Shown here one piece after another: positions 1-56,368 of a stretch of 56,368 nucleotides of DNA. The notes beneath the pieces were generated by a model. It ran no database searches. It saw only the letters and a list, made by a program, of their open reading frames with translations, and was not told the origin of the DNA. Position numbers and translations under genes: made by a program. The stretch is from Gammaproteobacteria bacterium (GTDB lineage: Bacteria; Pseudomonadota; Gammaproteobacteria; SZUA-152): contig JAADIL010000267.1 in assembly GCA_013151355.1 (NCBI GenBank), positions 1 to 56,368 on the forward strand. The letters are read 5' to 3'. Each line of letters begins with the position of its first letter. Position 1 is the stretch's first letter.

Positions 1-462
1 GACTTTGGGCCATTCAGGAAAACGGCACCTGGACTCGCTGGGCACCAGAATATTCGCGCTGGGATATTTACAGTGAAAACCGCAAGTTTATCTTTGCTGA
101 CCCGACAACAGGTCAGGCTTGTTATTATGTGGATCGAGATGGCAGTGTCCATTGGAGAAACGTCGATAAAAATGAAAACAGAAGTTTTCCTGGTATTAAA
201 GCAGCGATAATCAGCGTCGGTGGAGATGGAAGACTTTGGGCCATTCAGGAAAATGGTACCTGGACTCGCTGGGCACCAGAATATTCGCGCTGGGATATTT
301 ACAGCGAAAATCGCAAGTTTATTTTTGCTGACCCGACAACAGGCCAGGCCTGTTATTATGTGGACCCGGATGGTAGTGCCCATTGGCGAAATGTCGACAA
401 AAACAAAAATAAGAATTTTCCTGGAATCAGCGCTGCTCAACTCAGTGTGGGGGGGCAATCCA
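1..462. repeat. In-frame tandem repeat with a 231-bp (77-codon) period; two copies in the window, probably more upstream
   Basis: nt 1-231 align base-for-base with nt 232-462 (both start gactttgggccattcaggaaaa). Only scattered, mostly synonymous-looking substitutions separate the copies. Confidence 0.9.
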
Positions 463-1511
463 CAGATCAGGACATTACAGGCTTACCGCTAAATTCTTTA
501 GAGAACATCCCTGCCGAAGAAACCGGGCAGATCAGGCAAATCGCCGAGATTACCGTCAAGTTACTCGACAAACGTTATCCTGCTCCGTCGACGTGTCTGC
601 GTGGTGTGCATCCCAAGTCACATGGGTGTGTGAAAGCAGTATTTGAAGTGAATGCCGATATTGCCAGGGATCTCCAGATCGGGTTATTTGCCGATCCGTG
701 CAAAGTTTACGAGGCGTGGATACGATTTTCCAATGCTGTGGGTCGACTGGGTCCTGACGTCAAGGATGGAAAAAATCAGAGCCGTGGCCTGGCCATTAAA
801 GTGATGAATGTCGGAGGTAGTGTGTTACTCGATGATAACGGGGCGCACCATCAAGATTTTTTGATGATCACTGAACCGGCTTTTGCTTTTGCCAACGTAG
901 CGGATTATCTGCGACTCAACGAAATTATTTTGGAAAACAATGAAGATATAACGCCATTTTTTACACCTCCGGAGGATGCTACCACAGAAGAAAAACTGAG
1001 AATCCAACGGACTGGCCAACTCGCTGTGCAGACCACGCAGACACTGGTTGCTAATCCTTTTGACGTTCAATATTTTGGTGCAGCACCGTTTTTGTTCGGC
1101 CCGGATCGCGTGATGAAATTTTCAGTGCTGCCTTGCGAAGGTGAACAGACGCAAGTAGTTCCCGAGAATCCGTCGGATAATTATCTTCGTGAGGCGGTGA
1201 CGGAGACGATGCATCAAAATGCGGATGTGTGTTTTGATTTTATGGTTCAGGTGCGCGGCAAAGATGAAGAAGGCTTGAATATTGAAAATGCCTCTACGGT
1301 CTGGGATGAGCAGAAATTTCCCTTTATCAAAGTCGCAAAAATTACCATTCCGGCACCCCAAAAAGATATCGATTCTCCAGCCGCCATTGAGCATTGTGAA
1401 AAACTGAGTTATTCCCCGTGGCATTCTTTAGCGGAACACCAGCCGTTGGGAGGTATCAATCGTTTGCGAAAAGCTGTGTATATAGCATCTCAAACATGCC
1501 GGGAAAAATAA
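3..1511 (+). CDS. 5'-truncated protein: tectonin-like beta-propeller repeats fused to a catalase-related (mini-catalase / allene-oxide-synthase-like) haem domain
   Basis: The reading frame is open from the window edge, and the first in-window Met is at 129. The N-terminal part is built of 77-aa units (..SVGGDGRLWAIQENGTWTRW..). The C-terminal half has a catalase-type distal-His motif (LRGVHPKSHGC) and a proximal-Tyr motif (RLRKAVY). Confidence 0.75.
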   Translation, partial: LWAIQENGTWTRWAPEYSRWDIYSENRKFIFADPTTGQACYYVDRDGSVHWRNVDKNENRSFPGIKAAIISVGGDGRLWAIQENGTWTRWAPEYSRWDIYSENRKFIFADPTTGQACYYVDPDGSAHWRNVDKNKNKNFPGISAAQLSVGGQSTDQDITGLPLNSLENIPAEETGQIRQIAEITVKLLDKRYPAPSTCLRGVHPKSHGCVKAVFEVNADIARDLQIGLFADPCKVYEAWIRFSNAVGRLGPDVKDGKNQSRGLAIKVMNVGGSVLLDDNGAHHQDFLMITEPAFAFANVADYLRLNEIILENNEDITPFFTPPEDATTEEKLRIQRTGQLAVQTTQTLVANPFDVQYFGAAPFLFGPDRVMKFSVLPCEGEQTQVVPENPSDNYLREAVTETMHQNADVCFDFMVQVRGKDEEGLNIENASTVWDEQKFPFIKVAKITIPAPQKDIDSPAAIEHCEKLSYSPWHSLAEHQPLGGINRLRKAVYIASQTCREK

Positions 1512-1804
1512 GATACCGTATATTGCATAGCTCATAAAACAGTATACTGATACTTGGACTCTGTGCTTGTGTTTCGTGTAGCGAGATAACACTTTTCGGC
1601 TACACTTAACGTTGTCATTCGCTCTGCGAATCAATATCGTGCATTGTGCAAACACGATGATTTTCAGGGCTCAGGTAATACAGGATAAAAATGAAGTATA
1701 AAGCAGGTGTTCCAGGCGACAGTCAATTATCTGCTGCCTGGGCTGGCCTCCGAAGTATGTGGGTCAGTAGTGAAATTTTAATATATTAATCAAAGGATAG
1801 ATTT

Positions 1805-1888
1805 GTGAAAAAAATAATTTTGTTGCTTGGTGCAGCGGTTGTCATTGGTATATTCGCCATATTCTACATAAACAAAAAAGTCCTGTAG
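1805..1888 (+). other. Short ORF encoding a signal-anchor peptide; probably the displaced N-terminus of the downstream di-haem cytochrome
   Basis: A GTG at 1805 is preceded by AAGGA 7 nt upstream and encodes VKKIILLLGAAVVIGIFAIFYINKKVL*. It stops just after an A6 run (1874-1879). The downstream cytochrome frame is open from 1801. Confidence 0.5.
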
Positions 1889-1908
1889 AAACGCCTGTAG
1901 CAAGCTCT

Positions 1909-3534
1909 GTGGAAAGTCCTGTACCTGTAAAAAATCCTGTAGTGGCTGATTATGACGTAGCTTATCTGGATCAAAACTGGAGCGATGAGATCCGTAACGA
2001 ATGGTGGTACACCGGGCAAGGTTCCTGGTTGCTCCCCTATGACTGGTTTCGCGTGCTGGAACAAGCCGGCAGTGAGGAACGTTTGAGTTCCGATAAAAAT
2101 ATGGAACGCCTGGGTTTTATCTCTGGTTCAAAAAATAATAAATGGAATCCAGACAGTCTCCCTGTTGGATTTGTTAAGGAGGCCGATCCGAAATCGAAAG
2201 AAACGTATCTTGGTGTTACCTGTGCAGCCTGTCACACGAGTCAGGTTGAGTATCAAGGGAAGCGGTTTATTGTGGAAGGTGGACCAGCCCTCGCTGATTT
2301 TGATCGTTTCATCACAGAGATTGCGGAAGCATTGCAAGCGACACTGGATGATGATAACAAGTTCAAACGTTTGACTGATAATTACTTCGATGGTACCTAC
2401 AATCCGGCTAAGGCAAAGGAACTGAAAAACCAGATGGCAAAAGTATCTGCGGATTTCAATGCCCGGGTTGAACGCAATCGTCCTCCTCATCCGAATGGCT
2501 ATGGTCGACTTGATGCCTTTGGCAACATCTTCAACGAGGTAGTGGTGACTGCAATCAATGAGCCGGGTAACGTCAATGTAGTCAATGCTCCTGTGTCCTA
2601 TCCTGTGTTGTGGGATACACCACAACACGATGTTGTGCAGTGGAACGGGGCGGCTGTAAATGCAGGAATCGGACCTTATGTGCGTAATGCCGGTGAGGTG
2701 GTGGGTGTATTTGGCGGTGTGCATATTGAGAAGGCAGTTGATGGGTCGCCAGGGGAGTTACAGTATCGCCATCACATTAACCTTGAAAATCTGAAGCGTT
2801 TGGAAGATATACTGATCACCCTCTGGTCTCCGGTGTGGCCTGAAACCTTGTTGCCCGCTATTGACCAGGAGAAGGCCGAGCGAGGCAAGAGTTATTACGA
2901 CAAACTGTGTTTGAGCTGCCACGAAACTATTGACCGAAAGGACCCCGGTCGTCAGATCACGGCAAAGATTGTTCCACTGAAGGAAATCGGTACGGACCCG
3001 GTTATGGCGGAAAACAGTACCAGTGGCATATCCAGAACGGGGATTCTGGAAGGGCAGCCGAAGCTTCCGTTACCCGGTGTGCCTGCGTTTGGGCCGGAAG
3101 CCCCTTCGGGTGAACTGGTGGGCAATGTGATTGTCAACATCTTGTTTCAGGAATTGCCTAAAATGTTGGGACCGGATGCGTTTAAAAATGATCTGGGCGA
3201 GTTTCTTCAGGCAAAAAAGAAATACAGTACCGTCCCGCTGGGCTACAAGGCGCGACCTCTGAATGGTATTTGGGCCTCTGCTCCTTTCCTGCATAACGGC
3301 TCTGTAGCCAGTCTTTGGGAATTGTTGAAAAAACCTGATGAGCGTATGCGTCAGTTTTATGTTGGGAATAATGAACTGGATCCTGTTCATGTCGGGTTCA
3401 GTATTAGTGATGGACCACTCACCAGTAAATTTGATGCTGCTCTGACTGGTAACTCGAATCAAGGTCATGACTATGGCACCGATCTAAGCGATGCAAACAA
3501 ACTGGAATTGATTGAGTACATCAAAACGCTGTAA
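1909..3534 (+). CDS. RoxA-like / di-haem cytochrome c peroxidase-family protein (apparently frameshifted at its 5' end)
   Basis: It has two CXXCH haem-c motifs (GVTCAACHTS and KLCLSCHET). The N-terminal region is family-typical (YLDQNWSDEIRNEWWYTGQGSWLLPYDWFRVLEQ). The ORF as called has no signal peptide. Confidence 0.8.
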   Translation: MESPVPVKNPVVADYDVAYLDQNWSDEIRNEWWYTGQGSWLLPYDWFRVLEQAGSEERLSSDKNMERLGFISGSKNNKWNPDSLPVGFVKEADPKSKETYLGVTCAACHTSQVEYQGKRFIVEGGPALADFDRFITEIAEALQATLDDDNKFKRLTDNYFDGTYNPAKAKELKNQMAKVSADFNARVERNRPPHPNGYGRLDAFGNIFNEVVVTAINEPGNVNVVNAPVSYPVLWDTPQHDVVQWNGAAVNAGIGPYVRNAGEVVGVFGGVHIEKAVDGSPGELQYRHHINLENLKRLEDILITLWSPVWPETLLPAIDQEKAERGKSYYDKLCLSCHETIDRKDPGRQITAKIVPLKEIGTDPVMAENSTSGISRTGILEGQPKLPLPGVPAFGPEAPSGELVGNVIVNILFQELPKMLGPDAFKNDLGEFLQAKKKYSTVPLGYKARPLNGIWASAPFLHNGSVASLWELLKKPDERMRQFYVGNNELDPVHVGFSISDGPLTSKFDAALTGNSNQGHDYGTDLSDANKLELIEYIKTL

Positions 3535-3568
3535 CCCCGGGGGAACTGTACAAAGGAGATAAAGAACG

Positions 3569-4549
3569 ATGGGAAAAAATATCGTGGTTTGTTGCGATGG
3601 AACAGGCAATGAATACGGAGACAATAATACCAACGTTGTGAATATGTATGCTCGAATTATTCGTGATGCCGATCAAATGACTTACTATGACCCAGGTGTT
3701 GGGACCTTCAGTGTTTTGGGTCGCACCCTGGGAAAGAAAGTGGGTGTCATGTTGGGTAATGCTTTTGGCTACGGCCTGCAAGCAAACATCGAAGATGCTT
3801 ATGAATATCTTATGGATAAATATGAACCAGGGGACAAATTATTTCTGTTCGGTTTCAGTCGTGGAGCGTTCACGGTACGCGCCCTGGCCGGTATGCTCCA
3901 TAAGGTCGGACTTTTGCAAAAGGGTAGCAAGAACCTGATTCCCTATGCGAGTAAAATCTACAATACCCATGGTAATGACAGCATTGCCACGGGATTTAAA
4001 GCAACTTACAGTCATGACTGCAAACCTCACTTTATAGGGGTTTGGGATACAGTGGCCTCCCTTGGATGGTTTTATGGTAAACAGTTTTTCAATGCCAGGC
4101 TCAATCCTGATGTAGAAAATTCTTATCAGGCTATCGCCATTGATGAAAAGCGTAAAAAATTCCCTGTCAGTTTATGGGATGAAAGTAATCAGGTGTCAAA
4201 TCAAACGGTTGAGCAGGTCTGGTTTGCGGGAGTTCATTCTGACGTGGGAGGATCGTATGAACAGCGCGGTCTTTCCAACATTACTTTGATATGGATGTTG
4301 GCAGTTGCTGAAATTCACGGATTACGGCTTAACGAAGACTGGAAAGAACAGATGCATCCGGACCCCTTGGGCAAGTTACATAATTCGCGCACCGGTTTAT
4401 GGCGATTATGGCCGATGGCGACGCGAACGATACCAGAAGGTGCCAAAATCCATAAAAGCGTTCTGGTGCGAGAAAAAGCAATAGAGGGTTATACTCCTGT
4501 GCTCCCAAAGGACTACAAAGAAGTAGAAACACCGGTGGTTGCAGAGTAG
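3569..4549 (+). CDS. DUF2235-family alpha/beta hydrolase (Tle1-like phospholipase fold)
   Basis: The N-terminus is IVVCCDGTGNEY..TNVV, the nucleophile elbow is LFGFSRGAFTVRALAGM, and GVWDTVASLG is also present. An AAGGAGA Shine-Dalgarno sequence lies upstream. Confidence 0.85.
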   Translation: MGKNIVVCCDGTGNEYGDNNTNVVNMYARIIRDADQMTYYDPGVGTFSVLGRTLGKKVGVMLGNAFGYGLQANIEDAYEYLMDKYEPGDKLFLFGFSRGAFTVRALAGMLHKVGLLQKGSKNLIPYASKIYNTHGNDSIATGFKATYSHDCKPHFIGVWDTVASLGWFYGKQFFNARLNPDVENSYQAIAIDEKRKKFPVSLWDESNQVSNQTVEQVWFAGVHSDVGGSYEQRGLSNITLIWMLAVAEIHGLRLNEDWKEQMHPDPLGKLHNSRTGLWRLWPMATRTIPEGAKIHKSVLVREKAIEGYTPVLPKDYKEVETPVVAE

Positions 4550-4646
4550 TAGCAGATTCTGCAACCTGGATTGCGCTAAAACATCTGAAACTATCTGTTG
4601 GCACCGCTGGACAAGTGGATGACGCCGACTATGCAACAAACGGGAA

Positions 4647-4673
4647 GTCTGGGAGCCTGTCGGGCTCCCAGAC
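4647..4673. terminator. GC-rich hairpin between convergent genes (possible bidirectional terminator)
   Basis: An 11-bp perfect stem (gtctgggagcc / ggctcccagac) closes a 5-nt loop. The T-rich tracts on both sides are only moderate. Confidence 0.5.
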
Positions 4674-4807
4674 CTTGGCTTTTGTACCGATTGTGTGGGT
4701 AACTTTTCTGATTCGTAACGGTATCCGGCAAGGTTACGGTAGTCCTGTCGGTTAAATTCTTTGAGGATCTATTCCCCGTACGTTCCTTATTATTAATTTC
4801 CGGGAGA

Positions 4808-6076
4808 TTAAATCATTCCTGCAAAAGGCTGTACCTTTACCCATTCACCGGCCTTAATCGTTTCTTTTTCTGCGGGTAATTCAATAAAACAGTTTGCTTT
4901 TCCCATGGAGCTTAAAATCCCGGAGCCTTGCGCGCCAGTGGAACGTACTACTGTCTCGCCATTGGTATTGCTGATAATGCCACGCTGAAACTCCAGTCGG
5001 CCAATACGCTTCTTCAACGTTGTTTCACAACGTAAATACAGGTATTTCGGGGCGACATCGTCGATGCCCATCATGCGTAATAATGCGGGTTGCACAAACT
5101 GGTAAAAGGTGACCATGGCTGATACCGGGTTGCCCGGTAGACCAAAAAACTGACAATGACCCACACGGCCGAATGCCAGTGGGCGGCCAGGCTTCATGGC
5201 GATCTTCCAGAATCCGACTTCTCCCAGTTTCTCCAGCGTTTCTTTTACAAAGTCGGCCTCACCTACTGAAACGCCTCCCGTTGTCACCAATACATCCGCT
5301 TCGGTAGTTGCCCGTTGAAAGGCTTCTTCCACACGTTCACGTTGATCAGGAATAACACCCATATCAATAAAATCGACATCCAGGCGTCGCAACATGCCGT
5401 ACAAAGTATAGCGGTTGCTGTCATAAATTTGTCCATCTTTCAGGGATTGCCCAACGTTGCACAGTTCATCACCTGTTGAGAAGAAAATAACTTTTATTCG
5501 CTTGAAAACAGAAACTTCGGCGACTCCCATGGAGGCCAGCATTCCCAGGTCAGCCGGTGTCAAGCGTGTGCCGGGTTGAAAAACCACATCACCTCTGGCG
5601 AGGTCTTCTCCGGCCTGACGAACGTTTTGTTTGGCGTGATGCCCTGGAGAAATACTGATAGTTTTTTCAGTATCATTACGCTGCACATGCTCCTGCATTA
5701 TCACTGTGTCGGCCCCGGTTGGCATCTTCCCGCCCGTCATGATACGAGCACATTCTCCCGTGGCAATGTGAATACCCAGTGGCTTTCCCGCCATAATGGT
5801 ACCTGCAATGGCAAGTTTTTTTGTGCCGGTTGCGGGTATGTCGGTACCTGAAACAGCATAACCGTCCATGGCGGAGTTAGTGTGCGAAGGGACATCGATT
5901 ATAGACTTTATTGAGTCTGCCAATACGCGGTTTAGTGCTTCACGAATCGCTAAATGTTCGACATTGCCAGGCGGGTTTATTGATTCCAGTATTTTGTTGC
6001 GTGCTTGCTCAACCTGTAACGAATGGAGGGCAAGTTCATCGCAGCCGGGCAGGGGAGGGGAGTTTTTATCAGACAT
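4808..6076 (-). CDS. moeA: Molybdopterin molybdenumtransferase MoeA
   Basis: The full-length match to the MoeA family is typical (..SAMDGYAV.., ..TTGGVSVGEADF.., ..KPGRPLAFG..). It lies next to mobB and mobA. Confidence 0.9.
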   Translation of the reverse strand: MSDKNSPPLPGCDELALHSLQVEQARNKILESINPPGNVEHLAIREALNRVLADSIKSIIDVPSHTNSAMDGYAVSGTDIPATGTKKLAIAGTIMAGKPLGIHIATGECARIMTGGKMPTGADTVIMQEHVQRNDTEKTISISPGHHAKQNVRQAGEDLARGDVVFQPGTRLTPADLGMLASMGVAEVSVFKRIKVIFFSTGDELCNVGQSLKDGQIYDSNRYTLYGMLRRLDVDFIDMGVIPDQRERVEEAFQRATTEADVLVTTGGVSVGEADFVKETLEKLGEVGFWKIAMKPGRPLAFGRVGHCQFFGLPGNPVSAMVTFYQFVQPALLRMMGIDDVAPKYLYLRCETTLKKRIGRLEFQRGIISNTNGETVVRSTGAQGSGILSSMGKANCFIELPAEKETIKAGEWVKVQPFAGMI

Positions 6077-6105
6077 GGTGGTTCTCGGTATTTACGGTGA
6101 TATTT

Positions 6106-6654
6106 TTAACACAAGTTTAAGGAAAAGTGCTGAATAATGAATTGTGATATCTGCTTGATATCGTTGATGTCGAGAAGGGTTACACTGTCTTTTGTTGCAA
6201 GTGGTGTATCCGTTGCAACGGCAATAATATCAGGATCTGATAAAAACATGGGCTCCTGATCGCGTTTTGGGGAGTATGCCGCAGCACGGTAAACCTCAAT
6301 TTTTGGAAAGTGTTCAAATTTAAACCCTTCAATCAGGATAATGTCCAGGGTGGCCTGGTCCAGTGGTTTGAGCAGTGTGTTTAATGCCACCTCATGCTCC
6401 GGCTGTTCATTCTCACTGATCATCGCCCATCGGTGTTTTGATGCAATAAGAACTTGTGTGGCACCGGACATGCGTAATTCATAGCTGTCTTTACCGGGTT
6501 TATCAATCTCAAAATCATGGTGGGAATGTTTTATAGCGGCTACTTTAAAGCCCTCTGATTTTAGTCTGGTAATCAGTGCTTTTAATAATTGTGTCTTTCC
6601 CGTACCACTGGGCGCAACAAAACCGACAACAGGCACTGTGGCATTGCTTAACAT
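6106..6654 (-). CDS. mobB: Molybdopterin-guanine dinucleotide biosynthesis adapter MobB
   Basis: It has a P-loop (GFVAPSGTGKTQL), the size is typical of MobB, and it overlaps the 3' end of mobA. Confidence 0.85.
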   Translation of the reverse strand: MLSNATVPVVGFVAPSGTGKTQLLKALITRLKSEGFKVAAIKHSHHDFEIDKPGKDSYELRMSGATQVLIASKHRWAMISENEQPEHEVALNTLLKPLDQATLDIILIEGFKFEHFPKIEVYRAAAYSPKRDQEPMFLSDPDIIAVATDTPLATKDSVTLLDINDIKQISQFIIQHFSLNLC

Positions 6655-7271
6655 GTTTTTAACTTCCTCAGAAAGGATTCTGCACGGCGCAGATCATTTT
6701 TTGTATTAATATTTAAAAAATGTTCTGACTGGTCGGAGAAATCGACAATTTTGTGTGCGGATGAGGTAGCCCAGGTCTCAACTTTTCGTTGGCCGGTTGC
6801 AAGATATTGATTGAGTGATTCCAGCGAAGAAGGTGAAAAGAGAGCAAAAAGAGGTTGCAGGCGCGTACCATCATGTGGAATTACTGCTAAATAATCATTT
6901 TCGCGATATTTTTTCAATAAACGCGCAGCCAGTTGATCCGGAAACAGGGGAGCATCACACGGCACCACGAGCACCGGCATGTTTGGTGACATCTCCAGTG
7001 CGCGTTGTAATCCTGCCAGTGGGCCTTCGTGTTTGTTGGTGGCGGCATCTTGTAGAACGGGGAAAGAAAATTTTTGATATTGTGCAATATTGTGATTGGC
7101 GCTAATGAAAAGTTGACTCACCTGTGGCGAAAGGGCATTTATACAACGTTCGATCAGGCTTATACCTGCCAAAAGAATCAAGCCCTTATCCTGTCCGCCC
7201 ATGCGGCGGGCACGCCCTCCTGCCAGAATGAGTCCACTGATCCCGGCAGGTGTGTTGCGTTTATTCGTCAT
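6648..7271 (-). CDS. mobA: Molybdenum cofactor guanylyltransferase MobA
   Basis: LILAGGRARRMGG.DKGL is the MobA signature. The ORF opens at 7355, but Met codons at 7286 and 7271 fit the family N-terminus better. The start is therefore uncertain. Confidence 0.8.
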   Translation of the reverse strand: MTNKRNTPAGISGLILAGGRARRMGGQDKGLILLAGISLIERCINALSPQVSQLFISANHNIAQYQKFSFPVLQDAATNKHEGPLAGLQRALEMSPNMPVLVVPCDAPLFPDQLAARLLKKYRENDYLAVIPHDGTRLQPLFALFSPSSLESLNQYLATGQRKVETWATSSAHKIVDFSDQSEHFLNINTKNDLRRAESFLRKLKTC

Positions 7272-7779
7272 CGCTTTCTTTAGCATCGTAATACACCGCA
7301 ATAATGCAGAGTTCGGTATCCCCTTCGGGGGTGTTGACAACAATACAGTCATCAATGGTTTTTTTCATTAATGCCTGTGCAACGGGGGAGTCCATGCTGA
7401 TAAAACCACGTTGTGGATCGAACTCATCCGGGCCGACTATTCGATAGCGCAGTATTTCACCGTGCTGGTTTTCCAGCTCAACCCATGCGCCGAAAAAAAC
7501 TCGTGTTGTATCACCTGGTAACGTATCGACCACCGTAATGTTATCCAGCCGTTTGCGCAAGAAGCGTACCCGGTAGTCAATTTCCCGTAATTGTTTTTTA
7601 CCATAAATATATTCTGCATTTTCGGAACGGTCGCCCTGTGCAGCAGCCTCACGTACTGCTTGTGTTATCCGGGGTCGTTTATTTTTCCATAAATATGTTA
7701 ATTCATCATCAAGACGCCGAAACCCCTCGGGCGTGATATATTTGGAGCCGGGTTTTTGTGGAGGGCGGTATCTTCCCAT
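7261..7779 (-). CDS. greB: Transcript cleavage factor GreB
   Basis: It is colinear with GreB (YITPEGFRRLDDELTYLW..GDRSENAEY.YGKKQLREIDYRVRFL..VFFGAWVELEN). Confidence 0.9.
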   Translation of the reverse strand: MGRYRPPQKPGSKYITPEGFRRLDDELTYLWKNKRPRITQAVREAAAQGDRSENAEYIYGKKQLREIDYRVRFLRKRLDNITVVDTLPGDTTRVFFGAWVELENQHGEILRYRIVGPDEFDPQRGFISMDSPVAQALMKKTIDDCIVVNTPEGDTELCIIAVYYDAKESDDE

Positions 7780-7799
7780 TATTTTTCCTGGGTGGTAAA

Positions 7800-8045
7800 T
7801 TATTGCCCTAAATCTTCAGGTGTCACAGGGTCAAATGCATTTCCGAACAAGCTGTGCAGAACCAGTATTTTCTCTTTTCCTTTTTCATTTTTAATTTCCT
7901 TCCAGGGGACTATGTAAAGAACTTGAGGAAGCTCTTTATTTCCTTTAATAAACGTTGTTTTCAGTTCGACCGAATCGTCAGCGATAATATGGCCAGCCAT
8001 TGAGGTTAATACAGAAATGACAAGACCTGTTATTATGAATTTCAT
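7800..8045 (-). CDS. Small exported protein (81 aa), last gene of the TPR four-gene set
   Basis: It has an N-terminal signal-like segment (MKFIITGLVISVLTSMAGHIIA). Its start overlaps the stop of the upstream TPR gene (ATGA). Confidence 0.6.
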   Translation of the reverse strand: MKFIITGLVISVLTSMAGHIIADDSVELKTTFIKGNKELPQVLYIVPWKEIKNEKGKEKILVLHSLFGNAFDPVTPEDLGQ

Positions 8046-8677
8046 GTATCACCATGATTTATATTTAGTTTAAGTTCTTCCACCCAGTTTTCTGTTTCTT
8101 CATCTTCGTCATCTGATAATGACAGATATTTCTGATAGTGTTTAACAGCTTCTGCAATATTTTGTAAATACACATCGTAAAGCAGGGCAAGATTATAATG
8201 GGCCAGGGCATATCCTGGTTTTTTTGTTATCGCCTTTTCATAATAGCTCTTTGCTTTATTGATATTTCCATTTTTCTCTTCCATAAATCCGGCCATATTT
8301 AATGCCTGCGCCATTTCCGGATTTTTTTCGAGCGCTTTCCGTATATTTTCTTTGGCTTTTTTATAGTGTTCCTGTTTGATATATATCACAGCAAGATTCG
8401 CCCATGGACCGGCGAAATCGGGGTGTGTCCTGGTGACTTCCAGGAAATGTTTTTCGGCTATTTTAAAATTATTGTTATTAAGTTCAGTGAGGGCATCCTG
8501 ATAAAGCGTAACAAGATTTTCTATTGATGGTTTTTCAGCAGTATTTTTATTTATTGTGCCTTTTGTTTTGGTTTGTGAGTGAGTGGAGAGTGTTTCTGGT
8601 GGTCCTGTGGCACAGCCTGCCAGTAAAACTGTCAGCGCCAATAGTAAAAGGAAACTCCTAGTGTAATACATTGACAT
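8042..8677 (-). CDS. TPR-repeat lipoprotein (211 aa)
   Basis: It has a lipobox (LLAGC). TPR-like units are present (..AKSYYEKAITKKPGYALAHYNLALLY..). It overlaps the upstream gene by 20 nt. Confidence 0.8.
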   Translation of the reverse strand: MSMYYTRSFLLLLALTVLLAGCATGPPETLSTHSQTKTKGTINKNTAEKPSIENLVTLYQDALTELNNNNFKIAEKHFLEVTRTHPDFAGPWANLAVIYIKQEHYKKAKENIRKALEKNPEMAQALNMAGFMEEKNGNINKAKSYYEKAITKKPGYALAHYNLALLYDVYLQNIAEAVKHYQKYLSLSDDEDEETENWVEELKLNINHGDT

Positions 8678-11471
8678 ACCCGTCCAGTTTTGTTTTTCGT
8701 TGGTATCTCACGGGAAATAACTTCTTGAGTTGTGTATGGCTTTTTTGAATCCACTCATCATAAATATCATTTTTAACGTAAGTCAGGTTGATTTCATAGA
8801 ACTCGATGGCCTTTTCTTCAAACGGGAAAGCCTGATCTTCGAGTAATATTTGATATTGATCCAGTTCATCATTATTCAGGTTTTCAGGGCGTTCCGAATC
8901 AAGCAGGGCAATGCTGAATTCATTGTATATGTCTGCAATTGAATGAGTTGCTTCTGTGGCAGTTTCAGCCACATTATAGGATGATGCGCGCCCATATAAA
9001 TTAACTGCGCGTTGCATGGCATTTTTTTTCTTTTTCAGACTTTTCTTTAACGGTAGTCGCAGTTTGGCATTGGTAAAGTCAACATGACTGTTTCGTGCCA
9101 GGTACAAGGCGGCAGAGGAGGCGATAAATCGGGTGCGATCGGACCCCGGTGAGTTTGAGAGCTTTTTGTCTTCCTGGATAATTTTATTTTGCCACAAATT
9201 AACTTTTACAGGGTTATCGTTTAATTCATACAGTGTGACGAGTTTAAACATGGATTCCATGTACTGCGGAAAAGGACGGCGGAAATTTCTTGCATATTTT
9301 TCAAATGAGCGTATGGCTGATTGATAATCTTTATTTGATTCATAGAGTTCACCAGCTTTCCATAAGGCAGCAAGGCGGTATTCTTTGTCCTGTTTATTAT
9401 CGGCCAGTTTTTCAAGTTCTCTTGCTGCTGCGATATCCTGCCTGGAGTTCAGGTAGGCGACAGTCAGTTTTTTGGCAACATCATATGCATTTTTGTGATG
9501 AGGATATAAACGTTGAAATTCTTTGATGTGTTTTATTGACTTGTTCCAAAGGTCTTTTTGCATGGCTAATGAAATAGCGTCATACATACCGGTTGCTGAA
9601 ATTTCTGAAGTGGGTGCGACTTGTGCGATTCGGCTATAGTGTTGAATTGCAGTAGAAATTTCCCCCTTTTCATGGGCAGATTTTCCCTGATAATAAATTG
9701 CCAGGGCCAGGCCATCAATGATAGATGAATCGTTTTTTTGGATTAAATCATAATCTCTTAATATGGTGCGATATATGTTTTCAGAATCCTCATATTGTTC
9801 CAGTTTAAAATATGAGTGTGCTTTTATGGTATTAATTTTTATCGCCATTGAACTGTTAATGCTGTTGGTTGCCAGTTCTGCCAGCATTATCGTTTCTTTG
9901 AACATGTTGTTTTTATAGGCAAGCTCACTGGCATGGGTAATAATATTGGCTGTTCGTTTATCATTTGGGTACTGTTGGCCATAAAGGGTAGAAAAATGGA
10001 TAAGTTTGTTCACCCAAAATAATATATCATCATTGTTTTTTTCTGAAGCGGATAGTTTTGATGCCAGTAAAACAGATTCATATGCAGAGTTCTTGTCAAT
10101 GATGATGTTTGAATCATAAGCGGCAAGCTCATAATGCTTTAAAGCGTCTGTGTTGTTTTTATTCTCGGCAAGAAGAGATGCATATAAATAATGGATATTA
10201 TCTTTCCTGGAATAAGAAGAATAATGTGCAAGATAATTCTCATACCATCGTTTGGTATTGGAATAATCCGTTACTTTGTGTGTTTTCAGGTATTTTTCAT
10301 GATAATTCGCCGTTATTGTCAGGATGTGTTGCCGAAGATCATTTTTTACCCGTTTAAAAATTCGTTGATCTATATTTTTTCTTGTTTTCCAGTATTTGCT
10401 GTCAGGGTGGTAAATAACATAAAAAGATTCCAGTGCGGTATTCATTCTTGAGGGAAAACCACCAGATTTCCAGATGTCGATGACTTTTAACAAGGCCTCT
10501 GGTACATAATCAGATTCGGGGTTTTGTTTTGAAAAATGTTGCAGGGCCAGTACCGCGTCATTTTTTCGGTCTTCTTTTATATAAAGATTGCTCAGGTGAG
10601 CGTATACGTAATATAAGTGTTTAAAATCAGGGTTGTTCTTAAAGTAAGAGTCGAGTGACTTTGCACCGCCCATATATGAGAATGAAAGACTGATAGCGCG
10701 GAAATATTCGTTAAACAGGTCTTTTTTTATGTCATTGAGTTTTTGGAATTCATCAAATTTGTTGAGTTCCACTGTTTGCAAAAAATCATCAACAGCTTCG
10801 AAATAAAATTCCTGTTTAAAACGGGCCCATCCGCGTTTGTATAGCGATTTTTCATAAAAAACACTACTCTTTTTTGAGCCAATGACTTCAGTATATTTAT
10901 CTTCAGCGAGGGAATATTTTTTGTTACTAAATGCATTTTCAGCAAGACGGAACTGACTTTCAGTATAATATTTTGATTTTTGGTGTTTTTTGGCCAGTTT
11001 TTTCAAGGTGGCGTGGGTATTTTTAGAATCACCTTTTTGGTCATAGGCTTTAGCCAGCTGGTACAGTTTTTTATCATTATTTTTATCGTCAGGATAATCA
11101 CGTAATGCGGTGCCAAGAAGTTCGATTGTTCTGTCCAGTTTTGCATTGTAAAGATTGTCATCCGCCATCTCGACCGCATCACTGTTTTGATCATTTTTAT
11201 TTTTTAATATTTGTTCGGATAATTTAAATTCCAGTGCGGCGAGTCTGCCAAGTGCATCAACCCTTGATTTATCATTTTTAGAAGCATGTTTCAGATATGT
11301 CGCGTAGGCTTTGCGAATATCATCACTTGATTTGGAAACAGGGTATGCCCCGTTTTTGGTTTCTTGTGCTGTATTGATATCAAGATCGGCTAATGTTGAT
11401 CGTTTTACCGAAGGACTGCTGCATGCGGTCAATAGGGGAATGACAGAAAGAAAAATTAATATGCTACGCAT
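8658..11471 (-). CDS. Large TPR-repeat lipoprotein (937 aa)
   Basis: It has a lipobox (LLTACSS) and many BamD/YbgF-style TPR units (..LYQLAKAYDQKGD.., ..ALWKAGELYESNKDYQSAIRSFEKY..). The gene is very AT-rich. Confidence 0.8.
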   Translation of the reverse strand: MRSILIFLSVIPLLTACSSPSVKRSTLADLDINTAQETKNGAYPVSKSSDDIRKAYATYLKHASKNDKSRVDALGRLAALEFKLSEQILKNKNDQNSDAVEMADDNLYNAKLDRTIELLGTALRDYPDDKNNDKKLYQLAKAYDQKGDSKNTHATLKKLAKKHQKSKYYTESQFRLAENAFSNKKYSLAEDKYTEVIGSKKSSVFYEKSLYKRGWARFKQEFYFEAVDDFLQTVELNKFDEFQKLNDIKKDLFNEYFRAISLSFSYMGGAKSLDSYFKNNPDFKHLYYVYAHLSNLYIKEDRKNDAVLALQHFSKQNPESDYVPEALLKVIDIWKSGGFPSRMNTALESFYVIYHPDSKYWKTRKNIDQRIFKRVKNDLRQHILTITANYHEKYLKTHKVTDYSNTKRWYENYLAHYSSYSRKDNIHYLYASLLAENKNNTDALKHYELAAYDSNIIIDKNSAYESVLLASKLSASEKNNDDILFWVNKLIHFSTLYGQQYPNDKRTANIITHASELAYKNNMFKETIMLAELATNSINSSMAIKINTIKAHSYFKLEQYEDSENIYRTILRDYDLIQKNDSSIIDGLALAIYYQGKSAHEKGEISTAIQHYSRIAQVAPTSEISATGMYDAISLAMQKDLWNKSIKHIKEFQRLYPHHKNAYDVAKKLTVAYLNSRQDIAAARELEKLADNKQDKEYRLAALWKAGELYESNKDYQSAIRSFEKYARNFRRPFPQYMESMFKLVTLYELNDNPVKVNLWQNKIIQEDKKLSNSPGSDRTRFIASSAALYLARNSHVDFTNAKLRLPLKKSLKKKKNAMQRAVNLYGRASSYNVAETATEATHSIADIYNEFSIALLDSERPENLNNDELDQYQILLEDQAFPFEEKAIEFYEINLTYVKNDIYDEWIQKSHTQLKKLFPVRYQRKTKLDGYVNVLH

Positions 11472-11476
11472 GATCG

Positions 11477-12946
11477 TTAGTTATCAATCAAATTGTTATC
11501 ATAAAGTCTGGCCAAACCAAACCTTGATTGGCCCATATAACTGTCAAGTCGTTTAATCCTTTTTCTGAGTATGTTACGAATCATTTTTATAATAACGGTT
11601 TTGTATTCATTGTTTAACTGGTCATATTCCATTCTAATATTTTTATTATCGATACGTTTGAAGTATTTTTCATAGGACTTAAACTCCAAATAATTTTCCA
11701 AAAAATAATCAGGGTATTCCCCGGAAAAATTAACCAGGTTATTGTTTATTTCAAGTATGGTGTTGATGTTTGTGCTGACTGGGTAGTTTTCCAGGCTGAT
11801 TTCAGAATTGATAATTGATTGTATATCTGCAATTCTTTTTTGATAGTAATTAATCGCCTCCAGATATCCAGCGGATGCTGTTGTGGGTTGTTGTAGTTTT
11901 TCGTAAAAATAGGGAATAAGTAACCAGGATTCGTCAACAGGAAGTTCGTATGTTTGTTTATCCCTTAAAATATGTGCGGTACTTAAAGCACCTACAAAAT
12001 CATTTTGATTGGCTGCGGTAAGAGTAATTCCCAGTAGTGCCCGAGTGGCGAATACACTGTCTATGCTGATGTTACGAAAAAAACTTCTCGAGTCCCTATA
12101 ATATTCCTGGTTCATTAACGAGTAACCCAGTGTTAAATATAGTCGGTTAATCGCTTCTTCCTGTTTTAATGCTTCAGCTGATTTCAGGGCATTCTGTATA
12201 AGAATATGTCCATCACTCCACCAGCCTTGTTTGATGTTGGCTATCGCCATGTTCAATCTTGCAGAAATATAATATTTTGAAGTGGGGTCTATTTTTTCAT
12301 AAAATTCTATCGATTCCCGGTGCTTGTTCAGTTTTTGCAGTGATACTCCCTGCATTAATAAAGAATGATAGCGATTCTCACCTGGCAAGTCATTTATAAC
12401 CCCGTCAAGAAACTCCAGTGTTTTTTTCCATTTGTTTTGTTTGAATGAAAATGTTGCAAATATATAGGTTGTATTTGATATTAATGTTTGATCTCCTTCA
12501 TTATTAATTAATTCAAAAAGTGCATTAGCAGTTTTGGTGTCATTTTGATTTAACAAAATGCGAATTAAATAAAAAATATTTCTATCGTCATAATTTTCAT
12601 TCAATACCGCAATGTTATTAAATATAATATTTGCAGCAAGAATATTGTTGTTTTCGCTAACGTGTTTTTCTACTGCTGATAATAACGGCTTTATTTGTTT
12701 ATATTTTTTGGAAGGCCATTGTGGTTGGGTTAACAGGAATGTCTGAAAATGACGAGAGAATAATTGGCGTTTACGGTCTGTTGATTCTATTAATGCATTT
12801 ATATCATCTGGTGTGTCAGTTAGTGCAGAATGCGACACTGCAGAAAATAGCAGTGTCGCCATAATGAACACAATTATTGTAAATATAGTTGTCGTATATT
12901 TAATCGTTTGATGATCTTTACGGGATGTTTTATCTGTGTGCAGCAT
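11477..12946 (-). CDS. Membrane-anchored TPR-like helical-repeat protein (489 aa)
   Basis: It has an N-terminal hydrophobic anchor (TIFTIIVFIMATLLFSAV) followed by helical-repeat sequence. It lies 6 nt upstream of the 937-aa gene and 66 nt downstream of clpV. Confidence 0.7.
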   Translation of the reverse strand: MLHTDKTSRKDHQTIKYTTTIFTIIVFIMATLLFSAVSHSALTDTPDDINALIESTDRKRQLFSRHFQTFLLTQPQWPSKKYKQIKPLLSAVEKHVSENNNILAANIIFNNIAVLNENYDDRNIFYLIRILLNQNDTKTANALFELINNEGDQTLISNTTYIFATFSFKQNKWKKTLEFLDGVINDLPGENRYHSLLMQGVSLQKLNKHRESIEFYEKIDPTSKYYISARLNMAIANIKQGWWSDGHILIQNALKSAEALKQEEAINRLYLTLGYSLMNQEYYRDSRSFFRNISIDSVFATRALLGITLTAANQNDFVGALSTAHILRDKQTYELPVDESWLLIPYFYEKLQQPTTASAGYLEAINYYQKRIADIQSIINSEISLENYPVSTNINTILEINNNLVNFSGEYPDYFLENYLEFKSYEKYFKRIDNKNIRMEYDQLNNEYKTVIIKMIRNILRKRIKRLDSYMGQSRFGLARLYDNNLIDN

Positions 12947-13012
12947 GTTTTAAATAATAAGTATTGTGAAAATAGATGTGTGTATTTTTCTTTCAGTATT
13001 AGTTAAAAAGCA

Positions 13013-15703
13013 TCAGGATACGGCGTAAGTAAATTGGCCGTCATCAGTCACGCCGACATGAATGCTGGATATTTCTTTTCCTTCCGCCAGTTTTGACAGG
13101 CATTCTGTTGCCATTTCAGGCAATAAGGTACGACTCAGAATATTTTCAATATTTCTGGCACCGGTGTCGACTTCCTGGCTACGTGCGACGATATGCAACA
13201 TGACGTCATCATGGTAACTGAATGCCGCATCATAATGACCTTTGATTCTTTTTTCTATTCTGCGCATATTAATTTTACAGATTTTGAGCAGGTCTTCATC
13301 GCCAAGTGGATAATAGGGAATTATGGTTGTTCTGCCCAAAAATGCAGGTTTGAAGAAATTTAACAGTTGAGGTCTGAAGTTATCCAACAGTACATCCGGG
13401 GATGGCAGTTCTTCGCTTTGTGAACATATTGCACGAATATGTTCTTCACCGGCATTGGAGGTCATGATGATAATGGTATTACGGAAGTCGATATCCCGGC
13501 CTTCACCATCTTTGATGGTACCCTTGTCAAACAGGTTATAAAATATATCCTGTACGCCGGGATGAGCCTTTTCCATTTCATCCAGTAAAAGCACACTGTA
13601 TGGTTTTCTGCGAACGGCTTCAGTGAGTACTCCGCCTTCACCATAGCCTACATACCCCGGTGGTGAACCTAACAACATTGATATTTTATGTTCTTCTTTA
13701 AACTCAGACATATTGATAGTGGAAATATTATGTTCTCCACCATATAAAGTATCGGCCAATGCCAGTGCGGATTCGGTTTTACCGACGCCGCTGGGGCCCA
13801 CCATAAGAAAGACTCCTATGGGTTTTCGAGGATCGGTTAAACCGGCTCTTGATGTGCGAATATTTTCAGCAAGGGCATTTAGTGCATGAGGTTGACCGAT
13901 GACACGATTACCCAATGCATCGGCAAGTTTCAGTATTGCGTCAATTTCATCAGAGACCATTTTTCCGACAGGGATACCGGTCCAGTTGGCAACCACTTCT
14001 GCAATGGCCTGACTCCCCACATTGACCTGGATCATCGGATTGTCACCCTGGATGTCGTCCAGTTTACTCATTAAACTGTGTAATTCAGTTTTAATATTTT
14101 TCAGGTCATTGTCACTGAGTAATGCTGGTGCATTATCTTTTTTGAGTTCATCTTCGGGCAATGATTGGGCGTGGTAATCATTTTCGATTTGTTTTTGTAG
14201 CTGATGTATTTCTTCAACTTTATTTTTTTCCTTGCCCCATTGTTCTTTTTGTTCCTTCAGGAGGAGCTCATTTTTCTGAAGTTCGGTTTTTAATCCAGCA
14301 ATTCTTTCTTCGCAATTACCCAGGGTTGCATTTTCACGTTCAAGTGAAGTTATGTTGGTCTGGCACTGTGTGATAGTTCGTCGTGTATCTTCAACCGCTG
14401 CCGGTGTTGCGCTCTGGCTGAGTGAGACCCGTGCGCAGGCGGTGTCCAGCAGACTGACGGATTTGTCCGGCAGTTGTCTGGCGGTAATATAACGACTTGA
14501 TAAACGAACAGAGTCAACAATGGCATCATCCATAATTTGTACACCATGATGACTTTGCAACATCACAGAAATAGCACGCATCATGTTGATTGCTTTTTCT
14601 TCGTCGGGTTCTTCGATTTTTACAATCTGGAAACGACGAGTGAGGGCAGGGTCCTTTTCAAAATATTTTTTATATTCTGCCCAGGTTGTTGCTGCGATAG
14701 TCCTTAATTCTCCTCGTGCCAACGCGGGTTTTAATAAATTTGCTGCATCTCCTTGTCCCTCTTTTCCTCCGGCACCTATTAATGTATGTGCTTCATCAAT
14801 AAACATGATGATCGGTTGCGGAGAGGCTTTGACTTCTGCGATGACAGATTTCAGCCGGTTTTCAAATTCACCTTTTACGCTTGCCCCGGCTTGCAGCAAG
14901 CCAAGGTCCAGGGAGCGTACCGATATTCCCCGTAATGGTTCGGGTACATCACCTGATGCAATCCTGAGCGCAAAGCCTTCCACGACAGCCGTTTTACCCA
15001 CACCGGCTTCTCCTGTCAGGATCGGGTTGTTTTGGCGTCTGCGAATCAGTATATCGATAATCTGCCGGATTTCTTCATCCCGGCCAAGAACGGCATCGAT
15101 TTTTCCCTGTTTTGCATCATCCGTTAAATTGACGGTGAATTTATCCAGGGCAGGTGTTTTGCTGGGTATGCCGGAGGCTGCTGTTCCTGTGGCACTTGTG
15201 GTGTCACCGGTTGCGGTGCTTTTTGATTCTGTGGTCGTGCCCACAATGGCACGCACAACTTCACGCAGGGATTCCGGCTGAATTTTTTTCAATTCACCTG
15301 AAGAGGCTTCGGTTGTTCTGCGAAGATTGTCATCCAGAATCAGGGCGGCAAGAATATGCGCTGAGGTGGCTATCGGATGAGCATATTCCACCGAGGCCAG
15401 CATCCAGGCATTTTTGGCAATATCAACGATGGTGGGGGAAAGTGCCGGAGCCCGGGTGTTTCCCGATTTGATTCTGTCGAGCTCCCGGTTTAAATCCTGC
15501 ATCAATTTACCCAGGTCAATTTCAAATTTATCGATAATAGACAGTACATCGCTATCCGGGATTTCCAGCAGTTTTAGTAACCAGTGTTCAATTTCAACAT
15601 TGTAGTGCGATCGCGACAGACATAATCCTGCGGCACCTTCCAATGCGTTCCGTGTTGGTTCGTTTAATTTTCCAACCAGTGATTTCAGGTCAATTGTTAT
15701 CAT
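13013..15703 (-). CDS. tssH: T6SS AAA+ ATPase ClpV (TssH)
   Basis: It has a Clp N-domain and two AAA+ modules with Walker A motifs GEAGVGKTA and GPSGVGKTE. It sits within the T6SS operon. Confidence 0.95.
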   Translation of the reverse strand: MITIDLKSLVGKLNEPTRNALEGAAGLCLSRSHYNVEIEHWLLKLLEIPDSDVLSIIDKFEIDLGKLMQDLNRELDRIKSGNTRAPALSPTIVDIAKNAWMLASVEYAHPIATSAHILAALILDDNLRRTTEASSGELKKIQPESLREVVRAIVGTTTESKSTATGDTTSATGTAASGIPSKTPALDKFTVNLTDDAKQGKIDAVLGRDEEIRQIIDILIRRRQNNPILTGEAGVGKTAVVEGFALRIASGDVPEPLRGISVRSLDLGLLQAGASVKGEFENRLKSVIAEVKASPQPIIMFIDEAHTLIGAGGKEGQGDAANLLKPALARGELRTIAATTWAEYKKYFEKDPALTRRFQIVKIEEPDEEKAINMMRAISVMLQSHHGVQIMDDAIVDSVRLSSRYITARQLPDKSVSLLDTACARVSLSQSATPAAVEDTRRTITQCQTNITSLERENATLGNCEERIAGLKTELQKNELLLKEQKEQWGKEKNKVEEIHQLQKQIENDYHAQSLPEDELKKDNAPALLSDNDLKNIKTELHSLMSKLDDIQGDNPMIQVNVGSQAIAEVVANWTGIPVGKMVSDEIDAILKLADALGNRVIGQPHALNALAENIRTSRAGLTDPRKPIGVFLMVGPSGVGKTESALALADTLYGGEHNISTINMSEFKEEHKISMLLGSPPGYVGYGEGGVLTEAVRRKPYSVLLLDEMEKAHPGVQDIFYNLFDKGTIKDGEGRDIDFRNTIIIMTSNAGEEHIRAICSQSEELPSPDVLLDNFRPQLLNFFKPAFLGRTTIIPYYPLGDEDLLKICKINMRRIEKRIKGHYDAAFSYHDDVMLHIVARSQEVDTGARNIENILSRTLLPEMATECLSKLAEGKEISSIHVGVTDDGQFTYAVS

Positions 15704-15785
15704 AATGATTCTCTTTTGTTTGCACTTTTATTTGCATTTTTGTTTTCAAAAATATTGAGGTCAATTACATTTCAACATTTCTTGT

Positions 15786-16892
15786 TTAATTAAATCGCCC
15801 GGAGGATACAGGGATGTCAACGGTTTCATTCAAGTCCGTATGATTGTTTTCTTTGCTGGCCAGCCAGGTATTCCACCCCATGACAAGCGGTTTTTTTTCT
15901 GAAAGGCTGATTTTTTTCGGAATATCTTTTTTCTTTATTTTCATAACAAAATCGTAATCATGTTCAATTCCAACGTACAGGCGTACTATTTCATCAAGTG
16001 CTTTCAGGGTGTTTGTGCCTGGAGAAAACTGATGAAGTTGCGATTTGTTCAAAGGGCCCAGGACGATTCTTATTTTTCCCTGAGAAAACCAGCCTTTCCG
16101 GCCAAGCATGACGGATTTCCCAAGGCAATTGTTAAAGCCGACATGCTTGCCTGATAGTCGGGTTCTTACATCGGGAATTAAATCCTGCCATTGCCCGATG
16201 AATTCTTTTACTTCAACAGAAATACTAAAATGATTTTGAAGTATCTGTTGTAAACCGGATGCCGTGCGTATTTTTTCTGTCAATAAACCGGAATAGAATA
16301 TGAGCGATTCGTCTTTTGTATATAATCGATTTGATAAGTATTTTGTGCCAAAACCAATCAGGGATAAAATGGCCTGGGTATAATTATCCGATACATGATC
16401 TCCATTAGGGTATAGTCGTTTCTTTTCGTAATTCAGGGGAAAATTATATTTGCAAGATGCCTGATAAAATAACGATGTGGTTCGATGATTGAAGATATCA
16501 AAGAAGTCTGCCATTGAGCTGTCTTTGAGTTTTAATCGCTGTAGAACCGTTTCTGTGTAATGGAAGGGTAGAATTCCACTACTGCCAGTTAATCCAATAA
16601 AATTTACATTCATTCTCCATTGTTTGATATCGGTATCTATATTATATTTTTTAATGGTTCGAATATCAGATGATGGAAATGAAAATGAAGAGTTGGCCTT
16701 AAAGCGTATAAATTCTGAAGAGGGCGGCATGTATTTGGCGACAGGTTTATTTGACATGCTCTCCCCCTTTGTTTTTTCAAAAACAGAAGAGCGTTCCAAT
16801 AAACGCACTGCTTGACTAAAACCGAAGTCAAAAGGGCGGTCAGCAAGATGTTCTATTACAGAAATGTTTTTTCGCCGGATCTTGGTGGACAT
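15786..16892 (-). CDS. tssG: T6SS baseplate protein TssG
   Basis: The N-terminus is family-typical (FDFGFSQAVRLLE). It lies directly after tssF, with overlapping ends. Confidence 0.9.
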   Translation of the reverse strand: MSTKIRRKNISVIEHLADRPFDFGFSQAVRLLERSSVFEKTKGESMSNKPVAKYMPPSSEFIRFKANSSFSFPSSDIRTIKKYNIDTDIKQWRMNVNFIGLTGSSGILPFHYTETVLQRLKLKDSSMADFFDIFNHRTTSLFYQASCKYNFPLNYEKKRLYPNGDHVSDNYTQAILSLIGFGTKYLSNRLYTKDESLIFYSGLLTEKIRTASGLQQILQNHFSISVEVKEFIGQWQDLIPDVRTRLSGKHVGFNNCLGKSVMLGRKGWFSQGKIRIVLGPLNKSQLHQFSPGTNTLKALDEIVRLYVGIEHDYDFVMKIKKKDIPKKISLSEKKPLVMGWNTWLASKENNHTDLNETVDIPVSSGRFN

Positions 16893-18691
16893 TTTTTAAA
16901 ATAACCTTCTTTGCTTTTGATTTTTATGAGTAACCGGGTAAATGAGTTGATCGAGCAGTACAATGCAAAAAAATGTTCCAGTATGGTCGAAAAAAGATAG
17001 ACGCTGCTTCCTGTGAGGAGCGAGTCATCCAGTTTGATTTCAATTTCCATTCCCCTGCACATGGTTGCGTGCCCGTCTATATTCAAGGGGGCACTTATTG
17101 GTTTGGCCTGAACCGCCATTATGGATTCGATGAGTGCACGGGTGACGGAGGATTCTTTAAAATCATATAACCGGAGTATTTCTTTTAATGCCATTGTTGC
17201 ATCTTTACCTCCCGTTAACGATAAATGGTTCAGATTAAGGTGAGAGAGTAATCTCCAGCGTGCATGATCTCGCAATGGTGCCCGAATAACCTGGGTTGGT
17301 TGTATCAGGCAACGGATATTTGAACAGGGCGGTGCGCTGTCGACACACTGTAATTTTGGCTGATCTACCGAAAATGGAAGTTTTGCAGGCAGGTCACGAT
17401 TACTGCACATTGTTTTGAGTGTCATGGTTCGGTCGTCAGGCAGGTTGGGATTAAACCCCAAATCGACCAGCGACAGATACATATCGGTTCCTTCATCGCG
17501 AGAAAATAACCCGGATTTTGAATCTTTTCGTGATGCAAACCAGAATGAATGTGTTTTGGTATTGTTTTGCGTATGGTTCATACCATAAAAAGGGGTGTAG
17601 TGTTCTTCTTCTCCTGAAGACGAAGTGGCAACAACTTCATCGACGGAGTAGATTTCATAACCTGTCGGGCGGCGGGCATCCGGAATAATTTGATACTCAT
17701 GCTGAGTGTGGTCCAGCTTGATTGGGTCAGCCGTGTGTTCAAACAGGTTGATGATGGGGGTGCAACCAGGCACAAAGCTTTCTGCGGAAACATTGTGTTC
17801 CAGCTCTACGTTAGAAGCATTTAAATAGAGGTATAAATCCAGCGTATTGCCCGCATTGTGGGGTATTTTATCCGCGATTCCTGTTATATCAATAAACATA
17901 AACTTTTCAGGAAAAGTGAAATATTCGGTTAATAAACGATATCCGATAAAGGATGAGGCCGGGTAGGGGAGTAAGCCATCTTCAATACCAAAGCCAACGG
18001 GCCTGATGCTGTCACAGCCCAAAAAAACAGGTGCTGTATCTGTTTCTGATAACGCCAGCACGGTGTTATTGCAACTATTCAGCAGCATTTGGTAAAGGGG
18101 GTTAACGTGTTGAGCCTGGCCCTTCAGGTAAAATCGCAGTTTCTCTGGTTTCAAGTCTGAAAAAGATATTTCTTCAGAGAATGTTGATAGTGACAATTTT
18201 AATACACTTTCAGCACCTGATATTTTTGCAGACCCTGGTGTGGAGAAAGGGCGGCCTATTAATGTTGCTGAAGTCACAGTAATCGGTAATAACTCAGTAT
18301 CATACAGAGTTGAAAATCGACAGTTTTCACCTTGAAATTGTTCTGTTTCAAGTAAAGCATTTTTTGGAATGATGTATTGCGAGTCCAGTAAATCTGTATT
18401 TGCTTCAAATTGTACTATGGACATTGAGGGTATGGGGCGCTGATAATGCGGGTACAAAATGCCGAGCAGGGCATCGCTCAGTTCAGGAAAATCATCATCG
18501 AGCTTATGTTGAATTCGTGCATTTAAAAAAGCAAAGCCTTCAATTAATCGAGAGACGTGAGGGTCTTCAATAGTGTCGCTGCTAATACTCAAGCGGCCGG
18601 CAATTTTAGGGTGCTCTTTTGCAAATTCAGCGCCTAACTGGCGCAAGTAGGCGAGCTCTTTTTCATAGTAGGGCAGTAATTCATCAGCCAT
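16856..18691 (-). CDS. tssF: T6SS baseplate protein TssF
   Basis: The N-terminus (LLPYYEKELAYLRQLGAEFAKEHPKIAGRL) is the TssF signature, and the 611-aa length fits. Confidence 0.95.
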   Translation of the reverse strand: MADELLPYYEKELAYLRQLGAEFAKEHPKIAGRLSISSDTIEDPHVSRLIEGFAFLNARIQHKLDDDFPELSDALLGILYPHYQRPIPSMSIVQFEANTDLLDSQYIIPKNALLETEQFQGENCRFSTLYDTELLPITVTSATLIGRPFSTPGSAKISGAESVLKLSLSTFSEEISFSDLKPEKLRFYLKGQAQHVNPLYQMLLNSCNNTVLALSETDTAPVFLGCDSIRPVGFGIEDGLLPYPASSFIGYRLLTEYFTFPEKFMFIDITGIADKIPHNAGNTLDLYLYLNASNVELEHNVSAESFVPGCTPIINLFEHTADPIKLDHTQHEYQIIPDARRPTGYEIYSVDEVVATSSSGEEEHYTPFYGMNHTQNNTKTHSFWFASRKDSKSGLFSRDEGTDMYLSLVDLGFNPNLPDDRTMTLKTMCSNRDLPAKLPFSVDQPKLQCVDSAPPCSNIRCLIQPTQVIRAPLRDHARWRLLSHLNLNHLSLTGGKDATMALKEILRLYDFKESSVTRALIESIMAVQAKPISAPLNIDGHATMCRGMEIEIKLDDSLLTGSSVYLFSTILEHFFALYCSINSFTRLLIKIKSKEGYFKKCPPRSGEKTFL

Positions 18692-19178
18692 GACTTATTT
18701 CCTTCACACTGACCGTTCTGGTGACGGACTCAAGAATTGAATCAAATACAACAATTTCCGGCAATGGGTCTGCATAAATAACAGCATCGATTCTAAATCG
18801 TAAGGTTCGGTCAGTTTTATCGAAATTTTCCAAAAAAGATACCTTTACAGATTTAAACCTGGGTTCAAAATAATTGAGCGTTTGCTCCAGTTTTCGGGAA
18901 AACTCATTTCGTTTTTCAATGTCAATAATGTTGACGGTGGCCAGGTCGGGCAGCCCGTAGTTTAATAATGACTTGTCGAGTTCCGGAAAATTGTCAGGTG
19001 GCTCTGAAATATAAAAACGTGTATTCAGCAAAAACTCAAGGTCTCGACGAATACTGTTGCGTAACTGTTTTAATATTTGATGGTTAGAATCACTGTCTGT
19101 TTTGTTATGTGTTTCATTATCAAAAAGTCGATCCAGAACGGATGGGCGTAATTTTTTCTTTTTATCGACGCGTGCCAT
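18684..19178 (-). CDS. tssE: T6SS baseplate protein TssE (gp25-like)
   Basis: The size fits and the sequence is gp25/GPW-like (SVLDRL..LRNSIRRDLEFLLNTR). It lies between tssC' and tssF. Confidence 0.9.
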   Translation of the reverse strand: MARVDKKKKLRPSVLDRLFDNETHNKTDSDSNHQILKQLRNSIRRDLEFLLNTRFYISEPPDNFPELDKSLLNYGLPDLATVNIIDIEKRNEFSRKLEQTLNYFEPRFKSVKVSFLENFDKTDRTLRFRIDAVIYADPLPEIVVFDSILESVTRTVSVKEISHG

Positions 19179-19181
19179 TAT

Positions 19182-20699
19182 TTAATTTTCCAGGGATGCG
19201 AGTTCTGTAACAAGTTCCAGCTCGGACACCATTTGATCAAGTTGATAGTGCGGTTGCAAGTGGATAACACATAAATATTCCCCCGGTCGTGAAGGGTGTT
19301 CTTTTACACGCACTGAAGCTTCTTTCAGGGGATATCTTGCCTGCTCTTCCCAGTTGAGGTCTTCCCGGCCAGTGGTATATTCAAGCAACCAGTCTCGTAA
19401 AAAACGTTGACAGCGATCGGCGGTCGTAAACGAGCCAACTTTATCCCGGATCATTACCTTTATGTAATGTGCAATACGTGAGCCACATAGTACATGTTGC
19501 AGCATGCCAGAAAGCTGGGCATTCGTGCTTGCGGCAGGCTGTTTGTATCTGGTGGATTTATGAATTGACTGATTGTTATACCAGGTTGCATGAGGGGATA
19601 AATAACCCTGGCATAATGGTATAAATCCTAATTCACTTATTTCTTTTTCTGCGGCATCCGTCACAATGACATCGGTAACGGGTTTATGGGCGATTGATTC
19701 CATGTCTGTTTCGAAATGATCAACAGGTAGCTCTGTAACAAGACCGCCAGAGGTATAGTTACGCGGTACTCCACGTATGTGGCCAAACCAGCCAACATTT
19801 ATAAATTCACGAATAAGAATGATGGCAAATGCGTAACAGGCATTGCCCCACAGGTGGTTTTCACCATTTTTACTGGATTTCTCGTAAAAATAAATACCTT
19901 TGTAGCTGCCCGGTGTTTTTCGGTACGGCTGTCGTATTAAAATTCGAGGCAGTGTTAATCCCAGAAAGCGAGAATCTGTTTTTTTTCTTAAGGCATGCCA
20001 TTTGATATATTCTTTTTGACTGAAAATAGTTTTTAGTTTAAATGGAAGACCTAATGCTGAAAAATCTTCCATCCCAAACATATCACTCGAAGCTGAGGTG
20101 ATAAACGGTGCCAAAGAAGCCGCTGCAATTTGTATCATACCTTCCAGTGTTGCCATATCATCATGCGGGCTGTTTTTTGATACCCGGTGACTTATTTCAT
20201 AATCACCAATAATAACGCCATAGGGTTCACCCCCCGGCATGCCGTATTCTTTGCTGTATATTTTGTGGAATAACTGGCTTTGGTCAAATTCCAGGGCTCT
20301 GTCAATGTCCTTGACCACTTCTGGCCAGGAAATATCGAGCATTCTGATTTTGATATTTTGTTTTCCATCGGCTTGTCTCACGAGTAGCCAAAGCCCTCGC
20401 CATGATGCTTCAAGTTTTTGGAATTTGGCGTAATGTATTATGTCATTGACCTGAGTGTTTATTTTCTCGTCGATATCGGCAATGATCCCCAGAATGGCAT
20501 TCTTGATTGTCGATATTGATGTCAGTTTTTTCTCTGGTATGAATGTTTCCACACAATAACGTAATGCTTTACTGTCATCTCTCTCCTGAAGAAATTCGTT
20601 TAAACAGGTGATGTACGCTGGTTGTGAAAGGATGGTGTCAAAGTCGATCCCGCTATGTGCCTGTTTAGTTGCCGGGATTTGTTGTGGTGTTTTTGACAC
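19182..20699 (-). CDS. tssC: Second T6SS sheath large-subunit paralog (TssC-like, 505 aa)
   Basis: It is colinear with the adjacent tssC (KFQKLEASWRGLWLLV.., GGEPYGVIIGDYE.., RIAHYIKVMIRDKVGSF..) but clearly diverged from it. Confidence 0.9.
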   Translation of the reverse strand: MSKTPQQIPATKQAHSGIDFDTILSQPAYITCLNEFLQERDDSKALRYCVETFIPEKKLTSISTIKNAILGIIADIDEKINTQVNDIIHYAKFQKLEASWRGLWLLVRQADGKQNIKIRMLDISWPEVVKDIDRALEFDQSQLFHKIYSKEYGMPGGEPYGVIIGDYEISHRVSKNSPHDDMATLEGMIQIAAASLAPFITSASSDMFGMEDFSALGLPFKLKTIFSQKEYIKWHALRKKTDSRFLGLTLPRILIRQPYRKTPGSYKGIYFYEKSSKNGENHLWGNACYAFAIILIREFINVGWFGHIRGVPRNYTSGGLVTELPVDHFETDMESIAHKPVTDVIVTDAAEKEISELGFIPLCQGYLSPHATWYNNQSIHKSTRYKQPAASTNAQLSGMLQHVLCGSRIAHYIKVMIRDKVGSFTTADRCQRFLRDWLLEYTTGREDLNWEEQARYPLKEASVRVKEHPSRPGEYLCVIHLQPHYQLDQMVSELELVTELASLEN

Positions 20700-20741
20700 G
20701 GGTTGAGTGATTTTTCTGTTTACGTTATGAGGTGAAATCAG

Positions 20742-20763
20742 CTGCCCTCATCCTTGAGGGCAG
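20742..20763 (-). promoter_or_regulatory. Intra-operon stem-loop between the two tssC paralogs
   Basis: A perfect 9-bp stem (ctgccctca / tgagggcag) closes a 4-nt loop inside the 73-nt gap. No U-tract follows it on the transcribed strand. Confidence 0.4.
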
Positions 20764-20772
20764 TTGTTTGCA

Positions 20773-22263
20773 TTAGCCTGCTTTCGGAATATTGGCAACA
20801 AGTCTGAGTGATGCCGTCAACTCTTCCATTTGCAGCCACGGCCGCATCCAGGCAATGGCACTAAAGACACCAGGTTGCCCAGGTACTTCCTTGACCTCAA
20901 TCGAAGCTTCCGCCAATGGGTAACGCGCCTTCATGTCGGGGCTGGCATCCGGGCTGTTGTTGACGTAGTTGGATATCCATTTATTAAGCCACTCTTCTGC
21001 TTCTGAGGCTTCCATAAAAGACCCGACTTTATCGCGCGCCATGACTTTCAAAAAGTGTGCGATTCGTGCGGTTGCCATGATATAGGGCAGGCGAGCCGAT
21101 ATTTCCGAGTTTGCCGTTGCATCCGGATCATCGAACTTCTTCGGTTTTTGCGTGGTTTGCGCACCAAAGAAAACGGCATAGTCGGTATTTTTATAGTGAC
21201 AGAGTGGCAGGAAGCCCAATTTGCTTAATTCTGCTTCTCGTCGATCCGTAATGCCGATTTCAGTCGGACACTTTTGATCCATGTCACCGTCGTCACTCAT
21301 GAAGACGTGGCTTGGCAAACCTTCAACTTTGCCACCACTTTCGGCTCCACGAATGCTTGTACACCAACCATACTCTGCAAAAGAGCGGGCAAGGGTAGTG
21401 CCCATGGAATATGCAGCATTCATCCAGCAATAATTATCGTGATCGTGGCTTGTTTGTCGTCCGTTGTTGTCGATACTGCCTTCTTCAAAATTGAAGGCTT
21501 CAATGGGTTTTGTATCCCTGCCATAGGGCAGGCGGGCGAGAACACGGGGCATTGTCAGGGTGACAAAACGGGAGTCATCGCTGTCACGGAAACTGCGCCA
21601 CTTGATGTATTCCGCAGAATCAAAAATTTTCTCCAGGTCTCGGGGCTTTGATAATTCAGTGAATGATTCAAATCCAAACATTTGCGGCGCAGTCGCGGAT
21701 ATAAATGGACAGAAACCGGCTGCCGCGATATTCGATATATTGGCTAACAGGTCAATATCATCAGGATGCGATGAAAATTCATAATCACCGATCAGGGCGG
21801 CATAGGGTTCACCACCGGCAATACCAAATTCACTCTCATATATTTTTTTGAAGGTTTGACTTTGATCAAACTCAACGGCTTTATCCAGATCGCGTGCAAT
21901 TTCACTTTTGCTGATGTTCATGACACGTATCTTGAGTTGGGAGCTGGTTTCAGAGTTCATTACCAAATGATTAAGTCCACGCCATGAACCTTCCAGCTTT
22001 TTGAATTTTTCATTTTGCATGACAGCAGAGAGCTGGGTTGATAATGCGTTATCAATGGCGTCTATGGCTGAGTTAATGGTGACTGTCAGGTTTTTATCCC
22101 AGGTAACAGTCCCTTTCATTGCTTCCTGAGTCAGGGTTTTCAGTAATTCTTCGGTTTCATCCCGGGGCGTTTGTTTTGTTGCTCCAATTGCCTGTTCCAG
22201 AAAACTGGCTTCCGCAGTGGCTTCGGTTTCTTCCTGCGCATCTGTCTTTTGTTGTTCACTCAT
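20773..22263 (-). CDS. tssC: T6SS contractile sheath large subunit TssC
   Basis: The motifs [30 protein letters not shown] and [17 protein letters not shown] are present. The start abuts the tssB stop. Confidence 0.95.
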
Positions 22264-22790
22264 TATTTATCACCTTCATCATTGCTGCCATCTTTATCAG
22301 TACCCAACTCACCTGATAACGCTGCCAGCGCTTCTGTATTACTCAGGATATCTTCCAGTACATTTTCGAGTTCTTCAGACCGGTCTGCTTTACTCAATAA
22401 ATCCCGTAATTTGTCGCGGGTTTCCATGAGTTTTTTTAACGGTTCAACCTGTTCAACAACCTTGTGAGGTTCGAAATCTTCCATACTTTTGAAATCAAGC
22501 GACACTGACATTTCACTGCCGTCATTTTCCAGGGTATTTCCAACTTTCATGTCGAGTTGAGGCGCGGTTTTTTCCATGATTTCATTGAAGTTATCACGGT
22601 CTATTTGTGAAAATTTTCTGTCCTTGAGGGCTTTTTTATTCTTTGTGTTGTCACCAGAATAATCGCCCATGACGCCCATCACAAAAGGAAGTTCTTTCTC
22701 GCTGACCGCCCCGTTTGTTTCCACATCGTATGTAATATGCACGCGTGGTTTCCGTACCCGTTTTAATTTGTCATGTATGCTGTCAGCCAT
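22263..22790 (-). CDS. tssB: T6SS contractile sheath small subunit TssB
   Basis: [28 protein letters not shown] is the TssB signature. Confidence 0.95.
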
Positions 22791-22856
22791 TGAGGGTTCC
22801 TCCGTATATAACTATTATGTAAGTAACTGTTTGTGTGTTGCTGCCTGATTCAGGTT

Positions 22857-23960
22857 TTAATCATCATTCATCCGTACGCCGGTCAGTGAGCTGTAGGTTG
22901 TTCGTGAAGATGAATCCGGTATTAATTCATTGATCAACTCGTCGAGTGACATTCCGCCCCAGGTTACCGCTCTGTCAAGGATGTATGATATCGGCGAATG
23001 CGGCTCTGTTCTACGAAAAAAGTCTGAAATACTGGCTAATTGCCTGAAGGCCTCGTCACGCGAGCCGGGAGCACCAGCAGGAATTGCTGGATCAGAAGGT
23101 TCGGAATGCGGTTGTTCATCGGGTAAATCATCGTTGAGCGGGGTCGTCGCCGGAAATTTGTGTTTCGCAATGTGATTGATTGCGCTTAACGTTTCTTCCA
23201 AAAGCTCGATGATTTTACTGGTGGGTGGTGCATCATGGCTGCCACAGTGCTCGCTCAACAGGCTATTTATGTTTCGATATTCAGTGAGGCATTCCGCAAC
23301 ATCGTCCCGCAGGTCTCCAAACCAGGTTGAGGAGGATTGCTCAACTGCGCTGTCGATGTCATCCATACTGAAACCGACTTTCGATATCTGCTCCGAACGG
23401 GCTTTGGCATCAGAAAGTCGTTTTATATCGACAGCTTGTTTGTACTGCCAGAGACTAAAGGGGCCTGGCTGAATATCATCTGTGATGTGAGTACTTCGAA
23501 TCGGGGCAAGTAACACACCTTCCGTCCCTTCACCATTCAGGCCGGATATTGCCGCAACGCGTGTCTCGATTCCATCTTCGTCCTCTACGGGATATAAACC
23601 TTCATGCCAATATTGTTCGATTAACTGCCGGATAAGGCTAAACCCGTCTCTGAGTCCCTGAAAGCCTGCTTTTCGTACCAGTGCTTCTGTATACCAGCAC
23701 GCAACTTCAATATCTTTAGCTTCGGACGACAAAATTTTGGGCGCTAATATTGCAATTTTATTCCAGTTTTCAATGGCTTCTGTACTACCGCCATCAAACA
23801 TACTATTACGTTCAGCTGCCCTTGCCGAATTTCGGGTGCTTTTGATTTCTGCATACATTGATGAGGGCGAAGGGTTATTCCGAACATCTTCACCAACAGC
23901 ATTTTCTTCAGATATCGGTTGCATTAATGTAGTGATATCAATTAGTGCTGGTGATGACAT
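22857..23960 (-). CDS. tssA: T6SS protein TssA (ImpA N-terminal domain)
   Basis: It has an ImpA_N-type N-terminus (LMQPISEENAVGEDVRNNP..YAEIKSTR). It is the first gene of the minus-strand operon. Confidence 0.9.
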   Translation of the reverse strand: MSSPALIDITTLMQPISEENAVGEDVRNNPSPSSMYAEIKSTRNSARAAERNSMFDGGSTEAIENWNKIAILAPKILSSEAKDIEVACWYTEALVRKAGFQGLRDGFSLIRQLIEQYWHEGLYPVEDEDGIETRVAAISGLNGEGTEGVLLAPIRSTHITDDIQPGPFSLWQYKQAVDIKRLSDAKARSEQISKVGFSMDDIDSAVEQSSSTWFGDLRDDVAECLTEYRNINSLLSEHCGSHDAPPTSKIIELLEETLSAINHIAKHKFPATTPLNDDLPDEQPHSEPSDPAIPAGAPGSRDEAFRQLASISDFFRRTEPHSPISYILDRAVTWGGMSLDELINELIPDSSSRTTYSSLTGVRMNDD

Positions 23961-24707
23961 TTACCTCTCCTGCAACTCCGGATGACCGGGAGTTTGTGCC
24001 TGAATATTGTTGTGAAAAATTTGGGGCGCAAGAGCGATAAACCCGAGGTTTCCAGAACTGCGCAATTATACATAGTAAATTCACGTAAATTTAAACAAAT
24101 TTGTGCATCACAAACTTGCCGCTTGCGATGTATATACCGACGCAGTATAAATTTACGAGCCCTCTCTCTTGTGACGTTTCTGTGACGTAGAGTATGTTAT
24201 ACCAATAAATTTAACCACTTAACTCCATTAACCAGTGTTGTTTATAAGGTATCACGGAGGTCAAGTAAAGCCTTGCACGGCGCGGAATATCGGGATTTTC
24301 GGTTTTTTACCGGTGCATAATCCCTGAACAAATGGGTGGTGACTTCCTGTATGGCCGAAGCAGCTCCGATGGTAATGAGTAATATGGTCTGTGGCCACTA
24401 CAAAATAGTGGTGATATGCACCATTTTGGCAAGACCATTTTGGCAAGTCTGCGACAGTTGTAACCCGGATATATGACCCGGACAGTTTTATTTTTCGGCA
24501 TGCAAACAGATTGTATTTATTAAATAAATACAATGAGTTAAGTTTATTATGTGCATTTTTCGAGCAACCATATACCTCACCGGATAAAATTTGTACGGAT
24601 TGCACAGCGGCACGGTTTCGCTGAAAATAAGGAATAATGACAATGTGTAATCAGGTATATTGCGGGTCCAACGGAAATGTACGGGTAGAGGTTAAGGTGT
24701 TAAGTGT
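23961..24707. promoter_or_regulatory. 747-bp divergent T6SS control region (tssA <-> tagH)
   Basis: No credible ORF is present. The region contains a near-palindrome at 24096-24118, TGTGACGT x2 with 11-bp phasing at 24170-24188, a 14-bp tandem duplication at 24421-24448, and a perfect 11-bp inverted repeat at 24511-24533. Confidence 0.7.
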
Positions 24708-26279
24708 ATGCCTATTGATATAACAATCATAAAGTCCCCGGAAAATGTGAGTAATGCTGAAACAAGCTTCACATTTTCCGAGAGCGGGGGCAGTTTGGGG
24801 CGTGGCCCGGATAATACCTGGGTATTGGATGACCCGGATAAATATATGTCATCTGTGCACTCGCGAATTGGCTTTGAAAATGGGCGATATATCCTCATTG
24901 ATGTCAGCACCAACGGGACATTTTTGAATGGCTCATCAGAGCCTCTGGGAAAGGGGAATAAAATCATTCTCGCCGAAGGGGATCGCTTCGTCCTCAGTGA
25001 TTACGAATTTATTGTCAATTTTCGTGATGCACACTTTCCGGATGCAAACAAGGCCAACGAGGATTTATTGAATCAACCAATAAACCAGGGGCCATTTCCA
25101 GAGGCGAATATTTCGGAAAATAATGATATCGGGGGTGCAACAGGGGAGAACTTATTTTCACAGAATGATCCATTCGCTGCCCCTGCAAATAATTATGTGC
25201 CATTGCCAGACGCAATGCCTGGTTTTGACACGGCAGAAACTGACCCATTGGCAGTGCTGGACAAGGCAAGCTCCAATAATAATCAGCCACCGTTGCAAAA
25301 TAATCTGTTTGTCAACACGTTGACTGATGACAGTGCTGCCGATCGTGGTAGAGCCATGAATGATTCAGTCGAGTGGCCAAATTCAAATATAGAATCAGGC
25401 GCTATTCCAGATAACTGGTACGATGACGACGAGCCCGACGATCCGGCTACTTCTTCGGGTCATGCTGTACCGTCATTTGAAACTACTCTTGATCATCCGC
25501 CCGACAACAGCTTTTCCAACATGGAGGCGTTGGCAAAACTGGAAAATGAACGCCTGTCGCTGGAAAACGAGAATAAAAAATTAATAACTGATGTGGCCCG
25601 ACTCAAGCAATATATTAAAAAACAGAATGCCAGCAGTAAAACTGGCGAGCAGAGGGAAAAACGCACGATTACCGCAATGGATAAAACATTAATCGAGGCA
25701 TTGGGTTTTTCGGAAAAAAATCTGGATACGGATAAAGTACTGGAAATCAGTGAAACGGTAGGCCTGTTGGTGCGAGAAACAATGGAAGGGATGATGCGAG
25801 TCCTGAGTTTCAGAAAGAAAATCAAGGAAGAATTCAGGATTAATGTGACAACCATACAGCCTGTAGAAAATAACCCGTTAAAGTTTTCGGCGAACATTGA
25901 TGATGCAATGGAAAATATGTTTATTAAAGAAAATAATGCCTACAAAGAACCCATAGAGGCGGTACGCGAAGGGTTTCAGGGTATTGCTGAACATCAGGTT
26001 GCTGTACTCGCCGGCATGCAGGCCGCATTTCGAGGCATGCTGGAAAGGTTTGACCCGGATACACTTGAGAAAAGGTTTGAGAAATATAAAAAATCCGGCT
26101 TGATCCAGATTGGAAAAAATCGAAAAAACTGGGACTCTTACAAGGCATATCACGCTGAACTGGCAGGAAATCTGGATAATTCTTTCCAGTATTTATTCGG
26201 ATACGATTTTGTACAGGCATATGAAGAACAGATGCAACGTTTAGTGATTGCAAGAAATACAAATACAAATAAAAAGTAG
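24708..26279 (+). CDS. tagH: T6SS-associated FHA-domain protein TagH (Fha)
   Basis: It has an N-terminal FHA domain (LGRGPDNTWVLDDPDKYMSSVHSRIGFENGRYILIDVSTNGTFLNG). A low-complexity linker and a conserved TagH-type C-terminal region follow. Confidence 0.9.
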   Translation: MPIDITIIKSPENVSNAETSFTFSESGGSLGRGPDNTWVLDDPDKYMSSVHSRIGFENGRYILIDVSTNGTFLNGSSEPLGKGNKIILAEGDRFVLSDYEFIVNFRDAHFPDANKANEDLLNQPINQGPFPEANISENNDIGGATGENLFSQNDPFAAPANNYVPLPDAMPGFDTAETDPLAVLDKASSNNNQPPLQNNLFVNTLTDDSAADRGRAMNDSVEWPNSNIESGAIPDNWYDDDEPDDPATSSGHAVPSFETTLDHPPDNSFSNMEALAKLENERLSLENENKKLITDVARLKQYIKKQNASSKTGEQREKRTITAMDKTLIEALGFSEKNLDTDKVLEISETVGLLVRETMEGMMRVLSFRKKIKEEFRINVTTIQPVENNPLKFSANIDDAMENMFIKENNAYKEPIEAVREGFQGIAEHQVAVLAGMQAAFRGMLERFDPDTLEKRFEKYKKSGLIQIGKNRKNWDSYKAYHAELAGNLDNSFQYLFGYDFVQAYEEQMQRLVIARNTNTNKK

Positions 26280-26307
26280 ATGTTTTATTAAATTTCAGGG
26301 AATTACC

Positions 26308-26859
26308 ATGTATTTATCACGTATCATCAAGCTGATCATAATGGGTTTTGTGCTTCTGGCGGGCACCGCCTGTACCGCACTAAACACAAAAGTAGGAGAC
26401 GCACTGGGTCTTGATTCAGATCTGCTTGTTTCCTTTTTTGTTGATGCAGATGTGAACCCGGATGACAATAAAATTTCGTCACCGCTGATTATCAGAATGT
26501 ATGAACTTAAATCACCCAGGTTATTTAAAAAAGCAAATTTCATCGATATTTATGAAAAGGATGCAGAAGTGCTGGGTGCCGACCTGGTGGCCAAACAAAG
26601 GCTTAAACATATACAACCGGGAGAAAATCGAAAAGTCAGTTTCGTTTTGAGCAAAGAAACAGAATATGTCGGATTGTTCGCTGAATTCCTGCAATATAAA
26701 AATGCGGAATATAAAATCATCATACCCATTGCCAAAACCAACGTATTTAGTTCATCAGCAGATATAAAGCTGTCTGGCAATCAATTAATGCTTGTCAATA
26801 ACACAAATGATGAAACAATCCATACAGAAGACTCTGATGAATCCGAAGACCAGTTTTGA
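26308..26859 (+). CDS. tssJ: T6SS outer-membrane lipoprotein TssJ
   Basis: An internal Met at 26308 is preceded by AGGGA and gives MYLSRIIKLIIMGFVLLAGTAC, which carries a lipobox. The size and position fit TssJ. Confidence 0.85.
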   Translation: MYLSRIIKLIIMGFVLLAGTACTALNTKVGDALGLDSDLLVSFFVDADVNPDDNKISSPLIIRMYELKSPRLFKKANFIDIYEKDAEVLGADLVAKQRLKHIQPGENRKVSFVLSKETEYVGLFAEFLQYKNAEYKIIIPIAKTNVFSSSADIKLSGNQLMLVNNTNDETIHTEDSDESEDQF

Positions 26860-26999
26860 TCTGACGGCATTGAATACCTGAATCTTGATCGCTACGGGTA
26901 TATTTCCCACAAGCTCTTGACAGCCGATGCTGATAATTACTGTATTTGTATCAACAAATATCTTGAAAATCATTTTATAAAAACCCCAGGCAGAAATTC

Positions 27000-28334
27000 A
27001 TGTCACTAGATAATAAAGTCATTTGGTCAGAGGGAATGTTTCTCAATCCCCATCATTTTCAGCAACAGGAACGTTATATCGAACGTTATATTGATGGAAA
27101 ATGCTCAGCACACGGGGCATATGGCTGGGGCATACATCACCTTGAGATTGACCAGGAATTGCTCAAGCTGGGGAAGATTTCACTCATTAATGCAAAAGGT
27201 GTTTTCCCCGACGGAACCCCTTTCAGTTTTCCTGACCAAAATGACTTGCCTCCTGTTTTTGAAGTCCCCGAAAATACGCATGACAAAATTGTTTATCTGG
27301 CCGTTCCGGTTAAACGCCCCGGAGCCATTGATGTCTTGCCCGAAAATGAAACACAGGGGCTTGCACGTTATTATTCTTCAAAACAGAGTGCCAGAGATAT
27401 TTCTGTAGAGGGGGGAGACAACGTAGAAATTGATATCGGGAAACTCAGGATGCGCCTGCTGCTAGAATCCGATGACATGAGTGGTTATGCAGGAATCGGT
27501 ATTCTGCGAATATCGGAAGCCAGAGAAGATAAAAATATATTGCTTGATGAGGAATATATCCCCACCTGTTTTGACTGTCATGCGTCACTGAAACTTTCCG
27601 GGTTCCTGTCTGAACTGGCAGGTTTATTACACCATCGTGGTGAATCTATCGCGGGTCGTCTGGCGGATACCCAACGTGGAGGCACGGCAGAAATTGCCGA
27701 TTATATGTTGTTGCAACTGGTCAACCGACTGGAGCCACTTACCACGCATTTGTCACAAATGCAGGGGTTACATCCCGTTGAGCTTTATTCTGAAGTCGTG
27801 CAAATGGTAGGGGAGCTCTCAACGTTTGTAACAACCAGCAAACGTCCCCCGGTTTTTCCGCCCTTTATGCACGATAATTTACAAACCACATTTGTTCCCG
27901 TTATCAATGCACTTCGTCAATGTCTCAGTATGGTCTATGAGCAAACGGCAGCAGCACTTCCATTGGTCGAGAAAAAATTCGGCATTCGTGTGGCACAAAT
28001 AACAGACCGTACATTGATTGACAGCGCCATGTTTGTTTTGGCAGTGCGCGCAAACATACCGGAAAATAAAATCCAGACACTTTTCCCTGCCCAGGTAAAA
28101 GTGGGGCCGGTAGATCGCATCAGGCAACTGGTTAATGCCGCAATGCCTGGCATACCATTAAAAGTGTTACCTGTTGCACCCCGTCAAATACCCTATCACT
28201 CGGGTTACACGTATTTTGAATTTGAACGAAACAATAATTATTGGAAAGAACTTAGACATTCTGGTGGCATTGCTTTGCATATTGGCGGCGATTTCCCCGG
28301 GTTGGAACTTGAACTCTGGACAATCAGACAATAA
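27000..28334 (+). CDS. tssK: T6SS baseplate protein TssK
   Basis: The N-terminus (VIWSEGMFLNPHHFQQQERY) is the TssK signature. Confidence 0.95.
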   Translation: MSLDNKVIWSEGMFLNPHHFQQQERYIERYIDGKCSAHGAYGWGIHHLEIDQELLKLGKISLINAKGVFPDGTPFSFPDQNDLPPVFEVPENTHDKIVYLAVPVKRPGAIDVLPENETQGLARYYSSKQSARDISVEGGDNVEIDIGKLRMRLLLESDDMSGYAGIGILRISEAREDKNILLDEEYIPTCFDCHASLKLSGFLSELAGLLHHRGESIAGRLADTQRGGTAEIADYMLLQLVNRLEPLTTHLSQMQGLHPVELYSEVVQMVGELSTFVTTSKRPPVFPPFMHDNLQTTFVPVINALRQCLSMVYEQTAAALPLVEKKFGIRVAQITDRTLIDSAMFVLAVRANIPENKIQTLFPAQVKVGPVDRIRQLVNAAMPGIPLKVLPVAPRQIPYHSGYTYFEFERNNNYWKELRHSGGIALHIGGDFPGLELELWTIRQ

Positions 28335-28362
28335 TTTTGTGCACATCATTCAGGAGTAATTA

Positions 28363-29298
28363 ATGTCTTCAGATAATTCGGACAAGACCGTCTTCAGGCA
28401 ACCCGTGAACAAGGGAGATGGCACTGTTGTTCGTCCAATGCCAGGAGGGCGGGCTTCGAGTAACCATATGCCCCCTCCCGATTCCCCGGCTGTTGCACAG
28501 CAAAATCCGTCTTATATGCAACAACCGCCCTCGGGCCATGCGCGTCATCAAAATGCTGATTTTAATGTTGCTCAATTTCAAACGACTTTTGGGCTTAATC
28601 CTCTGGTAAACGCTTCAGCAGTACTGATAGCCGTATTTACGAAAACACGGGAGACGGTTACGCATCCAAATGTTGGCGGATTACACCAGCAGCTGGTGAG
28701 CGAACTTAAATTATTTGAGGAAAAATCAAAAGAAGCGGGAATCAAACCGGAAATTATACTGGCGGCCCGCTATTTATTATGTACGATTCTTGATGAAGCC
28801 GTACTCAATACGCCCTGGGGTGCGGAGAGTGCATGGACGCAAAGAACACTGTTAAGTGTCTTTCATAATGAAACGGAGGGTGGAGAAAAATTTTTTATCA
28901 TACTGGACAGAATGCGTAATTCACCGGCCGAAAATATCGATATTCTGGAGCTGATGTATATTTTCCTCAGTTTGGGATACGAAGGCAAGTACCGTGTAGT
29001 ACACCAGGGCAGAGACTTGCTGGAACAACTACGGGATGAGTTGTTCCAGATAATCAGAAGACATCGTGGTGAATATGAACGCACGTTATCTCCCCGTTGG
29101 CAAGGATTGGGTAAAATACGCAATACGCTGACCCAATACGTTCCGATGTGGGTCGTTGCCAGCATTGTTGGCGGAATACTGGTTTTAAGTTATTCAGGAT
29201 TAAGGTACTGGATGCATGAATCAACCAATGATGTTGCAAGACAATTAACAGAAATATCGACGACTGATCTCACCAGGAAAAAAATCAGTGTGCAGTAA
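28363..29298 (+). CDS. tssL: T6SS membrane protein TssL (DotU family), with an N-terminal extension and no OmpA-like domain
   Basis: It has a DotU core (NPLVNASAVLIAV.., ARYLLCTILDEAVLNTPWG) and a single C-terminal TM segment (MWVVASIVGGILVLSYSGL). Confidence 0.9.
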   Translation: MSSDNSDKTVFRQPVNKGDGTVVRPMPGGRASSNHMPPPDSPAVAQQNPSYMQQPPSGHARHQNADFNVAQFQTTFGLNPLVNASAVLIAVFTKTRETVTHPNVGGLHQQLVSELKLFEEKSKEAGIKPEIILAARYLLCTILDEAVLNTPWGAESAWTQRTLLSVFHNETEGGEKFFIILDRMRNSPAENIDILELMYIFLSLGYEGKYRVVHQGRDLLEQLRDELFQIIRRHRGEYERTLSPRWQGLGKIRNTLTQYVPMWVVASIVGGILVLSYSGLRYWMHESTNDVARQLTEISTTDLTRKKISVQ

Positions 29299-29339
29299 CA
29301 TTTATTGTAAACCAAAGCATTGTAAACCCGAGTAAAGAT

Positions 29340-32300
29340 ATGCAATCCGTTATAAATTTTTTTAAAAATAAAATTGTTATTTCAATTATAGGCTTGCTGA
29401 TACTTTCGGCACTCATATGGTTTGTTGGCCCGGCTTTCAAGTTTGGTGAAAATAATTTTTCGCCACTGGAAGGTGAGACCGCGAGACTTATCGCCATCAT
29501 CGTTATTATTGTATTCTGGGGACTCAATAACCTGCGAGTTCAGCGACAGGAAAATAAAAATAATGATGAACTGGTCACAGCATTGCAGGATAACCCGGGA
29601 ACAGAACCCAACAATATTGTCTCTGATCAAACATCTGAAGAAATGCAACAGATAGGGGATCGTTTCGCACATGCCTTGACAACACTGACAAAATTAAAAT
29701 TTAAGGGTAAAGGAAAAACCAAAGCATTATATGAGTTACCGTGGTACATCATTATTGGTCCACCCGGTTCCGGAAAAACAACCGCCCTGATTAATTCAAG
29801 TTTAAATTTTCCCCTTGCAGAACAATTTGGCAAAGGTGCACTACACGGAGTAGGTGGCACCCGGAACTGTGACTGGTGGTTCACCAATGATGCTGTGCTT
29901 ATTGATACAGCAGGAAGATACACGACTCAGGACAGCCATAAGGTTATCGACAGCTCTGCCTGGGAAGGGTTTTTAACGCTGCTGAAAAAACACCGCCGCA
30001 GACGGCCCATCAATGGCGCAATAATCGCCATCAGTTTGCAAGACCTCCTGACACAAACAGAAGAAGAACGAATAATTCACGCCAATACTATTCGTTCACG
30101 TATTGATGAGTTGATGGACAAGCTGGAAATTCGGTTTCCGATTTATTTAATGTTTACCAAATGTGATCTGGTTTCCGGGTTTTCTGAATTTTTTGAGGAT
30201 ATGGGAAAGGATGATCGTGAACAGGTCTGGGGAATTTCCCTTCCGAATGCACCAAAATATTCACAGTCGCCTGATTTTGATTTCCTGGATAATGAATATA
30301 AAAACATCATAAAACGTTTGTATGAAAGAGTTTTGTCGCGGGTTCATCAGGAAAGGGATGTAAGGCGGCGAGGAGCAATTCAGGGGTTCCCCCAGCAAAT
30401 GGAAAACCTGAAAAATATTATTGACCAGTTTACTCAACAGACATTTATTAAAAACAGATTCCGTTATCAGCCTTATTTGCGCGGCATCTATTTTACCAGC
30501 GGCACACAGGATGGTACGCCTGTAGACCGGTTAATGTCTTCAGTCTCATCAAACTTTGGTTTTAATCGTGAAATTATGGCTCCACCAATGAGCCAGGGAA
30601 AAAGTTATTTTCTGGGACAACTTTTTCGTGATGTGATATTTCCTGAATCAGAACTGGTCGGCTCAAACCGGCGGTATGAACGATTTATAACCTGGTCAAA
30701 AAGATCGGCCTATGCGGGCATGGCCGGTTTTGCCGTTGTGATGTCCGTCGTATGGGCAGGTAGTTTTACCCGCAATGAAATGTATATGCAGGACGTGGAA
30801 TCATACATTGCTGAATTTAATACCGAGAAGAAAAAATATAATATTCGTTCAGGTAATGTTTACAAGACGTTGCCAACACTGAATGCCCTGGAAAAAGCCA
30901 GTGTCGTTTATGACCAGGAACAGCATCCCTGGTTATCTGCCCTTGGTATGTATGACAGCAACGTCGATGATGCAGCGAATGAGGCATACAACTCACAGCT
31001 TAAAACACTGTTTCTCCCAAAGTTAATAGAACAACTGGAAACCCGTTTGAAGCGTGGTCACCGGGGCGGTGATCTTTACAGCACATTTAGAACCTATGTC
31101 ATGTTTAACAAGCTGGAACATATGGACAAGCAGCTTGTGCAAAACTGGTTTTCAGAAAAATGGAAAAATGAACTGGAAGGGCAGGCGACCAAAAAACAGG
31201 AATTATCACGCCATCTGAATGCCTTGCTCAGTCTTGATCTGGAACCTGAGAAATTAACTCAATATATTGTCACCTCAACACGCAGTCTTCTGTTGCGTGT
31301 GCCAGCACCTCAACGAATTTACGGACGTATACGTACAAATCCGGTATATACCCAAAAAATTGATCTGTTAAATGAATTTGGTGAATCCGTTCGTGACAAT
31401 TATGTCACTGGTCCAGAGGTACAAATGAATCTGTCGGTACCCATCCTTTTCACTAAAGAAGGTTATGACGATATCGATTTTTCACCGGATTCAAGCGTTA
31501 TATCCGGCATCGTCAATGAAAGATGGCTGTTATCCGATAGTGACAACGAAAAGGTAGACTTTATAAAAGATGATCTTGGTGACGTTAGTGAAAAAGTCAA
31601 AAACCACTACTTGTCAGAGTACAGTACAGTTTGGCAAGAGGTATATGACGCTTTAAATGTAAAACCATTTGAAAATTTACAGCAGGCAAATGATGTGCTG
31701 ACAAGTTTTACAGATCCGGTTTATTCACCAATGCTTGCAATTCTTGAAGTTGGCTCTCGCAATACAGAGCTTTCCAGCCAGTTAGCGGCTGATTTGGCTG
31801 ATGATAACAAAGAAGGGGTGTCCGGGCAGCTTGCTGGCCTGGCAGCATCAAAAGTACCCTGGACCAAAGTTGATCGTGACTTCAGAAGCATCAATGACAT
31901 GCTGCGTGAGTCATCAAGAAAGCCCGCACCAATAAACCAGGTGTTATTAAAAGTATCGCAATTACAGGAATTTGTGAATGAAATAACCCTGGCGCCCGAC
32001 CCGGCCAAAAAAGCATTTGAAGTTGCCAAAGTCAGATATCAGAGTGGTGCGGGGAATGCTGTGTCAGCATTGCGATCTTTTGCCAAAAACACACCCAAAC
32101 CTGTCAAGCGCTGGCTGACAACGTTGGCAGATGAAACCTGGAAGGTGATTTTACGATCAGCGCACCAGCATGTTAATTCAGAGTGGAAGTCGACTATCTA
32201 CCGACCTTATCAACAAGGACTGGCAGGTCGATATCCATTAAGTAAATCGTCAAAAGATGAACTTGCCCTACTTGATTTTATCGATTTCTTCAAGCCTGGC

Positions 32301-32912
32301 GGCACAATTGATGTGTTTCGCCAGGAATATATCAAGCCCTTTATCAGTACTCGTGGAGGCTGGAAAAATCGCAGTATTGATAATTACAATCTTGGTTTGT
32401 CAAGAAAATCAATCAAACAAGTCAGGACGGCTCTGGCAATTCAGAATATTTATTTTAGAGACAATGCGGAAATACCAGGCCTGACGTTCCAGTTAAAACC
32501 TTACCGGATGAGCAAGAATGATGTTCGCTTTGAGCTTGAAGTTGGTGAAAGTGACATTTCATACAGTCATGGCCCCAAGTTCTGGAAAACCCTGAAATGG
32601 ATTGGCAGTGATGATAAAAACAGAGTCCGGATGATTTTTGAAGACTTGAACGAAAAACAATTCTCAAAAACATTTGACGGACCATGGGCCTGGTTTAAAT
32701 TACTGGATCAGTCAAAACTGTCCAAAACAAAAAAATCGAATGTTTATTTAATTACCTATGATATTTTGGATGAAAAACCGGACACATGGGAATCATCTCC
32801 GTTACCGACACCTGTAAAACACGAAATCACCTATCAGATCAAGGCAAAAAGTGTCAACAATCCGTTAAAAAATAATTTATTAAATTCGTTCAGGCTTCCA
32901 GAGAACATATAA
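29340..32912 (+). CDS. tssM: T6SS membrane-complex protein TssM (IcmF)
   Basis: It is 1190 aa with N-terminal TM segments, a Walker A motif (GPPGSGKTT) and an IcmF-type C-terminal region. Confidence 0.95.
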   Translation: MQSVINFFKNKIVISIIGLLILSALIWFVGPAFKFGENNFSPLEGETARLIAIIVIIVFWGLNNLRVQRQENKNNDELVTALQDNPGTEPNNIVSDQTSEEMQQIGDRFAHALTTLTKLKFKGKGKTKALYELPWYIIIGPPGSGKTTALINSSLNFPLAEQFGKGALHGVGGTRNCDWWFTNDAVLIDTAGRYTTQDSHKVIDSSAWEGFLTLLKKHRRRRPINGAIIAISLQDLLTQTEEERIIHANTIRSRIDELMDKLEIRFPIYLMFTKCDLVSGFSEFFEDMGKDDREQVWGISLPNAPKYSQSPDFDFLDNEYKNIIKRLYERVLSRVHQERDVRRRGAIQGFPQQMENLKNIIDQFTQQTFIKNRFRYQPYLRGIYFTSGTQDGTPVDRLMSSVSSNFGFNREIMAPPMSQGKSYFLGQLFRDVIFPESELVGSNRRYERFITWSKRSAYAGMAGFAVVMSVVWAGSFTRNEMYMQDVESYIAEFNTEKKKYNIRSGNVYKTLPTLNALEKASVVYDQEQHPWLSALGMYDSNVDDAANEAYNSQLKTLFLPKLIEQLETRLKRGHRGGDLYSTFRTYVMFNKLEHMDKQLVQNWFSEKWKNELEGQATKKQELSRHLNALLSLDLEPEKLTQYIVTSTRSLLLRVPAPQRIYGRIRTNPVYTQKIDLLNEFGESVRDNYVTGPEVQMNLSVPILFTKEGYDDIDFSPDSSVISGIVNERWLLSDSDNEKVDFIKDDLGDVSEKVKNHYLSEYSTVWQEVYDALNVKPFENLQQANDVLTSFTDPVYSPMLAILEVGSRNTELSSQLAADLADDNKEGVSGQLAGLAASKVPWTKVDRDFRSINDMLRESSRKPAPINQVLLKVSQLQEFVNEITLAPDPAKKAFEVAKVRYQSGAGNAVSALRSFAKNTPKPVKRWLTTLADETWKVILRSAHQHVNSEWKSTIYRPYQQGLAGRYPLSKSSKDELALLDFIDFFKPGGTIDVFRQEYIKPFISTRGGWKNRSIDNYNLGLSRKSIKQVRTALAIQNIYFRDNAEIPGLTFQLKPYRMSKNDVRFELEVGESDISYSHGPKFWKTLKWIGSDDKNRVRMIFEDLNEKQFSKTFDGPWAWFKLLDQSKLSKTKKSNVYLITYDILDEKPDTWESSPLPTPVKHEITYQIKAKSVNNPLKNNLLNSFRLPENI

Positions 32913-33653
32913 ATGGGCATGGAACAACAATGTGGTGTTTATGGGAAACTACCCATGCATGGAGATTTTGTTCACAGAAATTTACCGGCCACATTTGTCA
33001 AAACATGGGATGAGTGGTTGCAATTATATATTGCCAGCTCAAAAGAGCAGATGGGTGATGAATGGCTCGATACCTATCTGACAAGCCCAATCTGGCGTTT
33101 TGTGCTTTCATCAGGCGTTATTGATGAACAACACTGGGCCGGGATCATGCTTCCGAGCGTCGATCATGTGGGACGGTATTATCCTTTTTCAATTGTTATG
33201 CCTCTTGATCCGGAGTTGAACCCCCTTGAATTTGTTTCATTCCATACACACTGGTTTGAAAGTATTGAGGAGTTAGCTTTACAGGCGCTGGAAGAACAGT
33301 TTTCAGTGGATGAACTTGTTGATAAGGTCAACGGTATTAACGTTGATTTTACACTGAGCTATATTAAGACGACTAAAGCCACAGTTAAAGCGGGACAACC
33401 ATTAGATACCCACTCAATGCAAATGAATCTGGAATTTGATGAACAATCTCCGCTATCGGTTTATGCCTGTTTTCTGGATTCAATTATGCTGAAAACATTG
33501 AATTGTTATAGTATCTGGACGACTCGTGGGTCGGAAAAAATTAACCCGTGTTTAATGAGTATTAAAAATTTACCCGCAGCTAATCAATTACCGGCCATGA
33601 TGGATGGACAATGGGCGTACTGGGGCTGGCCACAACCTTATTCTGTAAAATAA
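32913..33653 (+). CDS. tagF: T6SS post-translational regulator TagF
   Basis: GVYGKLPMHGDFVHRNLP..WDEWLQ is the TagF (DUF2094) signature. The start abuts the tssM stop. Confidence 0.9.
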   Translation: MGMEQQCGVYGKLPMHGDFVHRNLPATFVKTWDEWLQLYIASSKEQMGDEWLDTYLTSPIWRFVLSSGVIDEQHWAGIMLPSVDHVGRYYPFSIVMPLDPELNPLEFVSFHTHWFESIEELALQALEEQFSVDELVDKVNGINVDFTLSYIKTTKATVKAGQPLDTHSMQMNLEFDEQSPLSVYACFLDSIMLKTLNCYSIWTTRGSEKINPCLMSIKNLPAANQLPAMMDGQWAYWGWPQPYSVK

Positions 33654-33654
33654 A

Positions 33655-34419
33655 ATGATGACTGATATAACAATAAGAAGACCTGTGCAATGGCTCAGTG
33701 CGTCAACAACCAATGTTGGCGTAGTGCGGAAAATCAATGAGGATGCCGTATTTTCAAAACCGGATATTAATTTATGGGCGGTTGCAGATGGTATGGGCGG
33801 GCATGAAGCAGGAAATGTTGCCAGTAACATGATTGTAAACATGCTCAATGACATTGAAACAGAAATTAACCTGGATACTTTTGTTTCGACGATTGAAGAT
33901 AAAATTCTGGATGTCAATAAACGACTTCTGGAATATTCTGAAATTATGCTTGAAGGGCGTATTATCGGCAGTACTGTTGCCATTCTTTTGATAAAAGGTC
34001 GTGTTGGTATTTGTCTTTGGGCGGGTGATTCACGATTATATCGTTATCGAAATAATGATATTGAACAAATGACAGTTGATCATAGTCATGTCGCGGAATT
34101 GCTCAAAAATGGAACAATTTCAATCGGGGAAGCAGAAAACCATCCCGATGCAAATGTCATCACCCGGGCTGTCGGGACATGTGAGGATTTGTATGTTGAC
34201 ATTGATGTTTTTGATGTCAGTGTGGGTGACACGTTTATGCTGTGTACCGACGGGTTGTATAATGCGGTCAATGAAGAAAGTATTATCAACTGTTTACAGG
34301 AAGACGATGTTGAAATAGCCGCAAACAATCTCATTGAAACATCCTTGCACAACGGCGCTTCTGACAATGTGTCAGTGGTTCTGGTTAAAGGTGTGCGCAG
34401 CAGTACTACCAGCCAATAA
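33655..34419 (+). CDS. pppA: PP2C-type Ser/Thr phosphatase PppA
   Basis: It has PP2C motifs (WAVADGMGGHEAGNVAS, LCTDGL, ASDNVSVVLV). It lies between tagF and ppkA. Confidence 0.9.
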   Translation: MMTDITIRRPVQWLSASTTNVGVVRKINEDAVFSKPDINLWAVADGMGGHEAGNVASNMIVNMLNDIETEINLDTFVSTIEDKILDVNKRLLEYSEIMLEGRIIGSTVAILLIKGRVGICLWAGDSRLYRYRNNDIEQMTVDHSHVAELLKNGTISIGEAENHPDANVITRAVGTCEDLYVDIDVFDVSVGDTFMLCTDGLYNAVNEESIINCLQEDDVEIAANNLIETSLHNGASDNVSVVLVKGVRSSTTSQ

Positions 34420-34447
34420 CATATCTAACTGATAGCCATCATTCATA

Positions 34448-37222
34448 ATGACCAAACCTGACGACCCCGGGAAGAAAGAGGGGGCAAGCTCACAAACAAT
34501 AAACGAACTTCCTGGTACCGGGGGGCGCACGCACGTCAATGACAAGACGATTGTTTCAGATAAAACCAGAATTTTTGATAAAGCCATCATGTCGGGCCAT
34601 CCGGGAGAGGGAACCGAACCCGGCTTGCATAATAATACATCAGTTGACGATAGTAACATTCCACCAGGCAAGAAAAACCTGCATGAAAATACCCCGTCAG
34701 CTTTGGAAAACATAAATCATGGAAAAAATGATGTCACACGGTTTAAGCCACCTGCTCAAAACCATGAAAAAAGTGATGTCACACGGTTCAAGTCACCTGG
34801 TCAAAACCCGCAACATAATAAAAAAGGTGATGAGCCACCAAAAACACTCATAAAACATACATCTACTATTTTAGATGATAACGTTGTCGTCAATAAACCC
34901 GAAGATAAGCAGACAAAGGTATTAAAAGACCGGTTTTTACTTGAGAAAGTGCTGGGTGTCGGTGGCATGGGGGTTGTATACAAAGCCAAAGATCGTCTGA
35001 AAGTCGAAGCTCAGGACAGAGACCCGTACGTAGCTATTAAAGTATTGAGCGAGGAGTTCAAAACTCATCCAGAGGCATTCATAGCCCTTCAGCGAGAGTC
35101 CAGAAAGGCACAACGTATTGCACATCCCAACACTGTAAAAGTCTATGACTTTGACAGAGATGGTGATGTTGTATTTATGACCATGGAATACATGGAAGGA
35201 AAACCTCTGGATCAACTGATTAAACAATATCACGCGACGGGTCTTCCGCAGGATGATGCATGGCATATTTTATCTGGAATGTGTTCAGCTCTGGCACATG
35301 CGCATTCCGAGAATATTGTCCATTCAGATTTTAAACCGGGTAATGTTTTTGTTACGACTAACGGAATGGCTAAAATATTTGACTTTGGGATTGCACGGGC
35401 GGTTGCAAATATTGATCGGCATACTGGAAAAGAGCAAGATCAGACCGTTTTTGATGCGGGTGGGTTGGGTGCATTGACCCCTGCATACGCAAGCCGTGAG
35501 ATGTTATTGGGGAAAACGCCGGATATCCGTGACGATATATATGCATTAGGTTGTGTTGCGTATGAGTTATTTTCAGGAGACCACCCATTTAACCGATTGC
35601 CAGCAGATGAAGCGTACAATAAAAAACTTAAACCAAAACGAATAAATAATATCAGCAAGCGTCAATGGAAGGCGATAGAGGCAGCATTAGCATTTAAACG
35701 TGAAAACCGCATTGAATCTGTCGATGCATTTTACAAGCAGTTGACGTTCAAGAAAAAGTCAAGATTTATGTTGGCGACGTTCTTGTTATTTATTACTGCC
35801 GGAGCTGCATATTATATGTATATACAAACAAATAATATTGTGCCGCAAGTGCCCCTGTTTTCGGAATCCGATATCAGGAATGAGCTGGAGTTTGATATAC
35901 GCTATAACCTCTACAAAGAAAATATTGAAAAACTGGTTGCTAAACCCAGCTTTACAAATGAGTGGGAAGAAAGTCTCTGGAGTGAGATTCAGGGCATATT
36001 GGGAATTCTTTCAGGTAAACCTAATGAATGGTATTCATCCATGCGAGACAAGGTTTCTCAATTATACGTAAACAAAATTGAGGCGCTTGTGAAAAAACGT
36101 GATTACTCTCACGTAAAAATTCTTATAGAAAATGCTTATCGTTATACTGATGATAACAGTTTTTTGGATAACGAAAAAATTACGCTTGCAGAAGCAATAA
36201 AGGAAGAAGGAATTCGGGACAAAAAACGTGCTGAAAGAGGCAGAAAATCGGCCATTGAAAAAGCAAAGAAAAAGGAAAAAGAATTAACAAAGGAAATAAA
36301 AAACACTGGTTTGTTTGACATAGCGCTTGCAAATGTCAACAAACAATTAAAGTGCTCATCAAAACTGAATATGCGTGATTTTAATATTGCTATCACTAAA
36401 TTACGTGATCTGGATCATAAAAAATATGCGAGTATGGAAAATACATTATCAACACGATTGGCGCAGTGTATTGTCTCTATCGGAAAGCGTTTTCCTGAAC
36501 ATGCACTGGATGCAAAACGTTATGCGCTGCATATCTTTAAAGATAACCCTGCGTTGCTGGCAATTGCTATAAAAGAAAAAGATGTTTGCAATCTTTCAAT
36601 TGCAGGCCTGGGTGCACGGGGTGACCGTGCTGTTTGTCGTGACAAACTTAAAAATGGTGGTGTCGGGCCTGTATTGGTTGTTGTACCTGCCAGTTCCAGA
36701 ATCAAGGCATTTGCTATCGGAAAATATGAAACATCGGTCGCTGAATTAAACGAGTTTTGTAAAGTTTCTTCAAAATGTAATTTACAAACTGATAAAGCGG
36801 GTGATTTGCCAGCAACCAATGTTGAAATATCGACAATATCGGCTTATTTAAAATGGTTAAGTAAAAACACGAAGAAAAAATACAGATTACCGACAAAAAA
36901 AGAATGGGTATATGCCTCCAAATCAAAACAGTATGTTCTTGACCCAAACCGTAATTGTCAATTAAGTGCGAGAGGTATTGAAAAAGGTGGCTCACTTGTT
37001 AAAACCGTTACAGGCAAACAAAATGGATGGGGGCTGGTTAACTACGCAGGAAATGCCCGGGAATTTGCATTTGAAACCGGTAGAAGGTTTGTGGTTCTTG
37101 GTGGTTCACATAAGTCCTCGATGGAGGATTGTACTGCATTGACAGTATCCACTCATTCAGGGAATGCTGATAAATATACAGGTTTTCGTGTCATCAGGGA
37201 TATCGGTGAGAAACAAAAATGA
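34448..37222 (+). CDS. ppkA: Transmembrane Hanks-type Ser/Thr kinase PpkA with a C-terminal FGE-sulfatase (SUMF1)-like domain
   Basis: Kinase motifs are present (GVGGMGVVYKAKD, HSDFKPGNV, DFGIAR). A TM segment (FMLATFLLFITAGAAYYMYI) follows. The C-terminus is FGE-like (YRLPTKKEWVYA..NGWGLVNYAGNAREF..YTGFRVIRD). Confidence 0.9.
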   Translation: MTKPDDPGKKEGASSQTINELPGTGGRTHVNDKTIVSDKTRIFDKAIMSGHPGEGTEPGLHNNTSVDDSNIPPGKKNLHENTPSALENINHGKNDVTRFKPPAQNHEKSDVTRFKSPGQNPQHNKKGDEPPKTLIKHTSTILDDNVVVNKPEDKQTKVLKDRFLLEKVLGVGGMGVVYKAKDRLKVEAQDRDPYVAIKVLSEEFKTHPEAFIALQRESRKAQRIAHPNTVKVYDFDRDGDVVFMTMEYMEGKPLDQLIKQYHATGLPQDDAWHILSGMCSALAHAHSENIVHSDFKPGNVFVTTNGMAKIFDFGIARAVANIDRHTGKEQDQTVFDAGGLGALTPAYASREMLLGKTPDIRDDIYALGCVAYELFSGDHPFNRLPADEAYNKKLKPKRINNISKRQWKAIEAALAFKRENRIESVDAFYKQLTFKKKSRFMLATFLLFITAGAAYYMYIQTNNIVPQVPLFSESDIRNELEFDIRYNLYKENIEKLVAKPSFTNEWEESLWSEIQGILGILSGKPNEWYSSMRDKVSQLYVNKIEALVKKRDYSHVKILIENAYRYTDDNSFLDNEKITLAEAIKEEGIRDKKRAERGRKSAIEKAKKKEKELTKEIKNTGLFDIALANVNKQLKCSSKLNMRDFNIAITKLRDLDHKKYASMENTLSTRLAQCIVSIGKRFPEHALDAKRYALHIFKDNPALLAIAIKEKDVCNLSIAGLGARGDRAVCRDKLKNGGVGPVLVVVPASSRIKAFAIGKYETSVAELNEFCKVSSKCNLQTDKAGDLPATNVEISTISAYLKWLSKNTKKKYRLPTKKEWVYASKSKQYVLDPNRNCQLSARGIEKGGSLVKTVTGKQNGWGLVNYAGNAREFAFETGRRFVVLGGSHKSSMEDCTALTVSTHSGNADKYTGFRVIRDIGEKQK

Positions 37223-37470
37223 ATATTTCAGAGTTTTCAACAGCGTTACGTGAGTTATCGGATGATTATTCCAGTCAAAGAATAGTCCTCGATGAATATC
37301 GATTAAAAAGAAAGCATTTTTTGGATGAAATTGATCAAACATTCAATCATCAAAATTATGCAGATATTTCCCGGGCTGTTGAAAAATCAGAAGAATCAGA
37401 TAATCCGGTGCTGGAGATAATCAACAAGGTTTTCGATTTTGATAAAAAAAATGATGATAGCAAAAAATAA
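37219..37470 (+). CDS. Hypothetical acidic 83-aa protein, translationally coupled to ppkA
   Basis: Its ATG overlaps the ppkA stop (ATGA). It has no recognisable domain. Confidence 0.5.
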   Translation: MNISEFSTALRELSDDYSSQRIVLDEYRLKRKHFLDEIDQTFNHQNYADISRAVEKSEESDNPVLEIINKVFDFDKKNDDSKK

Positions 37471-37523
37471 GTTATTGTTACCGGGGCGAATCAGTCATAA
37501 AGAAACACAGTTAAGAGGGTATT

Positions 37524-38144
37524 TTGATGGAAATTGTTAAATTATTCCAGGCGGGTGGGCCGTTTATGTATCCTATTTTGGGGGTATTTGCCATTGGTGT
37601 CGCAATAGCACTGGAACGATATTTTTATTTGAGTAAAACAGGCAAGATAACCAATAAAATCTGGCTTCAGTTGATTCCCATGCTCAAGGCGCTGGATTTT
37701 GAACGTGCCGTTAAATTAACCGAGTCTGTTAAAACACCCATCACAATGGTATTGAATTACGGTTTTTCCCGGCACAGTGAAAATAAACGCCGGGAAATAA
37801 TTGAAGCGGCAATGGAAGAGGGAATGATGGACGCTATGCCCGATCTGGTACAGCGCACACACTACCTTGCGACATTTGCCAATGTTGCTACTCTGCTGGG
37901 CTTGCTTGGAACCATTGTCGGCCTGATCCAGGCTTTTACCGCAGTGGCTCAGGCTGATCCCGCAGAAAAGGCAGATTTATTGTCAGCCAGTATATCTGTT
38001 GCCATGAATACAACGGCTTTTGGGTTAATGGCAGCGATTCCTTTACTGCTTGCGCATTCCTACCTGGTAACAAAAACGGCACGGCTTGTGGACAGCCTGG
38101 AAAAAGCTGCCGTCAAGTCAATTAACCTGATGGTCAGAGACTAA
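37524..38144 (+). CDS. MotA/TolQ/ExbB-family proton-channel protein
   Basis: It has three TM segments and the family motif ..ATLLGLLGTIVGLIQAF..ISVAMNTTAFGLMAAIP.. Confidence 0.9.
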   Translation: MMEIVKLFQAGGPFMYPILGVFAIGVAIALERYFYLSKTGKITNKIWLQLIPMLKALDFERAVKLTESVKTPITMVLNYGFSRHSENKRREIIEAAMEEGMMDAMPDLVQRTHYLATFANVATLLGLLGTIVGLIQAFTAVAQADPAEKADLLSASISVAMNTTAFGLMAAIPLLLAHSYLVTKTARLVDSLEKAAVKSINLMVRD

Positions 38145-38159
38145 AAAGTCATTCACACC

Positions 38160-38684
38160 ATGAAAAAATCATCTTTTAAACATCTTCATGAGGCAGAAGA
38201 GCTTAATATCACTGCGTTTATGAATTTAATGGTGATATTGGTCCCTTTTCTGCTTATCACTGCCGTATTTTCAAGAATGACAGTGTTGGAGCTAAACCTG
38301 CCCGCTTTGGATGCCAAAGCAAATACTCAGGAAAAGGTAGAACTTCAACTGGAACTGGTTTTACGTGAAAACAGTTTTGATATACGAGATACAAACCTTG
38401 GCGTTATTAAAGTATTTCCACGGACCCAGGGCGAAACACGCTGGGATTTGTTTACCGATTTATTGGTGGAAATCAAAACCCGTTTTCCTGATGAGCAAGA
38501 TATTACACTGCTTTTGGAGCCCTCGATCAGTTATAAAACATTAATACAAGTCATGGATCGTGTGCGCACCGCAGATGTGGTTTCAGTCCTGACGGTAGAA
38601 ACCATTGAGTTATTTCCCAATATTTCCATCGGAGATGCAGAAACAGACGTGCAGAAAAATAGTCCGAATGGAGACCGGAAGTGA
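38160..38684 (+). CDS. ExbD/TolR-family protein (paralog 1, Asn in place of the conserved TM Asp)
   Basis: LNITAFMNLMVILVPFLL aligns to E. coli ExbD INVTPFIDVMLVLL. The periplasmic domain is typical (..YKTLIQVMDRVR..). Confidence 0.85.
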   Translation: MKKSSFKHLHEAEELNITAFMNLMVILVPFLLITAVFSRMTVLELNLPALDAKANTQEKVELQLELVLRENSFDIRDTNLGVIKVFPRTQGETRWDLFTDLLVEIKTRFPDEQDITLLLEPSISYKTLIQVMDRVRTADVVSVLTVETIELFPNISIGDAETDVQKNSPNGDRK

Positions 38685-39181
38685 ATAGTTTAAAGCTTTC
38701 CAGCCGTTCAAAACGAATGGATCACTTCAAGGAATTGCATGGTCGCAGTGGTTTAAACCTTGTTTCATTAATGGATATTTTCACGATACTTGTCTTTTTT
38801 CTTCTGGTGAGTTCCGGTGCACAACAGTTGCCTAATAGCAAAGATATTACATTGCCGACATCCGTTGCGAACAATGTTCCAAAAGAGACGCTAATCATTG
38901 TAATCACCAAAACCGATGTATTGGTTCAGGGAAAAAAGGTTGCTGCAATTTCTGATTTATTAACCAGTCAGGAAATAATCATTGCTGCCCTGGAGACAGA
39001 ACTAAAATTTCAGGCTTCAAAAAGTCAATTCATAAAAACGGATAAAAAAACAGGCCGTGCGATTACCATAATGGGTGATGAAAATATTCCGTATCAACTG
39101 TTACGAAAAATTCTCGCGACCTGCCGTCAGGCTAACTACACCACGATAGCATTTGCCGCCTTTCAGAAGGCAAAGGGCTAG
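38681..39181 (+). CDS. ExbD/TolR-family protein (paralog 2, TM Asp conserved)
   Basis: LNLVSLMDIFTILVFFLL retains the Asp. It overlaps the paralog 1 stop by 4 nt. Confidence 0.85.
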   Translation: MNSLKLSSRSKRMDHFKELHGRSGLNLVSLMDIFTILVFFLLVSSGAQQLPNSKDITLPTSVANNVPKETLIIVITKTDVLVQGKKVAAISDLLTSQEIIIAALETELKFQASKSQFIKTDKKTGRAITIMGDENIPYQLLRKILATCRQANYTTIAFAAFQKAKG

Positions 39182-39186
39182 TTTTT

Positions 39187-40182
39187 ATGAATGCCGTATC
39201 GTATCAAAGCCTTGCACTCGCATGGCAACCAAAAAATAAACGCGACAAGCCATTTATATTATTTACTCTATTGATACTTGCCCTGTTTTTGGGAACAGGT
39301 GCTTTTTTTAGTTCTATAAAAGTTCCGAAGGAAGAGCGTCGGGTAAAAGCTGTCATACCAGACAGAATTGCCAAATTTTTACTTGATAAACCCAGACTGG
39401 CCCCCAAGCCTGAACCAAAGCCAAAAAAAATTGAAAAACCCAGGCCCAAACCGACTCCCAAACCCAAGGTCAAACGGGAAAAACCAAAAAAAGAAATCAA
39501 GCTGACTGAAACGCAAAAGGTTGCGCGCAAAAAAGCAGGAGAAAGTGGTTTGATTGCCCTTAGTGAAGAGCTGTCTGATTTGATGGATACGTCAAGTATT
39601 GATTCGATGGTGGGTAATCCCATAAAAAAATCAGGCAAACAGACGCAAATTGCTTCTGTTGATACCCGAATTTTAATGGCAGGGTCGACAGAGGGTAGCG
39701 GCGGTGTAAAACAGGAAGAGCATCTATCAAAAATTGTCGGCACAACAAAGCTTGATAGTACTCAGAACTCGATGGCGCGAAAATTAATTACGGCTCGCGC
39801 TGGAGAAAATTCAGTCAAGCCTGATCCAACAGGTTCGACTGAAACAACGGATTCAGCAAAGAGTAAAGTGAAAAAACAGGCAAGGGTTGGGAATTATCGC
39901 TCAGAAGAAGACATTGCTTATGTTGTCGATAAAAACAAGGGCAAACTGCATGCTACTTATCGTCGGGCTCGCAGGAGTGATCCGGGGATTCAGGGGAAAA
40001 TTGTGCTTGAAATTACCATTTTGCCATCCGGAAAAGTAGAAAGTGTCAGGATTACCTCAAGCGAATTACAAAATGCCAAACTGGAGGCCCGTATTATTGC
40101 CCGGGTAAAACAGTTCGATTTTGGTGCTCAAAACGTAAAGAAAGTAACGGTGACTTATCCCATCGAGTTTTTGCCATCATAG
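39187..40182 (+). CDS. TonB-like energy-transducer protein (AgmX/GltG-like C-terminal domain suspected)
   Basis: It has an N-terminal TM segment, a Pro/Lys-rich spacer (PKPEPKPKKIEKPRPKPTPKPKVKREKPKK) and a C-terminal domain (YRRARRSDPGIQGKIVLEITILPSGKVESVRI..VTVTYPIEF). Confidence 0.8.
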   Translation: MNAVSYQSLALAWQPKNKRDKPFILFTLLILALFLGTGAFFSSIKVPKEERRVKAVIPDRIAKFLLDKPRLAPKPEPKPKKIEKPRPKPTPKPKVKREKPKKEIKLTETQKVARKKAGESGLIALSEELSDLMDTSSIDSMVGNPIKKSGKQTQIASVDTRILMAGSTEGSGGVKQEEHLSKIVGTTKLDSTQNSMARKLITARAGENSVKPDPTGSTETTDSAKSKVKKQARVGNYRSEEDIAYVVDKNKGKLHATYRRARRSDPGIQGKIVLEITILPSGKVESVRITSSELQNAKLEARIIARVKQFDFGAQNVKKVTVTYPIEFLPS

Positions 40183-40237
40183 TCTGTGCCCAGCGGCATT
40201 TTCCGGAGCCGTTGTGTCCCTGGAATGTACGCATTCC

Positions 40238-40819
40238 TTATGGTGCCAGCACGTCCATGCCTTCTGCGGCCAATAACGTCGTTAATTCAATGAGCGGTAA
40301 ACCGACAAGCGCGTTGGGGTCGTTGCCTTCCATTTTTTCAAACAAACTGATGCCCAGTCCTTCAGATTTGAAACTGCCAGCACATTGGTAAGGGGTGTCG
40401 CGTAACAAATACTGCTCGATTTGTGTTTCAGTGAGCAGGCGAAATACAACGGAAAACGGTACCACGCGGACATGGCAATTCCCGGTGTTGCTATTTAGCA
40501 GACACAGGCCGGTCAAAAAATTTACCCGGCGACCGCTGGCTGCCTGCAATTGTTGTATTGCCTTTTCGTGATTACCCGGTTTGCCCAAAATCTGCTTATC
40601 CAGCACTGCGACCTGATCCGAGCCGATAATTAACGCATCAGAAAACTGCGCTGCAACAGCACGGGCCTTGGCTTCTGATAACCGGCTCACCAACGCAGTC
40701 GGGGTTTCATTTTCCAGCGGGGTTTCATCGGTGTCCGGTGCGGCTGTGTCAAATGCCAATCCCAGGTGCTCCAGCAGGGCGCGTCGGTAGGGGGAGGTAG
40801 AAGCGAGTACAAGTTGCAT
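40238..40819 (-). CDS. yceF: Maf-family nucleoside triphosphate pyrophosphatase (YceF subfamily)
   Basis: It is colinear with E. coli YceF (LVLASTSPYRRALLEHL..IIGSDQV..CAGSFKSEGLGISLFE..DPNALVGLPLI). Confidence 0.9.
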   Translation of the reverse strand: MQLVLASTSPYRRALLEHLGLAFDTAAPDTDETPLENETPTALVSRLSEAKARAVAAQFSDALIIGSDQVAVLDKQILGKPGNHEKAIQQLQAASGRRVNFLTGLCLLNSNTGNCHVRVVPFSVVFRLLTETQIEQYLLRDTPYQCAGSFKSEGLGISLFEKMEGNDPNALVGLPLIELTTLLAAEGMDVLAP

Positions 40820-40991
40820 TTATGGTGATACTGTCATCGTTTATTGTCGTCTGGTGGAGTTTACTGTTTTTTTACAGGCTTGACAGTGGGCAATGTGGCT
40901 GCCATATATCAAGGCAATGCCGAGATATTTATTTGGAGTGAGTGCGATGGCCGATTTTTCCCAAAAATCATTAACGAAACCACCATTAAAA

Positions 40992-41261
40992 ATGACGTTG
41001 CTGGCGCTGCTTGTAGTCGTGGGCAGTCTGACGGGGCTCAGCGAGGTCTACGCCGGTTCCGGTTCTTGTGCCTATCAGGAAGCAATAATGGCTATGGAAA
41101 AAGGGAATGAGGTGCGTGGTCTGGCGTTGATGCGCATGGCGAGCCGGGATGGTGACCGTCGCGCACAAAGCTATCTGCGGGAACAGGATTACATGACAGA
41201 GCTTCCTGTCCTTGTTAAGGCCCGGCAGCCGCTGAGCCTGGCGGGTATTTCTCGTCACTGA
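40992..41261 (+). CDS. Small exported protein with one Sel1-like unit
   Basis: A Met at 40992 gives a signal peptide (MTLLALLVVVGSLTGLSEVYA). The ORF opens at 40893, so the start is uncertain. The 3' end overlaps the convergent Sel1 gene. Confidence 0.45.
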   Translation: MTLLALLVVVGSLTGLSEVYAGSGSCAYQEAIMAMEKGNEVRGLALMRMASRDGDRRAQSYLREQDYMTELPVLVKARQPLSLAGISRH

Positions 41262-41796
41262 CTGATTGCACCTGCCCTGTTTGTTGCACCAGCGCCACGG
41301 CCTGTGGGGTTGGTTCTTTTTGCTCTGGAGTGGCAGCTGGTTTGATATTTTTAAACCAGCCGCGTTTTTCCCCCTTTTTGATGAATTCCTGCGCTGCGCT
41401 GTCGCCGTTGTCGGCGGCACGTTGCAACCACATCAGCCCTTTGGCTCGTTCGGCACCGGTTCCCTGGATAAAGTGCAGGCCCAGCAGGAACTGGCCCGAA
41501 GTATTGTCTTTTTTGGCGGCTTTTTGGTACCACACCCGGGCCAATTGTGCACTGCGTTGTGTGCCCCAGCCATTGTCGTAGGAAAGTCCCACAAATACCT
41601 GGGCTTCAGCGTCGCCCTGCGTGGCCAAAGTGGACCAGAGTGAAAATGACAGGATGTAATTGCCCGCATTAAATGCTGCCTGACCGTCGGCCAATGTGTT
41701 CTGTTTTTCTGCTGATGCAGCGCTTGACGCCACCAGCAAACATGCCAACAATATTGCGCAGCCTGTTTTTTTCATGATGCCTGACGCCTGAATCAT
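41215..41796 (-). CDS. Secreted Sel1-repeat (SLR) protein
   Basis: It has a signal peptide and Sel1 units (GDAEAQVFVGLSYDNGWG..ARVWYQKAAK.., ..GLMWLQRAADNGDSAAQ..). Confidence 0.85.
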   Translation of the reverse strand: MIQASGIMKKTGCAILLACLLVASSAASAEKQNTLADGQAAFNAGNYILSFSLWSTLATQGDAEAQVFVGLSYDNGWGTQRSAQLARVWYQKAAKKDNTSGQFLLGLHFIQGTGAERAKGLMWLQRAADNGDSAAQEFIKKGEKRGWFKNIKPAATPEQKEPTPQAVALVQQTGQVQSVSDEKYPPGSAAAGP

Positions 41797-41942
41797 TCGT
41801 GAAGCACTCCCGTCCTGGGTTATTATCGTCCGTCAATCGGGCACACTAAAGAGTGATTTTCCTCACAATTTGTCATTTTGCTGCCCTGCCAAAATGGCCC
41901 GAAATAAATTGTACCGGATATCAACCACTAAGGGTAAGCAGC

Positions 41943-42767
41943 TTGAGTACTATCTTGAATACTCGTTTAAACAACATCGACAGGTTACGTGAAATTATGG
42001 TCGCCTTACGTGATCCGGACACCGGTTGTCCGTGGGACCAGGCGCAGAATTTTGCCAGTATCGTGCCGCACACTCTGGAGGAGGCCTACGAAGTGGCCGA
42101 GGCCATTGAAGCAGGAGGGATGGACGAGCTGTGCGATGAATTGGGAGACTTGCTGTTTCAGGTTATTTTTTATGCCCGGCTTGCCGAAGAACGCGATTTG
42201 TTTGATTTTGAGCAAGTGGTCGCCGGTATTGTCGATAAACTTGTTCGTCGTCACCCGCATGTCTTTGCCGATGCCACAGTGACCACGGCCGAAGCGCAAA
42301 CCCGGGCCTGGGAGGCCAGCAAGGCGCGTGAGCGGGCCGAAAAGGCGGAGGACACCGGTGCATTGGCAGGAGTTGCAACGGCTCTGCCAGCCATGACCCG
42401 GGCGGTGAAACTGCAAAAGCGTGCAGCACAGACAGGTTTTGACTGGCCCGACATTGTGCCGATATTTGCCAAGGTACAGGAAGAGCTGGAGGAGGTGCGA
42501 GCAGAAGTCGCTGTGGCCGGTACTTTGGCTCACAATCAGATGCGCGTCGAAGAGGAAATCGGTGATTTACTGTTTGCCTGCACCAATTTGGCACGTCACG
42601 CCCATGTTGAGCCAGAGACGGCTTTGCGTCACGCTAACCGGAAATTCGAACGACGTTTCGCGCAAATGGAGATGATGGCAACAGCGCAGGGCCGGGACGT
42701 ATCGGAACTGGATCTCGATGCGTGGGAGACGCTGTGGGAAAATGTGAAGGCGGGGGAGTCGGAGTAA
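41943..42767 (+). CDS. mazG: Nucleoside triphosphate pyrophosphohydrolase MazG
   Basis: IDRLREIMVALRDPDTGCPWDQAQNFASIVPHTLEEAYEVAEAI matches the MazG N-terminus. The ORF opens at GTG 41853, but TTG 41943, which has an AAGG upstream, fits the family length better. The start is uncertain. Confidence 0.85.
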   Translation: MSTILNTRLNNIDRLREIMVALRDPDTGCPWDQAQNFASIVPHTLEEAYEVAEAIEAGGMDELCDELGDLLFQVIFYARLAEERDLFDFEQVVAGIVDKLVRRHPHVFADATVTTAEAQTRAWEASKARERAEKAEDTGALAGVATALPAMTRAVKLQKRAAQTGFDWPDIVPIFAKVQEELEEVRAEVAVAGTLAHNQMRVEEEIGDLLFACTNLARHAHVEPETALRHANRKFERRFAQMEMMATAQGRDVSELDLDAWETLWENVKAGESE

Positions 42768-42770
42768 TTC

Positions 42771-42974
42771 ATGTCGAGCAGTACCGCACACATCGCACAA
42801 CTTGCAGCCAGTATTCCTCAATGTATGCACCGGGACCAACACCGGTTTCGACAGGCGCTAAAAAACCTGCAACGTGATGCAGAGGGGATTGATGTTTTAG
42901 CAGCAAAAATCATGATCTCGGTACAGCACCGTCAAACCCGTGGAAAATCTGCCCGCCCGGAATTATCCGGATGA
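42771..42974 (+). pseudogene. hrpA: Out-of-frame N-terminal segment of hrpA
   Basis: It encodes ..CMHRDQHRFRQALKNL..SARPEL, which is colinear with the first ~60 aa of E. coli HrpA (..LMLRDRLRFSRRLHGV..AARPEI). It stops at 42972-42974 in a different frame from the helicase body. Confidence 0.7.
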
Positions 42975-45900
42975 GTTGCCTGTTTCACAGCGGCGTGACG
43001 ATATTGCGGCTGCCATTCGTGATCATCAGGTGGTGATCGTGGCGGGTGAAACCGGCTCGGGGAAAACCACTCAATTACCCAAAATTTGTCTGGACCTGGG
43101 ACGGGGTGTTGCCGGGTTTATTGGTCATACCCAGCCACGACGCCTTGCTGCTCGCAGTGTGGCGACGCGTATCGCCGAAGAACTGGGTACGCCTTTGGGC
43201 GAGGCCGTGGGTTACAAAGTACGTTTTTCCGATCACACAAAAACATCGTCTTACATCAAGCTGATGACCGACGGCATACTGTTGGCTGAATTACAGGGAG
43301 ATCGTTTTCTGGATCAGTACGATACGCTGATTATTGATGAGGCACACGAACGCAGTCTGAATATTGATTTCCTGCTGGGCTATCTGAAACAACTGCTGCC
43401 CAGGCGCAAAGACCTGAAAGTTATTATTACCTCGGCCACCATTGATACCCGGCGTTTTTCGCAACACTTTAACAATGCACCGGTGATTGAGGTTTCCGGA
43501 CGCAGTTATCCGGTGGAGATTCGTTACCAGCACGCGGACGAAGAGGAAACAGAACCGACCGATACCATTCTTGCCGCTGTGGATGAGCTGGTGCAGCTTG
43601 ATGGACAACAACAGGGTGATATTCTGATTTTTCTCAGCGGCGAGCGTGAAATCCGTGAACTTGCCGAAGCCTTGCGAAAACATCACCCACGCAATACCGA
43701 AGTGCTGCCGTTGTATTCCCGTTTAAGTGCCAGTGAACAAAACCGTGTGTTCAGGCCGGGCAGTCAACGTCGTATTGTTTTGGCGACGAATGTGGCAGAA
43801 ACATCGATTACCGTGCCGGGTATTCGTTATGTGATTGATCCGGGCACGGCACGTATCAGCCGTTACAGTTATCGCAGCAAGGTGCAGCGACTACCGGTGG
43901 AAAAGATTGCGCAATCCAGTGCCAATCAACGGGCAGGGCGTTGTGGCCGTTTAAGTGATGGCATTTGTATCCGGCTTTATTCGGAAGAGGATTTTCTCTC
44001 TCGTTCCCTGTTTACTCAGCCGGAAATCCAGCGCACAAACCTTGCAGCGGTCATTTTGCAAATGCGTCAATCGGATCTGGGTGATCCTGCGGATTTTCCT
44101 TTTATTGATCCACCGGATCAGCGTTTTATCAATGACGGTTTTCGGTTGCTGCTGGAACTGAATGCCATTGATGAAAAACGTAAACTGACCACTATCGGCA
44201 AGCGTTTGGCAAAACTGCCTATTGATCCACGTCTCGGCCGTATGGTGTTGGCGGCGGAAGAAAACAATTGTCTGACCGAAGTATTGATTATTGTCAGTGG
44301 GCTCAGTGTGCAGGACCCGCGTGAACGACCTGTGGATAAACAACAGCAGGCCGATGAAAAACACAAACGCTTGCGTGATGAGCGGTCTGATTTTATGTCC
44401 ATGCTGAATTTATGGCATGAATACAATGACCGTAAAAAGCATCTCACGCAAAACAAACTGCGCCAATATTGCAAACAGGAATTTTTGGCGTACATGCGCA
44501 TGCGCGAGTGGCTGGAAACCTTTCAGCAGTTGCGTACCCTGAGCAAAGGCATGGGCCTGAAAGCCAATTCCAGCCCGGCGGAATATGCTGCCATTCATCA
44601 ATCGCTGGTGACAGGTTTATTGGGTAATATCGGTGTCAAAAATAGTGATGGCGATGCGAGTGAAACAAAGAAGGCCGAAAAGCAAACGTCAGCAAAAAGA
44701 AAAAAAATGCCCACCTATTCAGGTGCGCGGCAATCGACATTCCATATATTTCCCGGTTCGGGGTTGACCAAAAATCCACCGCACTGGTTGATGAGCGCAG
44801 AACTGGTGGAAACCAGTCGTCTGTTTGCACGACAAAATGCACATATTGAACCGGAATGGATTGAAGCCGCAGCGCAACACCTGGTAAAACGGACGTACAG
44901 CGAGCCTCACTGGAATCCAAAACGTGGAATCGTTATGGCCGATGAGACCGTGACGTTGTACGGGCTGGTGGTACATGCTGCGCGTCGTGTTAATTATGGG
45001 CCGGTTGATGGCAATGTCGCGCGGACGGTTTTTATTCGTGAAGCGCTGGTGGAAGGAAGCTATCGTACACAAGCCGCGTTTTTTTCGCATAACCGGAAGC
45101 TGATAGAAGAAGCCTGTTCGCTGGAATCCAAAACACGACGCCAGGATGTATTGGTTGATGATGCCACATTGTGTCATTTCTTTGATGAGAAACTTCCCGC
45201 ATCCGTTCGTGACCATGTGACATTTGAGCAGTGGCGAAAAAAAATCGAAGTCAAAAAACCTGACCTGTTATGGTTGACGCGGGAGGATGTTTTTCGCTCT
45301 GCATCGGCCTCGACGGATACAGAATACCCGGGAGAGATGTTGTTCAACGATATGCCGCTGCAACTCAAATATTGTTTCAGTCCTGGCAGTGATGATGATG
45401 GTGTCACAGTCATCATTCCTCTGGCGTCGATAAACCAGTTCAGGCAGACGCAATTTGATTATCTGGTGCCCGGTTTTTTGTCCGAAAAAATGACGGCGTT
45501 GTTCAAAGGCCTGCCAAAAAGCCTTCGCAAGCAGTTGGTGCCTGTTCCTGAATCGGTGAAATCTGCTCTTGCCTGGCTTGATGAGCCGGAAAATGGTGGT
45601 CAGGATTTATTGGAAAGTCTGGCGAATTTTCTGAAAAAAGAAAAGGCGATTGTCGTCACTGCCAGGGACTGGCGACTGGACCAGCTTCCAGTGCATTTAT
45701 TAATGCGTTTTGACGTGGTTGATCATCGGCAAAAAAGTGTGGGCGTGGGTCGTTCACTCACTGAATTGCAGTCACGTTTTGGTGGGCATGCTGCAAAAGA
45801 AATGGCGCAGGTACATAGCGATGTTTCATGGCCAGATACAGGTATTACTGCCTGGCAATTTGGTGATTTGCCTGAATTTATTATGCTGACAAAGGGTGAG

Positions 45901-46674
45901 CAACAATACCGGGCTTACCCTGCCATTGTGGATAAAGGCACTTCGGTGGGAGTGGAGCTGTTCGATGCATCAGCGACGGCCATGCGGGCGCAGGTAAAAG
46001 GGCTGCGGCGTTTGGCCGTGCTCGAAAATGCAAAAGCGGTGAAATATGTATTACGGCAATTGCCAAAAATAAACGAGATGAGTCTGATCTATTCTGTATT
46101 TGCATCGGCTGATGATTTGCAAAACGATTTGCTTGAATTAATTCTGGATCAATGTTTTTTTGAGAAGGGCTACATGATTAAGCAACAGGAAGCATTTGCT
46201 GTTCGTATGCAACAGGTAACGGCATTGATGCCAACCGCCAACCAGGTGTGCACGCTGGTAGCGAAAATCCTTGTTGCCTGGCAATCTGTCCGTCAGCAAT
46301 TTCAATTGACAGATTGTAGCCAGGACAGCAAGCAGGATATTCAAACACAGCTGGATACGTTGCTTTATGCAGGGTTTTTAACACGCACGCCGTATTTATG
46401 GCTACAGGAAATACCGCGTTATTTTCGTGCCCTGACGATACGGCTGGAGAAATTGACAGATTCGCCCGCAGGGGATGAAAAAAAGTTGCAACTGCTACGA
46501 CCATTTTTACAGGAACATGCGCGTCTGCAAAAAACGCTCATGGATAGTGCTGAAAGCACCAAATTGCGCTGGATGCTGGAGGAGTACCGGGTGTCACTGT
46601 TTGCACAACCGATGAAAACAGCAATTCCGGTTTCACCAAAACGTATCGAGAAACAAATAGCGTTATGTGTGTGA
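42940..46674 (+). CDS. hrpA: ATP-dependent RNA helicase HrpA (body; N-terminus displaced by an apparent frameshift)
   Basis: YPDELPVSQRRDDIAAAIRDHQVVIVAGETGSGKTTQLPK is present, along with DEAH (IIDEAHERS). It is colinear with HrpA throughout. Confidence 0.9.
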   Translation: MENLPARNYPDELPVSQRRDDIAAAIRDHQVVIVAGETGSGKTTQLPKICLDLGRGVAGFIGHTQPRRLAARSVATRIAEELGTPLGEAVGYKVRFSDHTKTSSYIKLMTDGILLAELQGDRFLDQYDTLIIDEAHERSLNIDFLLGYLKQLLPRRKDLKVIITSATIDTRRFSQHFNNAPVIEVSGRSYPVEIRYQHADEEETEPTDTILAAVDELVQLDGQQQGDILIFLSGEREIRELAEALRKHHPRNTEVLPLYSRLSASEQNRVFRPGSQRRIVLATNVAETSITVPGIRYVIDPGTARISRYSYRSKVQRLPVEKIAQSSANQRAGRCGRLSDGICIRLYSEEDFLSRSLFTQPEIQRTNLAAVILQMRQSDLGDPADFPFIDPPDQRFINDGFRLLLELNAIDEKRKLTTIGKRLAKLPIDPRLGRMVLAAEENNCLTEVLIIVSGLSVQDPRERPVDKQQQADEKHKRLRDERSDFMSMLNLWHEYNDRKKHLTQNKLRQYCKQEFLAYMRMREWLETFQQLRTLSKGMGLKANSSPAEYAAIHQSLVTGLLGNIGVKNSDGDASETKKAEKQTSAKRKKMPTYSGARQSTFHIFPGSGLTKNPPHWLMSAELVETSRLFARQNAHIEPEWIEAAAQHLVKRTYSEPHWNPKRGIVMADETVTLYGLVVHAARRVNYGPVDGNVARTVFIREALVEGSYRTQAAFFSHNRKLIEEACSLESKTRRQDVLVDDATLCHFFDEKLPASVRDHVTFEQWRKKIEVKKPDLLWLTREDVFRSASASTDTEYPGEMLFNDMPLQLKYCFSPGSDDDGVTVIIPLASINQFRQTQFDYLVPGFLSEKMTALFKGLPKSLRKQLVPVPESVKSALAWLDEPENGGQDLLESLANFLKKEKAIVVTARDWRLDQLPVHLLMRFDVVDHRQKSVGVGRSLTELQSRFGGHAAKEMAQVHSDVSWPDTGITAWQFGDLPEFIMLTKGEQQYRAYPAIVDKGTSVGVELFDASATAMRAQVKGLRRLAVLENAKAVKYVLRQLPKINEMSLIYSVFASADDLQNDLLELILDQCFFEKGYMIKQQEAFAVRMQQVTALMPTANQVCTLVAKILVAWQSVRQQFQLTDCSQDSKQDIQTQLDTLLYAGFLTRTPYLWLQEIPRYFRALTIRLEKLTDSPAGDEKKLQLLRPFLQEHARLQKTLMDSAESTKLRWMLEEYRVSLFAQPMKTAIPVSPKRIEKQIALCV

Positions 46675-46904
46675 TGTCGTTTCTGGAATTTTAATAAATA
46701 ATGAAATACTACATTAGTTTATCGTTATTCTGGAAAAGTTTGGAACGATAAAATATATAGCAACATGATAAAAAACCATGGAAAAACGTCGGAAAAACAG
46801 GCCTGAAACAGTTTTAAACTAAATTCCTTTATGAATTGGTAACTTAGCGTTTTAAGCTGTTTTTGAGCTTGTGAAGCTGGAAATAATCACTAGTATGAAT
46901 AATA

Positions 46905-47110
46905 AGTATCGCCCTTGATGTGCTGTTTGACCCAACTTGCATAACCTGGAGCCTGGGCACCTGATGCTGTTGTGTATTTCTGCTTTGTCCAGAAATCCTG
47001 ATGCGTCACACCGGCTTCCACTTCGCCTGGATGGTTCACGGCGCAGGGGGCGGTACCACACCGCCAAGCTTTGGAAGGATGCCTCCTGTTTTCGCAGGGG
47101 GCATTTTTTT
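46905..47110 (+). ncRNA. Candidate structured sRNA with a 6S-RNA-like rod and central bubble, ending in an intrinsic terminator
   Basis: This is hand-folded. An imperfect closing stem pairs 46910-46932 with 47033-47052. A large internal bubble follows. Stacked helices pair 46947-46956 with 47011-47020 and 46962-46967 with 47003-47008. An apical hairpin spans 46976-46996. There is no plausible ORF. Confidence 0.3.
47079..47110 (+). terminator. Rho-independent terminator
   Basis: A 10-bp stem (atgcctcctg / cagggggcat, one G-U pair) closes a 6-nt loop and is followed by a T-run. Confidence 0.65.
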
Positions 47111-47154
47111 GAGCGTTTTTTGTAAAAATTGTGCAGCAGAAAGCGGAGTAGCGG

Positions 47155-49164
47155 TTACAAGGTTTTGCGGGTTGGTACGGCAGACATGTGCTGGCTCAGG
47201 CGTTTCTGCTCAAAGCCCAGTCGGTCTGCGTAAATGATGGTGAAAGCCAACACGCTTGTGACATATTCGCGCGTCTCCCGGAAGGGGATGTTTTCAATCC
47301 AGCGTTCGGCATCCAGGGTGGCTTCTGCGGGCAGCCAGCGCATGATGCGACTTTCTCCGGCGTTGTATGCAGCGGTGGCGAGCACGGTCTGCCCACCAAA
47401 GCGTTTCAGCATTTTACGCAGATAACGGGTGCCCAGGGACAGGTTGATGTCAGCTTGTGTGAGTTTGGATTTGCCGCGATATTTTTTGGGCAAAGAGCGG
47501 GAGATATATTTCGCTGTAGCGGGCATGAGTTGCATGAGCCCCAATGCGCCTTTGGGCGAGCGTGCATCCTGCACAAAGGCACTTTCCCGGCGGATGACAC
47601 CGTAAGTCCAGGCTGGATTGATGTCTTCACGTTCGGAATAATTGAGGATTTGTTCCTGAAACAGCAATGGAAAGCGCAAGGTAAGGTCATCACGCTGATT
47701 GGTGCTGGCCATGGTGAGAATGGATTGTTCGGCCCAACCCCAATGCTGCGCCAGTTTGGCAGCATCGACACGCTCGTCATTATTCATCTGTTGCGTTGCC
47801 GAGCGCCATTCGCGGCGAGCCTCGGTCGTGCGCCCCAAACGAACAAATTCGTGGGCGCGTTGCACGGCCGGTTGCTGACCAATGTCAAACAAGGTACCTG
47901 CACTGGTTTTGTGGGGACGGTCGGCAATGGCATAGGGTAGATTCAAACGGTCTGCGGATAAAAACCCGTAATAACTGCGCTGGCGAGCGAGGGCAGTGAA
48001 CCGCGTTGTGGCGACGACGTTTTCACCTAACTCTTCGTTGGCGCGTGCCCGCCAGTATTGCCAGCGGTCACTGGCTTGCTGTTTTGGCGTGAGTGCGTCC
48101 AGCGCAGTGAGTACGCGTGACCACTGGGCCTGACGCAGGGCGGTGCGCACTCGCCATTGGCGTGCAGTATCGCTGAGATGTTCATCGGGAATCATGGAAA
48201 ACCAGGCTTCTGACCCCGGTAATTGTTTACGTGCCAGAGAGATGGCCATTTGTTGCAGAACGTCGTATTGCTCGATCGTTGTTGCCGTGTGCTGTGTTTT
48301 GGGATCAAACCAGATTTTTGCCGCTTCCTGCGGGGCACGTCGGGCCAAACGTTTTACCACATTGATGAACAGGCGAGGGGCCATGTAGTGTGTGTTGCGG
48401 GCAATTTGCTGTTGATACCCGGGTAACAAGTGTGGTTTGCGATGTAATTTGATCCACAGGCGCGCCAGTTTTTGATCTTTGCCTGGCAGTGAGCGCAACA
48501 GGTAACGCGCCAGCGTGCGGCGGCCTTTGTTTAACGCCAGCTCCATGCGTTGCCATACCAGTTCGGTGGTGAGCTTGCCTGCGGTTTTCCAGTGTTTGAA
48601 TATGCGGTCGCAGGTACGTGGTCGTGAGCGACCGCTAAGCCACAGTTTTTTGATATCCGGGTATGCGGTTTCGGCTTGCCCCATGCGGATCAGTGCATAA
48701 AGATGATGACATTGTAAACGGATATTTTTCGTGGGAGTGTAAAAGTCCAGATAATGTTGCCAGCGCCCCTGACGTGCCAGTTGCCGTAGCAGTTTGTGGC
48801 GCAGTGAATGTGACATCGGCAAGCTTTGATATTGCTCAAGAAACGCGGAGATTTCTTTTACCGGGGTTTTGTGCAGGCGCTGTTTGATGTCCTGGTACTG
48901 AAGGTAGGGGTAGAGTGGATAGTCCGTGAGTGCAGGCAATAAACGGCGAAATTCAGATAGCCTCCGCAGGCGCAGCGCCTTTTCAGCAGCCAAAAACCGG
49001 GTACGTTGCCCGGCAAGTGCAGCGCTGTCGAAATTAACCACACGCTGTATAAAGTTGTCTTGCGCAGCGTTGTGCGGCACGGCCCACACCAGGGCAGGGC
49101 ACAGCACTGCAACAGCGAGACTGATGCGTAGCCACTTCATGCCAGGTGTAAAATATGGGTTCAC
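47155..49164 (-). CDS. slt: Soluble lytic murein transglycosylase Slt70
   Basis: It has a signal peptide, a long superhelical U-domain and a C-terminal SLT catalytic domain (..IRRESAF..ARSPKGALGLMQLMPATA..AAYNAG..). Confidence 0.9.
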   Translation of the reverse strand: MNPYFTPGMKWLRISLAVAVLCPALVWAVPHNAAQDNFIQRVVNFDSAALAGQRTRFLAAEKALRLRRLSEFRRLLPALTDYPLYPYLQYQDIKQRLHKTPVKEISAFLEQYQSLPMSHSLRHKLLRQLARQGRWQHYLDFYTPTKNIRLQCHHLYALIRMGQAETAYPDIKKLWLSGRSRPRTCDRIFKHWKTAGKLTTELVWQRMELALNKGRRTLARYLLRSLPGKDQKLARLWIKLHRKPHLLPGYQQQIARNTHYMAPRLFINVVKRLARRAPQEAAKIWFDPKTQHTATTIEQYDVLQQMAISLARKQLPGSEAWFSMIPDEHLSDTARQWRVRTALRQAQWSRVLTALDALTPKQQASDRWQYWRARANEELGENVVATTRFTALARQRSYYGFLSADRLNLPYAIADRPHKTSAGTLFDIGQQPAVQRAHEFVRLGRTTEARREWRSATQQMNNDERVDAAKLAQHWGWAEQSILTMASTNQRDDLTLRFPLLFQEQILNYSEREDINPAWTYGVIRRESAFVQDARSPKGALGLMQLMPATAKYISRSLPKKYRGKSKLTQADINLSLGTRYLRKMLKRFGGQTVLATAAYNAGESRIMRWLPAEATLDAERWIENIPFRETREYVTSVLAFTIIYADRLGFEQKRLSQHMSAVPTRKTL

Positions 49165-49411
49165 GTTGTTACTCTTCGCTTGCAGCTTTGCGGGCTGTTG
49201 TTTATAAAACCCTTAGCGGCCATTTCCCGGGGGGCATTGAGGCACTTGCCACAGGTATTCAACAAAATTGAATGATTTGCTCAAATGTTTCTACTTTTTA
49301 TTTGGCAGGTATTTGATTATGCTCAATTTTCAGTCAACAAACCAGACGAAAATTTCGCACGTTTTTTTTGCGCAGACCGACGTCACACAAGACCCGAGCG
49401 GAGGATTAAAT

Positions 49412-49648
49412 ATGAGTATGTATACACGCGGTGAACCTTACGAGCACACATTGAAAAGTGGTGAGACTGCCTATGTCTGCCAGTGCGGCCACAGCAACAC
49501 ACCGCCTTTTTGCGATGGTAGTCATACACAACATCCCGGCATGGAACCGTTGGCCCATACTGCCGCGAAGGATGAAACTGTGTACATCTGTGGTTGTGGC
49601 AAAACCGGTAATAAACCCTGGTGTGATGGCAGCCACACGGCGTCCTGA
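49412..49648 (+). CDS. CDGSH iron-sulfur domain protein (two CDGSH motifs)
   Basis: CQCGHSNTPPFCDGSH and CGCGKTGNKPWCDGSH are both present. The Met at 49412 has a GGAGGA Shine-Dalgarno sequence 7 nt upstream. The longer ORF from 49268 is unlikely. Confidence 0.8.
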   Translation: MSMYTRGEPYEHTLKSGETAYVCQCGHSNTPPFCDGSHTQHPGMEPLAHTAAKDETVYICGCGKTGNKPWCDGSHTAS

Positions 49649-49662
49649 CCATTTTACCAGCG

Positions 49663-50544
49663 ATGCAGGAGCTACTCGATAACCCTGCGATTCAGGCCGC
49701 TGCTGCTCCTTTTGTAGTGGCGCTGGTATTAGCACTGGTGCTGCGTCGTTTTTTACCCGGCGGGACCGGTCTGGCGATTATTGGCGGTTTTTTTGTCGCG
49801 GTGTGGTTAACCACCGGACTGACCTTGCAACCACTGACTTCCACGCGCAAGATTATTATTTGCAGTCTGACATTGCCCTTTGTGGTGCTGTTGCTGGAAT
49901 TTATCCCGGCAATGCCACGATCAATATGGCTAAAACGCATGTTTCGATTGTTGCCTGCGTTACTGCTGGCTGCTGCTGCCTTGTGGATTATCTGGCCTGT
50001 AGTACGGCGTCAGGAAGGTATGGCGATCTGGGTAATGGCCTCGCCGGTGATGCTGTATGCCGCTGTTATCATCTTCGGCACAGGTGCTTTGGGACGAATG
50101 CAAGAGAGGGCATTCAGTGCACAGGCTGCCAATGCGCTGGTGTTGGCAATGGGCACGGGAGTAACAACGCTGATTGCTGCGTCAGCATTGTACGGTCAGT
50201 TGGCTTTTGCTGTTTCAGCAGCGACTGGCGCGGTGATTGTTGCGGGATTATTGGGGTCGGCGGAAAAATCCGCCGGGCCAGGGCTGCTTGCGATGTACGC
50301 AGCAGCAGTGCCTGTGGCACTGCTTGCCGCAGCTGCGACAGTGTATGCACAGCTACCGGTGCTTGTCCTGCTGTGTCTGGCGCTGGTGCCACTGTTTGCC
50401 TGGTTGCTGTTGATCAAACCGGTCAGGCTGATCAAACTGCGGCAGCGCTGGCTGGAAATGATCGCAGCCAGCCTGTGGGTCAGTATTCCCGTGCTGCCAG
50501 CCATTTGGTTGGCCTGGCGTGCTGCGGGACCGGTGAGTTTTTAG
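49663..50544 (+). CDS. Polytopic inner-membrane protein of unknown function
   Basis: It has multiple Ala/Leu-rich hydrophobic segments. It lies 14 nt downstream of the CDGSH gene. Confidence 0.6.
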   Translation: MQELLDNPAIQAAAAPFVVALVLALVLRRFLPGGTGLAIIGGFFVAVWLTTGLTLQPLTSTRKIIICSLTLPFVVLLLEFIPAMPRSIWLKRMFRLLPALLLAAAALWIIWPVVRRQEGMAIWVMASPVMLYAAVIIFGTGALGRMQERAFSAQAANALVLAMGTGVTTLIAASALYGQLAFAVSAATGAVIVAGLLGSAEKSAGPGLLAMYAAAVPVALLAAAATVYAQLPVLVLLCLALVPLFAWLLLIKPVRLIKLRQRWLEMIAASLWVSIPVLPAIWLAWRAAGPVSF

Positions 50545-50665
50545 GCTGTGGGAAAATGTCGCTCCGGCAATTTACCGTGGCAGGAAAAATAAAGTGTAAC
50601 CAGGTGTAACTGAAAGTTGCACTTTTGATATTGCCATCCAGAATTTATAACCAGGGAGATCGACC

Positions 50666-51223
50666 ATGAAAAAAATAGTCATACTCGTTAGCGCACTGTT
50701 ATTGCCGGTGGGCAGCATGGCGGCGTCATATACCATTGACCCGAGCCATACCTACCCAAATTTCACCATTGACCATCTGGGGTTTTCGACATTACACGGG
50801 CGTTTTGGCAAAACCACTGGCAAGCTCAATCTGGATCAGGCCAAAGGTACCGGCTCGGTGGACATCGTGATTGACGTTGCTTCGGTTAATACAGGGTTTA
50901 AAAAACGTGATGACCACCTGCGCTCACCGGATTTTTTCAACGCCGTTGAATTCCCGGAAATTACCTTCAAGTCCACCAAAGTGACCTTTCAGGGTAAAGG
51001 AGCGACCGTAGTGGGGGACTTGACCATTATGGGCGTGACCAAATCTGTGAGCCTTGCGGTGGCCAGTATTAACTGTGGTGTACATCCGATCAACAAAAAA
51101 CAGGTTTGCGGTTTCGATGCTACTACCCGGCTGAAACGCTCGGATTTTGGCATTAAATATGCGCTGCCGGCCGTGGGTGACGATGTTAATCTGAGCATCG
51201 AAGTGGAAGCCATCAAAGACTGA
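50666..51223 (+). CDS. yceI: YceI-family periplasmic polyisoprenoid-binding protein
   Basis: It has a signal peptide and YceI motifs (YTIDPSHTYPNFTIDHLGFSTLHGRF.., ..KRDDHLRSPDFF..). Confidence 0.9.
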   Translation: MKKIVILVSALLLPVGSMAASYTIDPSHTYPNFTIDHLGFSTLHGRFGKTTGKLNLDQAKGTGSVDIVIDVASVNTGFKKRDDHLRSPDFFNAVEFPEITFKSTKVTFQGKGATVVGDLTIMGVTKSVSLAVASINCGVHPINKKQVCGFDATTRLKRSDFGIKYALPAVGDDVNLSIEVEAIKD

Positions 51224-51290
51224 CTCCTTCCTTGCGCCCCCGTTTTATTCTGCGCAGGGGGCACATTCTTGATTTAGGGTATGCTACGCA

Positions 51291-51429
51291 ATGTCATTAA
51301 GTTAAGCCAAACTTCCGGCCTGTTCCAGGTTGGCGATGAGCTTGCGAACCCCAATATCGTCGATTCCGTTGGGGTTCGCAAGCTCACCGCCAACCTGCGG
51401 TACGCCATTTTTTGTTAACTTAATGACAT
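51291..51429. mobile_element. 139-bp MITE-like palindromic element with flanking direct repeats
   Basis: The terminal inverted repeats are a perfect 15 bp (atgtcattaagttaa / ttaacttaatgacat). The internal inverted repeats are 27 bp (51328-51354 / 51369-51395) with 1 mismatch. The element is flanked by gggtatgctacgca and gggtatgctgcgcg. Confidence 0.55.
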
Positions 51430-51644
51430 GGGTATGCTGCGCGTTATTGGGCAACGCACTCCGTTGCCCGGCATTGATCAATTTTTTAGCACAAACCATA
51501 CTTAAGTTGCAAAAAAAAGAGTCGATAGAACGGTCAGGTCAGCATAGTATACGGAGAACCTCAGGTATAATTCGGGGCTAACCGACTTCGTTCGGCGTGG
51601 ATGCCGGGAAGTATTTATCAGAGATGCAATAGTGGAGAATCCGA

Positions 51645-51953
51645 ATGCCAGTTACATCTGAAGTTTCAGCAGATGGCAACACCATCACCATAAAGATTAG
51701 TGGTCGTTTCGATTTTGCGGGGCAGAATGAATTTCGCGACTGTTATTATAACACCAGTCCAGGCGAAAAAACGCAATTTATCGTTAATATGAGCGGTGCC
51801 AATTACATGGACAGTTCCGCACTGGGCATGCTGCTGATGATGCGGGAATATCTGGGCGGCAATGCGGCGAATATTTCCATTGTCAATTGTTCGCCAGACA
51901 TCAAAAATATTTTGACGGTGGCCAATTTCCAAAGCCTGTTTACTATGGATTAA
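51645..51953 (+). CDS. STAS-domain anti-sigma-factor antagonist (HsbA/SpoIIAA-like)
   Basis: It is 102 aa with a STAS fold signature, including the phosphorylatable-Ser region YMDSSALGMLL. Confidence 0.85.
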   Translation: MPVTSEVSADGNTITIKISGRFDFAGQNEFRDCYYNTSPGEKTQFIVNMSGANYMDSSALGMLLMMREYLGGNAANISIVNCSPDIKNILTVANFQSLFTMD

Positions 51954-52050
51954 CGCTGTGGCTTATGCGTCACTGTTTTTGTTGGGTTGATCGCGGCATT
52001 CGCCAAAACGTCCCGTAAACACATTATTTTGGCTGCAAATTATTCGTGTC

Positions 52051-53805
52051 ATGAACTCTTCCGCCAATGCAATCGATATGTCTGAAAACATGCCATTGAA
52101 CAGCAAAATGCCCACGGTGCTCATCGCGGATGACGATGTTCCAAACCGTCTGCTATTGCAGGCTATTCTTGAAAAACAGGGTTACCATGTTTTGCAGGCC
52201 GATGACGGTGTGCAGGCTGTTGATGTGTTTGCCCGCGAACATCCTGATCTGGTATTGATGGATATCAAAATGCCGAACATGGATGGTTACGAAGCCACAC
52301 GACGTATCAAGGCGATGAGCACTGATGCCTTCGTACCGGTAATTTTTTTGACGGCGACATCCGATAGTGAAGGTTTGGCCAGGTGTGTGGCATCTGGTGG
52401 CGATGATTTTTTTACAAAACCGTATAACCGAATTCTGTTGCAGGCGCGTATCGGCGCTTTGTTACGCATCCGCGAATTGTACAACACGGTGCAGTACCAG
52501 CGTAATGAGCTGGAAAACCATCAAAAACGGTTTGACCGTGAAAAACAACTGGCCAAACGCCTGTTCGTCAACATTATTGAAACAGGTTCGCTGGACTTAC
52601 CCTATGTGCAATCCATGTTGTCACCCATGTCACTTTTTTCGGGTGATATTTTGTTGGCCGCACCCAAACCATCCGGTGGGCTGCATGTATTATTGGGTGA
52701 CTTTACCGGACACGGTCTTGCCGCAGCGATAGGCGTGTTACCCGTTTCCAGTGTTTTTTACGGAATGACCACAAAAGGTTATTCCATTGCTGAAATCGTC
52801 ACCGAAATCAATACGAAATTAAAAATGATTTTACCGACGGACATGTTTTTGGCCGCGTGTGTTATTGACCTTAACCCTGGCAGCCATACTCTTTCTGTGT
52901 GGAACGGTGGTATACCACCTGTGGTGATTTATGGAGAAAAAGAGCAGAAAATCATACGCTCTCTGCCGCCACACCATTTGCCACTGGGTATTGCAAGTGA
53001 TGAAAGTTTTAGCCGACGTGTTGAAATGACAGAAATACGTCAGGATGATCGCATTTACATTCATTCTGATGGAATAACCGAAGCAACAAATCCCGATGGC
53101 CTCATGTTTGGTCGTCAGCGCCTGGAAAATATTTTTGTAAAAAATTCAAATTCTTCCGAACTGTTTGGCGAAATCAGTCATGAATTAATAAAATTTCAGG
53201 CGGGTGGGGCACAGCAAGATGATATGACGATGATTGAGTTACGGTACAATCAGCAACAACTGGAAGACACTGTTTTTCATGACAAGGCACAACAAATCAA
53301 ACGGGCGGAGCAGTTATCGTCCGAGTGGGATTTTTCCATGGGGCTCAGCGCAGATTTGTTGGGTTGTTTTGATCCGCTGCCATTACTTATCCAGTCTGTT
53401 TGTGACATGCAAGGTTTCCGTGGGCAGCGCCAACAGCTATATACCGTATTTTCGGAATTATTTACCAATGCGCTGGATCATGGCATTTTAAACCTTGATT
53501 CTACCCTGAAAGGAACTGCGGATGGCTTTGCAAAATATTATATGGAACGAGAGGCGCGGTTATTAAATCTTGCCGATGGCAGCATCAAAATTTATGTGGC
53601 GCACCGGCCTAATGCTGAAGGCGGGTTATTGACGATACGTGTTGAGGATACAGGTAGTGGGTTTGATTACCAGGAAAACCAGATTTCACTGGAAAGTAAT
53701 GTGGGACATTCGGGTCGGGGAATTCAATTGTTAAATACTATTTGTGAAAAAATTGAATATATGGGTAACGGAAATATAGTTGAAGCTACCTATCGTTGGC
53801 ACTGA
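52051..53805 (+). CDS. Fused response-regulator receiver / PP2C (SpoIIE-type) phosphatase / RsbW-type Ser kinase (HsbR-like)
   Basis: The REC domain has VLIADDDVPNR..DLVLMDIKMPNMDG. The PP2C domain has SGDILLA..LLGDFTGHGLAAA..IHSDGITEA..QQDDMTMIEL. The HATPase domain has ELFTNALDHG..VEDTGSGFD..GRGIQLL. Confidence 0.85.
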   Translation: MNSSANAIDMSENMPLNSKMPTVLIADDDVPNRLLLQAILEKQGYHVLQADDGVQAVDVFAREHPDLVLMDIKMPNMDGYEATRRIKAMSTDAFVPVIFLTATSDSEGLARCVASGGDDFFTKPYNRILLQARIGALLRIRELYNTVQYQRNELENHQKRFDREKQLAKRLFVNIIETGSLDLPYVQSMLSPMSLFSGDILLAAPKPSGGLHVLLGDFTGHGLAAAIGVLPVSSVFYGMTTKGYSIAEIVTEINTKLKMILPTDMFLAACVIDLNPGSHTLSVWNGGIPPVVIYGEKEQKIIRSLPPHHLPLGIASDESFSRRVEMTEIRQDDRIYIHSDGITEATNPDGLMFGRQRLENIFVKNSNSSELFGEISHELIKFQAGGAQQDDMTMIELRYNQQQLEDTVFHDKAQQIKRAEQLSSEWDFSMGLSADLLGCFDPLPLLIQSVCDMQGFRGQRQQLYTVFSELFTNALDHGILNLDSTLKGTADGFAKYYMEREARLLNLADGSIKIYVAHRPNAEGGLLTIRVEDTGSGFDYQENQISLESNVGHSGRGIQLLNTICEKIEYMGNGNIVEATYRWH

Positions 53806-53869
53806 TACTTTCCATAATCCAGCGGTTTTTTGAAAATAACACCCTGTTGACCTTCGTCAATTTCCATCC

Positions 53870-54085
53870 CTAAATGCCAAGTTGATCCAGAGCCCCACCG
53901 CGACGGTCACCATTAATGTATTCGGCATACTCGATGCGGCGCTCCACTATGTGGCGTCGATCTGCACTGACCAGGGTGCCATGACCGTCCACATAAGGGA
54001 AATCCAGCTGGCATTGCCAGCTACGACGGTCATTCCCGCTACGGCGGTCACCTGCCTGTCGTCTTTCCAGCTGGTTTTGTTGCAT
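53870..54085 (-). CDS. Hypothetical 71-aa protein rich in DRR/ERR motifs
   Basis: A GGAAGGGA Shine-Dalgarno-like sequence lies upstream. The motifs are repeated (GDRRSGNDRRS, ADRRHIVERR, GDRRGG). There is no recognisable domain. Confidence 0.4.
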   Translation of the reverse strand: MQQNQLERRQAGDRRSGNDRRSWQCQLDFPYVDGHGTLVSADRRHIVERRIEYAEYINGDRRGGALDQLGI

Positions 54086-54261
54086 TGCGGTATTCCCTTC
54101 CGATCACGCATTTTTATATTTGGCCCTCAACAGTTAAGCACAAAAAATGCCAATGTCATTAGTTTTTGTCGTTTACAGCAGGTTTTTATGCTGAATACGG
54201 AAAAATTGCAAAAGCCGGAAGAAAGTTACTTCACTGACGTTACGCACTCAAATAATGAAAT

Positions 54262-54468
54262 GTGAATTAAGGGCTAAATCCCCCTGTTTTCATGTGTATG
54301 CTGGCTGAGCCTGAATAATGAAAACCCAACGCGAAGACGCAGAGATCCACAGTATTTGAGATTTTTTATCGCTTTTGCTCGTTATTCTCATAGCCCTTCG
54401 CGTTCTCTGCGTCTTCGCGCCTTCGCGTTAGATTTTATTCAGTTGAATATTTTTAGCGCTTAATTCAC
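54262..54468. repeat. About 207-bp nested palindromic (MITE/REP-like) intergenic element
   Basis: The outer inverted repeat is 17 bp with 1 mismatch (54262-54278 / 54452-54468). The middle arms are ctgaataa / ttattcag. The inner inverted repeat is aacgcgaagacgcaga(ga) 54328-54345 against tctctgcgtcttcgcg 54404-54419. cttcgcg occurs three times. Confidence 0.55.
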
Positions 54469-54541
54469 ACCAAACCGATGACTGACGGTTTTTACGTGAC
54501 GCCACAACCCGCATTTTGACTGAAGCCTGAGTAACATCTAG

Positions 54542-55633
54542 TTACTTCAATAAAATGGCGTTAATTTCACCAAACCGGCGCAACCAGGGTGACCACTCAC
54601 GAAAAGATGCCGGTAAGGATTTACGTGTTTTTTCCGCAGCCTGGAAGCTCGAAAAGCTGCCATAGATCAGGTTGATCCACTCTTCGCCCTTTTTATCCTT
54701 GGATTTGAATTGCACCATGACTTGATCCAGCTGCCCGGAAGCTGCCAGCTTGAGTATCCAGTTGGCGTCCTTACTGCGCGCAAGCTGAATGGTGTAGTGG
54801 CCTCGCTGCTGTCCCTCTATCCATGCCAACCCCTTCGCCACCGGATTACTATGATAGGGCGCATGAGCGATGGCAGGGCCGGTGCTGGCTGTTTTTTCCT
54901 GAATAACAGGGCGGTTTTCCAGTAGAGCGAGCGATTCCGTGGCTTTTTCCACACCCTGACGTGCTGCGATGCGCCACCAGTATTTTGCTTCCTTGCGGTC
55001 CTGTTTAACGCCAAAACCCTCGGCATACATCCGACCGATATTATATTGTGCAAAGGAATAACCGGAGCTGGCAGATTCTTTGAACCAAAAGGCTGCGGCT
55101 TTTGGGTTGATATCTGCACCCAGACCGCTTTCGTACATCACTGCCAGGTTATTTTGCGCGATGGCATGGCCCTGATCTGCTGCCTTTCGGTACCACGAAA
55201 CTGCTGTTGTCATATTACGTTTTACGCCATTACCTGTGTGATACATCCAGGCCAATGCTGCCTGGGCTTTGGCGTAACCTTCGTTTGCCAGTGGTTTCCA
55301 GGCCTCGAATGCGATTTCGTATTGACCGAACATAAATGCCATACGCGCATTGTGATACAGCGTCTCCATCAAATTTTCCGGAAAAGCTTCTTCATCAATT
55401 TCGTTTTCATCGCAGAAATCAACGTCGGCATACGGTGAGTATTCTTCTTCAAACTGGCCTGCGTCAGATGAAGCATTTATCTCTGCCGTTGCCATTTGAT
55501 TAAACAGCAAACCGAACATGGCCAGGGCCACATGCCAGATAGAGCAGTGGGTAATATTGTGAGAGAGCATCAAAGGTGTATTTGGGTTGCAGTTATTTTG
55601 AATTAAAGGAAGCCGTATCCACTGAAGCGGCAT
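54542..55633 (-). CDS. Sel1-repeat protein with a C-terminal SPOR (septal peptidoglycan-binding) domain
   Basis: It has Sel1 units (GYAKAQAALAWMYHTGNGV..AVSWYRKAADQGHAIAQNNLAVMYESG..). The C-terminus is DamX-like (HYTIQLARSKD..WINLIYGSFSSFQAAEKTRKSLP..SPWLRRFGEI). The start may instead be the Met at 55570. Confidence 0.8.
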   Translation of the reverse strand: MPLQWIRLPLIQNNCNPNTPLMLSHNITHCSIWHVALAMFGLLFNQMATAEINASSDAGQFEEEYSPYADVDFCDENEIDEEAFPENLMETLYHNARMAFMFGQYEIAFEAWKPLANEGYAKAQAALAWMYHTGNGVKRNMTTAVSWYRKAADQGHAIAQNNLAVMYESGLGADINPKAAAFWFKESASSGYSFAQYNIGRMYAEGFGVKQDRKEAKYWWRIAARQGVEKATESLALLENRPVIQEKTASTGPAIAHAPYHSNPVAKGLAWIEGQQRGHYTIQLARSKDANWILKLAASGQLDQVMVQFKSKDKKGEEWINLIYGSFSSFQAAEKTRKSLPASFREWSPWLRRFGEINAILLK

Positions 55634-55803
55634 TTCTGTACAGGTCTTTAATCTGGCGGGAGTCGACGGACCCGGGTTTTCTACAACACCAAAATTATGG
55701 CACCCTGTGGCACACCCGTCAGAGTACTACAGACTGGCAAGAAAGACAGGCCGCTGTAGCAGCACACAGGGAAAATACACAGCCTGTCGGGGTTGTTCAG
55801 GGT

Positions 55804-55832
55804 TTGAGTCAGTTGCGATATTTCATTATATT
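55804..55832 (+). promoter_or_regulatory. Candidate sigma70 promoter
   Basis: It has a -35 TTGAGT (55804-55809), a 17-bp spacer and a -10 TATATT (55827-55832). It points toward the orphan terminator at 55949-55976. Confidence 0.3.
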
Positions 55833-55948
55833 TGTCACTGCATGGATCAATGAGCAACAAATCTGGTGCATCCTTGTCTGGTTCGATATTTTGGTTCGTC
55901 AGAGGGAATAAAAAATGCCAATAAAAAGGTGCTGACGATCCAATACCT

Positions 55949-55976
55949 GCCCCGTACCCATAGCGGGGTTTTTTTT
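55949..55976 (+). terminator. Orphan rho-independent terminator
   Basis: A gccccg / cggggt stem with a 9-nt loop is followed by T8. No protein-coding gene lies upstream on this strand. Confidence 0.5.
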
Positions 55977-56106
55977 ATGCTTGAAAAATAACAACAATAC
56001 CCGCAGGGTGTATAAGGCGAATGTAGATCAAATTGATACTCATGTTCCAGGAAATACACTTGCGCCGATATTGAAGCTGCGATTGGTATGACTTACAGGT
56101 GCCGTA

Positions 56107-56280
56107 ATGTATTCATCATCGTCCAAAAAAAACTCGGAAGCAGGTGTATCTTCGCCATTTTCCGATTTCATCAGGAACGCGTCTTCCAGAGAAAAGAAGC
56201 GTGTTTATACTGACGTCTTGAAAAAGGCGACTGAAATGCAAAATGATGTGATTAAGCGGGTGCGATTGGTGTCCAGATAG
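56107..56280 (+). CDS. Candidate small protein (57 aa), below the ORF-track cutoff
   Basis: The ATG at 56107 has AGGTG 5 nt upstream. It encodes MYSSSSKKNSEAGVSSPFSDFIRNASSREKKRVYTDVLKKATEMQNDVIKRVRLVSR. A weak hairpin plus T-tract follows at about 56326-56350. Confidence 0.35.
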   Translation: MYSSSSKKNSEAGVSSPFSDFIRNASSREKKRVYTDVLKKATEMQNDVIKRVRLVSR

Positions 56281-56368
56281 TTGTTGCGTGACTTCGTCTG
56301 GTTATTTGACTCAAATAACAGAATTATCAGGGCCTTGCTTCGGTGAGGCTTTTCTGTGTTTGGGTAAA

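Follow-up and report, generated by a model that had tools for sequence, protein, structure and literature searches.

Results

Organization of the locus

The window analyzed here, a stretch of 56,368 nucleotides from a Gammaproteobacteria bacterium (GCA_013151355.1), carries three co-directional open reading frames on the plus strand within positions 3-4549, as the first-pass annotation had claimed. These are gene 1 (3..1511, open at its 5' end because the contig ends there), gene 2 (1909..3534) and gene 3 (3569..4549). Gene 1 encodes tectonin-fold repeats joined to a catalase-related haem domain, of which 502 amino acids are visible, gene 2 a RoxA-like di-haem cytochrome c and gene 3 a DUF2235/Tle1-like serine hydrolase of 326 amino acids. 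Gene 3 starts 34 bp past the end of gene 2 and has its own ribosome site, AAAGGAGA. A bidirectional terminator-like hairpin with a stem of 12-13 bp (4645..4675) lies between gene 3 and the convergent moeA gene and closes the three-gene unit. Rfam matched no RNA element over positions 1-5000, a promoter scan returned a site count not above the shuffled expectation, and a PADLOC search for anti-phage defence gave no match for any of the three proteins. A literature search yielded no paper on the pair of catalase-like and di-haem genes and no description of the module.

A tectonin-type propeller joined to a catalase-related domain

The start of the window is the start of contig C124; gene 1 is truly truncated and its upstream sequence is absent from the assembly. 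The gene 1 repeat was also sought on the other contigs of the assembly and was found on none. The visible 5' part of the gene (3..464, plus strand) consists of two tandem units of 231 bp (77 amino acids), corresponding to four tectonin-like blades. TRF reports a period of 231, 1.8 copies and an 89% match at the DNA level, and the units are identical at 66 of their 77 residues. Relatives of gene 1 have three such units. A full-length one at locus L011 has 585 amino acids and three 77-amino-acid units, and gene 1, if its missing 5' part is modelled on this relative, would likewise have three units, equal to six propeller blades. The earlier naming as tectonin repeats holds at the level of the fold, but not for sequence models: Pfam gave no tectonin or Hyd_WA match to the repeats even at E <= 5, while the predicted fold (pLDDT 86.7) is best matched by Laccaria Tectonin 2 (5fsb; E 2.6e-8, TM 0.72, rmsd 2.7 Å), with fishelectin (4ruq) also among the matches. 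Tectonin 2 of Laccaria bicolor (5fsb, 5fsc) is a six-bladed lectin binding O-methylated sugars, and the three units of the L011 relative (231 amino acids) equal its 226 amino acids. However, the gene 1 domain is only 19% identical to it and is joined to an enzyme. Lectin modules recur on or beside members of the catalase-like family, as tectonin repeats in the window clade, as beta-trefoil-like domains (P0007, L052) and as an H_lectin gene (L006).

The C-terminal ~340 amino acids of gene 1 (483..1508, plus strand) form a catalase-related, mini-catalase domain, supported by invariant columns, a residue census, fold matches and profile alignment. The Pfam Catalase model (PF00199) reaches 24 bits at a cut-off of 25 and covers only profile positions 45-112 of 383. 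In the AlphaFold model (pLDDT 86.5, above 90 in the core) the domain is predicted to fold as a catalase core and to lack the extensions that full catalases have at the C terminus, and its top Foldseek matches, 3e4w (MAP-2744c, E 3e-14) and 1u5u (coral allene oxide synthase), rank ahead of full catalases. The distal His203 (nt 609-611), the proximal Tyr493 (nt 1479-1481) and its partner Arg489 are invariant in an alignment of 13 sequences and at least 90% conserved in one of 70, and profile alignment places the R-G-V-H-P-K of gene 1 on the catalase motif R-R-M-H-A-K. The window clade reads ITEP, with Thr290 (nt 870-872), and the other members of the family IN[QT]P, at a position that by motif alignment would correspond to the distal Asn of catalases (N-x-P-x-F). 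The sub-cut-off partial match, the mini-catalase fold and the loss of the distal Asn led us to reject an ordinary monofunctional catalase (PF00199) for gene 1, which bears out the first reading of the domain as catalase-related.

The nearest solved structure is MAP-2744c, a 33-kDa protein of Mycobacterium avium subsp. paratuberculosis (3e4w, 3e4y; TM 0.71 on the target), which is also the best profile match of the domain (E 2.5e-7). Like the gene 1 domain it is a small bacterial catalase core, in this case a stand-alone one, and it reportedly acts as a peroxidase on organic hydroperoxides. It differs in having no lectin domain, its identity to the gene 1 domain is ~18%, and we know of no di-haem partner of it. 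The coral allene oxide synthase-8R-lipoxygenase fusion (1u5u, 3dy5), a top structural match and the best sequence match, likewise has a mini-catalase with distal His and proximal Tyr, here fused to a dioxygenase. Its partner, however, is a non-haem iron lipoxygenase and not a c-type di-haem protein, and its identity is again ~18%. Moreover, a Thr-His distal dyad is said to be the hallmark of allene oxide synthase, whereas gene 1 and 119 of the 120 listed homologues have Val-His, the same as true catalases, so that the kinship with allene oxide synthase proposed at first does not extend to the distal site. Catalase-related-lipoxygenase fusions occur in cyanobacteria as well.

A frame-broken di-haem cytochrome c

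The main open reading frame of gene 2 (plus strand) matches NF040606 (CytoC_perox) with 584.9 bits at a cut-off of 150, over model positions 1-524 of 524, and also matches PF21419 (RoxA-like_Cyt-c). In the control genomes there was no NF040606 match, and the sole PF21419 match, in E. coli, was below the cut-off. The protein carries two CXXCH haem motifs, CAACH105 (nt 2221-2235) and CLSCH334 (nt 2908-2922), a MauG-type motif PFLH462NGSV (nt 3283-3312) and, at 519, a GHDY that aligns to RoxA GGHDF (H641), the second axial His of the C-terminal haem. Positions 1806-1888 encode a signal anchor, MKKIILLLGAAVVIGIFAIFYINKK, whose frame differs from that of the main open reading frame. This detached 5' piece of the gene (1806..1888, plus strand; MKKIILLLGAAVVIGIFAIFYINKKVL, ending in a stop) would join the main frame if the A6 run at 1874..1879 (plus strand), the site of the frame break, had one base fewer, and the homologues at L002, L003 and L011 have the same N-terminus in frame. 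Judged from the sequence, the start at 1909 is an artefact of the frame break. Since the gene is frame-broken in the window, it may be inactive here. With the anchor included the product has ~575 amino acids and is predicted to be membrane-tethered and to face the periplasm. Signal peptides were also sought in the products of genes 1 and 3 of the window clade and none was found; the description of the module as secreted thus applies to the di-haem protein, but not to the other two. Other lineages have a catalase-like protein with a signal peptide, or one that is part of a fusion on the exported side.

Gene 2 gave no match to PF03150 (CCP_MauG) at E <= 0.01, and at ~575 amino acids its product is too large for a canonical bacterial cytochrome c peroxidase of 35-40 kDa (PMC4496055). 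A canonical CcpA/MauG-type peroxidase was rejected, and Pfam supports the first-pass annotation on this point. The NCBIfam equivalog models of RoxA (NF050033), RoxB and RoxC reach 70.4, 68.3 and 61.1 bits, far below their cut-offs of 1000, 900 and 900, which excludes these three identities as well. The motifs and the PF21419 match uphold the term RoxA-like for this two-CXXCH protein, but it is not RoxA itself, and nothing specific points to the suggested polyisoprene substrate. Among solved structures gene 2 matches RoxA (4b2n) only (E 2.3e-13). The phmmer alignment comprises only three short blocks and does not extend to the region of F317 and W302 near the active haem. Both CXXCH motifs, the MauG-type motif and the H641 equivalent are common to the two proteins. 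Rubber degraders secrete RoxA as a soluble enzyme of ~680 amino acids, whereas the gene 2 product is shorter and membrane-tethered. Stand-alone paralogues exist, for example on contig C43 of the same genome.

A DUF2235 hydrolase near a type VI secretion cluster

Gene 3 (plus strand) matches PF09994 with 259 bits over profile positions 1-285 of 287. With GFSRG at 95 (Ser97, nt 3857-3859), WDTV at 159 and HSDVGG at 223 the Ser-Asp-His motifs are present, confirming the proposed DUF2235 lipase-fold hydrolase with its GFSRG elbow. It is the only DUF2235 gene detected in the 2.9-Mb assembly, and it stands beside the pair. The same catalytic domain, with GxSxG, DTV and HSDVGG, is found in the Tle1-family phospholipase effectors of type VI secretion systems (T6SS; PF09994; 6sjl, 9j3f). 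However, gene 3 is a catalytic core only, compared with 560-779 amino acids for the solved Tle1-type chains matched, and neither VgrG or PAAR nor an immunity gene lies next to it; the partners conserved with it are haem enzymes. A T6SS cluster (ClpV, TssG, TssF and further genes) starts ~8.5 kb away in the window, separated from the trio by moeA, mobB, mobA, greB and TPR genes, while the trio at L002 lies between metG and the rnf operon and has no T6SS gene within 8 kb. The context, with haem genes and moeA as neighbours, speaks against a T6SS Tle1 effector for gene 3.

The conserved unit is a gene pair

The first search returned more than 1600 catalase-like homologues. Of 80 genome loci, 56 have a catalase-like and a di-haem gene side by side; where each flank is 2.5 kb or longer, the figure is 41 of 56 loci. 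The loci span five phyla and come from Gamma- and Alphaproteobacteria, Acidobacteriota, Planctomycetota and Bacteroidota, and the carriers include methanotrophs (among them a mussel symbiont), relatives of sulfur oxidisers, Kiloniellales, Bryobacterales, Planctomycetota and Bacteroidota. Five Planctomycetota loci encode in-frame fusions of a signal peptide, the di-haem protein and the catalase-like protein, with all haem motifs kept. The complete trio was sought in other genomes and occurs in four further sequence contexts; L002, L003-5 and L011 have it with 74-84% identity and different flanks. Within the genus, the module occurs in 2 of 14 genomes. The three-gene module proposed at first thus recurs, but the conserved core is the pair, with the lipase as an optional, recurrent accessory. 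Gene 3 was rejected as the defining member, as none of its ten relatives among the genome-scan matches listed (52-58% identity) has the pair beside it.

DUF2235 and/or Lipase_3 genes, confirmed by Pfam, lie beside 10 of the 56 pairs (18%). As a control set we reused the 120 listed loci from a scan of genome contigs with a degenerate PYFHNGSVP motif, which lie around other RoxA-like di-haem genes and do not include P. aeruginosa or Steroidobacter; none has a lipase neighbour (Fisher p = 5.9e-6), nor does any of 24 catalase-like loci without a di-haem gene. Lipases are the only accessory genes of the pair that recur across taxa, and in Methyloprofundus a Lipase_3 gene stands directly upstream of the pair. 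The earlier suggestion of lipid involvement gains from this recurrence of two unrelated lipase families, although a lipid-directed activity is so far inferred only.

Discussion

As far as sequence comparison allows, the probable task of the pair is either to oxidise lipids of the membrane type or to deal with lipid peroxides. The sequences show what the domains are, that haem and catalytic motifs are intact, and that there are conserved adjacency, fusions and a lipase enrichment; substrate, order of steps and products we infer. By analogy we tentatively favour, at somewhat less than an even chance, lipid oxygenation followed by hydroperoxide conversion. The locus would be one form of a module of two haem enzymes, widespread but unstudied, that acts on unsaturated acyl lipids. 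The DUF2235 serine hydrolase would free or trim acyl chains, a role that other lineages may give to a class-3 lipase or to both enzymes. The membrane-tethered, periplasm-facing di-haem cytochrome c, similar to RoxA and FadCcp, would then oxygenate the unsaturated chain to a hydroperoxide, which the Tyr-ligated mini-catalase protein would convert or reduce. In the lineage of the window a six-bladed tectonin-type propeller might hold the mini-catalase on a glycan-bearing surface. Such a logic would resemble that of lipoxygenase-allene oxide synthase fusions and of the 10S-dioxygenase/7,10-diol synthase pair of P. aeruginosa.

For the oxygenation of oleate by RoxA-like di-haem proteins there is a precedent in P. 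aeruginosa, where two such proteins of double size, PA2077 and PA2078, make and convert an oleate hydroperoxide in the periplasm (PMC4496055). The motifs and layout of gene 2 match Table 1 of that study, with two CXXCH motifs, P-Y/F-F/L-HNGSV, double size and a periplasmic signal, although in the window the anchor is out of frame. These FadCcp proteins share with gene 2 the N-terminal export signal and P-x-x-HNGSV, and the two genes of the window may likewise form a unit whose first enzyme produces a fatty-acid hydroperoxide for conversion by the second; at locus L006 there is even a tandem of two di-haem genes. In contrast to P. aeruginosa, the second enzyme is here a catalase-related haem b protein and not a second di-haem protein, and the haem spacing is 229 residues in gene 2 compared with 245. 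The proposed relation to PA2077/PA2078 draws on motifs and a common RoxA match, without direct alignment. For lipid oxygenation we count pair adjacency, fusions, lipase enrichment, the PA2077/PA2078 precedent and the folds of MAP-2744c and allene oxide synthase, as well as the recurring lectin modules and the family models, which assign neither protein to ordinary catalases or to CcpA/MauG. Against it count the Val-His site, the inconsistent topology within the family and the presence of a lipase near only 18% of pairs, and further the ten listed gene 3 relatives without the pair and the frame break in gene 2. With a catalase-like protein and a lipase that have no signal peptide and a di-haem protein that is exported, an intermediate would have to cross the membrane.

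A broader and more doubtful proposal is that many bacteria possess an undescribed oxylipin-type pathway in which a RoxA-like di-haem cytochrome c replaces lipoxygenase and a Tyr-ligated mini-catalase converts the hydroperoxide, in convergence with the coral allene oxide synthase-lipoxygenase. Some lineages would use a single exported three-haem fusion, and here a tectonin lectin would target glycan surfaces while a lipase supplies the substrate. To our knowledge, only a handful of systems are known for oxylipin chemistry in bacteria, namely lipoxygenases, the P. aeruginosa diol synthase and some cyanobacterial catalase-lipoxygenase fusions. Should lipid oxygenation prove to be its role, the pair would bring a new combination of enzymes into this chemistry and give functions to two large families that have a name only, NF040606 and "catalase family protein".

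Instead of synthesis, the locus might serve repair or detoxification, with both haem proteins acting as peroxidases on membrane lipid hydroperoxides and the lipase excising oxidised acyl chains. At this locus the two haem proteins would then work on opposite faces of the inner membrane, whereas in the fusions both would be outside, so that the variable topology is explained without passing an intermediate. The Val-His site is compatible with peroxide chemistry, the nearest structure is reportedly an organic-hydroperoxide peroxidase, and the lipase association fits as well. We nevertheless consider repair unlikely, as the patchy occurrence within the genus is odd for a housekeeping function, the lectin fusions are hard to account for, and methanotroph-type carriers make mostly monounsaturated lipids, which peroxidise poorly. 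Were it true, it would also be new for bacteria. General defence against H2O2, by a periplasmic cytochrome c peroxidase and a small catalase with the lipase as an unrelated neighbour, agrees with the NCBIfam title of NF040606 ("di-heme-cytochrome C peroxidase") and with the retained His, Tyr, Arg and Val-His of the catalase-like domain. In addition, a genome of the same genus has a catalase-like domain fused to the H2O2-producing oxidase LodA, which suggests that such domains can accompany peroxide makers. But the missing PF03150 match, the Catalase score below its cut-off, the RoxA-like size of gene 2, the distal Asn lost in the window clade and the significant lipase enrichment all speak against it, and fusions and lectin domains are unexpected for bulk H2O2 removal. 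This makes such a defence quite unlikely.

Oxidative cleavage of polyisoprenoids as by RoxA (rubber-like polymers, carotenoids, squalene or hopanoids), the second option of the first-pass annotation, could draw on the RoxA structure as the only solved match and on the shared haem, MauG-type and H641-equivalent motifs. With family scores of 61-70 bits against cut-offs of 900-1000, three short aligned blocks, a tethered instead of a soluble protein, and acyl-ester lipases instead of isoprenoid enzymes as recurrent partners, we find it very unlikely. Very improbable, in our view, is a MauG-like maturation in which the di-haem protein modifies the catalase-like protein post-translationally, by a cross-link or haem modification, with no small-molecule substrate. 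The MauG-type motif would suit it, and maturases and their targets are typically encoded close together or fused, yet the two proteins are predicted on opposite membrane sides in the window clade and many others, stand-alone paralogues exist and the lipase link stays unexplained. Equally improbable is the idea that the Tle1-like hydrolase, and perhaps the lectin-catalase too, are signal-less effectors of the T6SS in the window. The PF09994 domain, the proximity of the cluster and the lack of signal peptides on genes 1 and 3, in spite of an extracellular-type lectin on gene 1, favour it; the intervening genes, the missing VgrG, PAAR and immunity neighbours, the surroundings of the L002 trio and the small size of gene 3 do not.

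The comparison of loci turns a guess from one window into a pattern that can be tested. If lipid oxygenation is true, the three-haem fusion protein would be a tractable subject of study, and among the carriers of the pair Methylobacter luteus and Denitrobaculum tricleocarpae are cultivable.

Organization of the three-gene module

Three plus-strand open reading frames occupy positions 3-4549 of the window, which is contig C124 of a 2.9-Mb source assembly (84% complete) and starts at the contig end. Gene 1 (3..1511, + strand) is open at its 5' end and encodes repeats, a linker and a catalase-related domain. The main reading frame of gene 2 (1909..3534, 541 codons, + strand) belongs to family NF040606. 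Gene 3 (3569..4549, + strand), a DUF2235/Tle1-like hydrolase and the only DUF2235 gene detected in the source assembly, starts 34 bp past gene 2 with its own ribosome site. A strong bidirectional hairpin at 4645-4675 ends the unit ahead of a convergent moeA. The genes moeA, mobB, mobA and greB and genes for TPR-proteins lie between gene 3 and a type VI secretion system (T6SS) cluster.

The repeats of gene 1 have a period of 231 bp (1.8 copies, 89% identity in TRF), corresponding to two 77-aa units that share 66 of 77 residues, and a disordered linker separates them from the catalase-related domain of about 340 aa. Pfam found no tectonin in these repeats. Nevertheless, the tectonin assignment of the first-pass annotation was borne out at the level of the fold, as the repeat-domain model (pLDDT 86.7) best matches Laccaria Tectonin 2 (5fsb, E 2.6e-8, TM 0.72, rmsd 2.7 A); fishelectin is also matched. 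Gene 1 is probably missing its start and one of its repeat units, since a 585-aa relative from the same genus (NCBI label Ectothiorhodospiraceae bacterium NORP100; L011 1155-2912) has three units. Three units equal 231 aa, the size of the six-bladed Tectonin 2, and the relative at locus L002 also has about three (L002 5105-5850). Two metagenome versions, one with two units and another with one, may be collapsed assemblies. The contig end falls inside the near-identical 231-bp coding repeats (window 1-464), and the unit number as assembled may be short.

The catalase-related domain narrowly misses the Pfam Catalase cut-off (24 bits versus 25, with only profile positions 45-112 covered). In a fold search with the AlphaFold model of gene 1 (pLDDT 86.5), the 33-kDa catalase-related protein MAP-2744c (3e4w, E 3e-14) and coral allene oxide synthase (1u5u) were closest and ranked ahead of full catalases. 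His203, Arg489 and Tyr493 are invariant in a 13-sequence alignment and reach at least 90% conservation across 70 homologues, the R-G-V-H-P-K stretch aligns with the distal-His motif of catalases, and the distal dyad is Val-His across the catalase-like family. This family comprises 1664 matches at E <= 0.001, mostly 350-400 aa long and annotated as 'catalase family protein'. The position that our own alignment equates with the distal Asn of catalases (N-x-P-x-F) is Asn nearly everywhere in the family (IN[QT]P). The window's clade, in lectin-fused and unfused members alike, has Thr instead (ITEP; Thr290, window 870-872), a putative lineage-specific active-site change.

Catalase-like domains also occur in related genomes. 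In the same-genus genome G025 (L225, 3679-10576) one such domain, with Phe in place of the distal His, forms the N-terminal part of a 983-aa protein that continues with LodA_N and LodA_C, LodA being an H2O2-producing quinoprotein oxidase. The gene for this fusion is flanked by one for a LodB-like flavoprotein and, on the opposite side, by one for a fatty acid cis/trans isomerase. Contig C216 of same-family genome G013 (L226) has a distant catalase-like gene of 35% identity, with no di-haem neighbor within the 10 kb examined and with a weak match to DUF2235 (27%) some 4 kb away.

Gene 2 matches the NF040606 model 'di-heme-cytochrome C peroxidase' with 584.9 bits (cut-off 150) and carries the motifs CAACH105, CLSCH334 and PFLH462NGSV as well as a counterpart of RoxA H641. 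In Pfam it has a RoxA-like_Cyt-c match and no CCP_MauG match. A +1 frame break at the A6 run 1874-1879 (window 1806-1911) parts the main frame from its signal anchor, which is left in a detached frame (1806-1888, + strand) encoding MKKIILLLGAAVVIGIFAIFYINKKVL up to a stop. An A6 run one A shorter would fuse the two. We judge the 1909 start to be an artefact, because homologues at L002, L003 and L011 have a MKKIILLLGAAVVIGIFAIFYINKKVL-type N-terminus and the mature protein in one continuous frame. An intact homologue is also present in Methylobacter luteus. As the rest of the 541-codon frame is intact, the break would reflect either an error in the homopolymer or a lesion of very recent origin. 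In either case, the sequence points to a native product that is an exported, membrane-tethered cytochrome. Lipobox-like N-termini are found in the L002 di-haem protein and in a second NF040606 paralogue of the source genome (G000 contig C43; L094 3567-5519, minus strand; 650 aa, lipoprotein-type signal …VISVAGC), near which no catalase-like or lipase gene was seen.

The product of gene 3 spans the full length of the DUF2235/Tle1-like catalytic domain (259 bits) and carries the GFSRG, WDTV and HSDVGG motifs. Signal peptides are predicted to be absent from genes 1 and 3; hence, the earlier description of the module as secreted holds for the gene 2 product only.

Conservation of the gene pair and its lipase partners

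We show here that the catalase-like and di-haem genes form a widespread pair. Among 80 genome loci gathered with a profile of the catalase-related domain, a gene 2 homologue adjoins the catalase-like gene in 56 (33 catalase-then-di-haem and 19 di-haem-then-catalase, each on the same strand, and 4 convergent); the pair is present in 41 of the 56 loci having at least 2.5 kb of flank on both sides. Carriers include Methylococcales (among them a Bathymodiolus symbiont), Chromatiales, Kiloniellales and other Alphaproteobacteria, Bryobacterales, Planctomycetota and Bacteroidota. At five Planctomycetota-type loci, L082 and L085 among them, the pair is fused into a single protein of 957-1103 aa. All five fusions retain both CXXCH motifs, the MauG-type His and the catalase His and Tyr, and four show a clear Sec-type signal peptide; the fifth, L080, is unreadable because the listed frame starts upstream of the likely start. 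As 'Rosetta stone' cases, these fusions argue strongly for joint action of the two proteins. At L083 the catalase-like frame has a signal peptide plus the opening conserved di-haem block (LDHGWTKEEREEFYFTPQGSQ) set directly before the catalase-like domain, as if a fusion had been stripped of most of its cytochrome. At L007 an IS lies within the di-haem gene.

Co-occurrence of all three genes outside the source genome, which the first-pass annotation had set as a test of its reading, was confirmed by neighborhood analysis: the same three genes stand together, at 74-84% identity, at L002 (metG/rnf flanks), L003-5 (by an integrase fragment, L003 6160-6366) and L011 (by a reverse-transcriptase/maturase-like frame, L011 395-868). 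Given these varied flanks and an orthologue in only 2 of 32 genomes of the order (the source genome and one other), the unit behaves as a mobile accessory island.

Lipases are the sole accessory genes recurring across taxa beside the pair. DUF2235 occurs at six pair loci, class-3 lipase (PF01764) at seven and both at three (Methylococcales), most assignments being Pfam-confirmed. A lipase stands beside 10 of 56 pair loci. Neither comparison set had any (0 of 24 catalase-like loci lacking the di-haem gene, p = 0.03; 0 of 120 control loci, spanning 811 kb, that surround other genes for RoxA-like di-haem proteins, p = 5.9e-6). In addition, Methyloprofundus has a Lipase_3 gene immediately upstream of the pair. 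The pair is absent at all ten gene 3 relatives from the genome scan (52-58% identity; Bacteroidota, Ignavibacteria and others), which argues that the lipase was recruited to the pair and is not a core member.

Proposed function

A full-text literature search found no description of the pair, whose wide distribution, natural fusions in some lineages and ready testability make it of interest. Both superfamilies are known, as is the logic of a dioxygenase plus a hydroperoxide-converting haem enzyme. In Pseudomonas aeruginosa, the periplasmic RoxA-like di-haem proteins PA2077 and PA2078, whose motif layout is in common with gene 2, make and convert oleate 10S-hydroperoxide (PMC4496055). Production of RoxA-type proteins in E. 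coli is known to be poor (PMC6311187). Beside these, lipoxygenase fusions of catalase-related domains (1u5u, 3dy5) are the closest functional precedent. By analogy with both, we tentatively read the module as a hydroperoxide pathway, in which the lipase would act ahead of the di-haem protein, the latter would serve as oxygenase and the mini-catalase would convert the hydroperoxide. The main weaknesses of this lipid-oxidation reading are the Val-His dyad and the predicted location of the gene 1 and gene 2 products on opposite membrane sides in the window's clade; in other lineages the catalase-like protein is predicted to be exported.

Repair of lipid peroxides is a rather unlikely alternative to this pathway, and plain defence against H2O2 somewhat less likely still. 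Isoprenoid cleavage seems improbable; RoxA (4b2n) is the sole solved relative of gene 2, and the scores against the RoxA, RoxB and RoxC models are only 61-70 bits (cut-offs 900-1000). MauG-like maturation would be very improbable. The T6SS cluster (ClpV, TssG, TssF; window 13013-40182) begins some 8.5 kb away from gene 3, with its Tle1-like product, as would suit a T6SS cargo; however, this linkage was not seen at L002, and we regard such a role as equally improbable.

Besides lipases, lectin modules recur at catalase-like family loci, with tectonin in the window's clade and beta-trefoil-like N-termini in the homologue P0007 and at L052. At L006 (3221-8607) the catalase-like protein has a transthyretin-like N-terminus; its gene is followed by an H_lectin gene and then by a tandem of two different di-haem genes, which recalls PA2077-PA2078.

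Follow-up and report, generated by a model that had tools for sequence, protein, structure and literature searches.

We have asked why the genes of a type VI secretion system (T6SS) in a gammaproteobacterial contig are flanked on one side by genes for TPR proteins and on the other by genes for an ExbB-ExbD-TonB-like motor, and what these neighbours might do. The window, that is the whole stretch of DNA analysed here (56,368 nucleotides of contig JAADIL010000267.1), contains the two flanking gene blocks 24 kb apart on opposite strands with the T6SS core between them, and no ORF between positions 7800 and 40182 was left unaccounted for. The first-pass annotation of the DNA had offered two models: a machine genuinely coupled to the T6SS, which would be undescribed, or a T6SS island inserted into the divergent promoter region of a pre-existing TPR/Exb locus.

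A summary of the features is presented in Table 1. The gene set of an H1-type T6SS (T6SS-i) is complete, with tssA-C, tssE-G, clpV (tssH) and tssJ-M identified at NCBIfam equivalog cut-offs or by clear Pfam matches, and the genes of the threonine phosphorylation pathway, tagH (fha), tagF, pppA and ppkA, are likewise all present by NCBIfam and Pfam matches. A second TssC-like gene (19182-20699) encodes a protein 38% identical to TssC1. A transmembrane segment is predicted in PpkA, whose C-terminal domain is FGE-sulfatase-like (Pfam). TssL aligns to positions 15-271 only of the 438 positions of the DotU model, and the protein encoded in the window thus appears to be without the C-terminal peptidoglycan-binding extension. 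No hcp, vgrG or PAAR gene is found within the 56-kb window, and a simple pattern search found no sigma-54-like motif in the divergent tssA/tagH intergenic region. The GC content of the island is below that of its flanks.

Table 1. Features of the T6SS island and of the module that flanks it (positions in the window)
Feature	Position	Strand	Basis or remark
sm81, 81-aa exported small protein, corresponding to gene X of the core complex	7800..8045	-	Signal-peptide-like N-terminus; position
TPR211, 211-aa TPR outer-membrane lipoprotein, GltE position	8042..8677	-	TPR_1/2/8 (Pfam)
TPR937, 937-aa TPR lipoprotein, GltD position	8658..11471	-	TPR matches (Pfam); 5-nt gap after TM489
TM489, 489-aa helical-repeat protein, GltC position	11477..12946	-	Weak ANAPC3/TPR matches (Pfam)
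clpV/TM489 junction, 66 nt	12947..13012	-	AT-rich, without terminator-like hairpin
tssA-tssB-tssC1-tssC2-tssE-tssF-tssG-clpV operon	13013..23960	-	NCBIfam equivalogs, all above cut-off
clpV	13013-15703	-	NCBIfam equivalog above cut-off
tssA	22857-23960	-	NCBIfam equivalog above cut-off
tssA/tagH divergent intergenic region, 747 bp	23961..24707		
tagH(fha)-tssJ-tssK-tssL-tssM-tagF-pppA operon	24708..34419	+	NCBIfam equivalogs
ppkA, Ser/Thr kinase	34448..37222	+	Pkinase and FGE-sulfatase Pfam matches
sm83, 83-aa acidic protein without signal sequence	37219..37470	+	ATGA-coupled to ppkA
ExbB/TolQ/AglR-like proton-channel subunit, 205 aa	37527..38144	+	MotA_ExbB (PF01618), 98 bits
ExbD1, ExbD/TolR-like	38160..38684	+	Pfam ExbD (PF02472)
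ExbD2, ExbD/TolR-like	38681..39181	+	Pfam ExbD (PF02472)
TonB-like, GltG-type transducer	39187..40182	+	NF033768, TonB_C

The TPR half of the module, in which Pfam detects TPR repeats, follows clpV. The ORFs, strands, overlaps and 66-nt junction of the first-pass annotation were all reproduced, including the 20-nt overlap of the TPR211 and TPR937 genes and the ATGA overlap of the sm81 and TPR211 genes; only the gap between TM489 and TPR937 had to be corrected, from 6 nt to 5. Pattern scans detected no intrinsic-terminator-like site at either junction of T6SS and module, as had been noted for clpV. The gap between clpV and TM489 has a median of approximately 79 nt in 48 related loci and reaches 692 nt; since it amounts to several hundred nucleotides in some genomes, an independent promoter is possible. 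TM489 is the first gene of the four-gene TPR block in every case. Its product is related to that of the first gene of two clusters in which the whole module is contiguous, L171 (30% identity, E 5e-47) and L168 (E 2e-10). The helical repeats earlier ascribed to TM489 have weak matches, and the N-terminal hydrophobic segment, earlier read as a membrane anchor, could be either a signal anchor or a cleavable signal peptide; the equivalent protein of L168 begins with an ordinary signal peptide. The lipobox cysteines of TPR937 and TPR211, both called lipoproteins at first pass, are kept in 73 of 77 (Cys17) and 62 of 63 (Cys22) relatives, respectively. TPR937 belongs to a large family (1479 representatives of 50%-identity clusters at E<=1e-30) and shares 30% identity over its full length with a 964-aa protein of L168 (E 1e-126). 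It also contains YbgF/CpoB-like and BamD-like stretches that score below cut-off (tol_pal_ybgF, 54.1 against 90.1), while TPR211 matches the NCBIfam GltE model partially (52.5 bits; cut-off 225). The small protein sm81 has no Pfam or NCBIfam match; two motifs, IKGNKELPQ(I/V)LY(V/I)VPW and LVLHSLFG, are kept across 54 distinct homologues, and its homologues in L168 and L171, neither of which is linked to a T6SS, occupy the same place after the small TPR lipoprotein.

The Exb/TonB half follows ppkA. Between the two is sm83, for which no Pfam or NCBIfam family match was found. The N-terminal 40 residues of sm83 are kept in 19 distinct homologues (LRELSDDY..DEYRLKRK..LLDEIDQ); it is detected in part of the loci only and is undetectable in many. 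The exbB ORF was listed from a TTG at 37524, but a GAGGG motif precedes the ATG at 37527, which is more likely to be the start. ExbB is 55% and 70% identical to the corresponding proteins of L168 and L171, and its top NCBIfam match is TolQ (64 bits against a cut-off of 221; 45.6 against 206 for exbB). The two ExbD proteins score 51.6 and 62.1 bits with PF02472 and 28.5 and 29.3 with TolR (cut-off 127), so that none of the exbB, exbD, tolQ and tolR equivalog cut-offs is reached by these proteins. The pair is asymmetric. ExbD1 has an asparagine (N22) that aligns with the essential transmembrane aspartate D25 of E. coli ExbD, and this asparagine is present in 70 of 70 homologues as well as in L168; ExbD2 retains the transmembrane aspartate (D32), as do all of its homologues (76/76).

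The TonB-like protein consists of an N-terminal transmembrane helix, a Pro/Lys-rich linker and a C-terminal TonB fold of the AgmX/PglI type. Residues 239-328 score 76.3 bits with NF033768, the AgmX/PglI C-terminal domain (cut-off 40), against 38.9 with tonB_Cterm TIGR01352 (cut-off 27.1) and 33.2 with PF03544 (cut-off 24.6), which agrees with the earlier impression that this domain is closer to the AgmX/GltG type than to classical TonB; NCBI also names the homologues in Aliikangiella, Colwellia and Psychromonas after the AgmX/PglI domain. An AF2 model of the domain (pLDDT ~90) has the C-terminal domains of HasB, TonB and FusB as its top Foldseek matches, with an rmsd of ~2 A to Neisseria TonB over 67-68 aligned columns. 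E. coli TonB and TolA have a conserved histidine in the N-terminal transmembrane helix (SHLS motif). The corresponding helix here has no histidine, and among 14 homologues no invariant polar residue was found in it.

These data bear on the most conventional reading of the locus, in which ExbB, ExbD and TonB, with TPR proteins as accessories, would form an ordinary energiser of TonB-dependent nutrient uptake. Such systems have the Pfam domains MotA_ExbB, ExbD and TonB_C and the TonB C-terminal fold in common with the module, the modelled domain resembles receptor-bound TonB C-terminal domains, and one homologue is annotated as "TPR domain protein, putative component of TonB system". However, in the profile searches for ordinary siderophore-uptake families no exbB, exbD or tonB equivalog cut-off was reached, the C-terminal domain fits the AgmX/PglI model better, and no TonB-dependent receptor is present in the module. 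The helix without histidine and the ExbD1 without the essential aspartate also set it apart from uptake systems, and a related metagenome-assembled genome (L003) has a separate, classical cluster of exbB-exbD-tonB, a receptor and hemP next door. We therefore regard this explanation as very improbable.

A much better match is provided by a published gene family. A contiguous gammaproteobacterial cluster, gltC-gltD-gltE-X-aglR-aglQ-aglS-gltG, has been described as a core complex "of unknown function" (Luciano et al. 2011, PMC3169522). The window contains the same eight genes in the same order within each half and at near-equal sizes (Table S3 of PMC3169522): a TolQ-like channel, two different TolR-like proteins, a TonB-like protein whose C-terminus is of the AgmX/PglI type, TPR proteins of ~940 and ~200 aa, the latter a lipoprotein, a GltC-like protein and an exported one of ~90 aa. 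Homologues of all eight window proteins are found in core-complex order in L168 and L171. Judged from this gene-for-gene correspondence, the eight genes beside the T6SS form a single system, in which the proton-driven Agl/Glt core complex recurs as a split copy, and the passing score of the AgmX/PglI domain concurs with the Agl/Glt-like reading proposed at first pass. The core complex is contiguous, whereas the copy in the window is cut between X (sm81) and aglR (exbB), with the halves appended to the 3' ends of the two divergent T6SS operons. That the halves belong together is indicated by loci in which they adjoin each other (L030, L041, L082, L154 and L171) and by fusions of the GltC-like and GltD-like proteins in some relatives (P0270/L170). 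There are also differences from the canonical clusters: ExbB has 205 aa where its counterparts have 217-245, the GltC-like protein is likewise shorter (475-530 against 550-695 aa), and the module of the window type is, unlike the canonical core complex, tightly tied to ppkA. It appears to be a T6SS-dedicated paralogue of the core complex. A table in the same paper lists Teredinibacter turnerae TERTU_1670-1672 as the closest homologues of MXAN_6862/6861/6860, and these genes lie directly beside the T6SS locus of that species (TERTU_1639-1668); the terms "T6SS" and "type VI" do not occur in the paper (PMC3169522), and we found no description of the linkage in the literature searched. The machine that the first-pass annotation had held to be undescribed therefore has a published set of components, and it is their T6SS linkage that was not found described.

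The Agl-Glt gliding and Agl-Nfs spore-coat machines of Myxococcus xanthus follow the same logic, with a TolQR-type motor that runs on the proton-motive force (PMF), a TonB-like transducer (GltG, GltJ or NfsG), and periplasmic and outer-membrane TPR proteins, and they share the C-terminal domain family NF033768 with the window protein. A gliding machine was considered and rejected. The Myxococcales-specific gliding genes of Group A (gltA, B, F, H, I, J and K) are absent from the island, and scores for the GltE, GltG and GltJ equivalogs (NF033758, NF033760 and NF033761) are far below cut-off (52.5 against 225, 36.3 against 650 and 36.4 against 450, respectively). We would not expect the module to have a gliding function, and the core complex alone is stated to be insufficient for motility (PMC3169522). 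There are also resemblances to Tol-Pal: ExbB has TolQ as its top NCBIfam match and the two ExbDs have TolR, there is a weak match to TolA at the N-terminus of the TonB-like protein, and TPR937 includes the CpoB/YbgF-like stretch. However, all scores are far below equivalog cut-offs, two distinct TolR-like genes are present, no TolB or Pal gene is found in the island, and by Foldseek the C-terminal domain is nearer in fold to TonB than to TolA.

The linkage of the module to T6SS genes recurs widely. A survey from the TPR side took the best 80 of at least 567 species-level genome matches to the marker TPR protein, of which 65 could be assessed. The TPR block follows clpV in 47 of these 65 genomes and adjoins other T6SS genes in 11; in 3 it is divergent from ppkA-exb-tonB, and in 4 no T6SS gene lies in the flank examined. 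When detached from the core the block is often beside hcp-vgrG-PAAR (L007, L017, L019 and L039). On the Exb side, exbB has ppkA as its immediate upstream neighbour in 40 of 42 metagenome loci, and in four loci (L105, L107, L109 and L110) the Exb half is embedded between ppkA and tssA. PpkA is conserved over its full length, C-terminal domain included, in 55 of 61 loci. In L082, which has no neighbouring structural genes of a T6SS, the kinase gene is still kept with exb-tonB and the TPR block, and it is also retained in L030 and L041. The linkage is maintained in Kangiellaceae, Colwellia, Psychromonas, Cellvibrionaceae, Thioalkalispiraceae, Ectothiorhodospiraceae and others, in at least four locus architectures and with outer flanks that vary between genera. 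With well over 100 independent loci that show it, the gene arrangement is far beyond chance, and this copy of the module accompanies one T6SS lineage in well above a hundred genomes. Besides the 4 TPR blocks mentioned, the exceptions include L171, in which the halves are contiguous, and L154, in which the TPR block is divergent from an adjacent Exb block; in both, the flank examined contains neither ppkA nor a T6SS gene. A further exception is L139, a stand-alone exbB-exbD-exbD-tonB operon with no T6SS gene in the flank examined.

The exceptions, together with L168, are what could be expected if the module were an independent Tol-like or core-complex machine that merely shares the island, for example after a T6SS had inserted into a pre-existing TPR/Exb locus. 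Divergent units of the form [ppkA-exb-tonB][TPR block] do exist (L082), and divergent insertion of a T6SS there could yield the layout of the window. However, the relatives not linked to a T6SS, L168 and L171, are collinear single clusters, and simple insertion into clusters of this kind does not give that layout. Neither is a shared island easily reconciled with a linkage kept across many families, differing flanks and several architectures, including one in which the Exb half separates ppkA from tssA, or with TPR blocks that have relocated and again adjoin T6SS genes. In a neighbour-joining tree of concatenated ExbB, ExbD1 and ExbD2, which was unbootstrapped, rooted on L168 only and built without M. 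xanthus sequences, the T6SS-linked sequences form their own group with the contiguous L171 as sister at its base and L154 inside it; in the TPR937 tree, built in the same manner, L171 falls inside the T6SS-linked group. The contiguous relatives L168 and L171, which lack an adjacent T6SS and lie outside the T6SS-linked group of the concatenated tree, point to a single capture followed by co-inheritance, not to chance insertion. An independent machine is thus improbable. The two models of the first-pass annotation fare differently: synteny that is conserved in many families and in at least four architectures strongly favours genuine coupling, and insertion into a divergent promoter region is at odds with the collinear relatives and with a linkage that is too recurrent. 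Contiguous TPR-Exb loci without a T6SS in the flank examined, which had been put forward as evidence against coupling, were formally found in L171 and L154, the one basal to and the other within the T6SS-linked group.

From gene content and synteny, a functional tie between module and T6SS is highly probable. As to the nature of this tie, a parallel is provided by the H1-T6SS of P. aeruginosa. In strain PAO1 tagTSRQ follow ppkA. TagQRST occupies the same position as the Exb half, directly downstream of fha-tssJKLM-tagF-pppA-ppkA, and both systems combine lipoprotein(s) of the outer membrane with protein(s) in the periplasm and a complex in the inner membrane. They have no sequence relationship: TagTS is ABC-transporter-like and ATP-driven, whereas the module is of the PMF-driven TolQR/TonB type, and no ABC transporter gene follows ppkA in the window, where sm83, exbB, two exbD genes and the tonB-like gene are found. 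TagQRST senses membrane damage and guides the site of T6SS assembly, and TagQRST-PpkA-Fha is the established route by which the H1-T6SS senses envelope damage (PMC10482370).

We infer that the role of the module is most likely that of a PMF-driven envelope sensor or actuator which feeds the PpkA-Fha switch. An inner-membrane TolQR-type stator, composed of ExbB and an obligate ExbD1/ExbD2 heterodimer in which ExbD2 alone carries the protonatable aspartate, would harvest the PMF and drive the TonB-like, GltG-type transducer. The TonB-fold C-terminal domain of the transducer would reach an outer-membrane and periplasmic scaffold formed by TPR937, TPR211, TM489 and sm81. This energised trans-envelope link would deliver an output to the T6SS, most probably to the PpkA ectodomain, by reporting (or responding to) contact with the envelope or its perturbation; this input would gate phosphorylation of Fha/TagH and so determine when and where the T6SS assembles, the part that TagQRST takes from the corresponding place in P. 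aeruginosa. Formation of a physical complex, dependence on the PMF and the route through PpkA are all predictions from sequence. Taken as a whole, a split core complex that is dedicated to the T6SS, driven by the PMF and signals to PpkA-Fha is probably the best explanation of the locus; action through PpkA, taken separately, is a more tentative proposal. The T6SS-independent paralogues are without any kinase, and the basic activity of the module therefore needs no PpkA.

The same paralogues (L168 and L171) are consistent with a mechanical accessory that bypasses PpkA, in which the PMF would anchor, position or move TssJLM, or would serve, where the T6SS fires, to remodel or reseal the outer membrane and the peptidoglycan. 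Related core complexes act as directional envelope motors in Myxococcus (PMC3169522; PMC3858216), and the analogy would be with the Agl-Glt and Agl-Nfs machines that move envelope cargo. The apparent absence of a peptidoglycan-binding extension from TssL might call for another anchor, and both the frequent proximity of detached TPR blocks to hcp-vgrG-PAAR and the CpoB/YbgF-like and BamD-like stretches of TPR937 would fit. However, the tightest and most persistent linkage of the module is to ppkA (40/42 loci, and L030, L041 and L082), its position in the locus equals that of the TagTSRQ sensor, and no peptidoglycan-binding or hydrolase domain was detected in it with Pfam or NCBIfam. A purely mechanical role is thus unlikely, although it is less so than an independent machine.

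The route through PpkA-Fha would have wider implications. There is close to an even chance that one widespread H1-type T6SS lineage recruited, as a dedicated accessory, a PMF-driven motor of the Agl/Glt type that senses or exerts force and gates firing via PpkA. If so, it would be the first T6SS accessory to run on the PMF, and a first function would be assigned to the core complex from which the gliding and spore-coat machines of Myxococcus evolved; the orphan core complex would then have a probable task, and the T6SS an accessory of a new kind. The P. aeruginosa PpkA has a vWA ectodomain. The C-terminus of the window PpkA is, in contrast, the FGE-sulfatase-like domain, and this C-terminal domain is co-conserved with the module.

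The eight genes that flank the T6SS core of the window, here called the module, form two halves: a TPR half 3' of clpV and an Exb half 3' of ppkA (see table). A six-frame ORF list and its translations reproduced the gene layout described in the first-pass annotation; both overlaps within the TPR half were as described there, while the first gap proved to be 5 nt and not 6. The reported lack of a hairpin at the clpV/TPR junction was borne out by a pattern scan, which detected no terminator-like hairpin there or at the ppkA/Exb junction. Co-transcription of the module with the T6SS genes is plausible; the gap between clpV and the gene for the 489-aa protein is wider in some genomes than in the window. 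A simple motif search of the intergenic stretch between tssA and tagH gave no sigma-54 match, and hcp, vgrG and PAAR genes are absent from the whole 56-kb window. Bordering the island are greB, mobA, mobB and moeA at one end and maf and mazG at the other. The contig belongs to a gammaproteobacterial MAG, and a fragment 97% identical to the window has been binned as Methylomarinum.

Features of the T6SS island in the window and of loci compared with it (L-numbers; coordinates are those of each sequence)
Sequence	Feature	Coordinates	Strand	Remarks
Window	Tle1-like gene	3569-4549	+	326 aa; catalytic domain PF09994, 259 bits
Window	greB	7261-7779	-	starts 20 nt past stop of last module gene
Window	interval before greB	7780-7799		without terminator
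Window	promoter-like site	7826-7799		inside 3' end of 81-aa protein gene
Window	T6SS island with module	7800-40182		GC 35-45%; flanks 45-54%
Window	TPR half: 489-, 937-, 211-, 81-aa proteins		-	5-nt gap, 20-nt overlap, ATGA overlap in turn
Window	clpV, 3' end	13013	-	66 nt to first TPR-half gene
Window	tssA, tssB, tssC1, second tssC-like, tssE, tssF, tssG, clpV		-	all pass NCBIfam equivalog cut-offs
Window	second TssC-like sheath gene	19182-20699	-	505 aa; 38% identity to TssC1; between tssC1 and tssE
Window	tagH, tssJ, tssK, tssL, tssM, tagF, pppA, ppkA		+	identities confirmed
Window	ppkA	34448-37222	+	
Window	83-aa ORF		+	ATGA-coupled, 3' of ppkA
Window	ExbB, ExbD, ExbD, TonB-like		+	start 53-56 nt after 83-aa ORF
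Window	first ExbD	38160-38684	+	
Window	second ExbD	38681-39181	+	
L168	ExbD pair	14518-15509		contiguous non-T6SS cluster
L082	nine-gene unit	2501-13654		OZ246012.1, complete MAG chromosome
L170	GltC-like/GltD-like fusion	1408-5646		P0270
L005	ORF between tssG and clpV	5175-5567		Aliikangiella
L006	ORF between tssG and clpV	5174-5614		Colwellia
L003	classical exbB-exbD-tonB cluster	11195-15330		related MAG

The core complex of Luciano et al. is the ancestor set of the Myxococcus gliding machinery (aglR, aglQ, aglS, gltG, gltC, gltD and gltE), with one extra gene not found in Myxococcales; in Gammaproteobacteria these genes were found in a single cluster "of unknown function" (PMC3169522). The order in their Table S3 is gltC-like (550-690 aa), gltD-like (933-1016 aa), gltE-like (160-263 aa) and X, followed by aglR-like, two aglQ/aglS-like and gltG-like (321-334 aa) genes (PMC3169522). 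Two contiguous clusters among the loci compared, L168 (695, 964, 206, 92, 225, 164, 166 and 336 aa in order) and L171 (474, 947, 205, 108, 209, 172, 166 and 331 aa), have no T6SS genes within 10 kb. All eight window proteins have homologues in both, in identical order. Identity to L168 is 55% for ExbB, 48% and 42% for the ExbDs and 30% over the full length of the 937-aa protein (TPR937; E 1e-126), and the motif of the window 81-aa protein is also present in the L168 small protein; the corresponding identities to L171 are 70%, 65% and 57%, and 36%. To judge by gene content and order, the window holds the eight-gene core-complex system, cut between X (the 81-aa protein gene) and aglR (exbB). The module belongs to this family by gene content and presumably works alike, but it is not a single cluster.

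ExbB is a MotA/TolQ/ExbB channel protein and the ExbD/TolR domain is present in each ExbD (Pfam), although neither ExbB nor the ExbDs reach the NCBIfam equivalog cut-offs for exbB, exbD, tolQ or tolR. The C-terminal domain of the TonB-like protein scores 76.3 bits against the NCBIfam AgmX/PglI model (cut-off 40) and 38.9 bits against tonB_Cterm, in agreement with the earlier impression that it is closer to the AgmX type than to classical TonB; against the GltG and GltJ equivalog models the protein falls far short of the cut-offs. Among sequences of solved structures ExbD2 had no match and the TonB-like profile gave insignificant matches only, and for this reason the latter was subjected to a fold search. 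The AlphaFold model from 14 homologues has a pLDDT of about 90 in the C-terminal domain, for which the top PDB fold matches are the C-terminal domains of HasB, TonB and FusB, with TolA weaker. No His is present in the transmembrane helix. That the module is an ordinary TonB-dependent uptake system is unlikely despite this fold: the siderophore-TonB reading was rejected on the equivalog cut-offs and the missing defining partners, which likewise place the module outside the gliding machinery proper and Tol-Pal.

At the essential transmembrane Asp site of ExbD/TolR (aligned to E. coli ExbD D25) the first ExbD has Asn in 70 of 70 homologues, and the second keeps Asp in all 76 of its own. The same Asn/Asp pair occurs in L168, and the asymmetry is therefore a trait of the whole core-complex family. 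Being fixed, it offers a clean handle for mechanistic study of heteromeric TolR-type plugs.

In the TPR half, the 937-aa and 211-aa proteins both belong to the TPR type; the lipobox cysteine is conserved in 73 of 77 relatives of the former and in 62 of 63 of the latter. The 81-aa protein carries a signal sequence, and two of its motifs are strongly conserved. NCBIfam searches gave a partial match of the 211-aa protein to GltE and CpoB-like and BamD-like stretches in the 937-aa protein, all below cut-off. No GltD- or GltC-type model was matched at E<=10 by the 937-, 489- or 81-aa proteins or by the 83-aa ORF between ppkA and exbB. Since there is no Myxococcus profile match, position, size and homology to the contiguous clusters are the grounds for the GltC and GltD assignments. 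Cluster-member names of the distant TPR937 relatives, mostly metagenome proteins, are uninformative. Natural GltC-like/GltD-like fusions, in L170 and among other matches of 1400-1550 aa, suggest a physical interaction between the 489-aa and 937-aa proteins. The Exb and TPR halves adjoin in five loci (L030, L041, L082, L154 and L171), and together with the fusions this is further evidence for joint action of the parts.

A TPR937 profile scan with one genome per species found a relative in at least 567 genomes, from Kangiellaceae, Colwellia, Psychromonas, Thioalkalispiraceae, Ectothiorhodospiraceae and Cellvibrionaceae (including Teredinibacter, Cellvibrio, Saccharophagus and Agarilytica), among others. 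Among the best 80 of these (at least 567) loci, 65 were assessable and 15 too incomplete. In 47 of the 65, tssE-tssF-tssG-clpV is followed by the four-gene TPR block, as in the window; the block adjoins other T6SS genes (hcp-vgrG-PAAR, or a convergent core) in 11, is divergent from ppkA-exbB-exbD-exbD-tonB in 3, and has no T6SS gene within the flank examined in 4. On the Exb side, 42 metagenome loci extended far enough 5' of exbB to be scored; ppkA is the next gene there in 40 of them, as a rule preceded by pppA, tagF and tssM. Four loci (L105, L107, L109 and L110) have the order tssL-tssM-tagF-pppA-ppkA-exbB-exbD-exbD-tonB-tssA-tssB-tssC... on one strand, and the Exb half thus lies inside the T6SS locus. 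On a 778-kb metagenome contig (Ga0316204_10000020, with L007 and L129) the TPR block adjoins hcp-vgrG-DUF6931-PAAR about 125 kb from tssL-tssM-tagF-pppA-ppkA-exbB-exbD-exbD-tonB; the halves can sit far apart, each still beside T6SS genes.

Outer flanks are wholly different among Aliikangiella, Colwellia and the MAGs, and gene spacing is minimal within each half everywhere. With L168 as root, unbootstrapped neighbour-joining trees place the T6SS-linked sequences together; L171 is sister to them in the concatenated ExbB/ExbD tree and falls inside their group in the TPR937 tree. Exceptions to the linkage, in the flanks examined, are L139, L154, L171 and the four stand-alone TPR blocks. These comparisons indicate that the T6SS linkage of the module is not accidental, and mere hitch-hiking with the T6SS is unlikely. 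Most simply, an H1-type T6SS would have captured a core-complex paralogue once, after which the two were inherited together with occasional rearrangement. Insertion of the T6SS into the divergent promoter region of a TPR/Exb locus, one of the two models first proposed, was rejected as an explanation of the linkage because it does not fit: the free-standing relatives form collinear clusters, and the linkage recurs much too often.

The conserved residues are those to be expected if a TolQR-type proton channel works with a single protonatable plug subunit; the module further has a C-terminal domain of TonB fold, lipoprotein signals for the outer membrane and genomic coupling to the T6SS. By analogy with what is established for TolQRA, ExbBD-TonB and AglRQS-GltG, we infer that the stator would use the flow of protons to do conformational work on the TonB-like protein, and that the C-terminal domain of the latter would then engage, at the outer membrane, the scaffold of TPR proteins and small protein; an AglR-GltG interaction was shown by Luciano et al. 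(PMC3169522).

For the output, comparative genomics leads us to favour a link to PpkA, because ppkA is constantly found just 5' of exbB and stays with the module even without an adjacent T6SS structural gene, because the C-terminal FGE-sulfatase-like domain of PpkA is co-conserved with the module, and because the module occupies the tagTSRQ position of the P. aeruginosa H1-T6SS. There, tagTSRQ come after ppkA. TagQRST detects membrane damage and directs the T6SS assembly site (PMC10482370); the module is analogous in position and logic, but otherwise unrelated. The case without adjacent T6SS structural genes is L082, a stand-alone unit in which tonB-like<-exbD<-exbD<-exbB<-ppkA is divergent from GltC-like->TPR944->TPR211->small ORF; one ORF and then ligA, zipA and smc follow on the TPR side, and the 10-kb flanks hold no T6SS structural genes. 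A purely mechanical role is the chief alternative: the module might place or anchor the membrane complex, or repair the envelope. With this it accords that free-standing paralogues need no kinase, that detached TPR blocks adjoin hcp-vgrG-PAAR and that the window TssL seems to have no peptidoglycan-binding extension; the constancy of ppkA beside exbB leads us to prefer the PpkA link. In PpkA a transmembrane segment is predicted near residue 450, the N-terminal ~150 residues are of low complexity, and the FGE-sulfatase-like domain is presumably periplasmic. An additional kinase paralogue lies near the locus in L002 and L123.

The module-T6SS link is undescribed within the searchable full-text literature, whose scope leaves out most subscription journals. 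The T6SS is absent from an MBE 2025 paper on periplasmic force transducers, and a 2026 review of T6SS accessory factors makes no mention of TonB, ExbB, TolQ, TPR or proton. The T. turnerae genome paper draws the T6SS locus as TERTU_1639-1668 and omits the neighbouring genes, while TERTU_1670-1672 have been listed as core-complex genes with the T6SS unmentioned (PMC3169522). The Agl/Glt core complex of Gammaproteobacteria has stood as an orphan from 2011 onward; a T6SS-wired paralogue would make a specific phenotype open to testing in bacteria that can be cultured, among them Teredinibacter, Saccharophagus, Cellvibrio, Colwellia and Aliikangiella. It would also give the T6SS field a new accessory class, with a bearing on how T6SSs outside Pseudomonas detect contact or attack and pick assembly sites.

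Several minor features of these loci were observed. The second TssC-like gene is kept in essentially all related loci; in P. aeruginosa H1, hcp1 and tagJ1 take its place. Aliikangiella and Colwellia have an extra ORF of 130-146 aa between tssG and clpV that is absent from the window, where the gap is 82 nt. The greB gene is on the same strand as the TPR half, and its read-through from the T6SS/TPR operon is possible. A candidate T6SS effector is the protein with a Tle1-like T6SS phospholipase domain; its gene lies ~3 kb outside the island and follows one for a RoxA-like cytochrome c. In L003 the T6SS-linked TonB-like gene is directly followed, in convergent orientation, by a classical exbB-exbD-tonB cluster that includes hemP and a gene for a TonB-dependent receptor; this cell keeps a separate conventional TonB system.
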